Positions 1-64,000 of a stretch of DNA of 64,000 bases are shown here, piece after piece (the stretch's first letter is position 1; every line of letters begins with the position of its first letter). A program made the translations under genes and the position numbers. Under the pieces are notes generated by a model that searched no databases, was not told the DNA's origin, and was given only the letters and a program-made list of their open reading frames with translations. Source of the DNA: Opitutales bacterium (lineage in GTDB: Bacteria > Verrucomicrobiota > Verrucomicrobiia > Opitutales > UBA2987); the NCBI GenBank assembly GCA_965226885.1, contig CBDDEL010000013.1:498710-562709 (forward strand), read 5' to 3'.

Positions 1-2
1 AT

Positions 3-395
3 TATGACGCCTACATAAAAGCTCGTCTCCATTACGAAACAGAGTTGGAGAAAGAGGCGATCGAAGTTCTCGGAAAAGCGCCTGAACTCGGATCCCTCAA
101 CGCAATGGACCGGGCCGAGGCCATTTATGAGAGAGCCGTTACTGAGAGGGTGCGCCCGGAGTGGCGAGCGCGTGCTTTTGAATTGGCCGAGGCTCTTTTT
201 CAAAGTATTCGCATGCAATTAAGCGTTTGGAAATACCAAGCCATCCGGCTCAACCGGGGCGCGAATCTGGATAGCATTGATGAGGCGCTTAATGAAAGGA
301 AGCGGATCGTGCGCAGATTTGTTCTATTGCGAAAACTAGGGTCTGAAGAGGAGCGACTCGGCGGCATAGCCAAAATTGTTGAATCATTGAAATAG
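3..395 (+). CDS. Hypothetical protein, 3' part (5' end lies outside the window)
   Basis: Frame open from base 3 (YDAYIKARLHYETELEKEA...) to TAG at 395; no recognisable motif. Confidence 0.7.
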   Translation, partial: YDAYIKARLHYETELEKEAIEVLGKAPELGSLNAMDRAEAIYERAVTERVRPEWRARAFELAEALFQSIRMQLSVWKYQAIRLNRGANLDSIDEALNERKRIVRRFVLLRKLGSEEERLGGIAKIVESLK

Positions 396-495
396 CCAGG
401 CCTTCCCCACGGATTTGGATCAAATCAAACCGTAATAGGCCGACAGGGGAGAAGATTGACAAATCACAATGTAAGCAGAAAATTGGATCGAAATA

Positions 496-1347
496 TTGGA
501 ATGTAGCGATTTCATCGAACTTGAATGTTCATATGGGAAAACTCGATTGAAATATTATCGGCTACAATCTACAAACAAATTGATCGCGGACTTAAGAGGT
601 ATTCCAATTAAACGATTTTTGCTCCAAAAAAGAGCAACGTTAGGGAGAATATATTTCTCTTTACTGCCGTATATCCACTGGTTAAGGGCTAGCCATTTGA
701 TTCGCCGTATACGAATCAGAAACTATTTAAAAAATCGCTATGAACCGCGTGGTCTTCAGGTGGGAGGAGGCCGCCACAATATCAAACGCTGGCTAAATGG
801 AGATATAATTGGTGGAAATATATACCTGGATGCGCGACGCCCATTGCCTATTGCGGATGGATCATTCGATTACGTTTTTACCGAACAATTTTTTGAACAC
901 CTGTCACTAAATGACGGCGTATCCTTTTTGCATGAAGCTTACCGCATTTTGAAACCAGGAGGTGTTTTGCGGCAGAGCACTCCTTCCCTCGCTCCTTTAA
1001 TCGATATATACCTGGATCGGCATCCGGGAGTGTCCCGCAATCAAGTTTACGATCGACACGTTCGCAATCACCATCCGAATCGCCCGTGCCTATCTGCTGC
1101 CGATTTTTTTAACGATATGATGCGTTTGTGGGGACATCAATTCATTTATGATGAGGAAACACTTGAATTACTCTATCGCCAAATTGGTTTCATAAATTTA
1201 AGTTGGAGAAAGTTCGGGGAATCCGATTATAAAAATCTTTGCAATTTGGAGTGGCACGCTGATGTTGAATGGATGAAATCTGCTTTTGTCATCATCCTTG
1301 AAGCAGAAAAGCCAACTGTTTCAGACAGAGAAAATGAAAATAAATGA
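496..1347 (+). CDS. Class I SAM-dependent methyltransferase-like protein
   Basis: LQVGGG motif I, LPIADGSFDYVFTEQFFEHL and EAYRILKPGGVL motifs; overlaps the next gene by 4 bp. Start uncertain. Confidence 0.8.
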   Translation: MECSDFIELECSYGKTRLKYYRLQSTNKLIADLRGIPIKRFLLQKRATLGRIYFSLLPYIHWLRASHLIRRIRIRNYLKNRYEPRGLQVGGGRHNIKRWLNGDIIGGNIYLDARRPLPIADGSFDYVFTEQFFEHLSLNDGVSFLHEAYRILKPGGVLRQSTPSLAPLIDIYLDRHPGVSRNQVYDRHVRNHHPNRPCLSAADFFNDMMRLWGHQFIYDEETLELLYRQIGFINLSWRKFGESDYKNLCNLEWHADVEWMKSAFVIILEAEKPTVSDRENENK

Positions 1348-2315
1348 AGCCACTTGTCTCCGTTGTTCTTACTACTTACAATCGCTCAAATTTGTTAATG
1401 CGAGCCATTGAGAGCGTATTAAACCAGACCTATGAAAATTTTGAATGTATCGTAATCAATGATGCTTCGACCGATGACACCGTGCAAGTCCTCCGGCAAA
1501 TATCAGACAAGCGCGTACGGTATTTTTCTCATAAGACAAACCTGCATTTATCGGCGTGCCGCAATACAGGCATAGAGAACGCCACCGGAGAATTGATTGC
1601 CTTCCTTGATGACGATGATACCTGGCTTCCGAAGAAACTGGATAAGCAGGTTGCACTTATGCAAGGCATGGATCCTGAATTAGGCTTAGTCTATTGCTGG
1701 ACGGATGTTTTTCTAAAAGACCGAAAAATCAGGGAAAACCATCCCATTCTCCGTGGACGCATATTTCCCCAAACGCTAGCAGGTCAACCGATAGGAAATG
1801 GTTCTACTTTACTGATTCCGGCCACGGTTGTGAAAAATTTGGGCGGATTCGACGAATCGCTTCGCAGAGGAATAGATGGGGATTTCATTCGACGTGTATG
1901 CCATCAATACAAAGTGGATTTCGTGCCTGAGGTACTAGTTTATTATTACGTTGGGCATCCCGATCGAATAACCACCGAAAGCCTATCCGGCATACGAGCC
2001 GCGAGAAGAGGCGAAGAGGCGAAACTTGTGAAGTTCAAGAAGGAATTAAATGGTCTTCCTCATATTCACGCGGTTATTCTCAAAGAAATTTCCAGACACT
2101 GCCTCCGGTTGGATGATTTCGCGACTGTCGATAGGCACCTGCTACAAGTGGCGAAACTTGAACAAACGAGATTTCTCTGGGCTATTAAAGGATTCCTTCT
2201 CCTTCCAACACCCGTGCGAATTGGGTTTTATCGGCTTTTCCTTTTGCTTTTAACCATAAGGTCGTGGGCCAGAAAGGTTTCTATTTTCAATGTGGGCAAA
2301 AAATATTCCCCCTGA
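1344..2315 (+). CDS. Glycosyltransferase family 2
   Basis: PLVSVVLTTYNR, INDASTD, ACRNTGI, IAFLDDDD (DxD) and GGFDESL motifs. Confidence 0.93.
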   Translation: MKPLVSVVLTTYNRSNLLMRAIESVLNQTYENFECIVINDASTDDTVQVLRQISDKRVRYFSHKTNLHLSACRNTGIENATGELIAFLDDDDTWLPKKLDKQVALMQGMDPELGLVYCWTDVFLKDRKIRENHPILRGRIFPQTLAGQPIGNGSTLLIPATVVKNLGGFDESLRRGIDGDFIRRVCHQYKVDFVPEVLVYYYVGHPDRITTESLSGIRAARRGEEAKLVKFKKELNGLPHIHAVILKEISRHCLRLDDFATVDRHLLQVAKLEQTRFLWAIKGFLLLPTPVRIGFYRLFLLLLTIRSWARKVSIFNVGKKYSP

Positions 2316-2397
2316 TGTCTTGCTATTCAAACCCCCCGTGGGACCAACAGGCGGGATAAATACCACCCGCTCAATAGAAGGTAGACCTGAAACCCCT

Positions 2398-2471
2398 GGT
2401 AGTGTATAAAAAAAGAATGTTATTTTGTATTTTTAGCTGTACAAATAGCGTTAGGCAGTTTATTCTCTTAG
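2398..2471 (+). mobile_element. IS1-family left-end fragment, cut off by IS1380
   Basis: ggtagtgtataaaaaaagaatg... matches the left end of the IS1 copies at 52468 and 63283 (plus a 2-bp insertion); stops at TTAG before IS1380. Confidence 0.9.
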
Positions 2472-3945
2472 CCCGGATATTTCGTAAAAAAAGTATCGTT
2501 GATATGCTTAACTGCTGATATACAGCAGGATAGATCAATAATTAAAGCAATATCAGCGATGACAAAAGGTAAACAATTAAAGCTACAGTTGACAAGGGTA
2601 AAAGGCCGCCGTGTGCGGGTTGATTTCAAGGGCGGAGAGGTTACTTCGGATGCCGGACTGCTTTTGATCCGGGAAGTGGATCGGCAGTTGGGCTTGACCG
2701 AACGAGCGGCCCGACAGTTAGTGGACAAACGGCAGAAGGGCAAAGTACGCCATGAGGTATTGGGGATGCTGCGGCAGCGCGTTTACGGGCTGGTGGCGGG
2801 CTATGAGGATTTGAACGACTTTGATACCCTGCGCCACGATCCATTGTTGCCAACGGTAACGGGGCGCATTGAAACGTTGGCCAGCGCGCCGACTTTGTGT
2901 CGTTTTGAAAACGGGCAGGATCGGCGGGCGGCCTTTGCGGTAAACGAGCTGTTGGTCGAACAGTTCATGGGCTCCTTTGCCGAGGAACCCGAAGAGATCA
3001 TCCTGGACTTTGACGCCACCGACAATCCGGTGCACGGGCTCCAGGAGGGACGTTTTTTCCACGGTTATTATGATCATTACTGTTTTCTGCCGCTATATGT
3101 TTTTTGCGGTGATCAGCTGCTGGTGGCCTACCTGCGGCCGAGCAAGATCGATGCCAGCAAGCATGCCGGGGCCATCCTCAAATTGCTGGTTAAACGGATT
3201 CGCCAAAGCTGGCCCCGTACGCGGATTATTTGGCGCGCCGACAGTGGATTTTGTCGAGACCGGATACTCTCTTGGTGCGACCGCAACGAAGTTAGTTACA
3301 TCGTGGGGATGGCTCGCAATGCACGCTTGCAGCAAGACGCCCAGCAGTTGCAAAAGCAGGCCAAAGAATGGTTCGAACTAAGGGGTAAAAAACAACGGTT
3401 ATTCCAGGACTTCGTCTATGCTGCCGATTCGTGGCGATGGCTGCGGTTGGTCATCCATAAAGCCGAACACACCGCACAGGGGTCCAACCCGCGCTTCGTG
3501 GTGACGAACCTGCCGGGCGATCCCCAGGAGCTTTACGACAAGGTATACTGTGGCCGCGGTGAAATGGAGAACCGAATCAAGGAACAGATGCAATTGTTCA
3601 GCGAGCGCACCAGCGCCCATCAATGGTGGGCCAATCAGTGCCGATTGCTCTTGTCGGCGCTGGCCTACACCTTGATGGAAGCCATGCGCCGGTTAGCCTT
3701 AAAAGGGACGAAGTGGGCGCGGGCCCAATGCCACACCCTGCGGCTCAAATTAATCAAGATCGGAGCGGTCATCGTGCGCAACACCCGAACGATTCACTTT
3801 CACCTAAGTGAGAGTTATCCTTGGGCCAGTCTTTTCAACCATGCGGCCCGCCGATTGGTGCCAACCTAAAGGGTGCATTGGTGCTGCCCCCGGCACTACC
3901 GAACCAATGGGGGAAAGGGGGCAGTGTCTCTACACCCTGAAAAAC
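2472..3945 (+). mobile_element. IS1380-family element copy 1 (right end removed at the IS3 junction)
   Basis: Left IR cccggatatttc; near-identical to 50599-52181 up to ...ccctgaaaaac, where IS3 begins. Confidence 0.92.
2559..3869 (+). CDS. IS1380-family DDE transposase (intact, 436 aa)
   Basis: FKGGEVTSDAG, LDFDATD, HGxQEGRFFHGYY, RADSGF, YCGRGEMENRIKE motifs. Confidence 0.93.
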   Translation: MTKGKQLKLQLTRVKGRRVRVDFKGGEVTSDAGLLLIREVDRQLGLTERAARQLVDKRQKGKVRHEVLGMLRQRVYGLVAGYEDLNDFDTLRHDPLLPTVTGRIETLASAPTLCRFENGQDRRAAFAVNELLVEQFMGSFAEEPEEIILDFDATDNPVHGLQEGRFFHGYYDHYCFLPLYVFCGDQLLVAYLRPSKIDASKHAGAILKLLVKRIRQSWPRTRIIWRADSGFCRDRILSWCDRNEVSYIVGMARNARLQQDAQQLQKQAKEWFELRGKKQRLFQDFVYAADSWRWLRLVIHKAEHTAQGSNPRFVVTNLPGDPQELYDKVYCGRGEMENRIKEQMQLFSERTSAHQWWANQCRLLLSALAYTLMEAMRRLALKGTKWARAQCHTLRLKLIKIGAVIVRNTRTIHFHLSESYPWASLFNHAARRLVPT

Positions 3946-3984
3946 TGATGTGCACTGGAAAAAGTGGACACGAGATTCTCCTAA

Positions 3985-4293
3985 ATGGAGAATCGAAGCA
4001 TGGGAAGAAGACGCAGTATAGAGTTCAAAAATGAGGCAGTTCAACTGATGATACTCGATGGTCTGAGCGCCACCGAGGTATCGACCAAACTTGGGGTCAA
4101 CACCAACCAATTGTATAGGTGGAAGAGGCTCTATCTGGACGATCAGCAGGGCGAAGCCACCTCAAAGCGACAGAGCAGTCCGAAGGAGATGGCGGCCGAG
4201 ATAGATCGTCTTCGCAAAGAGCTGCGCCGCTCGGAGCGGATCAACCAGATACTAAAAAAAACGGTGGGCTACTTTGCCAAGGACGAACAATGA
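3985..4293 (+). CDS. IS3 OrfA (HTH plus leucine zipper)
   Basis: EFKNEAVQL...EVSTKLGV...LYRWKR; ILKK end with A8 run; ATGA overlap with orfB. Confidence 0.9.
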   Translation: MENRSMGRRRSIEFKNEAVQLMILDGLSATEVSTKLGVNTNQLYRWKRLYLDDQQGEATSKRQSSPKEMAAEIDRLRKELRRSERINQILKKTVGYFAKDEQ

Positions 4294-5207
4294 AGTACCA
4301 GTTTGTCAAAGACAACGAGGGGCGCTTCAAGATCGAGGAAATATGCTCGGCGATGGGGATTTGTCGCAGTGGCTATTACTGCTGGAGGCCCCGAGCGCCC
4401 TCGGCCCGGCGGATCGAGGACGAGGGAATCAAGGGGGCGATCCTGAAGGTACACAAAGAGGCCAAGGGCCGCTATGGGCATCGGCCAATGCACCGCCATC
4501 TGAAGGATGATGAGGGCATCGATTGCGGCCGTGACCGGGCTCTGCGTCTGATGCGTGAAATGGGAATCAAAAGCACCCAGAGTAAACGCTTTAAGCCATT
4601 AAAAACCAACAGTAACCATCCCTATGGTTACAGCCCCAATGTGCTTAAAAAGCATGGCCAGCCGACCCATATCGACGAGGTCTGGGTGGCGGACACGACC
4701 TACCTACGGACCCTGGCCGGTTGGATGTACTTGGCCACGGTGATGGACCTGTTCAGCCGACGCCTGCTGGGCTGGAGCGTTTCCAACCACAACGACGCGA
4801 AGCTGGTTGGCAAGGCCCTCAAAGCCGCGGCCATGACCCGCGGCACACTGCGCACCGGGATTATTCATCACAGCGATCGGGGCAGCCCCTACGCCAGCGA
4901 CGACTATCAGAGGCTGGTCTCTGAACTAGGCATGAAGCCGAGCATGAGCGGCCAAGGCAACTGCTACGACAACGCGGCCATGGAATCGTTCTACGGCCGC
5001 TTCAAGACCAGCACGATTCGAGGCCGCCACTTTGCCGACGAGCGCGAACTGCGATCAACTGTCTTCGAATACGTGGAAATCTTCTACAACCGATATCGCA
5101 AACATTCCTCTCTGAGTTACCAAAGCCCAGTCCAATTCGAGGAAAATATTTGCCCCCCATGGGGGGCAACGAGAAAACAAAACCCTTTACCAAAACAAGC
5201 CGCCTGA
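4290..5207 (+). CDS. IS3 OrfB (rve/DDE integrase core)
   Basis: WVADTTY, HHSDRGSPY, CYDNAAMESF, FYNRYRKHSSL motifs. Confidence 0.92.
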   Translation: MKYQFVKDNEGRFKIEEICSAMGICRSGYYCWRPRAPSARRIEDEGIKGAILKVHKEAKGRYGHRPMHRHLKDDEGIDCGRDRALRLMREMGIKSTQSKRFKPLKTNSNHPYGYSPNVLKKHGQPTHIDEVWVADTTYLRTLAGWMYLATVMDLFSRRLLGWSVSNHNDAKLVGKALKAAAMTRGTLRTGIIHHSDRGSPYASDDYQRLVSELGMKPSMSGQGNCYDNAAMESFYGRFKTSTIRGRHFADERELRSTVFEYVEIFYNRYRKHSSLSYQSPVQFEENICPPWGATRKQNPLPKQAA

Positions 5208-5270
5208 CACACTAATCAATAAACAATGAATATAAGAGAATCCCGTGTCCAACAAATCCAGTACACGTCA

Positions 5271-5388
5271 CCCCCCATGGGGGGCAACGAGAAAACAAAA
5301 CCCTTTACCAAAACAAGCCGCCTGACACACTAATCAATAAACAATGAATATAAGAGAATCCCGTGTCCAACAAATCCAGTACACGTCA
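5271..5388 (+). repeat. Tandem copy of the last 118 bp of IS3
   Basis: 5271-5388 is identical to 5153-5270 and includes the right IR. Confidence 0.95.
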
Positions 5389-6723
5389 TAGGTGAAAGTG
5401 AATCGTTCGGGTGTTGCGCACGATGACCGCTCCGATCTTGATTAATTTGAGCCGCAGGGTGTGGCATTGGGCCCGCGCCCACTTCGTCCCTTTTAAGGCT
5501 AACCGGCGCATGGCTTCCATCAAGGTGTAGGCCAGCGCCGACAAGAGCAATCGCCACTGATTGGCCCACCATTGATGGGCGCTGGTGCGCTCGCTGAACA
5601 ATTGCATCTGTTCCTTGATTCGGTTCTCCATTTCACCGCGGCCACAGTATACCTTGTCGTAAAGCTCCTGGGGATCGCCCGGCAGGTTCGTCACCACGAA
5701 GCGCGGGTTGGACCCCTGTGCGGTGTGTTCGGCTTTATGGATGACCAACCGCAGCCATCGCCACGAATCGGCAGCATAGACGAAGTCCTGGAATAACCGT
5801 TGTTTTTTACCCCTTAGTTCGAACCATTCTTTGGCCTGCTTTTGCAACTGCTGGGCGTCTTGCTGCAAGCGTGCATTGCGAGCCATCCCCACGATGTAAC
5901 TAACTTCGTTGCGGTCGCACCAAGAGAGTATCCGGTCTCGACAAAATCCACTGTCGGCGCGCCAAATAATCCGCGTACGGGGCCAGCTTTGGCGAATCCG
6001 TTTAACCAGCAATTTGAGGATGGCCCCGGCATGCTTGCTGGCATCGATCTTGCTCGGCCGCAGGTAGGCCACCAGCAGCTGATCACCGCAAAAAACATAT
6101 AGCGGCAGAAAACAGTAATGATCATAATAACCGTGGAAAAAACGTCCCTCCTGGAGCCCGTGCACCGGATTGTCGGTGGCGTCAAAGTCCAGGATGATCT
6201 CTTCGGGTTCCTCGGCAAAGGAGCCCATGAACTGTTCGACCAACAGCTCGTTTACCGCAAAGGCCGCCCGCCGATCCTGCCCGTTTTCAAAACGACACAA
6301 AGTCGGCGCGCTGGCCAACGTTTCAATGCGCCCCGTTACCGTTTGCAACAATGGATCGTGGCGCAGGGTATCAAAGTCGTTCAAATCCTCATAGCCCGCC
6401 ACCAGCCCGTAAACGCGCTGCCGCAGCATCCCCAATACCTCATGGCGTACTTTGCCCTTCTGCCGTTTGTCCACTAACTGTCGGGCCGCTCGTTCGGTCA
6501 AGCCCAACTGCCGATCCACTTCCCGGATCAAAAGCAGTCCGGCATCCGAAGTAACCTCTCCGCCCTTGAAATCAACCCGCACACGGCGGCCTTTTACCCT
6601 TGTCAACTGTAGCTTTAATTGTTTACCTTTTGTCATCGCTGATATTGCTTTAATTATTGATCTATCCTGCTGTATATCAGCAGTTAAGCATATCAACGAT
6701 ACTTTTTTTACGAAATATCCGGG
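5389..6723 (-). mobile_element. IS1380 copy 2, inverted, 3'-truncated (transposase ends at ...IHFHL)
   Basis: Reverse complement of copy 1; left IR at 6712-6723; last ~20 codons and right end missing. Confidence 0.92.
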
Positions 6724-6824
6724 TTAGGGGTTAGGGGTTATATTGATATTTTTTTTGAGAATAGTATTGTATATTCGTTAAATACGATTGAGTAAGTGGA
6801 TTTTAATTAGATAAAGAAAAAATT

Positions 6825-8423
6825 ATGGAATACAAAAAGACATTCAACGACCTTGGACTTTCAGAGAAAGCCTTGGCCGCAATTAATAAAAAGGGGTTTG
6901 AAGAGCCAACCGCAATTCAAGCTAAGACTATCCCTGTAATGCTAAGAGATGATACTAATATCATCGCTCAGGCGCAAACAGGTACCGGCAAGACCGCTGC
7001 ATTTGGATTACCTCTGATAGATATGATTAATGCAGATTCCAAAGCAGTTCAGGCACTTATTCTGGTTCCGACACGAGAGCTGGCCATTCAGGTTTCAGAA
7101 GAAATCAATTCACTCAAAGGAGAGAAGAATATCAAAATAGTGCCAATATATGGCGGACAATCTATAGATCAACAGTTACGCAGGCTGAAAAAGGGTGTAC
7201 ATATTGTAGTTGGGACTCCTGGCAGGGTTATAGATCATCTTAACAGAAAAACACTCATGCTTGGGAAAATTGAGCATCTGATACTCGATGAAGCCGATGA
7301 AATGCTGAATATGGGTTTCATCGAAGATATGGAAGAAATAATGCAGCATACAAATCCTGGAAAAAGAACCCTATTGTTTTCTGCAACAATACCAGGAAGG
7401 ATTAAAACCCTCGCACGCAAATACATGGATGGATATGAGCTTCTCACAGTTGAGAAAGAGCAATTGACGTCGAATCTAACGGAGCAAATATACTTTGAGG
7501 TAAAAGCTTCTGACAAATTTGAGTCGCTATGTAGAATAATCGACATTGAAAGTAACTTTTATGCCCTGATTTTCTGCAGAACAAAAAATGATGTTGATTC
7601 TTTAGCCTCTCATTTAATGGATAGAGGCTATGACGCCGAGGCTATTCATGGAGATTTATCGCAGGCGCAAAGAGAACGGACTCTGGGAAAATTCAGGAAA
7701 CAGACTATCAATATTCTAGTAGCAACAGATGTTGCCGCACGGGGCATTGATGTTATTAACCTCACCCACGTAATCAATTATTCACTCCCACAAAATCCGG
7801 ATTCGTATGTTCATCGCATTGGTCGTACGGGACGGGCCGGGAATGAGGGCACCGCTATTACGTTTATTACTCCTAATGAGTATAGGAAACTGATGTTCAT
7901 TCAGAAAGTCGCCAAAACTGATATCAGGAAATCAAAAATACCAGAAGTAAAAGATATAATTAAAGCCAAAAAGAAAAAGATATACGATGATTTGACTGCT
8001 ATTCTTGAAGATAGAGTTGATACTAACTATTATACCTGGGCCAAGAATTTACTTGAGGATAGAAAACCGACAGAAATATTAGCTGCTATACTGAATTATT
8101 GTTTTGAAGAAGAGTTAAATCCTGATAGCTACGGTGAAATAAAAGAAGCGGGTGGAAAAGGAAGGCAACTCGATAAACAGGGTAAGGCGAGGCTTTTTGT
8201 CGCACTTGGGAGGAAAGACAAGATTGGTGCCAGAAAACTTGTTCAACTTATTATGAGCAGAGTCTCGATTAAATCCAATCATATCAGTGATATACAGATA
8301 ATGGATAAATTTTCTTTTATGACCGTTCCTTTTAATTATGCAGAGGAAATTGTTGTTAGTTTTAAAGAAAAGGGTCAAAAACAGCTGATCACACTTGCCA
8401 GGAAAAATGGAAAGAGCAAATAA
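6825..8423 (+). CDS. DEAD-box RNA helicase with C-terminal DbpA-type RNA-binding domain (DeaD/CshA-like)
   Basis: Q motif (GFEEPTAIQ), AQTGTGKT, PTRELA, DEAD, SAT, ARGID, HRIGRTGRAG; C-terminal RLFVALGRKDKI...FSFMTV. Confidence 0.93.
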   Translation: MEYKKTFNDLGLSEKALAAINKKGFEEPTAIQAKTIPVMLRDDTNIIAQAQTGTGKTAAFGLPLIDMINADSKAVQALILVPTRELAIQVSEEINSLKGEKNIKIVPIYGGQSIDQQLRRLKKGVHIVVGTPGRVIDHLNRKTLMLGKIEHLILDEADEMLNMGFIEDMEEIMQHTNPGKRTLLFSATIPGRIKTLARKYMDGYELLTVEKEQLTSNLTEQIYFEVKASDKFESLCRIIDIESNFYALIFCRTKNDVDSLASHLMDRGYDAEAIHGDLSQAQRERTLGKFRKQTINILVATDVAARGIDVINLTHVINYSLPQNPDSYVHRIGRTGRAGNEGTAITFITPNEYRKLMFIQKVAKTDIRKSKIPEVKDIIKAKKKKIYDDLTAILEDRVDTNYYTWAKNLLEDRKPTEILAAILNYCFEEELNPDSYGEIKEAGGKGRQLDKQGKARLFVALGRKDKIGARKLVQLIMSRVSIKSNHISDIQIMDKFSFMTVPFNYAEEIVVSFKEKGQKQLITLARKNGKSK

Positions 8424-8540
8424 TCGGGTCCCCTGGACTGCATGAAGAAGCCAATTCCGGGTCTCTACCGGGCGGTTTAAAAGTGTTTCATTTTTGGCGT
8501 TTACCTTTCCATTATTTTCCTTAGTTTGAGCGGTTTTTGT

Positions 8541-10490
8541 ATGCTTACGATTACGGCAGTTTGCAAGGCTTTTGGGGAGCGGGTCTTGTTCGATGAGGTG
8601 AAACTTCAGGTGAATCGGCAGGATCGGCTTGGTCTTGTCGGTCCTAATGGGGTAGGCAAGTCTACGCTTTTTTCCATGATTCTGGGGGAGGATTCACCCG
8701 ATGCGGGGAATGTGCTTCTGGAACGTAATGTTTCGCTCGGGTTTCTACCGCAGGAAACCGCACCAGTGGGGGAGGAAACGGTCCTCGAGTTGGCCACGGC
8801 GGTATCTCCTGAAATTGTGGAACTTCAGAAGCAGTTGAAAGCAGAGGAGGAGGACCACGATCACGAAATCGATCTCCATGACGACGCGCATGCGCGGTTT
8901 GAGGAACTGGGCGGATATTTGCTGGAGCCGAAGGCGAAAAGGATTTTAGGAGGACTTGGTTTTCAGGTGGAGGATTTTGACCGCTCGGCCAAGGAAATGA
9001 GTGGCGGTTGGGTAATGAGGGCGTATCTGGCCCGATTACTCGTGCAGGAGCCCGATTTATTGATGCTGGACGAGCCCACCAACCACCTCGACCTGGAAGC
9101 GTTGATCTGGTTTCAGAATTACCTCAAAAACTATTCCGGAGCGATTCTGGTAATTTCCCATGATCGTGAATTTCTCAATTTTCTGGTCAGTGGAATTGTG
9201 GAGATTCGGCAGAGCCGTTTGATTCGCTACCGGGGTAATTACGAGGATTTTCTTTTGCAGCGGGAGGCGAATGAGGCGCAATTGCTGGCGGCTTACAAAA
9301 ATCAGCAACGCGAGATTGCGCAGTTGATGTCGTTTGTGACCCGTTTTCGAGCCAAGGCCACCAAGGCAACCCAGGCTCAGAGCAAGTTGAAACAGATTGC
9401 GCGGATGGAAAAGATCGAAGCGCCCGCAGCCGACCAGCGCCGGATCAAGTTTCATTTTCCACAACCACAGCGAAGCGGCTTGAAGGTGGTCACATTGAAG
9501 GACATCCATCAGGCTTACGGGACGAATGTGGTTTATCGGGGTATGAATTTCAAAGCCGAGCGGGGCCAGCGGATCGTTTTGGTAGGCCCAAATGGCGCAG
9601 GAAAGTCCACTTTGATTAAAATACTGGCCGGGGTTCTGGAATTTCAAAGTGGGAGCCGCGAGTTGGGGCACAACGTCAAGGCCGGTTATTATTCGCAGTA
9701 TCGCATCGATATGCTGCAAACGAATCGGACGGTGCTGGAGGAGGCGCTGGACACCGAGCAGCGCATCACGGAACAGTTTGCCCGCAGTGTGCTGGGTTCA
9801 TTTTTATTTCGAGGGGATGACGCGTTCAAAAAAGTCGGCGTCTTAAGCGGTGGTGAAAAGAGCCGTTTGGCACTGATTAAACTGCTGCTCGATCCGCCCA
9901 ATTTCCTGCTCATGGATGAGCCTACTACACACTTGGACATTCCGAGCATCGACGCCTTGCTGACGGCTCTTACCCAATACCAGGGCACGATCATCTTTAT
10001 CAGTCATGATGTGTATTTCATCCGTGCAGTGGCTGACCATGTTATCCATGTCAATGATGGCGCACTGACTCATTATGCGGGGGATTACCAGTATTACCTC
10101 GAGAAGACCGCAGCCTCATCGGAACGGGAAGCGTTGACCGCCGGTGAAAAGCGTGGGGGGGCTGGTTCAAGCAAATTTACCAAAAAGTCCAAGACTCAAA
10201 ATAAAGAGCGCAAACGTATTGAAGCCGAATTGCGCCAGGCGCGCTCGCGCAAGCGAAAAAAGCATCGACATACCATCCAGCGATTGGAGAAAGATATTGA
10301 GGAGTGGGAAACGCGTCAGACTAAATTGACCACAGAACTGGAAAATCCCAAAACCTATGATGAACCGGGACGCGCCCAGGGAATCAACCGGGAATTAAGC
10401 GGTGTGGTTGGGAATCTGCAAAGCCTGACAAGTGAATGGGAGGCTGCGGTGGCAAAATTATCCGAAATTGACAGCGTTGTAGAAGCATGA
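8541..10490 (+). CDS. ABC-F family ATP-binding protein
   Basis: Two ABC domains (GPNGVGKS/SGGW/LDEPTNHLD; GPNGAGKS/LSGGEK/MDEPTTHLD), linker, coiled-coil C-terminus, no TM segments. Confidence 0.93.
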   Translation: MLTITAVCKAFGERVLFDEVKLQVNRQDRLGLVGPNGVGKSTLFSMILGEDSPDAGNVLLERNVSLGFLPQETAPVGEETVLELATAVSPEIVELQKQLKAEEEDHDHEIDLHDDAHARFEELGGYLLEPKAKRILGGLGFQVEDFDRSAKEMSGGWVMRAYLARLLVQEPDLLMLDEPTNHLDLEALIWFQNYLKNYSGAILVISHDREFLNFLVSGIVEIRQSRLIRYRGNYEDFLLQREANEAQLLAAYKNQQREIAQLMSFVTRFRAKATKATQAQSKLKQIARMEKIEAPAADQRRIKFHFPQPQRSGLKVVTLKDIHQAYGTNVVYRGMNFKAERGQRIVLVGPNGAGKSTLIKILAGVLEFQSGSRELGHNVKAGYYSQYRIDMLQTNRTVLEEALDTEQRITEQFARSVLGSFLFRGDDAFKKVGVLSGGEKSRLALIKLLLDPPNFLLMDEPTTHLDIPSIDALLTALTQYQGTIIFISHDVYFIRAVADHVIHVNDGALTHYAGDYQYYLEKTAASSEREALTAGEKRGGAGSSKFTKKSKTQNKERKRIEAELRQARSRKRKKHRHTIQRLEKDIEEWETRQTKLTTELENPKTYDEPGRAQGINRELSGVVGNLQSLTSEWEAAVAKLSEIDSVVEA

Positions 10491-10610
10491 AAAAAGGTTG
10501 TCCACCAATGAATTACGAAAACTCTTGAGATAATGGGTCCTAAGGATAAAATACATTCTTTTCGCAACGTAATCGCCGTATGCATGCATTTCGGCATAGG
10601 ATGAATTTAT

Positions 10611-13600
10611 ATGATAGGCAGAGTAATGGCATTCTTGTGGGCAGGGCTGTTTGTTTTGAACATCCCACTTTGTTTTGCGCAGGAGGAAACCACGTCACGG
10701 CAAGAGCCGGGCAAAATCAGTGAAAACGGAATTGACCAAAACATTCGTAGCCGGACGGGCGCGCAGCAGTTGATTTTGACCAACGCTTCAAGAAAGACTG
10801 TCACCGTTGCCATTGCCGAGGACATTATCCCATTTCAGTTCGTAGATGAAGATGGAGTTGCGCGGGGCTCACTGGTCGAATTCTGGAGACTTTGGTCGGC
10901 CGTCACGGGGATTGAAGTTGTATTCAAAAGCTCTACCTGGAATGGCTCCATCCAGATGGTAAAAAACGGTGAGGCCGACTATCATGGCGGCCTGTTTTAC
11001 AGTGAAGCCCGAGACCAATTCCTAGACTATACCGAACCGATCTTTACCGGGGATAATCACTTCTTTTTCCATCGAAGCATCTTTGGCCTGCAAAAGGTCG
11101 AAGACCTTGCCGGCTTCCAAATCGGTATATTGACGGGAGATTTCGCGGTCAATTATGTGCGAGAACGTCAGCCCGGAGCGCCCGTTATCGAGTACGACAA
11201 TTTTGAGGGCATGATGAACGCCGCCCGCAGCGGAGAAGTGCGAATACTTGTTGGCGACACCCTCCCAATCGTCTTTCAATTAGCCCAAAACGGCTTATCT
11301 TTCAATTAGCCCAAAACGGCTTATTGAAAGACTTTCGTTATCACCCAGAAAGTCCGATATTTGCTCGTGCCTTCCATACCGCATCAGCCGAGGGTAGGGG
11401 TGATATGGTGGAAATATTCAACCAGGGGATTGCGCTCATCCCGACCGCCCAGCGCGCCGCCATCACCGGGCGCTGGGCGGAGCCAACAATGGACAAGGAG
11501 GACGCCCTGGTGATCGCAGCGGCACTGGATTCTCCGCCGCTTACGATGCTCAATGCGCAAGGTGATCCGGCGGGTCTGTTGATCGATTTTTGGAACTTGT
11601 GGTCGGAGAAGACAGGACGGCCAGTGGAGTTCAAATTTGCGATTTGGAATGTGGCGTTGGGGTATATGCAGGATGGAAACGCACAGATTCATTGCGGACT
11701 GGCTTTATCTGAAGAGCGTGATGTATTTATTGATTACTCCCAACCGTTTTATGGGCTCGAATACCGCTTATTCTATCCATCCGACCTTGGCCCGGTGGGC
11801 GATTTGAGCGAACTCAACGGTTTCAAAGTAGGCGCCTTTAAGGGCACCACGCAGGAGGCATATCTTCGGGAAAATTTGCCAGGGGTGGAAACGGTTGTGT
11901 TTCTCGACGGTTTGGAGATGATTAACGCAACGATTGCCGGAGAAATCAGGGCCTTTCTGGAAGCCGCTCCCGTCACGGAGGCGTTTCTGAGCCGTCGCGG
12001 TTTGTCCGGCAGCATCACAGCCGATAGTCGCGTTCTCTATAGTGAGGATATGTTTGCCGCAGTTGTCGAGGGTGACAGCGAAATGCTCAAGTTGGTGGAC
12101 GAGGGCCTCAGCGCAATCAGCATAGATGAGCTACGAGAAATCGAGCAGCGCTGGATCGCCGATCCCCAAAACCGCTATTTCGAAAGAACCGAGGGAATGG
12201 TGAGACTTACAGGTGAAGAGCGCCAATGGCTGGAAAATCATAACATCCTTCTGGGGGGCGCCGATCCGGAATTTCCTCCCTATGATTTTTTCGATGCGGA
12301 GGGCACTCATGCGGGTATTTCCTCGGATTACGTAAGGTTGATGGAGGAGCGTCTAGGTGTTGATTTTCAAGTAGTTCTCGACCTGGCGTGGACGGACATA
12401 CTGGATCGGGTAAAAGAAAAGACGCTCGATGTCGTTTACTGCATTGCGGAAACGCCGAAGCGAAAAGAATACCTCAATTTTAGCAAACCTTACGCTAATT
12501 TTCCAATTGTTATAATTACCCGGGCTGATGAAAAATTCATCAGCGGCCTGGACGATCTGGCGGATTTGAGAGTGATGGTGGTTTCTGGTTACTCAACACA
12601 AGAATCGATCGAAGGAGATTTTCCCGATTTAGACTTGCTGACCGCAGCCACCCCGGAAAAAGCGCTGCGAGCGGTATCGACAGGGGCGGCCGATGCTTTC
12701 GTGGCGTCGCTGGGGGTGGCCAGCTACCTCATCCAGAAGGAAGGCCTGACCAACTTGAAAGTGGCCGCGCCCACCCCTTACACGGTGGAGCTTTCCTTTG
12801 CCGTGCGCAAAGACTGGCCAGAGCTGGTCTCAATTCTGGACAAGGGGCTAGCCTCGATCTCGAAAGAGCAGCGCGATGAAATCTACCGCAATTGGATCAG
12901 CGTGCGCTTCGACACGAAAACGGATATTGGCGAGCTGTGGCGGGTGGGCCTTCAAGTTGGGGGTGTGGCTGCCATAATTTTGGCCATCGCCCTGGTCTGG
13001 ACCTTACAAATGCGGCGCAAGGAAAGAGCTATCAGGGAATCGGAAGAAGCCCTCAAAACGGTCTTCAATTCGGTTTATGACGCCGTCTTTATCCACTCCG
13101 TGGACGGGCGCGTTATCGACGTAAACGACAAGATGCTGGAAATTTTTCAGGTAAGCCGCGAAGAGGCGGCCCAATACGGCACTTTCCTTCATTACTCTGC
13201 TCAGGAAAACTCTTCCGAAATCCTGGAATCCCTCTTGCCCGAAGTCATGGAGGGCAAAGTTCATCGCCTGGAGTGGAAAGCGCGGCGGCCCAAGGACGGC
13301 CATGTTTTCGAGGCCGAAATCGTGCTCCGAAAAATAGAATATAAGGACGAGCCAGCCATCCTCGCATGCGTCCGCGACATTACTGAATTCAAACAAGCCG
13401 AGGCAGAACTGAAAAAGGCAAAGCAGCGGGCCGAGGCGGCCAATCAGGCCAAAAGTCTCTTTCTGGCCAATATGAGCCATGAAATTCGCACACCCATGAA
13501 CGCCATCCTCGGATTCAGCGGGCTCTTACAAAGAGACATCAAAGACTCCAAACAGAAGCGCTTTCTGGAATCGATCGCCTCCAGTGGCCGTACGCTTCTA

Positions 13601-14950
13601 AGCCTTATCAACGATTTGCTTGACCTTTCCAAGATTGAAGCGGGCAAACTCATTCTCGAACCCGAACCGGTCAGGATATCTGCTCTCTTTCTGGACATTG
13701 GCCACGTATTCGAGATTAAAACGCAGGAAAAAGGTCTGGATTTGCGTGTGGAGATAGACCCCAGCCTGCCGGAGTCTATCCTATTGGACGAAGTTCGCAT
13801 GCGCCAGGTGCTATTCAATCTCGTGGGAAACGCCGTCAAATTTACGCCCAAAGGCTACATCAATTTATCGGCTAAGCGTTTAGAATCACAGGACGATGGA
13901 GAAAACTTTGACCTCCTTTTCTCGATTGAAGACTCCGGCGTGGGAATTCCCAAAGAAGATCAAAAACGTATTTTCGAAGCATTCGAGCAGCAAAGCGGTC
14001 AACGCACCCGCCAGTTCGAGGGTTCCGGGCTTGGGCTCGCCATCACCAGACGCCTCGTTGAGATGATGGGAGGTGAAATCACTGTTGAAAGTGAGTCCGG
14101 CAAGGGCAGCAGGTTTACCGTGAGGCTAAAACAAATTGAACCCGCTGCCGTAGTTGAGGCCCATGCTGAGCGACTGTCGCAATCGGATTACATCGTGCGT
14201 TTCGAGCCCTCGAAGGTTCTTATAGTTGAAGATAACGTCATGAATCGCTCCTTGATTTATGAATATTTGAACGATTCCGGTCTTGAAGTAATTGAAGCTG
14301 AAAACGGCGCAGTGGCCCTAGAAATGACTCGGGCTCATCGGCCCAACCTTATTCTGCTCGACCTTAATATGCCCATAATGGACGGTCGCGAGGCAGCCGC
14401 ACAGATTCGCGAAGACCCCGATATCGCGGACATCCCGATCGTTGTTCTGACCGCCTCCTCGCAAGCTGGAGAAGAAAATTTAATGACGCAATTGGACCTC
14501 CAAGGCTTCCTGTTGAAACCAATAGCCAAGGATCACCTCATCGAACATTTGCGGCAGTTTCTCCCCCATCACATCAGCAAAATAAAGTCCGTCGAGACGG
14601 AGGGGAGCGGCCATACTCCAATCTTGGAGACGGTTGACGAAGAGGTTCCAACAATGTCCGCATCGGAGCGGTCACGCCTTCCGAAGTTATTGGGTATATT
14701 GGAGGATGATCTTATGTCGGAGTTCGAGCGGGCGAGCAAACGCTCTCGGCTGGGGCCGATTAAGGAAATCTCGCAAAAGATTGATCGGTTGGCGCAAGAA
14801 TTCAAGGTAACTGAATTCACAAATTATGCCGCCAAACTCAACCTCGCGGTGGAAAGCTTCGACGTCGATCAGATGAGTCAAGCCCTCTCCGAATTCCCTC
14901 GAATGGTGGAGTATTTACGTGCATCTATTGAGGACTTGACTCAAAGTTAG
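10611..14950 (+). pseudogene. Hybrid sensor histidine kinase (three periplasmic family-3 SBP domains, TM, PAS, HisKA, HATPase, REC), frameshifted by a 26-bp tandem duplication
   Basis: ORFs 10611-11309 and 11324-14950 join into one 1437-aa frame when one copy of 11272-11297 is removed; FLANMSHEIRTPMN, NLVGNAVKFT, DSGVGI, GSGLGL, LLDLNMPIMDG motifs. Confidence 0.88.
11272..11323. repeat. Exact 26-bp tandem duplication
   Basis: tctttcaattagcccaaaacggctta x2. Confidence 0.97.
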
Positions 14951-14963
14951 CCTGTTAGCCTCT

Positions 14964-16099
14964 TATACCAAATCTCATTAGGTATGATAATAAGTTATTT
15001 GGCAGAAGCGTTTGCTTGAATGTGCTGCCAGCCTCCGCCAACTAAAGAGAGGACTTTTTCAGTGTCCTCCCACCAGTCTTTGAGATGGGTTGCGACGACT
15101 TCTTCGAGTCGCTCAATGCTCGGCCACAGTTTGTTGGCCGTTTGATCCTGTATCATATCCCAAAGTCTTTCAATCGGGTTGAGTTCAGGACTATACGGCG
15201 GCAGATTCACGATATGTATGCCCGGGGGGACGTTGGGGTGCTCCGAGTCGTGCGGATGGAAGCCTGCCCCGTCCCATACAACCACATGTTCCTCCTCAGG
15301 ATATTGCTTTTTGATCTGTTGGAGGAAAGCCTCCGTCCACTGTAGATTCGTGCTAGGGGTTTGGATGCATACCATCTCGCCGTTGACCACGTCGAGGGCT
15401 CCGTAACAGTAGCTCCACTGGTATCTTGTCTGATATTTTTTGTGCGGCCGAAGCCCTCTTTGCGTCCAGCACCGGCGGTACACCGGAAGCAAATCAAAAC
15501 GGCTTTCATCGGCAAACCACACCCGAACCCGATTGCCTCGGGTGAGGGAAAGCTCCTGGAGGATCTTAAAAAAGTCTCGCTTGAACGCTTCCGCTTTTGC
15601 CGAGTCCCGTTTCTCATGCACGGGGCGAGGGACTCGAAGCACCCCGGCGCATTTTTTTAGCCATCGCCACACCGTCTTGTAGGCGAAGGAGCGCCCGAAA
15701 TGTCGCTCCAGCTCTTGCCCCGCCTGAACGGCTGTGTTCCAGCGCGCGACCTTCAAACCATTGAGCAAGAAGGCCTCCACCTCTTTGTCGCAACGGCTTT
15801 TGATCCCGCCTTTGTAGGCGCGTGTAAGCACCGCCCCGAGCCCTGCAGCACGATATTTGTCAAACCAACGCTGGATCGTCGCTTTGCCTCGGCCCACGAT
15901 GGCTCCAATTTCATCAATGCTGTGGTGCGGCTGGAAGCCCATTTTTAATGCCACCAAACGCTCTTTACGCCAGCCGACAGCCTCTTTGTTGAGCAATTTC
16001 TTGATACGTTCACGGTCTTCATCGGTTCCCATATATCTTCTCATTCCGCCTTTATAGCTGTTTTTTAATCTTTATCAATCCTTTTGCGATTTGGTATTA
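14964..16099 (-). mobile_element. IS630-family element
   Basis: IR core ataccaaatc (14965) / gatttggtat (16097), TA-rich ends, single transposase ORF. Exact ends +/-2 bp. Confidence 0.8.
14995..16044 (-). CDS. IS630-family transposase
   Basis: N-terminal HTH, WFADESRF, VWDGAGFH, LPPYSPELNPIERLW motifs. Confidence 0.92.
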   Translation of the reverse strand: MRRYMGTDEDRERIKKLLNKEAVGWRKERLVALKMGFQPHHSIDEIGAIVGRGKATIQRWFDKYRAAGLGAVLTRAYKGGIKSRCDKEVEAFLLNGLKVARWNTAVQAGQELERHFGRSFAYKTVWRWLKKCAGVLRVPRPVHEKRDSAKAEAFKRDFFKILQELSLTRGNRVRVWFADESRFDLLPVYRRCWTQRGLRPHKKYQTRYQWSYCYGALDVVNGEMVCIQTPSTNLQWTEAFLQQIKKQYPEEEHVVVWDGAGFHPHDSEHPNVPPGIHIVNLPPYSPELNPIERLWDMIQDQTANKLWPSIERLEEVVATHLKDWWEDTEKVLSLVGGGWQHIQANASAK

Positions 16100-16108
16100 G
16101 AGGGTGTC

Positions 16109-17413
16109 TTACAAGTTCCACCCTAGAAAGATTTGATAATCGAGTATCTTCTCCGTCCCCGTATTAACGCCGTCGTAATCGACGAATCCCATTTTGAGTT
16201 TGAAGTAGTAGCGGGAACCGAGATTCCTGGTATAAATGATATCAAGCTCCTTGCTTTTATCGACCGGGTTCGAGGAGTGTAGATCGGTGTGGAGGTAGAG
16301 AATATATAGATTATTGCTATTCCAGGCGTAATTGGATTCGACATAGAACGACTGGCTGCCTCCAAAAAAACCGGCGTCCGTTTCGACCATCGGCTCTTCG
16401 ATAATCAAACTGGGTTGGAAGGGACTGTGGATGTCGTTGTCTGCGCCGCCGCCGGTGACAATGAAAAACCCTGGTTCGATACGAAAGTCCCCTTTCTGGA
16501 AATTTACGCCGCCCTGAAGCGCATCGGAGCGCAGATCGAATCCTGTAAAATCATCATACCTATCCAATCCGCGCTGTCGGATGTATTTGATTTTTATATC
16601 CGTCTTGAATGTGTCGGAATCAATAACAGTACCCATGATATTAAGGCCGAAGGTATTATACAGATCGTCTCCGTAGAAATCGTATAAAGTCAATTCCGCT
16701 CGCTCGATTCCCGTATAAGTCACTTCGAAAAACGGCATTCCGTTGGTGGAATAAGGAACACCCTCCACCTTTTCCACCGGATTGAATCCATTGGCGGAAG
16801 GTCCGTTGGTTAAATCGTCCCTCGATGTCCAACTGCTGAATTTGTCGATAAACCCCAAATCGGCGCTGAAGTTCTGGTTGTTTTCTACATGCAAGAGGAC
16901 CGCTTCATAAGACTGGTCTTTTTGGCGAATGTTGTAAGTGCCCGCAAAAACAGTGTGCAAGGCCTGTCTGCCCACTTTAAGGTAAGAGTTCTTCCATCCC
17001 AAGTCGTCCAAGGTGAGGCGGATATAGGCTTTATTCAATATAGAGAAATCCGAATTTGATAAAACATAAGCGGGATCCAAGTTGCCGAAAGCCAGTCTGT
17101 CGCCGGTACTAAGTAATTTCCAGCTATACATGTACTCGCCGCCAACGGAAATGCCCTTGTAGGCGGGACTTTGGTAATTCAGGGAAATGGCGATTGTGCC
17201 GGAATGCAACTCGGTGTCACCTGCGCCGTGATTTTCAAACTTGCGGCCCATGAGGAGGGTTTGCACCCGGCCCGAGAGGTCTCCATAACCCTCCGTTTTA
17301 AGGGTCTTGAAAAGGGGTAAATTGCCTTCCCCTGCAAGTCTGGCAGGGGGCATCAGTAAGAATGCGAAGGCAACCAGGAACAATGGAAAAGCAATAACCG
17401 AAGTGTATTTCAT
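16109..17413 (-). CDS. Outer-membrane beta-barrel, OprD-family-like porin (currently in-frame with the upstream gene)
   Basis: Own signal peptide MKYTSVIAFPLFLVAFAFLLMPPARLA; LKVGRQ motif, amphipathic strands, C-terminal YQIFLGWNL. Family assignment is by recognition only. Confidence 0.7.
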   Translation of the reverse strand: MKYTSVIAFPLFLVAFAFLLMPPARLAGEGNLPLFKTLKTEGYGDLSGRVQTLLMGRKFENHGAGDTELHSGTIAISLNYQSPAYKGISVGGEYMYSWKLLSTGDRLAFGNLDPAYVLSNSDFSILNKAYIRLTLDDLGWKNSYLKVGRQALHTVFAGTYNIRQKDQSYEAVLLHVENNQNFSADLGFIDKFSSWTSRDDLTNGPSANGFNPVEKVEGVPYSTNGMPFFEVTYTGIERAELTLYDFYGDDLYNTFGLNIMGTVIDSDTFKTDIKIKYIRQRGLDRYDDFTGFDLRSDALQGGVNFQKGDFRIEPGFFIVTGGGADNDIHSPFQPSLIIEEPMVETDAGFFGGSQSFYVESNYAWNSNNLYILYLHTDLHSSNPVDKSKELDIIYTRNLGSRYYFKLKMGFVDYDGVNTGTEKILDYQIFLGWNL

Positions 17414-17438
17414 AAATGAAGAAGTATTGATTCGATCT

Positions 17439-18811
17439 TCAGGCATCGAATTGGCATCGAATTGCCAAGTTGGCGCGAATTCGTTATCATAAGTGATCTC
17501 GGAATAATAGACCCCTGAAATGAGCATGTCTTCGCGTTTGAGGAGGCCTTTGTTGCGACCGGCCGTCAAAGGGTGTTTGAGACCGCGCGGACGCACGAAA
17601 TAGGTGAGTTTTCCCTTGTTGCCGCCGGTATGGGGCAAGAGGCGGCAAAAATGAATGGTGGGGGCAGATTCCACCTTTATCGGCAGCCCCTCTTTGATAC
17701 TGTCGAAAACTACTGCTGAATTCGTTACCCGGTAGTTGTCGTCCGGATCGATATCCATAATATCCAGCGGTATGCGAACATCTGTCAGGTGATTATAAGG
17801 CGATTTTTCCTGGTCCGTGGTGCAGACGCGCACAATTCCATCGGGAAAGCAGAAGGTGGTGCGGGGGCAGATGCTCTTGACGGAATCCGAATAGACCGGT
17901 TCCGGGTCTGCGCCAAATAGATCGTTTGTTCTGAACCATACATTGCCCAGATAATTCCTTTGCGTGATGCGGGCCGAAACCAACCAACCGTTTTTATATG
18001 GGAGGATGGCGCCCTCGAAAATACCCATTCCATTGGGGCCATCCAGAATGGGGCCCGTCTCGACCCATTCATAGCGTTTTATAGTATCGTTCCAGCGGTA
18101 AAGAATGGCCGTGCAGGCCGACTTCAAAGTATGCAGTCCGCCACCCCAATGAAGAAGGAATGCCCACTCCGTGCAATCCCCGTTGTAGGGCACGGGGACA
18201 ACATAGCTTTGGTTCATTTGCACGAATTCCTCATGACGGCAAACCGCCGGGCCTTCTTCGTAGCCCTTCTGCCGCAAGGGGGCCACCGGACTGATGATTT
18301 CTATGTCGTCTTCCGTTTCGTTCAATTTGAATTGCACCCAGTAATCCCGGTAACTTTCCGGCGGCAGCACTTCTTCGGTTTCGTGTAAAAGGTAATCCCT
18401 TTGCCGGTCCAGAACGCGTGGGTTGGCGCGCCAGGAAGCGGCAAAATACCCTCCGTGGGCAGCCCGTTTGCCATTAATAACGGCCCCTTGGGGGACACCG
18501 AAAACAACCGAATGATTGCACAGTTTTACATAATGGCTGCCGTCGCCCAGCGGATCCCAATCCTGATCCGATTTGTCTAGACAGCCCTCCGACAATACGG
18601 GCCCGTCGGGAGTATCCTTGCGCACCTGGTAAACGACGCTGCGGTTATCGTCGCTCCCGCGAAAAGTGCGGGTTTCGTAAATGACAAACCACCGGTTTTG
18701 GCTCATCTGGAGGGTGTTATGCTGAGCAGGGACATGGTCGTCCGCTTTGGTTTCGCCCTCCAGGCGGCATTGGTCTATGTAATAACCTTTCGATTCAATT
18801 TTTTCGATCAT
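17439..18811 (-). CDS. Uncharacterised protein X1 (paralog of 40344-41669); natural stop bypassed by an 11-bp duplication
   Basis: Starts MIEKIESKG just after the SBP stop; colinear similarity with 40344-41669; removing one ggcatcgaatt copy gives ...TWQFDA-TGA. Confidence 0.85.
17442..17463. repeat. Exact 11-bp tandem duplication
   Basis: ggcatcgaatt x2. Confidence 0.95.
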
Positions 18812-18821
18812 AATGATTTTT

Positions 18822-20828
18822 TTATTTTTCTTTGATAAAAATTTGCCATAGGTGGAGCGATCCGCCCCAACCGTGATAATCGTTGTCGTAAACGATGTCG
18901 TAGGGAACATTTCCCAAACGTTTGCTGGCCGCCCAGGCCCGGTATTGGGAACCGATGCCAATGGCCGGAATATTATCGGTATGGAGGTCCCGAAACCTCT
19001 CCATGTTGGTTTTTATTTTTTCACTGTCGATTGTGGCCAGAGTGGCCAGAACGCCTTTCATCAGCTGGGTCGCTTCCTTCAACCAATCGGGACCTTCCCT
19101 CCAGGCGTGCCGGTGCCAAAAAGGATTTTGGGGGCTGGTGATGGACCAGTAATTGGGCCGCTGGGGAGGATCGGAAGGGGCGCTGACAGATTTCATGGTA
19201 ACATCAAATTTCCCATTCAAGCCGCGGTCGTAAATTATTTCCTTCTTTCCTCCATTGAGATGGATTTTAATTCCAATATTTTCCCAGTAACCTTTAGCGA
19301 ACTCGCAAACGTCAGCCTCAATCAGTTTATCCGTAGAAAAATCGATCGTTATCTCAAAACGGGAGCCGTCATTGAATTCACGAAACCCATCGCCATCGTT
19401 ATCGGAATATCCTGCTTCTTCCAGGAGAGCCATGGCGAGTTGGGGATCGTAATCGGTGTATTTTCGATAGGTTTCTTCGGTGAAATACGGGCTGCCCCTG
19501 TTAAGGGAATATCCGCAAGGTTCCAGAAGAATGCCGTGGTAGAGAATTTGCTTAATCTCCTCTCGATTCAATGCATGCGAGAGTGCTTTTCGAACCCGAA
19601 TGTCCCGAAACGCCTCCCTCTGATTGAGCCCGGGCGCATCCCAATTCAGGTATAAGCAGGGGATGTCAGCTGGTCCCATCAGGCCAAGTTCTATTTTGCC
19701 GGCTGTTTCCGCTCCCTTGAGTGTTAAATAATGTTGGGGTTCACTATAGCGTCCGAAAAAATCGATTTCCCCATTAATAAACTTCAGGAGCATAATATTG
19801 CGGTTTTCATAGACCGTAAATTCCATTCTGTCCGCATAAGGCAATTGGTTGCCTACGGTATCTATTTTCCAGTAATACGGGTTTCGTTCATAGACGATTT
19901 TTTGGCCACGAACCCATTGAACGGGAATCCAGGCGGAAAGCCTAGGAATTCCTGGTTGTAGAACCAGATTCGCCTGCGAGGTGATCTCCTTGAAACGTTG
20001 GTAAGTGGCCTCCTTGCTGTAACGAGGATGGTGCCGACTTAAAACGTGTTTGGGATAAGCGAATTGGTTATGACAAAAGGAATTCAATACACGGGCCAAA
20101 GGTTTTTCGGCGGACACTTTAAAAGTCGTATCATCGATTTTATCAATCTTCATCGGTTTGCCGTCCACCAGCCATGTGCTCGGGAAAAGCGGCATTGTCC
20201 GCGCCTCTTCATCGAAGACCATGTCGTAGTACCAGAAAATAATGTCATCGACGGTAAATGGAATCCCGTCCGACCATTTAACCCCCCGGCGTATTCTAAC
20301 GATTAATTCCCGCCCATCAGGGGAAAACTGATAACTTTCCGCGAGGTTGAGTTGGAATTTGCCGGGCAGATGGTTTTCGAAACGGAAAAGCCCGTCATTG
20401 AGCGATTTGTTTACCCCTTGTTCCTCGATTATCTCAGTGGCAATCAACCTTCGCAGGGCACCGCCATAGACGCCGGTCTCATTTGCAGGAACAACGACCA
20501 GAGGATTCTCCGGCAGCCTGTCCGAAACGGGCGGCAATTTCCCATTTTCCACCAGATCCGTTAGCATGGGAGCTTCCTGAAACGAACGGTTGGCCAAAAT
20601 TGTCGGATCGATTTTTTCAAGGCGCAATATCCTTTGCATCTGTTCAGATGGGGCGGAGACATTCCCGTCTTGAGAAGCCGATTCCTTTCCTTTACCCCCT
20701 TTCATGCAGCCGGTCTGGATAAAGCACGGAATTAAGAAAGTCAGGAGGACGGCACAGAATTTGAAAAAAGCATGGCCATTTTTAGGATTAAAGAATCCTC
20801 TTTGGCCCCAATCAGTTTTTACAACCAT
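18822..20828 (-). CDS. ABC transporter family-5 solute-binding lipoprotein
   Basis: Lipobox-like IQTGC, EAPML...GKLPPVSDRLPENP, IRRGVKWSDGIPFTVDD, RNPYYWKIDTVGNQLPYAD. Start placed at ATG 20828; the ORF extends to 20981. Confidence 0.9.
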   Translation of the reverse strand: MVVKTDWGQRGFFNPKNGHAFFKFCAVLLTFLIPCFIQTGCMKGGKGKESASQDGNVSAPSEQMQRILRLEKIDPTILANRSFQEAPMLTDLVENGKLPPVSDRLPENPLVVVPANETGVYGGALRRLIATEIIEEQGVNKSLNDGLFRFENHLPGKFQLNLAESYQFSPDGRELIVRIRRGVKWSDGIPFTVDDIIFWYYDMVFDEEARTMPLFPSTWLVDGKPMKIDKIDDTTFKVSAEKPLARVLNSFCHNQFAYPKHVLSRHHPRYSKEATYQRFKEITSQANLVLQPGIPRLSAWIPVQWVRGQKIVYERNPYYWKIDTVGNQLPYADRMEFTVYENRNIMLLKFINGEIDFFGRYSEPQHYLTLKGAETAGKIELGLMGPADIPCLYLNWDAPGLNQREAFRDIRVRKALSHALNREEIKQILYHGILLEPCGYSLNRGSPYFTEETYRKYTDYDPQLAMALLEEAGYSDNDGDGFREFNDGSRFEITIDFSTDKLIEADVCEFAKGYWENIGIKIHLNGGKKEIIYDRGLNGKFDVTMKSVSAPSDPPQRPNYWSITSPQNPFWHRHAWREGPDWLKEATQLMKGVLATLATIDSEKIKTNMERFRDLHTDNIPAIGIGSQYRAWAASKRLGNVPYDIVYDNDYHGWGGSLHLWQIFIKEK

Positions 20829-20931
20829 GCGGCAGGTTTGGTGAGAAATATATTTCCCGCCAAATACCCCGAAATCTCTATCAAATATTGATATTTTCAT
20901 TCCCATTCCAATTGAACTTGCCCTAACACAA

Positions 20932-20972
20932 TTGGGGCAGCATATCATAGTTTGGGGCAGCATATCATTAGT
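20932..20972. repeat. Near-exact ~20-bp tandem repeat in a divergent intergenic region
   Basis: ttggggcagcatatcatagt followed by ttggggcagcatatcattagt (one-base indel). Confidence 0.85.
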
Positions 20973-23055
20973 CAAGTTCAAAAGTAATTATAATCCCATT
21001 ATAAGCACACTGTAAGGGTTTACCCTTCAACCATGAACTACCTTTCCATGAATTTATTTACTAACGCGAAGGATGACAATGAGATTTATTAGTTTCACTC
21101 TCTGCCAACAACTTAGCCTGGCGGCATGGCTGGGCTCTTGTCTAATCGGTTTTGCTGATTCGCCAATAGACCAAACCAATTCCGTTGGCATGAAAATGAT
21201 TCGGCTGGAAGGGGGATCTTATCAGATGGGCTCAAAAATATCGGGTAAAAGCGACCGGTTTTCATTTCCATTTGTCAAGGCCGATAATCTCTCAAAGATG
21301 CCGCCTGACTGGGACGAATTTCCCCGCCACAAAGTGACTATCAGTAAACCATTTTACATCTCAGAGACCGAAGTCACAACAGAACAATACTGGAAATTCA
21401 AGCCTCATTACAAAGGCTCGAAAAATTATCAACCTTACGTTACCGGAGTGAGTTGGCATGAGGCCATGGCTTATTGCCGGTGGTTGAGTGAAAAAGAGGG
21501 AAAGCCCTACCGCCTGCCGACCGAGGCGGAATGGGAGTATGCCTGCCGGGCGGGAACCGGTACACCTTTTTCTTCGGGCGATGAGCTGCCGGAACCGGAT
21601 TCGCCCAACTCATGGGGGCTGCTCAACATGCACTCAGGCGTGGTCGAGTGGTGCCTGGACTGGCACGGCGTTTATCCGCACGACGACCGGGTCGATCCGG
21701 CAGGTCCTGCTCACGGGTTTGTCCGCGTTGTTCGTGGCGGCCCTCTTGATCGGGAAGAAAGGATGCTGTTCCGGTTAAGCTCATTTTACAGACGTTCCGC
21801 CAATCGCGCCGGAATGGCCCCTGGATTCCGGCAGATTCCCTCACAGGATGGAGAGGATGCGACGCCGAAAGATTTTTCCCAACCTGAAAATGGTGCTTTT
21901 TTTCCGGGCTTAGTGGGGAATTTTTACAATAGCTCTTATTTAACCCGCCCGTCGAGTATTTGGCCAGTAGAGGTTATTAACTCCGATCAAATGGATTGGG
22001 AGTCGAGCAATGATTGGTCGGCTGTATGGAGAGGATTTTTGGAAGCCCCCATGACGGGTTCGATTGAATTTTTTGCCGAGGTGAACAATGGCCTGCGGGT
22101 GGAAATCGACGGCCGAGTTGTTATCGATGGTTGGGAGTCAGGTTCGGAACTTAAAGGCGTTTTTACCATGGAAAAAGGCAGGAAATATCCATTTAAACTT
22201 TCCCTTTTCACGGATGGCGGAGGCTCCTTTCTGCGTTTGTATTGGACCCATTCGGGGCAGAAGAAAACGATCGTTCCGGCAAAGGCATTCTGGCATTCCG
22301 ATGCGGACAAGCATTTTGTCGGCGATGAAGTTATGAAAAGCAAAAAACCACGGGAAAATCCAATTGGTTTTCGCGTCGTGCAGGCGCCCATGCCGACCAC
22401 TCAACCGCATCCCTTCGAAGTGCCTTTTGCCATGCAGGGCGTTCGTCAAAATGTTGCCCATGTAAAGAAAGGACCCTCGCCGGAAAAACCGTATTTCCGC
22501 AAACGGGTCATGCTCCCGATTCCACTGGAAAACAGTTCCCGTGAAGCCATCGACGCCGCCGGGTTTCATCCTTCTTTTCGAGGTCACAATCATAGTCCGG
22601 CTCTGGAAGTTTGTTCCAATGGAGACCTTTTATTGGTCATTTACACTTCCTACAATGAGTATGAACCAGGGGTTTCCTTGATGGCTGCCAGGCTAAGGTT
22701 CGGGGCGGATCAATGGGACATGCCTACGCCATTTATGGATTTTCCCGATGCCAACGACCACGCCCCTCTTCTTTGGAATGATAACGGCAAACTACACTTT
22801 TTTTGGGGCAATCCTCAACTTGACGGCGGTTATCCCTTCCAATGGACGGTTTCGACTAATAACGGCGCTTCGTTTGAAGAGATAAAATTTCCGGTTTTTG
22901 ACGGCCCGGTATTATCGCATTTTCGCCAGCCCATTAATTCGGCCTTTCGGGGATTGGATAGTACCCTCTATGTAGCCAGCGATGGAGTAGGCGGCACCTC
23001 CGTCCTCTGGGCGAGTAAGGATGACGGAGCCACCTGGTTCGATACGGGCGGTCGC

Positions 23056-23099
23056 AGCGGCGGTCGCCACACCACCTAGCGGCGGTCGCCACACCACCT
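23056..23099. repeat. Exact 22-bp tandem duplication
   Basis: agcggcggtcgccacaccacct x2. Confidence 0.97.
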
Positions 23100-23755
23100 A
23101 TGTGCAATTGAAAAATGGCGATATCCTGGGCATGGGAGGCAAAAACACCAATATTGACGGATTCATGCCGAAATCGGTTTCCAACGATGGCGGCAAAACC
23201 TGGAAAGTCAGCAAAACTCCGTTTCCCGCTTTAGCCTCCAACCAGAGGCCCACCATCATACGGCTGCAAAGTGGACGGCTTTTCTTTGCTGCGGATTTTC
23301 AAAAAAGGGGAGGGGGGCAACCCTTGGGAATTACTCAGAAAGGCGCTTTTGCGGCGCTTTCCGAGGACGAAGGGAAGACTTGGAAGATTAAAAAAATACC
23401 TGGCACATTGCTCCATGAAACCGATCAGCCGTGGGGCGAAACTCTCGGTTATTCCGTGGTCCGCCAGGCCCCTAACGGCATCATTCATTTGATCACGACG
23501 ATGAACCATCCCAGCCTGCATTTTGCCCTCAATGAAGCCTGGATTTTGTCGGAAAAAGGAAAATACTCAGAACAAAAAATGACGAACCCCGATTCGGGAG
23601 AACTTTCAAAAGTGAAACATTTTGTGGAAGTGCATTCCAATGGAGAATCCAGGATTGAAGGCAGTGGCGGTATCGCCGAAGACGGTCGTTACTTATTGGA
23701 GGGACCCCAGGTTTGGAAATATGCCAACGGTAATAAAAAGTTGGAAACCGCCTTC

Positions 23756-23809
23756 GAGAGAGGACGCAAGGCAGGCAAGGAAGAGAGAGGACGCAAGGCA
23801 GGCAAGGAA
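23756..23809. repeat. Exact 27-bp in-frame tandem duplication (ERGRKAGKE x2)
   Basis: gagagaggacgcaaggcaggcaaggaa x2. Confidence 0.97.
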
Positions 23810-24084
23810 ACCTATTGGAATATCGATGGAAAGAAAATCTGGCAGTGGGAGCATGATTCCAAGGGGATTTCCCGATGGATCCAATGGTGGCCTAACGGAC
23901 AATTAAAAGCGCAATCGAGCTGGCAAAATGGGAGATGCGAAGGCATGGCCAGAACCTGGGATTATCACGGGAACCTCATAAGCAAGGTCGAATTTTCCGA
24001 CGGCAAACCTGTCGGTTGATGGAAAGAGGTGTCAGGTTTCAGGAAAAAATGTCGAGTCCAGACACCTGAACACTACATTCCCCA

Positions 24085-25839
24085 TCAGGGAGAATATTCG
24101 TCAGCCCCGATATCGACTCCGCCATTTAAAGGGCGATCCTCCAAATCCATGTCATTTTTCGCCCCAAAGTCGTTATGACCTGCATCGATACAGGGAGAGC
24201 CGGCTTTCAGGTGATAGGTCGGCATTATTTCAAAATCGGATATGTCTGAATAACCCGATCTAGAAAAATCTCCCCAGACATTGATTTTTCCAGCATCATT
24301 CGAGGCCACTACTCCCCATTTTTCACCAACCTTGATAACGCGCCCGGAGAGATCTTCATTCTCAGAATCGGCGTATTTCAGGCTGGTCATAAAATGCCTG
24401 TGGTCGAACGCACTGACCACGGCGCTGCCCTTTTTCCCGTTATCCACAAATTGCGGATCCCCGATGAAATTGCCTTCCCCTTCGTAACCTCTGGTCAAAT
24501 TGTTGTAGGTCAGTTCGACGGCCGTTTCTATTTCAATCAAGCCGTGAATGATGTTGTTCCGATAGGCTCCGGGAATCAGGCCTTCCTTTGTTTCGGTGTG
24601 GTAGAGACCGTCCGTGATGGTGTTGTTTACGAGCAGGATGTCGGAGCGCTGAAAGTAAACATGGCCCACGTTTTCGGCCATGATATTGTTTTTCAATTCC
24701 ACCCGGCTTTCCATGGTTATGCGCATGGAACCGGAATTGTGGGACGAATTATCGTTGCCCATGATTACATTGTTGAGGATGCGCACCAAAAAGTCCTCCT
24801 TCGGCGGCGGCGTATCCAGGGGTGTGCCATAGTGGTGTTTTTGTCCCCCGACAAAGATGGCACCGGCATCATCGCCGCCTATATTTCCGACCAAGATATT
24901 GCCCGCGATGAGCGGAGACGACCACAGCGCTACAAAGATTCCGCCGACATCATTTCCATTTAACGACTCGTTGTTGCTGATGACGTTTCCGACAATTTTT
25001 GGGTGCGACCAATCGTAAACGGATATGGCGCCGCCATCAGCGCTGCGGGCAATGTCGATCAGGCCCGTAACGTTATTGGAAAATACATTGTGGGCGATGG
25101 TGGGGGAGGAATAATTGTCGCAGGTAACTCCGGCCCCGCGGCCGATCTCCGTGCGGTTTCCCGCAAAAATATTGTTAGAGATATTGGGCGAGGCCATATT
25201 ATTGCACATGATGGCTCCGCCGTCGTTGGCTACCTCGTGCCATTTAGGCGGATCCCAATCGGTGGGAGCGTAAGTCATGTTGTCGATAAAAACATTATTG
25301 GTAATGTCAGGAGACGAATTTTCGCACAAAATTCCCGCTCCTTTTCCTCGAACCCTGCCCCGTTTGACGATAAAGCCGTCTAGTTTTGCATGATCCGCGC
25401 CCACAACTACACGACGCATCAGGCCACCATCGAGAATGGTTGGATTTTCAAAAATGTCCCTGCTCCAATCGGAAGCATTGTGACCGCCGTACAAATCCAC
25501 GTAAGGCTGAAGGGCGAGTGTCCTACCAGAGTATTTACCCTCGGCGACTAAAACCGCATACCGCTTTTCGGGGCCGGCATCCGTTATAGTTGAAAGGGCG
25601 TGGGAAATGGTTGCCGATGGTCTGGCGGAACTCCCATCGCAATCGGTGTCCGACCCGGTTTTGGCGGAAACATGGCTGACTCCCCGATATTCGCTCAAAT
25701 CGACGGCCAGGGTTTTTGGGCCGATATTATTGGGATCGAATTTGTAGGATTCTTCCCCTCCTTGTGTAGCAACTTGAATTGTTAAGAACAGACAGAAGGC
25801 TGCACAGGACCGTTTAATCATAATTGCGACTTTATTCAT
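24085..25839 (-). CDS. Secreted right-handed parallel beta-helix (pectin-lyase-fold) protein
   Basis: Signal peptide; TISHAL...VAEGKY; repeated GGAI...SSPxIxNN units; YHLKAGSPCIDAG...DIGADEY C-terminus. Confidence 0.8.
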   Translation of the reverse strand: MNKVAIMIKRSCAAFCLFLTIQVATQGGEESYKFDPNNIGPKTLAVDLSEYRGVSHVSAKTGSDTDCDGSSARPSATISHALSTITDAGPEKRYAVLVAEGKYSGRTLALQPYVDLYGGHNASDWSRDIFENPTILDGGLMRRVVVGADHAKLDGFIVKRGRVRGKGAGILCENSSPDITNNVFIDNMTYAPTDWDPPKWHEVANDGGAIMCNNMASPNISNNIFAGNRTEIGRGAGVTCDNYSSPTIAHNVFSNNVTGLIDIARSADGGAISVYDWSHPKIVGNVISNNESLNGNDVGGIFVALWSSPLIAGNILVGNIGGDDAGAIFVGGQKHHYGTPLDTPPPKEDFLVRILNNVIMGNDNSSHNSGSMRITMESRVELKNNIMAENVGHVYFQRSDILLVNNTITDGLYHTETKEGLIPGAYRNNIIHGLIEIETAVELTYNNLTRGYEGEGNFIGDPQFVDNGKKGSAVVSAFDHRHFMTSLKYADSENEDLSGRVIKVGEKWGVVASNDAGKINVWGDFSRSGYSDISDFEIMPTYHLKAGSPCIDAGHNDFGAKNDMDLEDRPLNGGVDIGADEYSP

Positions 25840-25887
25840 GGTAGCTCTATTCAGTTTGTGTGTCTTTATTTTCAGCCTCCATCGATT

Positions 25888-27153
25888 TTATCGATCATGG
25901 ATGGAGCCGTCTTCAAAACGCGGTCCATGCCAGTGTTTTTCGACATAGGGCCGCTTGGCGGCTTCTTTTTCGTTCAAATCGATGCCGAGTCCCGCGCGGT
26001 CAGGCGGAAGTGCGAATCCGTTTTCGTAAGTGACGGCGGCGCCGGAAAAAAGGTCGTCCCACACTGGCTTTTCGGAACCGCTGACCTCAAGTATGGTAGC
26101 ATTGGGAGTGGCCACGCAGAAATGGAGGGAGGCAAAAGTGCAAACACGGCTGTTGGGGTTGTGGGGAAGTATTTCTATGCGAAAGGTGTCCGCCAGTGAC
26201 GCTATCTTGCGCATTTCCAGGATTCCGCCGCAATGGGTCACATCGGGCTGGACATAATCGACGAGGTGCCGCGAGCAGATTTCACCGAAAGCGTATTTGG
26301 TGAAGAGGCGCTCCCCGGTGGCCAATGGCACGGTGGTATGGGCGCGTAAATGGGCCAACTCTCCGAGGTCTTCCGCCTGGGTGGGTTCCTCCACGAAATG
26401 GGGCCGGTAGGGCTCCACCTGGCGACAGAAATCCACCGCCATGGTTGTGGTGGCTTTGCCGTGCAGGTCGATGCAAATGCGGAACTCGTCCCCGACCGCT
26501 TCCCGGATGGCTTTAACCCGGGCCACCGCGTCGCGCACCGCAAATTCCGGATTCATGATATTATTGGGGGTGGCCAGCATGCCAGATTTTCCCGCCGTCC
26601 AGCCCTCCTCCTTGGCCTTGAGCCATTTTTCGGCCATTTCCTCGGGAGTGTCTCCGCCACCAGGCTTGCCATAAACGCGCACTTTGTCTCTGGCCTTGCC
26701 CCCGAGCAATTGCCAGATGGGCTGCTCCAAAGCCTGCCCCAGGATATCCCAAAGGGCGATTTCCACTGCGCTGATGGCCGACACGATTATGGGGCCGCCC
26801 CGATACCTGGGGCCCCGATACATGGCCTGCCAATGGCGCTCGATCTCGGTCGGGTCTTTGCCCACCAGGTAGCGCTTATGCTCCATGATGGCGTGGGACA
26901 TGGTCAAACCCTTGGAAGGAAAAGTTCCTTCCCCCAAACCAACTATACCCTTATTGGTATAAATTTTGACGAAAACGTAATTTTCATCGCCCCCGGCATG
27001 GACCAGGAATGTTTTCAGATCGGTAACCTTCAAGTTGAGTGGACGGGCCTTTTCCCTTACTTCAGCCAGAAGTTGGGAGGGCGTTGAAAGCGAGGCAAAC
27101 GCGGCCAGAGCCGATCCGCCCATTGATAATCTAAAAAAATCTCTTCTTTTCAT
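25888..27153 (-). CDS. Enolase-superfamily acid-sugar dehydratase (DgoD-like) with Tat signal peptide
   Basis: KRRDFF Tat motif; GLGE, AISAVEIALWDILG, DLHG, EEP, GER, QPDVTHCGG, PHNP motifs. Confidence 0.88.
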   Translation of the reverse strand: MKRRDFFRLSMGGSALAAFASLSTPSQLLAEVREKARPLNLKVTDLKTFLVHAGGDENYVFVKIYTNKGIVGLGEGTFPSKGLTMSHAIMEHKRYLVGKDPTEIERHWQAMYRGPRYRGGPIIVSAISAVEIALWDILGQALEQPIWQLLGGKARDKVRVYGKPGGGDTPEEMAEKWLKAKEEGWTAGKSGMLATPNNIMNPEFAVRDAVARVKAIREAVGDEFRICIDLHGKATTTMAVDFCRQVEPYRPHFVEEPTQAEDLGELAHLRAHTTVPLATGERLFTKYAFGEICSRHLVDYVQPDVTHCGGILEMRKIASLADTFRIEILPHNPNSRVCTFASLHFCVATPNATILEVSGSEKPVWDDLFSGAAVTYENGFALPPDRAGLGIDLNEKEAAKRPYVEKHWHGPRFEDGSIHDR

Positions 27154-27432
27154 TTTAACCTACGAGTCCTTTCCGTATTTCAATGAGTGTACTTTAAAAT
27201 TTAAAATCACTACCTTGCAATTTAATTATATTGGCACCGATGAACCGCATGAATCAAGGTCTAATTCATGGCAACTTTATTTTCTCCAAAAAGAAAATTT
27301 TTAAGTTTGAAACAACATACATCTTCATAAGCGGTAATGATATATAAATTTGTTGCTCGCAGAAAAACATTCAGTATCTAAATTTTGAAAATACACCCTT
27401 AATTGTACCATTTTTGAAGTATGGTTTAAGAT

Positions 27433-28203
27433 ATGAAATTAAAAATCGCACAAATCAAGATTCCGCCGGAAAAAGGCAAATTAATCGAAAATTACCGACG
27501 ATTGACAGACGTCCTGGCCGAAGTAGCTCCCTCCCGTCCAGATGTGGTAATTACTTCCGAGTGCTATCTGGACGGATATATTATAACCGAGGATTGCGTT
27601 TCCAAGGAGCAATTGGCCGAATATGCGATCGATCCAAGTAATTCGAAAATAGTAAATGAATTATCGCAATGGGCTGCTGATAATAAAACCTGGTTTATCT
27701 TTGGTTGCATGAGAAAAACCGAAGAAGGCGTCTATAATTCGGCCCTGATTATTAATCGGGATGGACTATTGGTAGATATTTATGACAAAACGCATTGCCA
27801 GCGCCATGACAAAAAATTTATTTCCGGAAATCGACTGCCTGTTTTCGACTCCGACTTCGGAAAGTTCGGGGTCCTCATCTGCGCGGACCGCAGGTGGCCG
27901 GAAACGGTCAGAACCTTAGCCCTGAAGGGAGCCAACGTCATTTTCAACCCCACTTTCGGGATGCATAATGACATGAATCTATGCATGATGCGCACCCGGT
28001 CCTTTGAAAGTGAAATTTTTATCGCATTCACGCATGCCAAACAGGCCCTGATTACCTCTCCATTTGGAGAAATCATAAACAATTCGACATCGGCGGAAGA
28101 AAAATTCACGGTCAACGAGATCGATTTCTCGGAAATAGAAAAGAAGCGGAAAAAAAGCATGCATTTACAGGACAGGCGGCCCGAATTGTACGAATTGGAT
28201 TAA
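27433..28203 (+). CDS. Carbon-nitrogen hydrolase (nitrilase superfamily)
   Basis: E-K-C triad contexts TSEC, YDKTH, LICADRRWPE; C-terminal DRRPELY. Confidence 0.88.
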   Translation: MKLKIAQIKIPPEKGKLIENYRRLTDVLAEVAPSRPDVVITSECYLDGYIITEDCVSKEQLAEYAIDPSNSKIVNELSQWAADNKTWFIFGCMRKTEEGVYNSALIINRDGLLVDIYDKTHCQRHDKKFISGNRLPVFDSDFGKFGVLICADRRWPETVRTLALKGANVIFNPTFGMHNDMNLCMMRTRSFESEIFIAFTHAKQALITSPFGEIINNSTSAEEKFTVNEIDFSEIEKKRKKSMHLQDRRPELYELD

Positions 28204-28257
28204 GAAAAATCGCCATTTATAGCAGATGAATGCATAATTTTAAAAGTTAGACCAACG

Positions 28258-29256
28258 ATGCACAGTTATATCATCAGGCGGATATTCAACATGGTGCCGA
28301 CATTGATACTGATATCAATGGCCAGTTTTATCGTTATCCAATTGCCACCGGGGGACATGCTGACCTCGAAACTGGCCAAGCTGGAAGAGCAGGGGGAATT
28401 GGGTTCGGAGAGCGCCCTGGAGCAGGTCATGGTATTGCGAGAACGCTACGGTCTTAACGACCCGCTCTATGTGCAATATTTCAGGTGGATCGGAAATATC
28501 GTGCTGCACCTGGATTTTGGAGAATCGTTCACCTTCGAAATGGATGTTATCGAGCTATTGTCGAAACGCATGGGGCTAACCCTTCTGATGACTATGTGTA
28601 CCCTCGTATTCACTTGGATGGTGGCTATTCCAATCGGCGTTTATTCGGCCACCCGGCCGTATTCGATCGGCGATTATGGTTTTACCTTTATCGGGTTCGT
28701 CGGTTTGGCAACGCCCAATTTTCTGCTCGCCCTTATATTTCTCTATTTACAGGTGACCGTCTTTGAGACCCAATCGGTGGGCGGTCTCTTGTCCCCGGAA
28801 TTTGTGGGCGCGCCCTGGACTTTGGCCAAAGTTAAGGATTTAATGACCCATATTTGGGTGCCGATCATTGTCATCGGGGCCAGTGGAACGGCTTCCATTA
28901 TTCGGGTAATGCGGGGCAACCTGTTGGATGTTCTCGGGCAGCAGCATATCCAGACGGGCAGGGCCAAAGGATTGCGGGAGGTAAAGGTCATCGCCAAGTA
29001 CGGCGTTCGCATTGCCATCAATCCATTGGTAAGCCGGCTCGGAATGGAATTGCCGAGTCTTCTATCGGGCGCCGTGGTCACCGGGATCGTGCTTGGGCTG
29101 CCTACCGCCGGTCCTTTGTTTCTAACCGCTCTTACCTCTCAGGACATGTATCTGGCGGGGGCCTTTTTGCTTTTGTCTTCCACTTTTCTGCTGGTTGGCA
29201 ATTTGTTCGCTGATATCGCCCTGGCCTGGCTGGACCCGAGGATTCGCTATGGATAA
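28258..29256 (+). CDS. ABC permease, DppB/OppB-like
   Basis: YIIRRI...YGLNDPLYVQY, TGRAKGL loop, LDPRIR end. Confidence 0.92.
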   Translation: MHSYIIRRIFNMVPTLILISMASFIVIQLPPGDMLTSKLAKLEEQGELGSESALEQVMVLRERYGLNDPLYVQYFRWIGNIVLHLDFGESFTFEMDVIELLSKRMGLTLLMTMCTLVFTWMVAIPIGVYSATRPYSIGDYGFTFIGFVGLATPNFLLALIFLYLQVTVFETQSVGGLLSPEFVGAPWTLAKVKDLMTHIWVPIIVIGASGTASIIRVMRGNLLDVLGQQHIQTGRAKGLREVKVIAKYGVRIAINPLVSRLGMELPSLLSGAVVTGIVLGLPTAGPLFLTALTSQDMYLAGAFLLLSSTFLLVGNLFADIALAWLDPRIRYG

Positions 29257-30406
29257 GGATAACAAGGCATCCATGGAACGAACCGCTGAACCTACGGTTT
29301 CAGGGGATGAAGGGTCGCAAGCCGTTAGCGTCAGTTATTCCCAGAAACGCTTGATCTGGAAACGATTCCTCAGGCACAAAGCGGGCGTAGCTGGCGGAAT
29401 CATCGTTTTGATTGCGTGTTTCTGTTTTCTTTTCGCTGAATTTCTGGCTCCTCACGAAGTTTCCCGCCGCTACTTTCAATACGTTTATCTGCCTCCTCAA
29501 GGCGTCCATTTATTTTCCGAGGACGGCTTTCACGCGCGGCCTTTCGTTTACGGGATCAAAAGCGTGATCAGTGCTGAGGACGGTCTCAAACGTTTTTATG
29601 AGGATACCACAGTAAGATACCCGATATATTTTTTTGTTGAGGGTGACACCTATAAATTTCTCTGGCTCTTTGAGACGGACATTCATTTTTTCGGCACGGG
29701 CAAAGGCAATCCGTTTTTCCTGTGCGGGACCGACCGTTTTGGGCGCGATATGTTTTCGCGGTTGTTGTCGGGGGGGCGCGTTACATTTACGGTAGGTTTG
29801 CTGGCTGTATTTCTGAGCCTGACATTGGGGACGACTTTAGGGCTTATTTCGGGCTACTATGGCGGGGTCATTGACAATCTAATACAGAGAACCATCGAGC
29901 TGATTTTCGCCTTTCCCAGTATTCCTATTCTCATGGCGTTGAGCGCGCTTTTGCCCCCGCAATGGCCATCCTATTTGACATTTCTGGGTATTATAACGGT
30001 TTTATCTTTTATTGGCTGGGGGGGGCTGGCTCGTGAAATCAGGGGCAAAACCCTGGCCATCAGCGAATCCGACTTCGTTCTCGCAGCCCGTGTCAGCGGG
30101 GCCAAAGACCGGAGAATCATTTTCGTCCACCTGCTGCCCTCCATGTTCAGCCATATAATCGTTATTTCAACGCTGGCTGTTCCAGGATTCATCCTACATG
30201 AAAGCACCTTGAGTTTCCTCGGGCTAGGCATCAAGCCGCCCTTGACCAGTTGGGGACTGCTATTATCCGACGCCATGAATTTGCACGCGCTCAGCCTGTA
30301 TCCGTGGCTCTTGATTCCTGGCGCCTGTATCCTGGTGGCGGTCTTGTCCCTCAATTTCCTGGGTGACGGCATCCGGGACGCGGCCGCTCCTTATTCCACT
30401 TATTGA
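29249..30406 (+). CDS. ABC permease, DppC/OppC-like
   Basis: GTDRFGRDMFSRL, DFVLAARVSGA, ESTLSFLGLG, SWG, NFLGDGIRDA. Confidence 0.92.
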   Translation: MDKDNKASMERTAEPTVSGDEGSQAVSVSYSQKRLIWKRFLRHKAGVAGGIIVLIACFCFLFAEFLAPHEVSRRYFQYVYLPPQGVHLFSEDGFHARPFVYGIKSVISAEDGLKRFYEDTTVRYPIYFFVEGDTYKFLWLFETDIHFFGTGKGNPFFLCGTDRFGRDMFSRLLSGGRVTFTVGLLAVFLSLTLGTTLGLISGYYGGVIDNLIQRTIELIFAFPSIPILMALSALLPPQWPSYLTFLGIITVLSFIGWGGLAREIRGKTLAISESDFVLAARVSGAKDRRIIFVHLLPSMFSHIIVISTLAVPGFILHESTLSFLGLGIKPPLTSWGLLLSDAMNLHALSLYPWLLIPGACILVAVLSLNFLGDGIRDAAAPYSTY

Positions 30407-30425
30407 GGTGGAGATCGATCGGCCA

Positions 30426-32156
30426 TCAGTGGGACATTTGGCTTAGTTTCAGAGTGAGAGAATCTATCACCTCGTCGTCGATATTTATGATCTGAAAAGT
30501 GAGTTTGGGATCGTCTTTTTCCGTATCGAAGTTGAGAACGCCGAATGAGCACTTTTCGATATAGGCCATGAGGGCGCCGGGCATGATGTCGCTACTGATC
30601 ATATTGGTCAGACGCGCGCTCTGTAAATCGTAAAGCGGATAGCCCTCATCCCTGTCAATTTTCCAAGCATCAGTCCTGTGCCGGTCGGAAGAGAGCAGGA
30701 CGACTCCCTCGATTTTGCGGTTATTGAGGAAAGAGAAAATTTCATTTCTTTCGGCCGGAAACCCTCTCCAGGTATCGACGCTGGTGGGCTTGGCCCGAAA
30801 AGCCCAGGGAACCGGGGAAACGATTACCTTGAAAGTAGCCTGCGATTCTTTCAGGCTGTTTAAGAGCCATTTTTTCTGAACGGGCCCGAGCATGCTGGGG
30901 TTTTCCCATAATGGATTGGTTCGGTAAAACCTTCCGTCGAGCATAAAAAAGTCGATGTCTCCCAGGGAAAACCGGAACCAGCAACCCGGCGTCGTCTCTT
31001 CATCGCCATAAGCCGGATTGTTCCAGTTATTGCGGAAAAGACGCCATAGCGGAATCTTCCATTTAGGCTGGTCGGTATAGGGCCCCATCCAGATATCGTC
31101 CATGGCGCAATCGTGGTCGTCCCAAATCGAGTAAACGGGTGTCGAACGGACAAGGCGTCGAAATTCGAGCCGTGATTGCCGGCGGTAATAGGTGTAATCA
31201 TGCAAGGGGCCGGGAAAACCGGGAAGGTCGATATAGACGTTGTCGCCCAGGGTCAGGAAAGCGTCATAACGGTGCGATGAAATAATATCCCAAATGCGTT
31301 CGTTCCATGGGGTATAACCGGCGCCGCCGCCAAAGGCTATGTGGAAACGCCCGGAACTGCCTTTGGCCGGAAAGGTGCGAAAGGAGGGCAAGTTTGGGGT
31401 CAGGGAGGCAACGCCATCGATTAATACCTCGTAGAAATATTCAGTTCCGGGACTGAGTCCATCGACTTCCACAACGGCGGTGTAATCCCGGTCCGCGCGG
31501 GAAGTTATCTTAGGCGATTTTATGGGATCGGTCAAATTCGGAGACGTGCTCAGACGCGCCTCAACCTGTCGTATTTTATCCGTGCGAACCCAGAATTTTG
31601 CGCTCTTGTCCGTAACCGATCCCACCATGGGTCCGTGGATCAGCCTGATGGCAAACTCCGCATCCAGGTCTTTGAATTGTCTGGTTTCCCTCAGCGGTTT
31701 CAGCAAATCCCTTGGTCCGGCCAGAAAACGCCCGAAGGGAAGACCGGCCTTAAGGGCGCGCATCATTGAAGTGACCGCTTCTTCCATCCGCCCCATTTGG
31801 CAATGGGCAATGGTTAAATTAAACAAAGATTCCTGGTCATTGGGATCGTCCGCCAAGATAGCCTGGCATAATTCGACGGCTTCATCATTCCTTCCCTCCA
31901 TAATGGCCAAAATCTGCCGTTGTCCCCTGCGTTTGTAGGAGACTGCCGATTTTTCGGGGCCGAAAGCCCGGCGGTTCCAGGCGCTTTCGCTTCCGTAATA
32001 GGGCAGGGGAGAACCATTCAAATAGGCATCGGGCGGTGCATTTTGTTTGCTCTCATCATCCTGGCCTGAAATGATTCCCGGGAGCAGCCCGATTAAGAGC
32101 CCGCATAAAAGTCCGGTTTTCAAACCTGGACTGTGTCTTTTACTTTTTTTTGCCAT
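30426..32156 (-). CDS. PhoD-like metallophosphatase with N-terminal TPR-like segment
   Basis: Signal peptide; HGPMVG, LGDNVYID, WDDHD, SMLGPVQKKWL, SSDRH motifs. Confidence 0.85.
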   Translation of the reverse strand: MAKKSKRHSPGLKTGLLCGLLIGLLPGIISGQDDESKQNAPPDAYLNGSPLPYYGSESAWNRRAFGPEKSAVSYKRRGQRQILAIMEGRNDEAVELCQAILADDPNDQESLFNLTIAHCQMGRMEEAVTSMMRALKAGLPFGRFLAGPRDLLKPLRETRQFKDLDAEFAIRLIHGPMVGSVTDKSAKFWVRTDKIRQVEARLSTSPNLTDPIKSPKITSRADRDYTAVVEVDGLSPGTEYFYEVLIDGVASLTPNLPSFRTFPAKGSSGRFHIAFGGGAGYTPWNERIWDIISSHRYDAFLTLGDNVYIDLPGFPGPLHDYTYYRRQSRLEFRRLVRSTPVYSIWDDHDCAMDDIWMGPYTDQPKWKIPLWRLFRNNWNNPAYGDEETTPGCWFRFSLGDIDFFMLDGRFYRTNPLWENPSMLGPVQKKWLLNSLKESQATFKVIVSPVPWAFRAKPTSVDTWRGFPAERNEIFSFLNNRKIEGVVLLSSDRHRTDAWKIDRDEGYPLYDLQSARLTNMISSDIMPGALMAYIEKCSFGVLNFDTEKDDPKLTFQIINIDDEVIDSLTLKLSQMSH

Positions 32157-33649
32157 TGGTGAATATTTTTGGTTAAACGTTGGATCGTATCCTTGTAGCC
32201 ACTCGTGTAGTAAAGATTGTTCATTTCGTGAGGATCTTCCGCCAGGTTGAATAATTGATGCTTGTCAACATCGCTCAGGCAGAGTTTCCAAAGGTCGGGG
32301 GAAATCACGGTGCGGACCGACTCCCTGCTCATCCGGGCAATGTCTTCCTGAGAGCAAAGTTGCGTATTCTCCAGAAAATTGGGTGGCTTGTTAGCGGGAT
32401 TCCATTGTATGAAGGCGTGTTTTTCGGCCACTTCCCCTCCATTGGCTAGCGAGGCTAAACTTTGACCGGGTAAGGAGTCTCCGATGCCTTTTGCATGCAG
32501 GAGTTCCAACAAGGTCGGGATGATGTCGATTTGACTGACTGGATGTTCTACCGTGAGGGAACGCCCATTCATTTGCGGAATTTTCAACAGGAAAGGAACT
32601 CGGGAGGAGCCGTCATACATCAATTGTTTATGCAGTATATGGTGGTCTCCCAACATTTCGCCGTGTTCGCTCGTAAAAACCACGATGGTGTTGCCGGCAA
32701 CTCCGGCCTCCTCCAAGGATGCGAGCAATCCGCCTATGCTCCGGTCGATTTGGCTGACCCGGCCCCAGTAGAGCGCCTTGAACTTGCGATATTCATCCGG
32801 ATTTCCGCGGTACTCGTCCCAAAAAAATTCCTGAAACAAACGGTAGCGCAAAGGATCGTTTTCCCCCAAAACCTTGTCGAAGCTGGGGGCCAGCTCCATT
32901 TCTTCCGCTTGGTATTTATTTTCAAACGGTCCCGCCAAGGGTGGGTGAGGTCCTAAAAAACTTGTGTAGAGAATAAACGGGTTCCGGCGGTTGCGGAAAA
33001 TGAATTCCCTGGCCTTGTGTTCCATGAATTTCGGTTTGGAGTGTTCCAAGGGCAAAGATGCGGAAAAACTTCGCTGAAAAATATTGTCTTCATCGGGTTT
33101 GTAGCCCAGTTCCTTCAAATAATCGTGGTAGGCGCTTCTGGCTGTTGGATCGCGACCTTCGCTGTAACGATGCGCGTAGCTGTCCTCTATGCTAACCCAT
33201 TCATCAAACCCGTGCTGCCGAAACACTTCGTCGCCCAGATGCCACTTTCCCATGTAGGCGGAGCTGTAATCGGAATCGTTGAGCAGCCCGGGAAGACAGG
33301 CGGTGTCCGCGCGGAGAGGAATATTATTGGAGGTGCAGCCATTGGTATGCGGCCAGAGGCCAGTCATGATGGAGGACCTCGCCGGGGTGCAAACCGGTTG
33401 AGTCACATAGGCTCTTTTGAACACGATACTCTCACTGGCCAGCTTGTTGAGATGGGGCGCTTCGATCTTTGTGTTGCCGTAGGCGGCAAAAGTGTCGAAA
33501 CGCTGCTGGTCCGTTAGAATGAAGAGAACATTGGGCTTATGACTCTTTCCCGATCCCGTCCCTTTGTTGGCATAGCTCCCTAAGGTGGATAAGGAAACAC
33601 TACCCAGAGCCGCTTTTTTCAGAAATTTCCGACGAGAAATCGAATTCAT
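32120..33649 (-). CDS. Formylglycine-dependent (Cys-type) sulfatase with Tat signal
   Basis: SRRKFLK; PNVLFILTDQ; CTPARSSIMTG (CxPxR); GKWHLG; TSEHG; DPHEMNNL. Confidence 0.92.
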   Translation of the reverse strand: MNSISRRKFLKKAALGSVSLSTLGSYANKGTGSGKSHKPNVLFILTDQQRFDTFAAYGNTKIEAPHLNKLASESIVFKRAYVTQPVCTPARSSIMTGLWPHTNGCTSNNIPLRADTACLPGLLNDSDYSSAYMGKWHLGDEVFRQHGFDEWVSIEDSYAHRYSEGRDPTARSAYHDYLKELGYKPDEDNIFQRSFSASLPLEHSKPKFMEHKAREFIFRNRRNPFILYTSFLGPHPPLAGPFENKYQAEEMELAPSFDKVLGENDPLRYRLFQEFFWDEYRGNPDEYRKFKALYWGRVSQIDRSIGGLLASLEEAGVAGNTIVVFTSEHGEMLGDHHILHKQLMYDGSSRVPFLLKIPQMNGRSLTVEHPVSQIDIIPTLLELLHAKGIGDSLPGQSLASLANGGEVAEKHAFIQWNPANKPPNFLENTQLCSQEDIARMSRESVRTVISPDLWKLCLSDVDKHQLFNLAEDPHEMNNLYYTSGYKDTIQRLTKNIHQWQKKVKDTVQV

Positions 33650-35820
33650 GGTGAGGATCCAGGCTGAAGTTGTGAATAATCGAGAGATTAGACGAAATTA
33701 ATGCCGACAGCGTTCCATCCAAGTTCTCATTCCATTGGGGTATTGTAAATAGATTCCATGAATATTGAAAAGTATTGTTATAAACTGTAAGGTATGCAGT
33801 ATAATTCAACTATGAATATATTGACAACCAATATTTCGTTTTTTCGGAAATACAGGTTGTTGCTATATCTTTCCTGCGCGATTTTCCCCATCCAGTTTTT
33901 ACGGGCGGAATCGACGACCATGGCGCTCTGGCTGTTCGACGAGCAGGTCGGAATCTATCCCAGTTGCGTTTTAAGCGATTCTTCGGAAACCGACTTTCCC
34001 TTGGTTATGGGTCCCGGCGGTCGAATTGAGGAAGGCAAATTCGGCAATGCATTGTATCCGGTAGAACAACCGAAAGTGGATTATCCCGATGATATTATTC
34101 TCTTCGGTTTGGCCCCTCTTCCGGTCCCCGAAGGCAGCCAGGTGCAGCCCATGAATTGGGCCAATGCCAATTTTGCCGCTCTTGCCACGAGCGGAGAAAA
34201 TCATTTGCGCAAACAAGTCGGATTCCTCAACGCAAGCAGAACCGGGTTGAATCTGGGAACTTATGACTGGACAATTGAATTCTGGTATTTGCCGTCTCGA
34301 AAGGCTCAAGAAGAAGGAGTGGTTTTTGAAATAGGAACCGGTCCGCGGGGTGAAAATGAAAAGGTAACCCGGCTGCTCATCAACAAAAACCGCAACGGGT
34401 TTGTATTTCATAACGAACCGGGCGGCATCAGCCTGGCCATTCCATCGGATAAATCGGCCCTCCGCCCCGGTTCCAAGGAATGGTGTCATCTGGCTTTCGT
34501 TTACGATGCGGAAGAAGGGCAATTGCGGCACTATGTGGATGGCGTTCTGCAAACCCTGCCCCGGCAAGCGGCCATCCGGTCCCTCGATTTTGGAGAGGAA
34601 GCCTATTTCAGTATTGGGCGTGACGGCCTGTGGCAGCGGCCGTTGCCGGGCAAGATTGATGAGCTGCGGTTTTCCAGGGGAATCGTTTACAAGGAGGGAT
34701 TTCAGCCTCCGGGCACCTTCGGCAGGCAGGTATTGAGAGCAAAAAATGGTCCCTTGAGGTTGAAAAAAGGCCCGTCTCTGCTCTTTGGTGGTGAATCCGA
34801 TAAAAAACAGGTCCTTTCCCTGGCTGGACGAAAATATTTGTTCATCGATAATGCCATTGTGGAATCGATGGAAAACATTCAGTTCACCCCTAATCCTCCG
34901 CGGCTGGCCGAACGGGTGATTGACAATATAAAGGGTGCCTTCCGCAAACATATTACAGTTATCGAAGGCGAGGATGGGTTGATTCGTCTATACAATGGAC
35001 TGAAGGATAACCATTTGGGGGTCAGGATATCAAGGGATGGGATTCATTGGCAAATACCGGATCTGGGCCTCAGTGATGACAGCGATTATCCAAATATTGT
35101 CATTCCGGAGAGGGTTGGAACGGGTTCCCTGTTTTTGGACCCCAACGCGCCAGCGGAATCCCGCTGGAAATATTTCAGCGGTTATTCCAAGCGGGGGATG
35201 TTTATGTATTCCTCTTCCGACGGGTGGTCTTTCCGCCGGAATAAAACGGCCGCGCTTCCCTTCAGAGCGGCCTCGCAATCATTCATTTATTATGATGATC
35301 AAAGGCAGCGTTATGTCGCTTTTCACCGCACCGATTATCCTCGTACCCTGGCCGGTGAAACGCAGCGGGAATTCGTGCGCACTGAAACGGTCGATATCGA
35401 TGCCCCCTGGCCATTCAAAGCTGCCACGCAGGCGGTTTTTGAGGAGGTTTCAAAAAACAAGCGCATGCACACACTCAACCCCTGGTATCTTGACAACGGT
35501 CCGCTTACTCCCGGTGGTTTTGGTTTTGAATACCCCACCGGATTTGCACCCGATGATGAACTCGATCCTTCGGGCACGGATATTTACAATCCCAAAGCAA
35601 TCAAATATCCTTGGGCACCCGATGCCTACCTGGCTTTTCCGGTGGTTTATCTCCATTATGAAGTAGACGGCCCGGTCACTCGCCATGTACTAGGCGAGGA
35701 ATCTCGCGGTCGTGGTTCCGGCCCGATAGAGACCCAGGTCTCCGTCAGCCGGGATGGTCTTGAGTGGAAACGTTATCCGCGTCCGGCCTATGTCGGCATT
35801 GGGGATCATCTTGGACGTGA

Positions 35821-35844
35821 TATTCACCAGGCTATTCACCAGGC
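35821..35844. repeat. Exact 12-bp in-frame tandem duplication (IHQA x2)
   Basis: tattcaccaggc x2. Confidence 0.93.
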
Positions 35845-36011
35845 TTATATGGCCGATGGTTTAATCCGGCGCGGGAATGAAATATGGCAATATTATTACG
35901 GTGAGGAAATCTATCATTCAAGTTATCAAAAAGGCCCCAAAAGAAGCGCCGGTTACAGGTTAGTGCAGCGTTTGGACGGATTTGTTTCGGCAGACTCACC
36001 CTACGAAAAAG

Positions 36012-36813
36012 GGTAGTGTATTAAGTAGGAATGGTGGCTAATTCTTGATTATATTGATGAATGAAAAGTCTCAGACAGGTTTCATGCATACTCTTAAGCT
36101 TGGAAAAGGAGAGGGTTTTGCGTGTGAAACGACCCAGTCGTTGGCGCAGGGTATTGTTCCATCGTTCCACATGGGCCGTTTCACCGGTTTCTTTTCCCAC
36201 GGATCGGTTATGAGGAAAGACTTCATCATAAGTGCTCCAAAAGTCGCTGTAGGTGGCACATCTTTTGTAGGCCCGTGGCAGACGCTCGTAAAGTTCCCGG
36301 CAACGATACCAATCCCGAGGCCCAATGGCATAGGAGAGGATTTGACGGGTGCGTCGGCAAAGAGCGATCCAAACCCATTGGGCATCGCTCTTGCGCCCCA
36401 CAAAAGACCACAGTTCGTCCAGTTCAATGACATCATGGCGGCGGGCCGCAAGAATCGTGCTTTTGAGCGGTCGCAGCGATTGTCGTTTTTTTTAACCAAC
36501 TCAAAACGGTGTTGGGACTCACCCCGAAGGCGCGCTGTAAACCGCGTAGACTGCTGCGTTCCTGATAGACTCGAAGGATCATTTCTTTTTGCTCTTCGGT
36601 GTATTTCACTGTGGGGTTTTCGCGGCTTTGTTTACCACAATCATGGCAGCGGTAGCGCTGTTTATGGTTGGGCGTCTTGCCAAATTTAATGATATTTTCA
36701 CTTCCACAGTGCCGACAATTAATAATTTTAGTAACCATGCACTAAGAATAAACTGCCTAACGCTATTTGTACAGCTAAAAATACAAAATAACATTCTTTT
36801 TTTATACACTACC
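36012..36813 (-). mobile_element. IS1-family element, complete (802 bp), 8-bp TSD
   Basis: IRs ggtagtgta...tacactacc; TSD cgaaaaag at 36004-36011 and 36814-36821; InsA zinc finger (CRHC...CHDC) 36433-36738; InsB (ERWNNTLRQRL) ending at 36021; A8C frameshift site. Confidence 0.96.
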
Positions 36814-37111
36814 CGAAAAAGAGGCCTCCCTGACGACACGCCCTCTGATCTTTGAAGGGAACCGGTTGGTCCTCAATATCGACACCGAAGCGGCCGGATA
36901 CGCCCAGGTGGGCCTGGTGGATATGCAAGGCAAGCCGATACCCGGGTACTCGGTTGATGAATGTATTTACATCAACGGCGACTTTATAGAGACAGAGGTT
37001 GAATGGCTAAATACCGGAACGGACCTGGAAAAATTGCAAGGCGTGCCGGTAAGGGTCGAATTTCGTATGCGCGGCAGCAAGCTCTACTCCATGCAATTCA
37101 AGACCACGGAT

Positions 37112-38824
37112 TCAACCATCGTGGAATGAGTGATGGACGGAAAACCCATTCAGATACTTCAGGTTGATTTTGCGATAGTAATGCGGGGCGGCCTTTAAAA
37201 GATCATCCAATTCCTCCCGGTGCCCCAACTGCCTTAAAACGGCCCATTCACTGGCATGTCCCGGGCGCCGGTCACCATCCCAGAGCGAAAAACCGTCGGC
37301 CCCGCGTTCATAATAATCCTTGGCCATCCGAACGAAATTTTCGCCGGGCTGGTTACGGGGCATCATATCCGGCCAGATATGTAGTTTTTCTCCTCCTGCT
37401 TCTCTCCACTGCTCGATAAAACCAGGTTCCACGCTGGTCGTCGGCATTAGGTAATCGACCAGGCCTTCCTTTATCCAGGTGAGCACATCGCAATTATATT
37501 TGAGGGGATCGTAGATTTTATCCGTTTCGTATTTAAAACCGGTACCATAAAAGGTGACGCCGAGTTCGCGCCCCGTTTTTTTGTTCACCATGGCCCTGAT
37601 TTCCCGTAAAAAAGTGGTCACATATTCAGCGCTGTGCTCCAGCCACCTCGGGTCCTTGGAGGAAACTTCCCGCGGGTCTTCCCCATATTTCTCTTTGAAA
37701 GATCGCACGACCGGTTCCTCGTAAAGAACAAAAGGCTGGCAGCGGTGGAGGTAAACTTGCACCCCGTCGATTCCGTAGTCCAGGGTTTCCCGCAACAGGT
37801 TGATCCAGTGATTCCTGACCTCCGGATAAGCAATGCTCAGATTGGTGGTGGGAACGCCCTCCCGATCCAGCTTGGCAAATTGGCGGTTTTTCCAGTAAAA
37901 ACTGCCCCAACCGATAGGGTTGGGCACCATGGGATATCCGGGGCCCATCATTCTCATCCCGGAAAAAATCTTCATACCGTTGGCATGGGCCAGTTCCTTA
38001 AATGCGGCCAATGAATCGATCCATTCATCTTTCCAGCGATTGTCCTCTCCACCGACGTCCCCGATTTTCGTGTGGAAAGCGCAAAGGTTTCCCCGAATGG
38101 CTTCAAATATGAAAATGCCGACATCGTTGTTGAGGTAAGGCTGTATTTCGTGGGTATACCAATCGGGGTCAGTCGGGTGATAATTCGGGGTGCCGAAAGC
38201 GTGGCCGGTGAGTATGCCCGTGCACCATTGTAGGGCGACACGCCGAGTTTCAGGGCGCGGATTGAGATTTTGGCTGGCCTCCAATTCCTCGCCTTCAACA
38301 GGGACCAACTTGACATAAGAAATGTTGGCCGTTTTCCCTAAATAACGGCTGTTATAGGGCCATTGCATGGGGCGAAAACTTACCGTTTGATCCGTCACAT
38401 CCGCCGTTTTCCAATAAACTTCCTGGATCGATTTATAAACTTCGCTGTCCCGGCCAACCTTTTTGATATTATCAGATCTCCAACCGATCTCCAGGGCAAA
38501 ACGGCTGAATCCTTTGTCGTTTGTCAGTTTGGCTTCCAGTTGACCGTAGAGCGGCCATTGGCGGTGGTGAAAAGTATCGCTGCCGGGCGTACGGGTGTAA
38601 TTGATGCCCAGAAAAATTTTGTAAACGCCATCCAGGTTAAGCGGCAGCCGAATTTCCACCGCTTCATCGTCCGGAGAAGCGAAGGCCATATTTCCTTTGA
38701 CGCCTTCTTCCGTTTCGTAACTGACGATTTGCCAGCAGCCTTTTTGAGGATTTTTCCATAAGGGCTGCCGTGGTTCGCACTGCAACATGTCCGCGAGAAT
38801 TACCGTTTGTTTATTATTTTCCAT
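37112..38824 (-). CDS. Uncharacterised glycoside-hydrolase-like TIM-barrel protein
   Basis: LSIAYPEVRNHW...DYGIDGV, DVLTWIKEGLVDYL, GADGFSLWD resemble GHL10/DUF187-type barrels. Confidence 0.65.
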   Translation of the reverse strand: MENNKQTVILADMLQCEPRQPLWKNPQKGCWQIVSYETEEGVKGNMAFASPDDEAVEIRLPLNLDGVYKIFLGINYTRTPGSDTFHHRQWPLYGQLEAKLTNDKGFSRFALEIGWRSDNIKKVGRDSEVYKSIQEVYWKTADVTDQTVSFRPMQWPYNSRYLGKTANISYVKLVPVEGEELEASQNLNPRPETRRVALQWCTGILTGHAFGTPNYHPTDPDWYTHEIQPYLNNDVGIFIFEAIRGNLCAFHTKIGDVGGEDNRWKDEWIDSLAAFKELAHANGMKIFSGMRMMGPGYPMVPNPIGWGSFYWKNRQFAKLDREGVPTTNLSIAYPEVRNHWINLLRETLDYGIDGVQVYLHRCQPFVLYEEPVVRSFKEKYGEDPREVSSKDPRWLEHSAEYVTTFLREIRAMVNKKTGRELGVTFYGTGFKYETDKIYDPLKYNCDVLTWIKEGLVDYLMPTTSVEPGFIEQWREAGGEKLHIWPDMMPRNQPGENFVRMAKDYYERGADGFSLWDGDRRPGHASEWAVLRQLGHREELDDLLKAAPHYYRKINLKYLNGFSVHHSFHDG

Positions 38825-38921
38825 AAATCGTTAGTCTGTAGAGAAATCTAATTACCGTGTCTCTAGCTTCTCTACTCTGCCGAAAATTTAACCATCACCC
38901 GGGGGTTTCGCAAAATTGCGG

Positions 38922-40178
38922 TCAACCTTTGCCCAACAGCCGCAGGTGTTTGCTGAAATGGGCATTCAACACATCCTTGTGCAGTTGGGAATGTTTTTCG
39001 AGATTTTCCAGAATCGCTTCCTTAAAAGTTTGGCCATTCTCCCTTTTGCCGTCGGTCAGGACAGAGCCGAAAGTAACGTGCAACAACTGTCGGCCTTTGT
39101 TTTGGTTAAGGTAAAAATCCTCCAGGTCATCGATCTTTTGGTGGCTTATCCGGGCCACATCCTCATCCGTGACGGAGAGATGATAAGTGGCTTTGTCCAC
39201 CGGAAAACGGCCCACACTGTAGCAGGCGATTTCTTTAAACAAGGGCAAATCCTCGCGCAAAATCACTCGCAGGGCCTCGAGATAACTGGTTCCGGCGGTT
39301 TTAACGTGCAGGAGTTCGCCACAAACCCGCCCGATGATGGGATAAACCGCAAATTTATCGGACCCGCTGTGCAGGCTCATCTTGTAAGGCCCCATTTTTT
39401 TGGCGATGGCGGTGTGTTCTTGCAGGGAATCCTCGAATAATTGCAGGCTGCCCTTGAAATCGACTCCCTTTTCAAAATCTCCGGTGAAACGAGGCGCCAG
39501 ACTTATAACCGCAACGCCATACCTCTTTAATTCGAGGGCGATAAAAAGATGTTCAAGAGTAGTGGTGGGAGTTTCCGTTTCATCTACCGAGACCTCGATT
39601 TCGTAAAGCTGGCCGGCACACTCCCGTTCGATGTGCCGAGCCATTTTTTCCATGTAATGGACGGCCTCGCCATACTTGACACCGGCCCGCAAAAGCGCTT
39701 CCGGGGTAAAGGTCAGCTCTAGATTATCGGAAATTTCATAATTTTTACCAAGGTAAAGATTTTCCAGTGATTCACCGCCGTAAATGCCCGCGCTATTCTG
39801 CCGGGAAACGGATTCACGCAAATCTTTTTCACTCATTCCGTTTGCCTCATTGACCACATAATCGGATGGGTCGATGGTGAAAAAAGTATAACCGGCAGTC
39901 GCCATTCGGCGGACATCGTCCGCGGTTTTCAAGTGATCGGCATCGGCACCCCAGGGCTTATTGCAATCCACTGCTGCCAAGGACCTTTGGGCCGCCGACA
40001 ATACTTCTTCTGCCGTTCGCTTTGTGCGGTCCAGTTCGCGGATGGATTGTTGGGCAAAAATACCCGCAAAATCGAATTTCTCATTCGCCGCAATATGGCC
40101 CGGTCCGGCCAGACCAAGCCGGTCTCCATAGCCGAATGATTTCTTAAGACCGAGGACGGTTGGTTTATTTGAGTTCAT
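38922..40178 (-). CDS. uxaE: Tagaturonate/fructuronate epimerase
   Basis: GYGDRLGLA, AQQSIRE, GADADHLKT, FTIDPSD, EVSVDET, FEKGVDF, SLHSGSDKF, HVKTAGTSYLEAL, QLLHVTFG. Confidence 0.92.
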   Translation of the reverse strand: MNSNKPTVLGLKKSFGYGDRLGLAGPGHIAANEKFDFAGIFAQQSIRELDRTKRTAEEVLSAAQRSLAAVDCNKPWGADADHLKTADDVRRMATAGYTFFTIDPSDYVVNEANGMSEKDLRESVSRQNSAGIYGGESLENLYLGKNYEISDNLELTFTPEALLRAGVKYGEAVHYMEKMARHIERECAGQLYEIEVSVDETETPTTTLEHLFIALELKRYGVAVISLAPRFTGDFEKGVDFKGSLQLFEDSLQEHTAIAKKMGPYKMSLHSGSDKFAVYPIIGRVCGELLHVKTAGTSYLEALRVILREDLPLFKEIACYSVGRFPVDKATYHLSVTDEDVARISHQKIDDLEDFYLNQNKGRQLLHVTFGSVLTDGKRENGQTFKEAILENLEKHSQLHKDVLNAHFSKHLRLLGKG

Positions 40179-40303
40179 TTTTATTTAACTTGGATTTCAC
40201 CACAGCTTTGTCAATGTTCAAAGCTACGGTAGAACTGTAAAATCATAAATACATGAATACTAAACTGTTATAAATACAAAATTTTCTTTAAAGGAAGTGG
40301 GCG

Positions 40304-40345
40304 ACCTGATATTAAGTGTTAAATACCTGATATTAAGTGTTAAAT
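40304..40345. repeat. Exact 21-bp tandem duplication overlapping the X2 start codon
   Basis: acctgatattaagtgttaaat x2. Confidence 0.96.
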
Positions 40346-41669
40346 GATAGAATCAATCGAGGCTAAAGGAAAACTCATTGACTCGTGCAGACTGGACGGC
40401 GAGGGGCGTAACAACGATGTCTATCTCGGACATCCAAACGGTTGCCAACTAAGTGTAGATCGCTGGCTTATTATCTATGCGACGCGTGGATGGCGCAATG
40501 TCGATGACGATCGTAGTATCGTCTATCAGCTTAGGGATAAAAAACCGGACGGAGCGCTCATTAAGGAAGGGTTTTTCCGGCAAACAATTACAGATTGGGA
40601 CCCCGACGGCGATGGATCGAATTACATCAGGCAGCACGGCCATCCGATTGTCTATGGCATTCCGCAAGGAGCCGTCATTGATGGGAAACCGGCGGCCAAC
40701 GCAAATGTTTTCATGGCCCGCTGGCGGAGAAACAATTTCGGCGTCCTCAATCCCGAAACCGGCCTGGTCCACGAGAGGGTCAAAGACAATATTTCCAGAA
40801 GATTGCGCATTGAGGAAGTTCAATTCCGTCTCAACGACAAAAAGGATGACATTGAATTGCTTTGCCCGGTCAAGGTGGCGGCTGAACGCGGGTATGAAAA
40901 AGGTCCCGAATTTTGCCGACGGGGTTCATTTGCCTGGATGAACCAGAATTTCACACTACCGATTCCATTTAACGATAATGCCTCCGAATGGGTGGCCATC
41001 GATCATTTTTCGGGTGGCGGTGTGGCGGCGGTCAAATACCGGTTCAATTTTGGAAAAGGACTTTATGAATGGGTTGAAACTGGCCCTATGCTCAAAACCG
41101 AACGGTGGGAACACATCGAAACCAGCATCGTCCGCAATGGCCGGGATTGGATCCTATGCACACGTTCTCATTGCGAAGATTCGCATGTTCGCGGAGCCAA
41201 TGGTTTTTTTCGCACAGCCGATCCTTTTAAAGCCTTTTCCGAACCTTCTTTCAGAAGATACCGGACGAATCGGACCCCCATTACTCTTTACAATTGCCCC
41301 GATGGAGAGTTTCGCCTGTTTACGGGCGATTCGGAGGCGTCGCCTTATGCCAATGCCCGCAATCCGCTGTATTGCTGGAAAATCGGCCTCGAGAGTTTCA
41401 ATCTGACGGAATGCCGTGAAGTATTCGACTGCATCGGTAATGGATTGCTGCCGAGGGAATCCTCGCCCAAGTCGGAAATGTGCAAACTACTTCCGCACGG
41501 CGGTGGGCGGGAGCAATACTTGCTGTGGAGGGTGAGAGCGATGAATATCGGCGTTGCCGGTTACCACGGCCTTCCCGCCATAACCGAGGAAATGAAAGAA
41601 TCCCACGGTATTTATTATGGATGCATTCGTTATACGGAGGATTTGCCGGGAGCGTGGACCTTTGCTTGA
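40344..41669 (+). CDS. Uncharacterised protein X2 (paralog of X1)
   Basis: 441-aa ORF; shares DDxRSxVYQ, DWDPxGDGS, GxPQGAVIxGK, EWVETGP, LLPHxGG, GxYY with X1. Confidence 0.85.
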   Translation: MIESIEAKGKLIDSCRLDGEGRNNDVYLGHPNGCQLSVDRWLIIYATRGWRNVDDDRSIVYQLRDKKPDGALIKEGFFRQTITDWDPDGDGSNYIRQHGHPIVYGIPQGAVIDGKPAANANVFMARWRRNNFGVLNPETGLVHERVKDNISRRLRIEEVQFRLNDKKDDIELLCPVKVAAERGYEKGPEFCRRGSFAWMNQNFTLPIPFNDNASEWVAIDHFSGGGVAAVKYRFNFGKGLYEWVETGPMLKTERWEHIETSIVRNGRDWILCTRSHCEDSHVRGANGFFRTADPFKAFSEPSFRRYRTNRTPITLYNCPDGEFRLFTGDSEASPYANARNPLYCWKIGLESFNLTECREVFDCIGNGLLPRESSPKSEMCKLLPHGGGREQYLLWRVRAMNIGVAGYHGLPAITEEMKESHGIYYGCIRYTEDLPGAWTFA

Positions 41670-41682
41670 AGGTATTTTTGCC

Positions 41683-43614
41683 ATGAAGCTATTGCCATTA
41701 TTAGGCGGAAATTTGTTAAAGCTGTCCCTGGGCAGTTTGCTGCTGACCGGTTGTCTCAAATCCGACTTCCAAACCGGTCAATTAGCCGAAAGTAACAACA
41801 ATTCTCCGGTCAAAGAGCAGTTGCCTATGGCACCCGCAGAGATCGATCCGGTCATTCTTTTCAGCCGCGCCTTCAAAGAGGCCCCCATGCTCAAAATTCG
41901 TGTTGAGGCGGGCGAATTGCCTCCTGTTTTCGAGCGGCTGCCGGAAAATCCCCTCGTCATCGTTCCGGTGGAAAACATTGGCCATTACGGGGGATCGCTC
42001 CGCCGCACCTTGCAAAGCGACATCAATGATGAAACCGCTGTGAGGAAAACCCTGAGCGAAAGCCTGATGGGTTATGAGAGGCCGGTTCCGGGCAAACCGG
42101 TGCTCAATTTAGCCGAAAGTTACGAGTTTCTAGATAATGGACGAACGGTTCTTTTTAAATTGCGTAAGGGCATTCGATGGTCGGACGGCATGCCCTTCAC
42201 GGTGGACGACAATCTCTTTTGGTACGAGGATATGACCCTTGACGACAATGCCCGTTACGACCCTCTTTTCCCGACGCGATGGACGAGCAACGGGAAACCG
42301 GTGCGCATGGCCAAAGTGGATGATTATACGCTGAAGATTTCAGCCGATGAATCATTGGGTATGATTTTGAGAACGTTGTGCCATGACCATATTGCCTTGC
42401 CCAAGCATGTATTTGCCCAATACCACCCAAGGTATAACCCGCAGGCCAATTATCAAGATTTACAGAAGAGGACGACAAACGGCCAACTCGCATTCGAACC
42501 CGGAATTCCGCGATTATCAGCCTGGGTACCGTTAGAGTGGGAACACGGCCAAAAAGCTGTTTACGCACGCAACCCCTATTACTGGAAAGTTGATACCGAG
42601 GGGAACCAATTGCCCTATGCCGACCGCCTCGAGTTTTTTATATTACGCAATCCTGAAATCGCATTGCTCAAGTTTATGAACGGAGAACTCGATCTTTACG
42701 ATCACAGTATCAGCGACAAATGCACCATGCTTAAGAGTAAAGAAAAAAACGGGGTCTTCAAGGTGCAGAAAAATGCACCCCGGCCTATAATTTCGCTGTT
42801 CCTGAATTGGGATGCCCCCAACATCGCTCTGCGCAATGCCTTTCGTAACCGAAAGGTGAGGATTGCCCTTTCCCTCGCGCTGAACCGAATGGAAATCGGC
42901 AATATTTTGGATAATGGATTGCTCGAACCGGTCGGGTTCTCTCTCAATCACGCCAATCCCTGGTATTCCAAAGAATCCGCCAAACTGCATTCACAGTACG
43001 ATCCTCAAAAAACAGCATCCTTGCTTGATGAAGCAGGATATAGGGACGAGGACGGAGATGGTTATAGGGAATTTCCGGACGGCTCTGTTTTCACCATAAT
43101 TATCGATATTTTCAGCAATAAAATGCTGATCGATCTGGGCGGGTTTATAGCCGAATATTGGGAGGCGGCTGGAATTAAAACGATCCTCAATATAGGATTG
43201 CAGGAAATTTTGATTTCCTGCCGCATCAATGGGAACTTTGAGGTTCACGTAACCAGCGCGCCCATGGACCCGATGTATGAGGCGGAAAAATTTGGAACCA
43301 TGGGACCGCATTTACCTTTTTGGCATCGTTATGGGGCGGACAATGGGCCGGATTGGCTGAGCGAAGTTACGGCCAAAATCAGGATGGCTGAAAATACCCT
43401 GGACGAGAAAATTCTCGATCATACCATGATTTTTATTCGCGATACTTACGCTCATCAACTACCTTTTATCACCATCGGTTCAGGACCGTCCTTGTGGGCA
43501 TCCAATAATCGAATCGGTAATATACCCGACCCTGTTTATGCGGAAAGCATCTATCGAGGTTGGGATCGTGGGTCCTATCATGAACAACTCTACATTAAAC
43601 CAGGTTATGAATAA
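41683..43614 (+). CDS. ABC transporter family-5 solute-binding lipoprotein
   Basis: Lipobox LLTGC; same SBP5 motifs as 18822-20828. Confidence 0.92.
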   Translation: MKLLPLLGGNLLKLSLGSLLLTGCLKSDFQTGQLAESNNNSPVKEQLPMAPAEIDPVILFSRAFKEAPMLKIRVEAGELPPVFERLPENPLVIVPVENIGHYGGSLRRTLQSDINDETAVRKTLSESLMGYERPVPGKPVLNLAESYEFLDNGRTVLFKLRKGIRWSDGMPFTVDDNLFWYEDMTLDDNARYDPLFPTRWTSNGKPVRMAKVDDYTLKISADESLGMILRTLCHDHIALPKHVFAQYHPRYNPQANYQDLQKRTTNGQLAFEPGIPRLSAWVPLEWEHGQKAVYARNPYYWKVDTEGNQLPYADRLEFFILRNPEIALLKFMNGELDLYDHSISDKCTMLKSKEKNGVFKVQKNAPRPIISLFLNWDAPNIALRNAFRNRKVRIALSLALNRMEIGNILDNGLLEPVGFSLNHANPWYSKESAKLHSQYDPQKTASLLDEAGYRDEDGDGYREFPDGSVFTIIIDIFSNKMLIDLGGFIAEYWEAAGIKTILNIGLQEILISCRINGNFEVHVTSAPMDPMYEAEKFGTMGPHLPFWHRYGADNGPDWLSEVTAKIRMAENTLDEKILDHTMIFIRDTYAHQLPFITIGSGPSLWASNNRIGNIPDPVYAESIYRGWDRGSYHEQLYIKPGYE

Positions 43615-45562
43615 GCTTGCTGGATATTTCATTTATCCCACTGCGTGCGCTATCGGGATTTTTGGCTTATCGTTTGCCGGTTGTATTAAGTCGGAACAAT
43701 ATTCCGGCCAAGAGGGCAAAGGTAGAGCGGACAGCGCTGTCCATATCTCTTATCAGAAAAAAGGTCCACCGCCACAGGAGATCGATCCATCCATCCTGGC
43801 CAACCGTACTTTTAAGGAAGCTCCCATGCTGGCGGCCAAGGTTGCCGCTGGCGAATTGCCGCCCGTTTCCCAAAGGCTGCCGGAAAATCCCATGGTTATT
43901 ATTCCAGTGGATAGCATCGGGACCTATGGAGGAACCCTTCAACAGATTATCGAAAGCGACATCAATGAGGAATCGACCATACGGAAGACCCTGAGCGAGA
44001 ACCTCATGCAGTACGCCAAACCGGTTCCCACCCAATTGCAAATCAACCTTGCGCAGAGCTATGAATTTGAGGACGAAGGGCGCAGTGTGATTTTCAAAAT
44101 ACGCAAAGGCGTCAAATGGTCCGACGGAGCGCCTTTTACGGTGGATGACATTCTTTTCTGGTATGAGGACATGACCTTGAATGAAAAGGCCAGATACGCC
44201 CCGCTTTTTCCGTCCCGTTGGACCAGCCGCGGGAAGCCTTTAGGGATGGAAAAGATAGACGATCATACTTTGCGGATATTTGCTGATGAGCCGTTAGGGA
44301 TGGTTTTGAGGACGCTCAGTTTCGACCATCTGGCCATCCCCAAGCATATTTTTTCCGAACACCACCCCCGCTATAATCCGAAGGCCGATTACCAGAGCTT
44401 CCGATCGATGACCAGCGATGGGCAATTGGCCTACGAACCAGGCATACCTCGGCTCTCCGCCTGGGTGCCGGTCGAGTGGGTACATGGCCAAAAAGCGGTC
44501 TACGAACGCAATCCCTACTATTGGAAAGTGGATACGGAAGGCAACCAGCTCCCCTATGCCGACTGGCACGAATTCACGATATTGCGAAATCCCGATATTG
44601 CCTTCCTGAAGCTCATCAATGGAGAAATTGATCTTTATTCAAAAAGCCTGACCGACCCGAGCAAATACTCCTTGTTAAAGATTGAAGAAAATAAAGGCGG
44701 CCTCATAACCAATAAAACCGCTTCCAGACTCAATGTTGCGTTTTATTTTAATTGGGACGTGCCCAATGTTTCTTTGCGCCAGGCATTTCGCAATCGCAGT
44801 GTGAGAATAGCTTTGTCACACGCTATAAACCGTTCGGAGATAAGCGAATTTCAATTCCAGGGGCATCTTGAGCCGGTGGGCTATTCTTTCAGTCCTTCGA
44901 GTCCCTGGTATTCGGCAGAACAATCGAAACTGCACTCCCAATACGATCCGCAGAAATCCCGCCAATTACTGGATGAAGCCGGTTACATGGACAGAGATGG
45001 GGATGGCGTTCGCGAACTGCGGGACGGCACTCCTTTTTCGCTCATTTTGGATGTTTTCAACGAACACAAATCGACGATGGATTTATGCGAGTTGGTGGAA
45101 GAATATTGGGAAGCGGTGGGCGTTGATGTGGTTCTCAATTATGGACTGCAAGAAATTTTGATTCCTCGCAGAATCAATGGCACTTTTGAAGTAAACCTCA
45201 CGGATCCTCCCATCGATCCCATGATCCAGGGGAATCATATCGGCTATCTGGGGCCGTTTCTTCCCTTTTGGCACCGCAATGCCGCGACTGATGGTCCCGA
45301 TTGGCTGCATGAGGTTACGGCTCTAATCAGAAAAGGTGAAAACACGTTGGATGAGGAAATATTGAGCAGATACATGATTGAGGTGCGGGAAATCATGACC
45401 CGCGAATTGCCGTTTATTTCCATTGGCCACCAGTCCAGTATATGGGCTGCAAATGCCCGCATCGGCAATATCCCGGAGATTGTTGAAACCGAAATGCACT
45501 ACCGGGGATTCGACCGCAGCGTTTTTCCGGAACAGCTCTACATAAAATCGATTGAGCGCTGA
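43607..45562 (+). CDS. ABC transporter family-5 solute-binding lipoprotein (tandem paralog)
   Basis: Lipobox FAGC; closely similar to the preceding gene. Confidence 0.92.
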   Translation: MNKLAGYFIYPTACAIGIFGLSFAGCIKSEQYSGQEGKGRADSAVHISYQKKGPPPQEIDPSILANRTFKEAPMLAAKVAAGELPPVSQRLPENPMVIIPVDSIGTYGGTLQQIIESDINEESTIRKTLSENLMQYAKPVPTQLQINLAQSYEFEDEGRSVIFKIRKGVKWSDGAPFTVDDILFWYEDMTLNEKARYAPLFPSRWTSRGKPLGMEKIDDHTLRIFADEPLGMVLRTLSFDHLAIPKHIFSEHHPRYNPKADYQSFRSMTSDGQLAYEPGIPRLSAWVPVEWVHGQKAVYERNPYYWKVDTEGNQLPYADWHEFTILRNPDIAFLKLINGEIDLYSKSLTDPSKYSLLKIEENKGGLITNKTASRLNVAFYFNWDVPNVSLRQAFRNRSVRIALSHAINRSEISEFQFQGHLEPVGYSFSPSSPWYSAEQSKLHSQYDPQKSRQLLDEAGYMDRDGDGVRELRDGTPFSLILDVFNEHKSTMDLCELVEEYWEAVGVDVVLNYGLQEILIPRRINGTFEVNLTDPPIDPMIQGNHIGYLGPFLPFWHRNAATDGPDWLHEVTALIRKGENTLDEEILSRYMIEVREIMTRELPFISIGHQSSIWAANARIGNIPEIVETEMHYRGFDRSVFPEQLYIKSIER

Positions 45563-45587
45563 GATCGTTTTTCCGACACCTTCTTCT

Positions 45588-46637
45588 TTAAAGGATCACC
45601 GGCTGCCCGCTTTGGGCGGATCGATAAACGCTTTCAATCAATTGGATGGCGTTTCTGCCTTCGCTACCGGGGATCCTGGGTTGGCCGTTTTCCCGGATCG
45701 CCCGCACCAGGTCCTCGATTTGCAGGCGATGCCCGTCGCAACTGATATCCATGGGGTTGGAGGAGCCTCCGCCCAGATTGAGACCGTCATCCTGTCGGGT
45801 GATTTCGTCGTCCTCCGGCTGGCTTTCGGTGAAATCCCAGCGCACGATGCGATTATCTTCTAGGACCGCCGATCCGCCGTCACCGCAGATTTCAATTCTT
45901 CGCTCGTAGCCCGGATAGCAGGCCGTGGACATCTCCAAAACCCCCAAAGCGCCGTTGGGAAATCGCATCGTCCCGCAAATCACGTCCTCGACCTCAATGC
46001 CTTGGTGTGCCTGCGTGGAGGCATAGGCAAAGACACTTTCCGGCATCCCCACCAGCCATTGCAGGAGATCCACATAATGAATTCCCTGGTTCATGAGAGC
46101 CCCGCCGCCGTCAAGCTCCCAGGTGCCGCGCCAGTCGGCGCTTTGGTAATATTCTTTGCTTCGCCACCATTTGACATAGGCGCTGCACAAGGCCAGCCGC
46201 CCGAAACGCCCATCCGCCACGGCGTTTTTCAAAGCTTGCGATGACGCGCTCATCCTCGATTGAAAAACGGCCGCCAGAATTTTGCCGTGCCGCTTGGCCG
46301 CATCGATCATTTGGTCAACCCTGGCCACTGTCACTTCCAGCGGTTTTTCACAAAGTACATGTTTGCCCGCGGCAAAGGCGGAAATGGCGGCATCTCCATG
46401 AGCGCCGCTCGGCGTGGTTACGCAAACGACATCGATATCGGTTTGGGTCAGCAAATCCGACAATGAAGTAACGCATTGCACCGAGTATTTTTCGGCAAAA
46501 TTCCTGCCTTTTTCCTCGTTGCGGTTAAAGACCGCACGGAGTTCGGCCCCCGCCGCTTGATGAATGGCGGCGGCAGTAACCGCCGCGATGGCGCCCGTGC
46601 CGACAATCCCAAATCCTATTTCGTTGCTTTTACTCAT
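45588..46637 (-). CDS. Gfo/Idh/MocA-family oxidoreductase
   Basis: GIVGTGAIA, TPSGAH, KHVLCEKP, DGGGALMNQGIH. Confidence 0.92.
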   Translation of the reverse strand: MSKSNEIGFGIVGTGAIAAVTAAAIHQAAGAELRAVFNRNEEKGRNFAEKYSVQCVTSLSDLLTQTDIDVVCVTTPSGAHGDAAISAFAAGKHVLCEKPLEVTVARVDQMIDAAKRHGKILAAVFQSRMSASSQALKNAVADGRFGRLALCSAYVKWWRSKEYYQSADWRGTWELDGGGALMNQGIHYVDLLQWLVGMPESVFAYASTQAHQGIEVEDVICGTMRFPNGALGVLEMSTACYPGYERRIEICGDGGSAVLEDNRIVRWDFTESQPEDDEITRQDDGLNLGGGSSNPMDISCDGHRLQIEDLVRAIRENGQPRIPGSEGRNAIQLIESVYRSAQSGQPVIL

Positions 46638-46703
46638 GGTTCCATTTTCGATGCATAATTAATAGAAGCTTGAATCGTAAAATCAACAACATCAGATTGC
46701 ACT

Positions 46704-48203
46704 ATGAAGTATCTCCTAGCTCTAGATCAGGGAACGACAAGCTCACGGGCCATCCTCTTCGATACGGAGGGTTCCATCATCGACATGGCACAGAAAGAAT
46801 TCGGGCAGCATTTTCCACAGCCGGGGTGGGTCGAGCATGATCCCGAGGAAATTTGGCAGACGCAGCGGCAAGTTGCCGTCGATGTTCTTGCCTCCGCCAA
46901 TATCGAGATTGGGGATGTTGCCGCCATCGGCATCACCAACCAGCGAGAGACGACGATTGTTTGGGAGCGCAGCACGGGCCAGCCGGTTTATCCGGCCATC
47001 GTCTGGCAGGATCGCCGCACGGCCGAGATTTGCGGCCATTTAAAAGATTCCGGGCTGGAAAAAACCTTTCGTGAAAAAACCGGTTTGCTCCTCGATCCCT
47101 ACTTTTCCGGAACCAAGGTAAAATGGATCCTCGACCATGTTGATGGGGCACGCCAAAAGGCGGAAAATGGCGAACTCGCATTTGGCACCGTCGATTCCTG
47201 GCTGGTTTGGAATCTGACCGGTGGAAAAGTCCATGTCACCGACGCAACCAACGCCTCCCGCACACTATTGTTTAATATTCATACGGGCGACTGGGATGAA
47301 GAACTTTTGCAAATATTGTCCGTTCCGCGCTCGCTTCTGCCGTCCGTCAAGTCATCCAGCGAAGAAGTTGCCAAGGTTTCCAGTGTCGATGCGCTGGCCG
47401 GAATTCCCATCGCGGGAATGGCCGGCGACCAGCAGGCGGCTCTATTCGGGCAAACCTGTTTCAAACCCGGAATGGCCAAGAACACCTACGGCACGGGCTG
47501 TTTCCTACTTATGAATACGGGCGAGTCGCCAGTGGTTTCCGAGAATAATTTGCTCACCACGGTGGCCTGGAAAATCGGAAACCGGACCGAGTATGCGTTG
47601 GAGGGCAGCATTTTTATTGGCGGCGCGGTGGTGCAATGGCTGCGCGACGGGTTGGGTCTGATAAAAGATGCCAGCGAAATCGAGGCGCTTGCCTCCTCCG
47701 TAACGGATACGGATGGAGTCTATCTTGTGCCCGCCTTTTCCGGCCTGGGCGCGCCCCATTGGGACCCCTATGCGCGGGGAACCATTGTCGGCCTCACTCG
47801 CGGTTCCACTTCCGCCCATCTGGCCAGGGCCGCCCTCGAATCTATTGCCTTTCAATCAAACGATGTTCTCCAGGCCATGCAGCGCGATGCCGGGATCGGC
47901 CTGGGAGAAACCCGTGTGGACGGCGGGGCCAGCCAGAACAATCTACTCATGCAGTTCCAGGCCGACCTTTTGAGAGTTCCCATAATACGGCCGCGGGTGA
48001 CGGAAACGACAGCATTGGGGGCCGCTTATCTGGCCGGCATGGGGGTCGGTATTTGGGCTGGAACCGATGAAATCGAGAGTCATTGGCAAGTCGATAAAAC
48101 TTTCCGTCCCCAATCAAACGAAGCGCACATGAAAGAACTCCAGAGCGGCTGGCAACGGGCTCTGGAACGCTCCAAGGGCTGGGCATCGCCGCAAGGGAGT
48201 TAG
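46704..48203 (+). CDS. glpK: Glycerol kinase
   Basis: [52 protein letters not shown]. Confidence 0.97.
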
Positions 48204-48253
48204 TGATTGGCGGTCAGGTCGTTGCTTTCAGATGTTACGGTTACGGCGTTTTT

Positions 48254-49300
48254 CTAAGCCGTAAAATCTCGGCCCAAGCCGATTTTAATCATCCACCTGC
48301 GCATAGCTACCGATGACTTGTCTGCACGAACGTGGACTTCTTCCGAAAGATCGAGAGGTATCTCTTCGGGTTTTTGCGATTCGATGAAATTTCTATCTTC
48401 GAGCAGGATTTTCTTTTCCCAGGTGAGGAGTTCTTCCACCGGCACATGGTGATCGAAATTTCTCGAAAAGAGGAAGAGGAACTGCGATTTGCGCGCAGAA
48501 ACCGGGGTAATGATAATATGGATAATATGCTCCCGGCCTTCCGGATACTGAATGCGCGATCTGGTGAAGAATGGGTAATTCAAAGTGCGGGTCATGTGCC
48601 GCTGGATTTGATCGGTGCCTTGAATAGGCGAATCATGGGGGTTTCCGGCCAGATAATCGAAGTCCATGACAAGGCCGTGCTCGAATGACGTCAGTTCATA
48701 CTCGGAGCCCATTTCAGCGCTCGATGCCTGCCCGAAAGTGCTGCGGTGAATGAATGAAAAATGGGCGTTATCGATGAAATTCTCAATGGCCCGGCCGGCC
48801 GAGCATTCCCAAATGATAGGGCCCCAGGAAAACCAGCGGAAATCCTTGTCATTCCATTCCATATCCCAGTCGGGAATGACATTGGCTGGCTGGCCGGATA
48901 AACAAGCCCAGATAACGCCGTATCTCTCCTCGTGCAGGTAGATTTTAAGGCAAAGTTTGCTCGGCGGCTTCCAGTCGGGATGGGACGGCACAAGGGTGCA
49001 TCTGCCTTCAGGATTATAGCGATAACCATGATAACCGCAGACAATCTCGTCACCCTCGATCCATCTATAAGAAAGAGGGGAGCCTCGGTGGACACATAGA
49101 TCCTTGGCCACCACAAACCCTGTGCTTGTGCGGTAAACCACCAAATCTTCATCCAGCAACCTCACCTTAAACGGTTTGTCCTCAATATCCTTGGCCAAAG
49201 CAATCGGGTACCAAAAGTTGGAAAGAATCTTCCAGTCCGAAGGCGAAAAAGTACACTGCCGCGGAACGTAATCCGCATCTTCATAGGTTTTAGCAATCAT
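48254..49300 (-). CDS. Rieske non-heme iron oxygenase alpha subunit (VanA/demethylase-like)
   Basis: CVHRG...CGYHG Rieske motif; ENFIDNAHFSFIH; ED...ESQ. Confidence 0.88.
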   Translation of the reverse strand: MIAKTYEDADYVPRQCTFSPSDWKILSNFWYPIALAKDIEDKPFKVRLLDEDLVVYRTSTGFVVAKDLCVHRGSPLSYRWIEGDEIVCGYHGYRYNPEGRCTLVPSHPDWKPPSKLCLKIYLHEERYGVIWACLSGQPANVIPDWDMEWNDKDFRWFSWGPIIWECSAGRAIENFIDNAHFSFIHRSTFGQASSAEMGSEYELTSFEHGLVMDFDYLAGNPHDSPIQGTDQIQRHMTRTLNYPFFTRSRIQYPEGREHIIHIIITPVSARKSQFLFLFSRNFDHHVPVEELLTWEKKILLEDRNFIESQKPEEIPLDLSEEVHVRADKSSVAMRRWMIKIGLGRDFTA

Positions 49301-49340
49301 ATGGATTTCATATATTCTTTATCTTAAAATTATTCGGGTT

Positions 49341-50596
49341 TGACGTGTACTGGATTTGTTGGACACGGGATTCTCTTATATTCATTGTTTATTGATTAGT
49401 GTGTCAGGCGGCTTGTTTTGGTAAAGGGTTTTGTTTTCTCGTTGCCCCCCATGGGGGGCAAATATTTTCCTCGAATTGGACTGGGCTTTGGTAACTCAGA
49501 GAGGAATGTTTGCGATATCGGTTGTAGAAGATTTCCACGTATTCGAAGACAGTTGATCGCAGTTCGCGCTCGTCGGCAAAGTGGCGGCCTCGAATCGTGC
49601 TGGTCTTGAAGCGGCCGTAGAACGATTCCATGGCCGCGTTGTCGTAGCAGTTGCCTTGGGCGCTCATGCTCGGCTTCATGCCTAGTTCAGAGACCAGCCT
49701 CTGATAGTCGTCGCTGGCGTAGGGGCTGCCCCGATCGCTGTGATGAATAATCCCGGTGCGCAGTGTGCCGCGGGTCATGGCCGCGGCTTTGAGGGCCTTG
49801 CCAACCAGCTTCGCGTCGTTGTGGTTGGAAACGCCCCAGCCCAGCAGGCGTGGGCTGAACAGGTCCATCACCGTGGCCAAGTACATCCAACCGGCCAGGG
49901 TCCGTAGGTAGGTCGTGTCCGCCACCCAGACCTCGTCGATATGGGTCGGCTGGCCATGCTTTTTAAGCACATTGGGGCTGTAACCATAGGGATGGTTACT
50001 GTTGGTTTTTAATGGCTTAAAGCGTTTACTCTGGGTGCTTTTGATTCCCATTTCACGCATCAGACGCAGAGCCCGGTCACGGCCGCAATCGATGCCCTCA
50101 TCATCCTTCAGATGGCGGTGCATTGGCCGATGCCCATAGCGGCCCTTGGCCTCTTTGTGTACCTTCAGGATCGCCCCCTTGATTCCCTCGTCCTCGATCC
50201 GCCGGGCCGAGGGCGCTCGGTGCCTCCAGCAGTAATAGCCACTGCGACAAATCCCCATCGCCGAGCATATCTCCTCGATCTTGAAGCGCCCCTCGTTGTC
50301 TTTGACAAACTGGTACTTCATTGTTCGTCCTTGGCAAAGTAGCCCACCGTTTTTTTTAGTATCTGGTTGATCCGCTCCGAGCGGCGCAGCTCTTTGCGAA
50401 GACGATCTATCTCGGCCGCCATCTCCTTCGGACTGCTCTGTCGCTTTGAGGTGGCTTCGCCCTGCTGATCGTCCAGATAGAGCCTCTTCCACCTATACAA
50501 TTGGTTGGTGTTGACCCCAAGTTTGGTCGATACCTCGGTGGCGCTCAGACCATCGAGTATCATCAGTTGAACTGCCTCATTTTTGAACTCTATACT
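49341..50596 (-). mobile_element. IS3 copy lacking its left end
   Basis: Right IR tgacgtgtactgg at 49341; intact orfB; match to copy 1 ends at ...ctctatact within the 5' part of orfA. Confidence 0.92.
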
Positions 50597-50598
50597 AA

Positions 50599-52181
50599 CC
50601 CGGATATTTCGTAAAAAAAGTATCGTTGATATGCTTAACTGCTGATATACAGCAGGATAGATCAATAATTAAAGCAATATCAGCGATGACAAAAGGTAAA
50701 CAATTAAAGCTACAGTTGACAAGGGTAAAAGGCCGCCGTGTGCGGGTTGATTTCAAGGGCGGAGAGGTTACTTCGGATGCCGGACTGCTTTTGATCCGGG
50801 AAGTGGATCGGCAGTTGGGCTTGACCGAACGAGCGGCCCGACAGTTAGTGGACAAACGGCAGAAGGGCAAAGTACGCCATGAGGTCTTGGGGATGCTGCG
50901 GCAGCGCGTTTACGGGCTGGTGGCGGGCTATGAGGATTTGAACGACTTTGATACCCTGCGCCACGATCCATTGTTGCAAACGGTAACGGGGCGCATTGAA
51001 ACGTTGGCCAGCGCGCCGACTTTGTGTCGTTTTGAAAACGGGCAGGATCGGCGGGCGGCCTTTGCGGTAAACGAGCTGTTGGTCGAACAGTTCATGGGCT
51101 CCTTTGCCGAGGAACCCGAAGAGATCATCCTGGACTTTGACGCCACCGACAAGCCGGTGCACGGGCTCCAGGAGGGACGTTTTTTCCACGGTTATTATGA
51201 TCATTACTGTTTTCTGCCGCTATATGTTTTTTGCGGTGATCAGCTGCTGGTGGCCTACCTGCGGCCGAGCAAGATCGATGCCAGCAAGCATGCCGGGGCC
51301 ATCCTCAAATTGCTGGTTAAACGGATTCGCCAAAGCTGGCCCCGTACGCGGATTATTTGGCGCGCCGACAGTGGATTTTGTCGAGACCGGATACTCTCTT
51401 GGTGCGACCGCAACGAAGTTAGTTACATCGTGGGGATGGCTCGCAATGCACGCTTGCAGCAAGACGCCCAGCAGTTGCAAAAGCAGGCCAAAGAATGGTT
51501 CGAACAAAGAATGGTTCGAACTAAGGGGTAAAAAACAACGGTTATTCCAGGACTTCGTCTATGCTGCCGATTCGTGGCGATGGCTGCGGTTGGTCATCCA
51601 TAAAGCCGAACACACCGCACAGGGGTCCAACCCGCGCTTCGTGGTGACGAACCTGCCGGGCGATCCCCAGGAGCTTTACGACAAGGTATACTGTGGCCGC
51701 GGTGAAATGGAGAACCGAATCAAGGAACAGATGCAATTGTTCAGCGAGCGCACCAGCGCCCATCAATGGTGGGCCAATCAGTGGCGATTGCTCTTGTCGG
51801 CGCTGGCCTACACCTTGATGGAAGCCATGCGCCGGTTAGCCTTAAAAGGGACGAAGTGGGCGCGGGCCCAATGCCACACCCTGCGGCTCAAATTAATCAA
51901 GATCGGAGCGGTCATCGTGCGCAACACCCGAACGATTCACTTTCACCTAAGTGAGAGTTATCCTTGGGCCAGTCTTTTCAACCATGCGGCCCGCCGATTG
52001 GTGCCAACCTAAAGGGTGCATTGGTGCTGCCCCCGGCACTACCGAACCAATGGGGGAAAGGGGGCAGTGTCTCTACACCCTGAAAAACACCTAAAAATCA
52101 AGACGATCTGCTCAAAATACAAAGAAATCCATCTCCAATAGCAATAACGAGCCAAACTTTACCCTTCATGAAATATCCGGG
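50599..52181 (+). mobile_element. IS1380 copy 3, full length, flanked by CTAA; transposase frameshifted
   Basis: IRs cccggatatttc...gaaatatccggg; ctaa on both sides; 16-bp duplication at 51489-51520. Confidence 0.94.
51489..51520. repeat. Exact 16-bp tandem duplication, absent from the other two IS1380 copies
   Basis: caaagaatggttcgaa x2; single copy at 3362-3377. Confidence 0.97.
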
Positions 52182-52467
52182 CTAAGTCAAACTTTTCCGA
52201 AAAAATCGACATAACCTTTATACTTTATCAGGATTCAGGAATCGACAATCCTGATTTCTGTCTCTTGTATCCTATCGATCGCAATCCGCCTGTTAGCACA
52301 AATATTGTCGAAAAACAAAAAACAATCCTGCTCTTAATCTTTAAATTAATTAGAAATTGAAATGCCAATTATAAAGGGAGTCGAATTTCGTCAGTTTTCA
52401 GCCAATCATCTTAATGCCAAGCGAAATTGGCTGGTGGTAAAACTTAATACCGACGATCCCAATCTCT

Positions 52468-53269
52468 GGTAGTGTATAAAAAAAGAATGTTATTTTGTAT
52501 TTTTAGCTGTACAAATAGCGTTAGGCAGTTTATTCTTAGTGCATGGTTACTAAAATTATTAATTGTCGGCACTGTGGAAGTGAAAATATCATTAAATTTG
52601 GCAAGACGCCCAACCATAAACAGCGCTACCGCTGCCATGATTGTGGTAAACAAAGCCGCGAAAACCCCACAGTGAAATACACCGAAGAGCAAAAAGAAAT
52701 GATCCTTCGAGTCTATCAGGAACGCAGCAGTCTACGCGGTTTACAGCGCGCCTTCGGGGTGAGTCCCAACACCGTTTTGAGTTGGTTAAAAAAAACGACA
52801 ATCGCTGCGACCGCTCAAAAGCACGATTCTTGCGGCCCGCCGCCATGATGTCATTGAACTGGACGAACTGTGGTCTTTTGTGGGGCGCAAGAGCGATGCC
52901 CAATGGGTTTGGATCGCTCTTTGCCGACGCACCCGTCAAATCCTCTCCTATGCCATTGGGCCTCGGGATTGGTATCGTTGCCGGGAACTTTACGAGCGTC
53001 TGCCACGGGCCTACAAAAGATGTGCCACCTACAGCGACTTTTGGAGCACTTATGATGAAGTCTTTCCTCATAACCGATCCGTGGGAAAAGAAACCGGTGA
53101 AACGGCCCATGTGGAACGATGGAACAATACCCTGCGCCAACGACTGGGTCGTTTCACACGCAAAACCCTCTCCTTTTCCAAGCTTAAGAGTATGCATGAA
53201 ACCTGTCTGAGACTTTTCATTCATCAATATAATCAAGAATTAGCCACCATTCCTACTTAATACACTACC
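52468..53269 (+). mobile_element. IS1-family element, complete (802 bp)
   Basis: Same element as 36012-36813; InsA 52543-52848, A8C at 52788-52796, InsB to 53260; no matching TSD. Confidence 0.95.
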
Positions 53270-53305
53270 CAAGAATTAGCCACCATTCCTACTTAATACA
53301 CTACC
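53270..53305 (+). repeat. Tandem copy of the last 36 bp of IS1
   Basis: caagaattagccaccattcctacttaatacactacc x2 (53234-53269, 53270-53305). Confidence 0.95.
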
Positions 53306-53350
53306 CAAATTTCTTGTGGCAAATTAATGAATGGGGATTGGGAAGCAAAC

Positions 53351-53385
53351 AGAAAAAGACCTCGAAGCGGATCTGCTTCGAGGTC
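53351..53385 (-). terminator. Rho-independent terminator of the psp operon
   Basis: 11-bp stem gacctcgaagc/gcttcgaggtc, 6-nt loop, followed by TTTTTCT on the minus strand, ~30 bp after the pspC stop. Confidence 0.85.
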
Positions 53386-53417
53386 ATCAACAAAGGCCTG
53401 CAGGACGGGAAATTTGC

Positions 53418-53810
53418 CTAAGTGGTGGGCTTGTTCAGCCTCTGCTCCCAATCGAATTCCTTTGCCGTGACAATATTTTCAATCCTGCGGGCGCGGCGAT
53501 CCAGTTGTTCAAACTTCCGTTTCAATCTGGAGACCGCCATAGAGCGGGAACTGGCAAAAGAGGTGTAAAACTCCAACTCCTCTTCGGTCGACAGCGGAAT
53601 AACCGGTTCCGGCTTCATGAAGACAGCGGCTGCCAAATATATCAAGGCGAGTGGAAAAAATCCGGAAAAGATAAAAACGGCGATACATATGCACCGCACC
53701 CAGCAGACGGAGATATCGGCGTAGTTGGCGATGCCCCGGCATACGCCGAATATAGCGCCGTCGCGTGAGCGGTAAAGTCTTCTTTTGTGGTATTCTTGTG
53801 AATAGCTCAT
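53418..53810 (-). CDS. pspC: Phage shock protein C
   Basis: RLYRSRDGAIFGVCRGIANY; TM segment; RRIENIVTAKEFDW. Confidence 0.92.
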   Translation of the reverse strand: MSYSQEYHKRRLYRSRDGAIFGVCRGIANYADISVCWVRCICIAVFIFSGFFPLALIYLAAAVFMKPEPVIPLSTEEELEFYTSFASSRSMAVSRLKRKFEQLDRRARRIENIVTAKEFDWEQRLNKPTT

Positions 53811-54046
53811 TTTTTATTTCGTTTTGTGCGTTCCTGGTCCAAGAGTAAAGTTTCAAGTGATTCTATGCGGTCTTCCAGCGATGTCAGGCCCCTATGCATT
53901 TCCTGGATGAGGGAGGTTTCCTCGCCACCCATGATGCGGTCTTTTTTAGAGGGTTTACCCTTTAATATAGAGATTATCGCAATGAACGTTCCACAAATGA
54001 TGGGTAGTCCCACAGCAATGATGGCTATTATTTCTCCTCCATGCAT
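53807..54046 (-). CDS. pspB: Phage shock protein B-like membrane protein
   Basis: N-terminal TM helix; LEDRIESLETLL; position between pspA and pspC. Confidence 0.8.
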   Translation of the reverse strand: MHGGEIIAIIAVGLPIICGTFIAIISILKGKPSKKDRIMGGEETSLIQEMHRGLTSLEDRIESLETLLLDQERTKRNKK

Positions 54047-54080
54047 CTTGTTTTTGGTATCTCCGGGTTGGTGAATCTAG

Positions 54081-54179
54081 CTAGGTTCTGAGGTGAAGAA
54101 TGGCGATCACCGAAATGATCGTGGCGCAAATGGCGGATAAACCAGCCATGGCCAGGTAGACGATTATTTGATGCGTCAT
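54081..54179 (-). CDS. 32-aa single-TM peptide resembling the PspB TM helix
   Basis: MTHQIIVYLAMAGLSAICATIISVIAILHLRT, lying in the pspA-pspB gap; no strong SD seen. Confidence 0.55.
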   Translation of the reverse strand: MTHQIIVYLAMAGLSAICATIISVIAILHLRT

Positions 54180-54228
54180 TATATCTGTTTTTTTTTGAAG
54201 ATTAGACGATATGGATGAAATGACGACC

Positions 54229-54921
54229 TTAATTTTCCTCGTTTTCCTGGGACGAGGAAGGTTCACCGGAAAGTTCCGATTTGAGGGCGGATAGTTCATC
54301 CTCGATTTCTTCGTCGACGGCCAGTTTCTCAAATTCATCCTCAATGGTAGGTTTTGCGGCGAAGTTGACGAGATCGGCATCGGCTTCCATGCGTTCGATG
54401 CGATTTTCAAAATGCTCGAAACGCGTTACCGTGTCATGGCTTTCCGAATAGCGGATCTGGCTATGGGTTTTCTTGCTCTGCCGGGCTTTGCGGTGACGCT
54501 GAACGAGGACGTTGTGCTTTTTACGCGCATTGGCCAATTTTTCCTCCAATTGCCGGATGTCCTCCTGGTATTTCTCCACGATGTCGGCAAATTGCCGGCA
54601 CTCGTATTCCATGCGTTCAATTTCCTGCCCATAACGGCGCTTTTCAACGAGGGCTTCCCGGGCCAGATCTTCGCGGTTTTTGGACAGCGCCAATTTGGCC
54701 TTGGCCGACCATTCGGATACCCGGTAGCTGACATCCTCAAGGGTGCGGTTGACTTTTTTACGCCCCGCCATGGCTCCGGCGCAGGAGGACTTGATTTCCA
54801 CCAAAGTGTCCTCCATTTCCTGGATCATTAATTTGATCAGTTTTTCCGGATCCTCGGCTTTGTCCAACATAGCATTGATGTTGGACGAGACGATATCTCT
54901 AAAACGTGTGAATATACCCAT
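54229..54921 (-). CDS. pspA: Phage shock protein A
   Basis: MGIFTRFRDIVSSNINAMLDKAEDPEKLIKLMIQEMEDTLVE; coiled coil. Confidence 0.96.
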   Translation of the reverse strand: MGIFTRFRDIVSSNINAMLDKAEDPEKLIKLMIQEMEDTLVEIKSSCAGAMAGRKKVNRTLEDVSYRVSEWSAKAKLALSKNREDLAREALVEKRRYGQEIERMEYECRQFADIVEKYQEDIRQLEEKLANARKKHNVLVQRHRKARQSKKTHSQIRYSESHDTVTRFEHFENRIERMEADADLVNFAAKPTIEDEFEKLAVDEEIEDELSALKSELSGEPSSSQENEEN

Positions 54922-54958
54922 GATTATTTTCCTTGTTTGAATTGATGTGCCCTCTCTA

Positions 54959-54976
54959 TTGCAGACTCCATGCCAA
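54959..54976 (-). promoter_or_regulatory. Sigma54 (-24/-12) promoter of pspA
   Basis: TTGGCATGGAGTCTGCAA = GG-N10-GC, ~40 bp upstream of pspA, divergent from pspF with an AT-rich spacer. Confidence 0.88.
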
Positions 54977-55144
54977 AAAATTGAAATATTACTTTAATAC
55001 CTTCTTTATCAGTGAGATTCAGTGAGATAAAAAATAAAATTGTATTAAAATTAAGATTTGCAATTTATTTTGTAGGTATTAAAAATACATAAATAGTAAT
55101 ATTAAACCATAATAAGTATTAATAGTGTAACATAGAGGAAGCAT

Positions 55145-56167
55145 TTGGAAACACCAGGAGAAGCATTGGGCCAGTCGGATGCCTTTATAGCCTTTCAGGA
55201 GCAATTGTCGCTGGTGGCCGCAGTGGACCGGCCGGTGTTGCTGGTGGGGGAGCGAGGCAGCGGCAAAGAATTGGCGGCGGCCCGCCTGCATTTCCTCTCT
55301 AAACGATGGGAGGCGCCCATGATTGCCTTGAATTGCGCCACCCTCGCCTCGACCCTTCTGGAGTCCGAGCTATTTGGACATGAGGCCGGCGCATTTACCG
55401 GCGCCAGGGGCAGGCGGCAGGGCCGGTTTGAAACGGCCGACAGCGGAACCTTATTTTTGGACGAAGTCGGTATTATCCCGATTGAGGTGCAGGAAAAAAT
55501 TCTGCGCGTGGTAGAGTATCGCAGTTTTGAAAGAGTAGGGAGCTCGACCCCCATCAGCGTCGACGTGCGTATTATCGGTGCCACCAATGCCGATTTGCGG
55601 CAGCTCGCCAAGGAGGGCAAATTTAAACACGATTTACTCGACCGCCTTTCCTTCGAAGTGCTATTTTTGCCGCCTTTGCGGGAGCGAAAAGGAGACATCA
55701 TGCTGTTGGCACGTCACTTCGCCGGGCGTATGGCGATGGAGCTGGGTCAGCAAAGCCTGCCCGATTTCAGCTATGAAGCGATTGACCTGCTGGAGGCTTA
55801 TTCCTGGCCCGGAAACATCAGGGAGCTGAAAAATGTGGTCGAGCGCGCACTCTACAAGAGCCGTGGAAAACTCATAAAAACGATAGAGTTCGATCCATTC
55901 CGTTCGCCCTATGCCACTGTTTCGAGAATTTCCTCCGAAAATGCCGGAATCTCCAAAACCGAAGAATTAACCAAACCTTCGCAGCCGGATTTTACAGAAA
56001 TGTCCTTGCCCGACTCGATCCGCCGGATCGAACAGGATGCCTTGCGCAAAGCCCTTCGTTCAACCCAATTTCATCAGGCCAAGGCGGCCCGGCTTCTCGG
56101 CCTGAGCTACAATCAGTTTAGGGTTCTTTACCGGAAGCACAGGGATGCCCTGCGGCAACCCGCCTGA
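55145..56167 (+). CDS. pspF: Sigma54 enhancer-binding activator PspF
   Basis: No N-terminal regulatory domain; GERGSGKE, SKRW, GAFTGA, LFLDE, WPGNIREL, C-terminal HTH; TTG start after GAGG. Confidence 0.93.
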   Translation: METPGEALGQSDAFIAFQEQLSLVAAVDRPVLLVGERGSGKELAAARLHFLSKRWEAPMIALNCATLASTLLESELFGHEAGAFTGARGRRQGRFETADSGTLFLDEVGIIPIEVQEKILRVVEYRSFERVGSSTPISVDVRIIGATNADLRQLAKEGKFKHDLLDRLSFEVLFLPPLRERKGDIMLLARHFAGRMAMELGQQSLPDFSYEAIDLLEAYSWPGNIRELKNVVERALYKSRGKLIKTIEFDPFRSPYATVSRISSENAGISKTEELTKPSQPDFTEMSLPDSIRRIEQDALRKALRSTQFHQAKAARLLGLSYNQFRVLYRKHRDALRQPA

Positions 56168-56276
56168 GGCCCGGGCATTCCCGGTGAGCGCGATTTCAGG
56201 GACGGTTTCCTTATGTCCTAATGATTCAAAGAATCTTGCCTGCTGGCAAAATTTTCATTTTTGTAAACGATTTTCC

Positions 56277-56885
56277 ATGCCGAACCAGCCCGAAAACATT
56301 TATCCGGAATTTGCGCGCATGTTGGCGAAAGGGGACAAAGAGGCCCTCTTGCGACAACGTGGCTTGGTGCTTTGGCTTTATGGCCTGAGCGGTTCCGGCA
56401 AAAGCACCCTGGCCAATGCCCTGGAGAGAAAGTTGCATGCCGAGGGGTTTTGCACCCGCATACTCGACGGCGACAACATTCGCACTGGCTTGAACAATGA
56501 TCTGGGTTTTTCCGAAAAAGACCGCACGGAGAACATCCGCAGGATTACCGAGGTGGCCAAACTTTTCCTCCATACCGGAATTGTGACCATCGCGTCCTTC
56601 ATTACGCCTGCCAAGGCCCTCCGGCAATCCGCCAAGGAGATAGTCGGGGCAAAGCATTTTATAGAAGTTTTCCTGAAATGCTCTTATCAAGAATGTGCCC
56701 AAAGAGACCCCAAGGGGCTTTACGCGAAGGCCAGTTCCGGGAAATTGAAGGATTTTACAGGTCATGATTCCCGATTCGAGGAACCGGAAAAACCGGATTT
56801 GATTCTGAATACGGAATATGACAGTCTTGAAACTTGTTTGGAAAAACTTTACGTGCATATATTACCAAAAATCCGGGCCCAATGA
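56277..56885 (+). CDS. cysC: Adenylyl-sulfate kinase
   Basis: GLSGSGKST, LDGDNIR, RDPKGLY, FTG..SRFEEP. Confidence 0.95.
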   Translation: MPNQPENIYPEFARMLAKGDKEALLRQRGLVLWLYGLSGSGKSTLANALERKLHAEGFCTRILDGDNIRTGLNNDLGFSEKDRTENIRRITEVAKLFLHTGIVTIASFITPAKALRQSAKEIVGAKHFIEVFLKCSYQECAQRDPKGLYAKASSGKLKDFTGHDSRFEEPEKPDLILNTEYDSLETCLEKLYVHILPKIRAQ

Positions 56886-56959
56886 TTGCCATCTTCTTAA
56901 CCATATTCTTTTTCCCGAAAGCCCAATAAAGGCAGCCGAGAGGTTTGCCCTGGATCATT

Positions 56960-57868
56960 ATGCACCATTCCTATACCGTTAATCACCTCCAGCATCTCGA
57001 GTCTGAAAGCATTTTTCTGATGCGGGAGACGGTTGCTCAATTTCAAAATCCCGTTGTCCTTTTTTCCGGCGGCAAAGATTCCATAGTCATTGCCCATTTG
57101 GCCCGCAAGGCATTCTGGCCCGCGCGGGTTCCATTTCCATTTCTGCACATCGACACGGGACACAATTTTCCCGAAACGATCGCTTTTCGCGACAAGTGGA
57201 TTGCAGAAACCGGAGCGCGCCTGATTGTGGGTTCGGTGCAGGAATCGATCGACAAGGGAAGGGTGCTGGAAGAAAAAGGCCTCAATCCCAGCCGCAACGC
57301 CTTGCAAACCGTCACCCTGCTGGATGCCCTCGAGGAACACCAGTTCGATGCCGCCGTGGGCGGGGCCCGGCGGGATGAAGAGAAGGCGCGGGCCAAGGAG
57401 CGTTTCTTTTCCCACCGGGATGAATTCGGGCAATGGGACCCCAAAAACCAGAGGCCGGAATTGTGGAACCTTTTTAATGGACGCAAACATCACGGCGAAC
57501 ATTTCCGCATTTTTCCCCTTAGCAATTGGACGGAGATGGATGTCTGGCAGTACATCAAATCGGAAAAACTGGAAATTCCCTCGCTTTATTTTTCCCATGA
57601 GCGTGAAACCATCCAGCGCAACGGGGTTTTATTGGCGGTAACGGAATTCATAACGCTCCTCAATGGAGAAAAACCTGAGACCAAACAGGTGCGTTTTCGA
57701 ACCGTGGGGGATGCCACTTGCACGGGGGCGGTGGAATCGCCGGCGGCCACCATTGAAGACATCATCCAGGAGGTGGCCGCGGCCCGCATAGCCGAACGGG
57801 GTACCCGGGCCGATGACAAAAGGACGGAAACAGCCATGGAGGACCGCAAACGCGAAGGCTATTTTTAG
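56960..57868 (+). CDS. cysD: Sulfate adenylyltransferase subunit 2
   Basis: SGGKDS, GGARRDEEKARAKER, WDPKNQRPELW, MEDRKREGYF. Confidence 0.97.
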   Translation: MHHSYTVNHLQHLESESIFLMRETVAQFQNPVVLFSGGKDSIVIAHLARKAFWPARVPFPFLHIDTGHNFPETIAFRDKWIAETGARLIVGSVQESIDKGRVLEEKGLNPSRNALQTVTLLDALEEHQFDAAVGGARRDEEKARAKERFFSHRDEFGQWDPKNQRPELWNLFNGRKHHGEHFRIFPLSNWTEMDVWQYIKSEKLEIPSLYFSHERETIQRNGVLLAVTEFITLLNGEKPETKQVRFRTVGDATCTGAVESPAATIEDIIQEVAAARIAERGTRADDKRTETAMEDRKREGYF

Positions 57869-57913
57869 CCGCATAGCAGGCTATTGATCCCACAAGACAA
57901 ATAAAACGAAATC

Positions 57914-59185
57914 ATGACTGAAGATTTGAATTACCAGGATATGGACTTGCTGCGGTTTACCACGGCGGGAAGTGTCGATGATGGCAAAAGCACCCTCATC
58001 GGCCGTTTGCTCTACGACACCAAAACTATTTTTGAAGATCAGTTGGAAGCGATTGCCCTTTCCAGCCAGCGCCGGGGAGACGAGAACCTCAACCTGGCTT
58101 TGCTGACCGATGGTTTGCGCGCCGAAAGAGAGCAAGGCATAACCATAGACGTTGCCTACCGTTATTTCGCCACCCCGCGAAGAAAATTCATTATCGCCGA
58201 CACACCGGGCCACATTCAGTACACCCGCAATATGGTAACCGGGGCTTCCACTGCCAACTTGGCCGTTATTCTGGTTGACGCCCGCAAAGGCGTCATCGAG
58301 CAGACTTGCCGCCACTCTTTCATTGCCTCATTGCTGCGCATCCAGCATATCGTTTTCTGCATTAACAAAATGGATCTGGTGGACTACCGGGAAGAGGTTT
58401 TCGATAGCATAGTGCATGACTTCAAGGAGTTCGCCTCGCGCCTGGAAATCGCCGACATGAGCTTCATTCCGGTCAGCTCGCTGCACGGAGACAATGTGGT
58501 GGAGAAAAGCGATAATATGTCCTGGTATCAAGGGCCGACCCTTCTCTATCACCTGGAAAACGTTTATATCGGTCCTGACGCCAATCACATAGATCCGCGG
58601 TTTCCGGTTCAGGGAGTGATTCGGCCGCACTCCAATGAGCACCACGATTTTCGCGGTTATTCCGGCAGGGTGGCGGGCGGTGTGTTCAAACCGGGAGACG
58701 AAATCACAGTCCTCCAGTCCGGCTTTACTTCCCGCATCAAATCAATTGAAACATTTAACGGTAAATTGGAGGAAGCATTCCACCCGCTCTCGGTTGCCAT
58801 TACCCTGGAGGACGAAATTGACATCAGCCGGGGGGACATGATTGCCAAGCCGCAGAACCTTCCCAACAGCGGCCAGGATATCGATGTCATGCTTTGCTGG
58901 TTTTCAGAAAAAAACAACCTGCGCCTTCGAGGTAAATACATATTGAGGCATACCACCAAAGAGGTAAAAGCTCTCATTAAGGAGGTTAAATACAAAGTCG
59001 ATGTAAACACCTTGCACAAAATTGAAGATGATTTGCAAATCGGCCTGAACGAGATAGGACGTGTCAGCATACGCACTTCGCAGCCGCTCTTTTACGACAA
59101 ATATCGCCGCAACCGCATCACCGGCAGCATCATTCTTATCGACGAGTTTAGCAATGAAACGGTGGCCGCCGGCATAATCCGCTGA
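57914..59185 (+). CDS. cysN: Sulfate adenylyltransferase subunit 1
   Basis: GSVDDGKSTLIGRL, EREQGITIDVAYRYF, DTPGH, NKMD; no fused kinase domain. Confidence 0.96.
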   Translation: MTEDLNYQDMDLLRFTTAGSVDDGKSTLIGRLLYDTKTIFEDQLEAIALSSQRRGDENLNLALLTDGLRAEREQGITIDVAYRYFATPRRKFIIADTPGHIQYTRNMVTGASTANLAVILVDARKGVIEQTCRHSFIASLLRIQHIVFCINKMDLVDYREEVFDSIVHDFKEFASRLEIADMSFIPVSSLHGDNVVEKSDNMSWYQGPTLLYHLENVYIGPDANHIDPRFPVQGVIRPHSNEHHDFRGYSGRVAGGVFKPGDEITVLQSGFTSRIKSIETFNGKLEEAFHPLSVAITLEDEIDISRGDMIAKPQNLPNSGQDIDVMLCWFSEKNNLRLRGKYILRHTTKEVKALIKEVKYKVDVNTLHKIEDDLQIGLNEIGRVSIRTSQPLFYDKYRRNRITGSIILIDEFSNETVAAGIIR

Positions 59186-59214
59186 GGATGGGCGGATGCT
59201 TGATGCTGGATGCT

Positions 59215-61347
59215 TTAGCGATTCATTCGTTCCTTGTCGAAATCGGCGAAGGTTTTTCCCTCATCAACCAGTTTTTTTAATAGCGGGGCCGGCTGCCACC
59301 AGGCGCCGTTTTCTTTCTGGAATTGGCAAATCCGCGCGTAAATTTTTTTCAGACCAATGTTGTCCGCGTAACGAATGGGGCCTCCCCGATGGGTGGGAAA
59401 AGCGAAACCGTAAACGTAAATAATATCGATATCGACTGAACGCAGGGCAATGCCCTCCTCCAGAATGCGGGCTCCTTCGTTGACGAGGGCATACAGGGGG
59501 CGCTCCAGCATTTCCAGAGAGCTAATGTGGCGTTGCTTGATTCCGGCATCGGCGGCGCATTGGGCAATGATTTTTTCCACCTCGGGGTCGGCCAAGGGTT
59601 TACGGCCGCCTGGTTCATAACGATACCAGCCGGCATTCGCTTTCTGGCCCAAACGGCCCATCTTGACCAATTGGTCGCCAGCGCCTGTCCGGCGAAATCC
59701 GGGAGGTATCTTACCTTCCAATTCCTTGCGGACATGCCTGCCAATATCGAGTCCCACGAGGTCTCCCAAGGCGAATACACCCATCGCCATACCGAAATCG
59801 GTCAAGGCCTTGTCGATGTCGTAAATTGCGGCTCCTTCTTCCGCCATGTAATGACACTCTCGTTCGTAGTGATAAAACATGCGGTTGCCCACGAAACCGC
59901 TGCCATTATTCACCAAGACACCGATTTTCCCCAGCCTCCTGGCGAGGGCCATGCAGGTGGCCACAACCTCTTTTTTCGATTTCCGGCCGCGCACGATCTC
60001 GATTAATTTCATGATGTTGGCCGGGCTGAAAAAGTGGGTCCCGATGACCATCTGGGGACGCCCGGTGGCCGAGGCGATTTCATCGATGTCCAGGGTGGAG
60101 GTATTTGAGGCCAGGATGGCGTTGGGGGCCGCCGCCTGATCGATTTCCCTGAAGACCTGTTTTTTAATATTCATTTCTTCAAAAACCGCCTCCACCACGA
60201 TGTCGGCGCTGCCAATGTCATCGTAATTCAGGGTCGGCTCAATCAAGTCCAAACGCTTCTTGACCTCTTCCCCTGTCAATCGCCCCCGCCGGGCCGAAAT
60301 TTCATAGTTGCGCTTGATGGCATTCATTCCGTAGTCCAGCCGATCCTGGCTCACTTCCTTCAGAACGACGGGAATTCCGGCATTGACGTAGGCCATGGCG
60401 ATTCCGCCCCCCATCGTTCCAGCGCCGATAACGGCCGCTTTTTCGATTTTAGAAGTTTCCGTGCCGCTCGGAACATCGGGAATCTTTCTAACCGTTCTTT
60501 CGCCAAAAAAAACGTGGATGCAATTTAGCGACTCCACTGTATCTACCAGCGTCTCGAAAATTTCCCTTTCCATTTTAATGCCTTCCGAATAAGGCAGTTT
60601 GGCGGCGGCCTCGACCGCTTCGAGGGCTTTGATGGGGGCCTGGCCACCGCGAGATTTGCGAATTACCTGGGCTCGCAGCCTGGTCATGGCAGCGGCCTCG
60701 GCGGCAGGATCGCCGACCGGTATGGAAAGTTCGCTGGTTTTGCGTAACGGTTGCTCGGATACTGCCAACTGGCGGGCAAATTCTTTGGCCTTGGCCAACA
60801 AATCGCCGGTCACCAGTCGATCCACGATGCCGAAGGTTTTCGCCTCCGCCGCCCCGACCATTTCGCCAAAGGCGCACATTTCGACCGCTTTCGGGAGGCC
60901 CGCCAATCTGGGCAAGCGCTGGGTCCCGGCCGCCCCGGGGATCAAACCGAGTTTTACCTCAGGATGTCCAACCATTGCCGAATCCAGCGCAATGCGGGCA
61001 TGGCAGGCCACGGCGTATTCCAGGCCGCCGCCCAGGGCCGTGCCGTGAATCGCGCAGACAATGGGTTTGGGAGAATCCTCGATATTCTTCAGGAGGGCGT
61101 GAGGATTGCTTCTCGATTTCTTTTCTCCGCCCGGCGGCTCATCGAAATCCTTGATATCGGCTCCCGCAATAAAGGTTCTGCCCTGGCCGATGAGAACAAT
61201 GCCGACAACGGAATCGTCCGCCCCCGCCGAACGGATTCCCTCGTCAATCCCCTCGGCCATGGCGAAATTGATAGCGTTCACGGGCGGGTTATTGACGGTC
61301 AAAACGGCGATGCCATTATCGACTTGGTAGGAAACGAGTTCACTCAT
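59215..61347 (-). CDS. Bifunctional enoyl-CoA hydratase / 3-hydroxyacyl-CoA dehydrogenase (FadB-like)
   Basis: NPPVNA, FIAGADI, GGGLE, PEVKLGLIPG; GAGTMGGGI, EAVFE, SNTS, HFFSPA, GFVGNR. Confidence 0.93.
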   Translation of the reverse strand: MSELVSYQVDNGIAVLTVNNPPVNAINFAMAEGIDEGIRSAGADDSVVGIVLIGQGRTFIAGADIKDFDEPPGGEKKSRSNPHALLKNIEDSPKPIVCAIHGTALGGGLEYAVACHARIALDSAMVGHPEVKLGLIPGAAGTQRLPRLAGLPKAVEMCAFGEMVGAAEAKTFGIVDRLVTGDLLAKAKEFARQLAVSEQPLRKTSELSIPVGDPAAEAAAMTRLRAQVIRKSRGGQAPIKALEAVEAAAKLPYSEGIKMEREIFETLVDTVESLNCIHVFFGERTVRKIPDVPSGTETSKIEKAAVIGAGTMGGGIAMAYVNAGIPVVLKEVSQDRLDYGMNAIKRNYEISARRGRLTGEEVKKRLDLIEPTLNYDDIGSADIVVEAVFEEMNIKKQVFREIDQAAAPNAILASNTSTLDIDEIASATGRPQMVIGTHFFSPANIMKLIEIVRGRKSKKEVVATCMALARRLGKIGVLVNNGSGFVGNRMFYHYERECHYMAEEGAAIYDIDKALTDFGMAMGVFALGDLVGLDIGRHVRKELEGKIPPGFRRTGAGDQLVKMGRLGQKANAGWYRYEPGGRKPLADPEVEKIIAQCAADAGIKQRHISSLEMLERPLYALVNEGARILEEGIALRSVDIDIIYVYGFAFPTHRGGPIRYADNIGLKKIYARICQFQKENGAWWQPAPLLKKLVDEGKTFADFDKERMNR

Positions 61348-61411
61348 AGAGATGGATGTAGATGGGTATTGGTTTTAGCTCGAATCTTACCGAAGGATCG
61401 GTCCAGAGCAA

Positions 61412-61641
61412 GTGGGGAAAGCGGCTTCCCCCACGGGTTCTTTTGCGGATGAGAATCGTTTCCGGTTTTCGACCAAATATTACGATTCGGAGACGGAATT
61501 GAGCTATTACGGGTTTCGCTACTACAGCGCGAGCCTGGGACGGTTTTTCAATCGCGATCCCATCGAGGAGCGGGGGGCGGTGGATTTCCCTGGTTGCGAT
61601 ATACGTATTATTCAAGTGCCGATCAAAATTTTTTCTGTAAA
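61412..61641 (+). pseudogene. Remnant of an Rhs repeat-associated core domain
   Basis: NRFRFSTKYYDSETELSYYGFRYYSASLGRFFNRDPIEERG; no upstream Rhs body; followed by IS3. Confidence 0.8.
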
Positions 61642-62808
61642 TGACGTGTACTGGATTTGTTGGACACGGGATTCTCTTATATTCATTGTTTATTGATTAG
61701 TGTGTCAGGCGGCTTGTTTTGGTAAAGGGTTTTGTTTTCTCGTTGCCCCCCATGGGGGGCAAATATTTTCCTCGAATTGGACTGGGCTTTGGTAACTCAG
61801 AGAGGAATGTTTGCGATATCGGTTGTAGAAGATTTCCACGTATTCGAAGACAGTTGATCGCAGTTCGCGCTCGTCGGCAAAGTGGCGGCCTCGAATCGTG
61901 CTGGTCTTGAAGCGGCCGTAGAACGATTCCATGGCCGCGTTGTCGTAGCAGTTGCCTTGGGCGCTCATGCTCGGCTTCATGCCTAGTTCAGAGACCAGCC
62001 TCTGATAGTCGTCGCTGCCGTAGGGGCTGCCCCGATCGCTGTGATGAATAATCCCGGTGCGCAGTGTGCCGCGGGTCATGGCCGCGGCTTTGAGGGCCTT
62101 GCCAACCAGCTTCGCGTCGTTGTGGTTGGAAACGCTCCAGCCCAGCAGGCGTCGGCTGAACAGGTCCATCACCGTGGCCAAGTACATCCAACCGGCCAGG
62201 GTCCGTAGGTAGGTCGTGTCCGCCACCCAGACCTCGTCGATATGGGTCGGCTGGCCATGCTTTTTAAGCACATTGGGGCTGTAACCATAGGGATGGTTAC
62301 TGTTGGTTTTTAATGGCTTAAAGCGTTTACTCTGGGTGCTTTTGATTCCCATTTCACGCATCAGACGCAGAGCCCGGTCACGGCCGCAATCGATGCCCTC
62401 ATCATCCTTCAGATGGCGGTGCATTGGCCGATGCCCATAGCGGCCCTTGGCCTCTTTGTGTACCTTCAGGATCGCCCCCTTGATTCCCTCGTCCTCGATC
62501 CGCCGGGCCGAGGGCGCTCGGTGCCTCCAGCAGTAATAGCCACTGCGACAAATCCCCATCGCCGAGCATATCTCCTCGATCTTGAAGCGCCCCTCGTTGT
62601 CTTTGACAAACTGGTACTTCATTGTTCGTCCTTGGCAAAGTAGCCCACCGTTTTTTTTAGTATCTGGTTGATCCGCTCCGAGCGGCGCAGCTCTTTGCGA
62701 AGACGATCTATCTCGGCCGCCATCTCCTTCGGACTGCTCTGTCGCTTTGAGGTGGCTTCGCCCTGCTGATCGTCCAGATAGAGCCTCTTCCACCTATACA
62801 ATTGGTTG
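61642..62808 (-). mobile_element. IS3 copy truncated within orfA by another IS3
   Basis: Right IR at 61642, intact orfB, match ends at ...caattggttg where a second right IR starts. Confidence 0.92.
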
Positions 62809-63255
62809 TGACGTGTACTGGATTTGTTGGACACGGGATTCTCTTATATTCATTGTTTATTGATTAGTGTGTCAGGCGGCTTGTTTTGGTAAAGGGTTTT
62901 GTTTTCTCGTTGCCCCCCATGGGGGGCAAATATTTTCCTCGAATTGGACTGGGCTTTGGTAACTCAGAGAGGAATGTTTGCGATATCGGTTGTAGAAGAT
63001 TTCCACGTATTCGAAGACAGTTGATCGCAGTTCGCGCTCGTCGGCAAAGTGGCGGCCTCGAATCGTGCTGGTCTTGAAGCGGCCGTAGAACGATTCCATG
63101 GCCGCGTTGTCGTAGCAGTTGCCTTGGGCGCTCATGCTCGGCTTCATGCCTAGTTCAGAGACCAGCCTCTGATAGTCGTCGCTGGCGTAGGGGCTGCCCC
63201 GATCGCTGTGATGAATAATCCCGGTGCGCAGTGTGCCGCGGGTCATGGCCGCGGC
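62809..63255 (-). mobile_element. IS3 right-end fragment ending in a fold-back
   Basis: Right IR at 62809; 3' third of orfB; sequence then inverts on itself. Confidence 0.9.
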
Positions 63256-63283
63256 CATGACCCGCGGCACACTGCGCACCGGG
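63220..63283. repeat. Perfect 64-bp palindrome
   Basis: cccggtgcgcagtgtgccgcgggtcatggccg|cggccatgacccgcggcacactgcgcaccggg, no spacer. Confidence 0.95.
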
Positions 63284-64000
63284 GTAGTGTATAAAAAAAG
63301 AATGTTATTTTGTATTTTTAGCTGTACAAATAGCGTTAGGCAGTTTATTCTTAGTGCATGGTTACTAAAATTATTAATTGTCGGCACTGTGGAAGTGAAA
63401 ATATCATTAAATTTGGCAAGACGCCCAACCATAAGCAGCGCTACCGCTGCCATGATTGTGGTAAACAAAGCCGCGAAAACCCCACAGTGAAATACACCGA
63501 AGAGCAAAAAGAAATGATCCTTCGAGTCTATCAGGAACGCAGCAGTCTACGCGGTTTACAGCGCGCCTTCGGGGTGAGTCCCAACACCGTTTTGAGTTGG
63601 TTAAAAAAAACGACAATCGCTGCGACCGCTCAAAAGCACGATTCTTGCGGCCCGCCGCCATGATGTCATTGAACTGGACGAACTGTGGTCTTTTGTGGGG
63701 CGCAAGAGCGATGCCCAATGGGTTTGGATCGCTCTTTGCCGACGCACCCGTCAAATCCTCTCCTATGCCATTGGGCCTCGGGATTGGTATCGTTGCCGGG
63801 AACTTTACGAGCGTCTGCCACGGGCCTACAAAAGATGTGCCACCTACAGCGACTTTTGGAGCACTTATGATGAAGTCTTTCCTCATAACCGATCCGTGGG
63901 AAAAGAAACCGGTGAAACGGCCCATGTGGAACGATGGAACAATACCCTGCGCCAACGACTGGGTCGTTTCACACGCAAAACCCTCTCCTTTTCCAAGCTT
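63283..64000 (+). mobile_element. IS1-family element (runs off the window end)
   Basis: Left IR ggtagtgtataaaa; InsA 63358-63663; InsB continues past 64000. Confidence 0.94.

Follow-up and report, generated by a model that had tools for sequence, protein, structure and literature searches.

How tandem repeats originate from non-repetitive DNA has been described, at least in one report, as an open question (PMC6954433), and it is raised again by the stretch of DNA analyzed here. This window of 64,000 nucleotides belongs to the genome of an uncultured marine bacterium (5.48-Mb, 96.3% complete; hereafter G000), and a sequence-only reading of it had proposed a candidate 'tandem-duplicator' process. 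Exact head-to-tail tandem duplications (TDs) were examined in the window, where they were also run through Tandem Repeats Finder, as well as across the whole genome and in strains and relatives. The TDs are genuine mutations of one lineage that arose recently and continue to arise, and they stem from a repeat-independent process. The proposed tandem-duplicator process was thus borne out by the excess of TDs, their homology-free junctions and their polymorphism among strains.

Exact tandem duplications in the window and the genome

All eight exact duplications listed earlier for the window are present. Frameshifts are caused by a 26-bp TD (11272..11324) in a hybrid sensor kinase gene (10611-14950), which is split into ORFs of 232 aa and 1208 aa, by a 22-bp TD (23056..23100) in an FGE-sulfatase/PA14 gene (21073-24019), and by a 16-bp TD (51489..51521) in an IS1380 transposase gene, whose unit is found as a TD twice in G000. 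In-frame TDs include a 27-bp one (23756..23809) in the same FGE-sulfatase/PA14 gene, a 9-bp one (19033..19050, + strand) near the 3' end of an SBP_bac_5 gene, and a 12-bp one (35821..35845, + strand) in the gene of a Laminin_G_3 protein. An 11-bp TD (17442..17464) is intergenic and lies 2-9 bp off a lineage-specific rearrangement junction, and a 21-bp TD (40304..40345, - strand) occupies the divergent intergenic region between a uxaE-like gene and an ORF starting at 40344. The near-exact duplication reported at 20932 was also found, with a 21-bp unit whose copy at 20948 is missing in sequencing run X4; together with a 6-bp TD at 20898, it forms a hot spot (20898..20973) in a divergent promoter region.

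Besides this 6-bp TD, the first list could be extended by an exact 118-bp x2 TD (5153..5388) between the ends of an IS3 copy and an IS1380 copy, an exact 36-bp x2.1 TD (53234..53308) in non-coding DNA, an exact 10-bp TD (55009..55028, + strand) in the divergent intergenic region of pspA and pspF, and an exact 9-bp repeat (48512..48529) that is in-frame in a Rieske/VanA-like gene. It is uncertain whether the 118-bp TD, which lacks the outer mark described below, is part of the same process as the others. The repeat at 48512, which carries no marks, may be a chance product, because chance accounts for approximately 33 of the 122 TDs of period 9 in a third-order Markov simulation. As had been claimed, no TD is located inside the ORFs of glpK, cysC/D/N, pspA/F or the DEAD-box helicase. 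The 10-bp TD at 55009 is situated between the genes pspA and pspF.

A genome-wide scan for exact TDs showed that the signature extends across the whole 5.48-Mb genome. Far more than chance could supply was found, as the earlier reading had estimated for the window: 617 exact TDs with a period of at least 10 were detected, compared with approximately 7-20 expected, and lowering the period to at least 8 gave 893. The Markov simulation predicted approximately 14 TDs at period 10 and zero at periods 11-14. The most populated periods were approximately 7-14 bp. At periods of 15-60, exact TDs and those with one mismatch stood at 310:26. Hot spots were also evident, with 31 pairs of neighbours less than 100 bp apart (6 expected), 17 of which had overlapping spans.

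Short TDs are also known from slipped-strand mispairing and from rad27/FEN1-type duplications, which need flanking direct repeats. Here, in contrast, homology at the junctions does not exceed the chance level. Among the 588 two-copy TDs, 0, 1, 2, 3 and 4 extra matched bases were found at the junctions of 329, 142, 68, 22 and 6, respectively, whereas our own arithmetic for two flanks, (k+1)(3/4)^2(1/4)^k x 588, gives 331, 165, 62, 21 and 6.5. No excess of microhomology or direct repeats was detected at these junctions, in agreement with the near-absence of junction homology first noticed in the window.

Polymorphism among strains and distribution over genes

Exact, homology-free duplications could also arise from the end-to-end joining of overlapping contig ends, which makes an assembly, polishing or contig-join artefact conceivable. 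Logan contigs (runs X1, X3, X4 and X5) representing three metagenome samples (S1-S3) from three studies were used for strain comparison. In independent contigs of the three samples, some TDs were present and others absent on otherwise identical DNA, and their sharing at the six loci compared followed a nested pattern. The 26-bp TD at 11272 was found in a 462-nt contig of X1 with 0 differences, whereas X3, X4 and X5 lacked the 26 bases and were identical in the remaining DNA; three congeners (G002, G003 and G004) also have a single copy at this position. The 22-bp TD at 23056 was seen in X1 as well as in an X3 contig of 4967 nt, and the 22 bases were missing in X4 (depth 8/8). The other TDs seen in these contigs were the 11-bp one at 17442 (X1 and X5), the 9-bp one at 19033 (X1, X3 and X5) and the 27-bp one at 23756 (X1 and X3). 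Three exact TDs (14, 22 and 7 bp) are private to run X4, the 22-bp one being located at 20907, in place of the arrangement seen in the hot spot at 20898..20973. An artefact is refuted for the six compared loci by the presence of TDs with 0 differences in contigs from raw runs. It is further contradicted by the nested presence and absence of TDs in the samples of two other studies, by the sequence motif at TD ends and by the depletion of TDs in ORFs, and as a general explanation it has practically no probability left. The TDs are therefore real mutations that are polymorphic among strains.

These polymorphic alleles inactivate accessory genes, as the sequence-only reading had suggested: the hybrid sensor kinase gene is split by its 26-bp TD in sample S1 only, and the FGE-sulfatase/PA14 gene is split by its 22-bp TD in S1 and S2 but not in S3. 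On the other hand, the accompanying claim that selection filters the mutations is not supported as the main explanation. TDs are depleted in ORFs of G000, yet the ratio of 3n to non-3n TDs inside ORFs is 79:159, which equals the neutral 1:2. Moreover, intergenic density decreases from divergent (0.476 TDs per kb) to tandem (0.383) and convergent regions (0.246; p 4e-4), compared with 0.055 TDs per kb in coding DNA. Since this density tracks the number of promoters, it points to a mutational bias as being at least partly responsible. Promoter-rich intergenic regions are expected to contain DNA that is unwound and negatively supercoiled.

It could also be supposed that the duplication rate is ordinary for the order and that more TDs are simply retained under relaxed selection, in a lineage that passed through a bottleneck and carries an inflated number of IS elements. 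The genome size of G000 (5.5 Mb, compared with 3.4-4.3 Mb in congeners), its hundreds of IS copies, the 79 TDs that break ORFs and the lack of 3n enrichment within ORFs would be in line with such relaxation. However, intergenic TDs should then be near-neutral everywhere, yet G005 and G019 have 1 and 5 TDs per 400 kb, respectively, whereas approximately 45 would be expected at the G000 rate. Strains that are identical over kilobases still differ by TDs, and the 310:26 ratio of exact to one-mismatch TDs also argues against this explanation, which is considered improbable.

A one-strand mark at the duplication ends

The TDs carry a two-site mark at position -5 on one strand, consisting of 5'-TTNCAATN↓ (the arrow indicating the joint) ahead of the unit and a second C at -5 within the 3' end of the unit. 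Among the 329 unambiguous TDs, the left flank has C at -5 in 47% and the right flank has G at +5 in 49% (background, 26%), and A/T occupies the three bases in between. One or the other outer mark is present in 80% of the unambiguous TDs, compared with 45% of random sites, and this proportion is steady over periods 10-30; neither is present in the other 20%. The two outer marks are mutually exclusive (OR 0.28, p 5e-8), an effect specific to offset 5, and each outer mark is associated with an inner mark on its own strand (pooled OR 2.2, p 1e-6) rather than on the opposite one (OR 0.66). The 5' site has the full context T-8 T-7 C-5 A-4 A-3 T-2, whereas the unit-end site is essentially limited to C-5 (53%) and A-3. 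This asymmetry is consistent with one site being cut in duplex DNA and the other serving to capture a nascent end. The marked strand showed no bias with respect to GC skew (p 0.27) or the coding strand (44/86).

Several TDs in the window illustrate the mark. Those at 19033 and 35821 have C at -5 in the left flank on the + strand, accompanied by C at -5 of the unit end in the former and by CA at -5/-4 of the unit end in the latter, and both marks of the TD at 40304 are on the - strand. The left flanks of the TDs at 17442 and 55009 also have C at -5.

The mark bears on two origins suggested earlier, namely NHEJ-like repair of staggered breaks and scars left by the insertion and excision of IS elements of the IS1634/IS1549 type. 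Exact duplications that vary in length and lack homology would be produced both by fill-in with end joining and by IS elements whose target duplications are long and variable, and the window is rich in IS elements. However, Ku (PF02735) and ATP-dependent ligase (PF01068) had 0 matches in the 96.3%-complete G000, whereas both were matched in the B. subtilis control, and the marks lie on one strand, those of opposite strands being anti-correlated as described above. A related route, in which nicks on opposite strands are followed by end joining, likewise yields small homology-free TDs starting from nicks; it needs both opposite-strand nicks and end joining, in contrast to the one-strand marks and the lack of matches to Ku and ATP-dependent ligase in G000. 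With regard to IS elements, the families present are IS1380, IS3 and IS630. The flanks of 219, 122 and 45 copies, respectively, compared from approximate element ends, revealed no flanking direct repeats of 8-36 bp; common words were at most 12 bases long, except for IS-end sequence of adjacent copies. Abundant IS elements are thus present without long target duplications, none of the copies examined has target duplications matching the TD lengths, and the motif at TD ends is unrelated to IS ends. Taken together, the fill-in and IS-footprint readings are largely refuted and retain only a very small probability.

A candidate topoisomerase III and its relation to known systems

Only one gene of G000 matches PF01131, and its product is the only type IA topoisomerase. 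Based on profile and PDB comparison, this gene (G000:C16:753075-755564) is assigned to the topoisomerase III family: the score with the topoisomerase III model NF006032 (NCBIfam) is 1072.3 bits (cut-off 1058), that with topA_bact is 237 (cut-off 456), and among solved structures its closest relative is E. coli topoisomerase III (E 5e-86, compared with 4e-35 for Topo I). Homologues of the enzyme carry Verrucomicrobiota and Opitutales names, in keeping with an Opitutales origin of G000. It has been reported that human topoisomerase III prefers CANNN↓, E. coli topoisomerase III CTT↓, and the bacterial Topo I of E. coli and M. tuberculosis CXXX↓ (PMC2702276). The mark in G000 matches the human preference in its C and its A, located five and four bases, respectively, 5' of the joint, and it shares with these type IA preferences a restriction to the 5' side of the cut; the human enzyme is, however, eukaryotic whereas that of G000 is bacterial, and CANNN↓ is quoted second-hand in PMC2702276.

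These observations make topoisomerase III the most likely candidate for the enzyme behind the TDs. Each TD would be made on one DNA strand, which would be cut immediately 3' of a readily melting 5'-TTNCAATN↓ site, most likely by the topoisomerase III-family enzyme, which would stay bound to the 5' end. A polymerase may then extend the free 3'-OH by some 7-36 nt, displacing the old strand, until a new 3' end with C five bases back could be resealed by the enzyme to the 5' end that it still holds. The looped-out extra copy would be fixed by the next replication as an exact, homology-free TD. This extend-and-reseal route lies one step of inference beyond the enzyme itself, and the account as a whole is given a slightly better than even chance of being correct. 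Counting against it are the unbiased marked strand, the 20% of unambiguous TDs that lack both outer marks, the CTT↓ preference of E. coli topoisomerase III, the lack of a motif at the hot spots of the E. coli mutator described below, and the lack of a Pol I polymerase domain match in G000, since the account requires an extending polymerase.

Comparison with relatives provides evidence in both directions. In the sister species G004, 15 TDs were counted per 400 kb; of the 10 that are unambiguous, 8 are marked. On the other hand, the same single enzyme is found in all 20 relatives searched, yet no more than 0.25-1.3 TDs per 100 kb are seen in G001, G002, G005 and G019, which implies that something else must differ. 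Across 20 genomes of the order, A14T, beside the catalytic AEKPS motif, is the only change at a conserved column that is confined to G000. It is rare rather than unique (A in 112 and T in 1 of 115 other homologues at position 14), and G004 makes marked TDs without it.

The shared enzyme of the TD-poor relatives would also be consistent with another single-strand process in which the topoisomerase has no part, such as faults in lagging-strand priming or Okazaki-fragment maturation without Pol I, or a nickase with a CAAT-type preference. No PF00476 Pol I polymerase domain was found in G000 or in the four other genomes of the genus, the sole 5'-3' exonuclease domain is in a lone 317-aa ORF, and the fullest TD periods, approximately 7-14 bp, are near the length of bacterial primers. 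However, the Pol I domain is missing from 13 of 21 genomes in the order, including G001, G002 and G019, which have only approximately 1 TD per 100 kb. Furthermore, the marked strand is unbiased with respect to GC skew, although this skew is weak, and the position of C, five bases 5' of both joints, agrees with what a type IA enzyme binding the 3' side of its cut would leave. Such a process is considered unlikely, while still deserving more weight than the other alternatives discussed above.

The topoisomerase III account has its closest precedent in a laboratory mutator of E. coli, topA R168C (Bachar et al., Nucleic Acids Res 2020, PMC6954433), for which repeat-independent TDs of 2-19 bp with hot spots and an unaffected point-mutation rate were reported; no motif was found at the hot spots, and the mechanism was left open. 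Both systems share short head-to-tail TDs independent of repeats, hot spots and the implication of a type IA topoisomerase. In contrast to that laboratory Topo I mutant with its 2-19 bp TDs, G000 represents a natural lineage whose sole type IA enzyme belongs to the topoisomerase III family, with approximately 600 events of 7-36 bp and more and a clear one-strand CAATN↓ mark; the causal change is R168C in E. coli topA, whereas none was identified in G000. Among the matches listed when a literature collection was searched for at least two of the themes de novo tandem duplications, topoisomerase and bacteria, only the E. coli study dealt with the first theme, and a search joining tandem duplications, type IA topoisomerase and cleavage returned nothing.

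The natural population offers hundreds of dated, polarised TD events with a sequence signature. This signature makes it possible to test predictions on a single enzyme, on where it cleaves and on the order in which cutting, extension and resealing take place. A TD mutator can persist in the wild, producing polymorphic gene-inactivating alleles and reshaping promoter regions. It is a tentative possibility, less probable than the mechanism itself, that this is a wild lineage with a heritable, topoisomerase III-driven 'tandem duplicator', whose approximately 600 in-vivo cut-and-reseal footprints would reveal a CAATN↓ site preference, the birth of repeats by extension and resealing on one strand, and a source of on/off variation. 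If true, the polymorphic and potentially reversible frameshifts in sensor, sulfatase-type and transposase genes would amount to on/off variation at the population level.

Tandem duplications in the window and across the genome

The sequence-only reading had listed exact head-to-tail tandem duplications (TDs) at window positions 11272 (26 bp), 17442 (11 bp), 19033 (9 bp), 23056 (22 bp), 23756 (27 bp), 35821 (12 bp), 40304 (21 bp), and 51489 (16 bp). All of them were present as described and were independently reported by Tandem Repeats Finder, along with further exact TDs at 5153 (118 bp, two copies), 53234 (36 bp, 2.1 copies), 55009 (10 bp), and 48512 (9 bp). Its general idea of a "tandem-duplicator" process was right, and the signal is stronger than it had stated. 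By scanning the whole assembly (5.48 Mb in 17 contigs, 96.3% complete), 893 exact TDs with a period of at least 8 and 617 with a period of at least 10 (11.3 per 100 kb) were detected, compared with approximately 14 at period 10 and 0 at periods 11-14 expected from third-order Markov simulation. TDs with periods below 7 were inseparable from background, and the excess at period 6 probably reflects codon repeats. The densest hot spot seen contained four separate TDs (19, 14, 23, and 21 bp) within approximately 200 bp on contig C15 (394536-394740).

Two-copy TDs accounted for 588 of the 617, with 547 distinct units. Extra matched bases at the joint numbered 0, 1, 2, 3, or 4 in 329, 142, 68, 22, and 6 of these TDs, respectively, versus 331, 165, 62, 21, and 6.5 expected, by our own arithmetic, if two flanks match randomly. 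The earlier impression of almost no junction homology was thus borne out: the observed distribution is that of chance, and junction homology thus plays no part in the duplications, which excludes slippage. At periods 15-60, exact TDs outnumbered those with one mismatch by 310 to 26, a comparison limited to these two classes because chance and windowing inflate the counts with 2 and 3 mismatches (78 and 155); the duplications are therefore either of very recent origin or short-lived.

Strain polymorphism and gene context

The window TDs are real, nested, and polymorphic mutations. Six public runs from three studies cover the stretch, and four of them were compared over window positions 10500-24900: X1 (sample S1, probably the source of the assembly), X3 and X5 (both from S2), and X4 (from S3). 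The TD at 11272 was present in a 462-nt X1 contig with 0 differences, and its 26 bases were absent from X3, X5, and X4, in which the DNA was otherwise identical; since three congeneric species have a single copy here, the duplicated state is derived. The TD at 23056 was present in X1 and in a 4967-nt X3 contig and absent from X4 (depth 8/8), and that at 23756 was present in X1 and X3. The TDs at 17442 (where X4 depth was too low) and 19033 were found in X1 and the S2 runs, as was the near-exact 21-bp duplication at 20932, which is single-copy in X4. X4 itself carried insertions of 14, 22, and 7 bp that were exact tandem copies of adjoining window sequence, as well as a 14-bp near-tandem insertion. 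Of the nine indels recorded among the four runs, all but one, a 6-bp insertion at 24168, were tandem copies.

Two larger variants were also observed. An IS630 copy at 14953-16107, across which word depth was approximately 30 times that of the flanks, is polymorphic: in contigs from X4 and from a minor, divergent strain in X1, a single G separates 14952 from 16108. At 10670-10789, shortly downstream of the sensor kinase ORF start at 10611, X1, X3, and X4 contigs have a second allele with 34 other letters in place of 118 bases.

Three of the window TDs each split a gene: that of 26 bp a hybrid sensor kinase gene, that of 22 bp an FGE-sulfatase/PA14 gene, and that of 16 bp an IS1380 transposase gene; the TDs of 9, 27, and 12 bp are in frame, and those at 20898-20973, 40304, 53234, and 55009 lie between divergent ORFs. 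Selection had previously been suggested to filter the mutations; as the main filter, it was not supported. By a strict test, 349 of the 588 TDs lay outside ORFs, whereas random and motif-matched sites fell within ORFs in 69% and 64-71% of cases by the same test. On the other hand, the ratio of 3n to non-3n TDs inside ORFs was neutral (79:159), and TD density per kb fell from 0.476 in divergent intergenic regions to 0.383 in tandem and 0.246 in convergent ones (p 4e-4), with 0.055 elsewhere. Because this order tracks promoter number and not expected tolerance, the intergenic excess is read as at least partly mutational.

The class of ORFs made by a duplication (16 cases) was unreliable, and the TD at 17442 was rejected as ORF-creating, since a stop-free frame merely runs through this intergenic duplication. 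In the same region (17433-17464), a lineage-specific rearrangement junction is located 2-9 bp from the 11-bp TD; its two sides are on different contigs in the congeneric genomes G002 and G003, and a remnant of a sulfatase gene start (ATGCCTGAAG, - strand) is kept in the window. An Rfam search of the window gave no match, and GlpK reached no more than 68% identity to named relatives.

An end mark and the mechanisms it bears on

Among the 329 TDs with unambiguous ends, C was found at -5 of the left flank in 47% and G at +5 of the right flank (the same mark on the other strand) in 49%, against a background of 26%, and three bases between either mark and the joint were A/T-rich. The two outer marks were mutually exclusive (OR 0.28, p 5e-8; OR 0.30 with distinct units only), an exclusion that offset controls showed to be specific to offset 5. 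Each outer mark paired instead with the same-strand mark inside the unit, at its 3' end (pooled OR 2.2, p 1e-6; opposite strand, OR 0.66). For the 214 events with exactly one outer mark, the oriented consensus directly before the unit was 5'-T(-8) T(-7) N C A(50%) A(57%) T(52%) N; the unit's own end had C at -5 in 53% and lacked the A/T-rich context even where this C was present. The mark persisted over periods 10-30, and G004, a sister species, showed it in 8 of its 10 TDs with unambiguous ends (binomial p ~0.03 versus 45%, by our own arithmetic). No bias of the marked strand was seen relative to local GC skew (Fisher p 0.27), which itself was only about +-0.03, or relative to the coding strand (44/86). 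In the single case of the six extra X4 letters at 24168, both segment ends had C at -5 on the + strand, and this difference may reflect a deletion that the same process made in the lineage of the window.

Two origins had been proposed from the sequence, staggered-break fill-in of an NHEJ-like kind and the footprint of an IS with long variable target-site duplications, and both fail. Were nicks on opposite strands filled in, the two outer marks should occur side by side, and these exclude each other; moreover, Ku and ATP-dependent ligase were not found in the 96.3% complete genome. As for an IS footprint, no long flanking repeats were found among the 219 IS1380, 122 IS3, and 45 IS630 copies examined, for which 80-nt flanks were searched for any shared word because automatic IS-end detection was imprecise. 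The IS load of the genome is very heavy (approximately 220-320 IS1380, 120-136 IS3, and 45 IS630 matches above 800 bp), with window copies at 2469-3945, 4119-5207, 14965-16097, and elsewhere. The 16-bp TD inside IS1380 occurs in two IS copies, and the broken copy has therefore been copied or moved. A loss of mutS had also been envisaged, but MutS is present, as is a RecQ-like gene.

Rates in relatives and a candidate topoisomerase

TDs with a period of at least 10 were rarer in relatives: 15 in 400 kb (3.75 per 100 kb) in G004, 3 in 225 kb (1.33) in G002, and 2 in 210 kb (0.95) in G001, all of the same genus; 1 in 400 kb (0.25) in G005 of the same family; and 5 in 400 kb (1.25) in G019 of the same order. 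The Pol I polymerase domain (PF00476), detected in 10/10 bacterial control genomes, was not found in the genome under study or four others of its genus, and in the order as a whole 13 of 21 genomes lacked it, some of them 98-100% complete; as TD-poor genomes are among the 13, Pol I loss was rejected as the cause of the raised rate. The sole 5'-3' exonuclease domain of the genome (C8:34002-34508) lies within a lone 317-aa ORF.

A topoisomerase III-type enzyme acting on one strand is, by a slight preference, our candidate behind the TDs. The genome has a single PF01131 gene (C16:753075-755564, 830 aa), whose product reaches the NCBIfam topoisomerase III model and has E. coli topoisomerase III as its closest solved structure. 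A single type IA topoisomerase was found in all 21 genomes searched (this one and 20 relatives of the order; the above locus and L091-L109); NCBIfam assigns it to topoisomerase III, and the topA_bact cut-off for bacterial topoisomerase I was reached by none of the 21 enzymes. The abstract of a review states that topoisomerase I is found in all bacteria (PMC7140829). At columns conserved in at least 15 of 16 outgroup enzymes, A14T, beside the catalytic AEKPS motif, occurs in the genome under study alone; as 112 of 115 further homologues have A and one has T at this position, the change is rare without being unique, and the TDs of G004 cannot be explained by it. A18T is common to both genomes, but A18T/S is unremarkable at this variable position (A 89, S 20, C 5, T 1 of 115).

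According to one study, bacterial topoisomerase I prefers to cut directly after CXXX, E. coli topoisomerase III after CTT, and human topoisomerase III after CANNN (PMC2702276). The TD mark, with C at -5 and A at -4, has the geometry of this last preference, which would account for its shift by one base relative to the classical C(-4).

Type IA enzymes hold the DNA strand on the 5' side of the cut and remain linked to the 5' phosphate. The candidate enzyme might cut one strand at a full-context site and hold the 5' phosphate while the 3'-OH is extended, and would then recapture a nascent end again bearing C at -5 and reseal. Such extension and resealing, which we propose more tentatively than the enzyme itself, would leave the complete cleavage context upstream of the unit but C at -5 alone at the unit end, with both marks on one strand, and would account for the lack of homology, the variable length, and the occurrence of duplications rather than deletions. 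Cross-joining of two cuts on sister strands would give the same geometry; it predicts that the two sites share one context and that deletions arise reciprocally.

With regard to the topoisomerase reading, a study of E. coli topA R168C describes repeat-independent TDs of 2-19 bp with hot spots, found no motif, and leaves the mechanism open (PMC6954433). Although that mutant affects the topoisomerase I gene and the candidate here is of the topoisomerase III type, the Opitutales bacterium is best read as a natural counterpart of the laboratory E. coli topA mutator.
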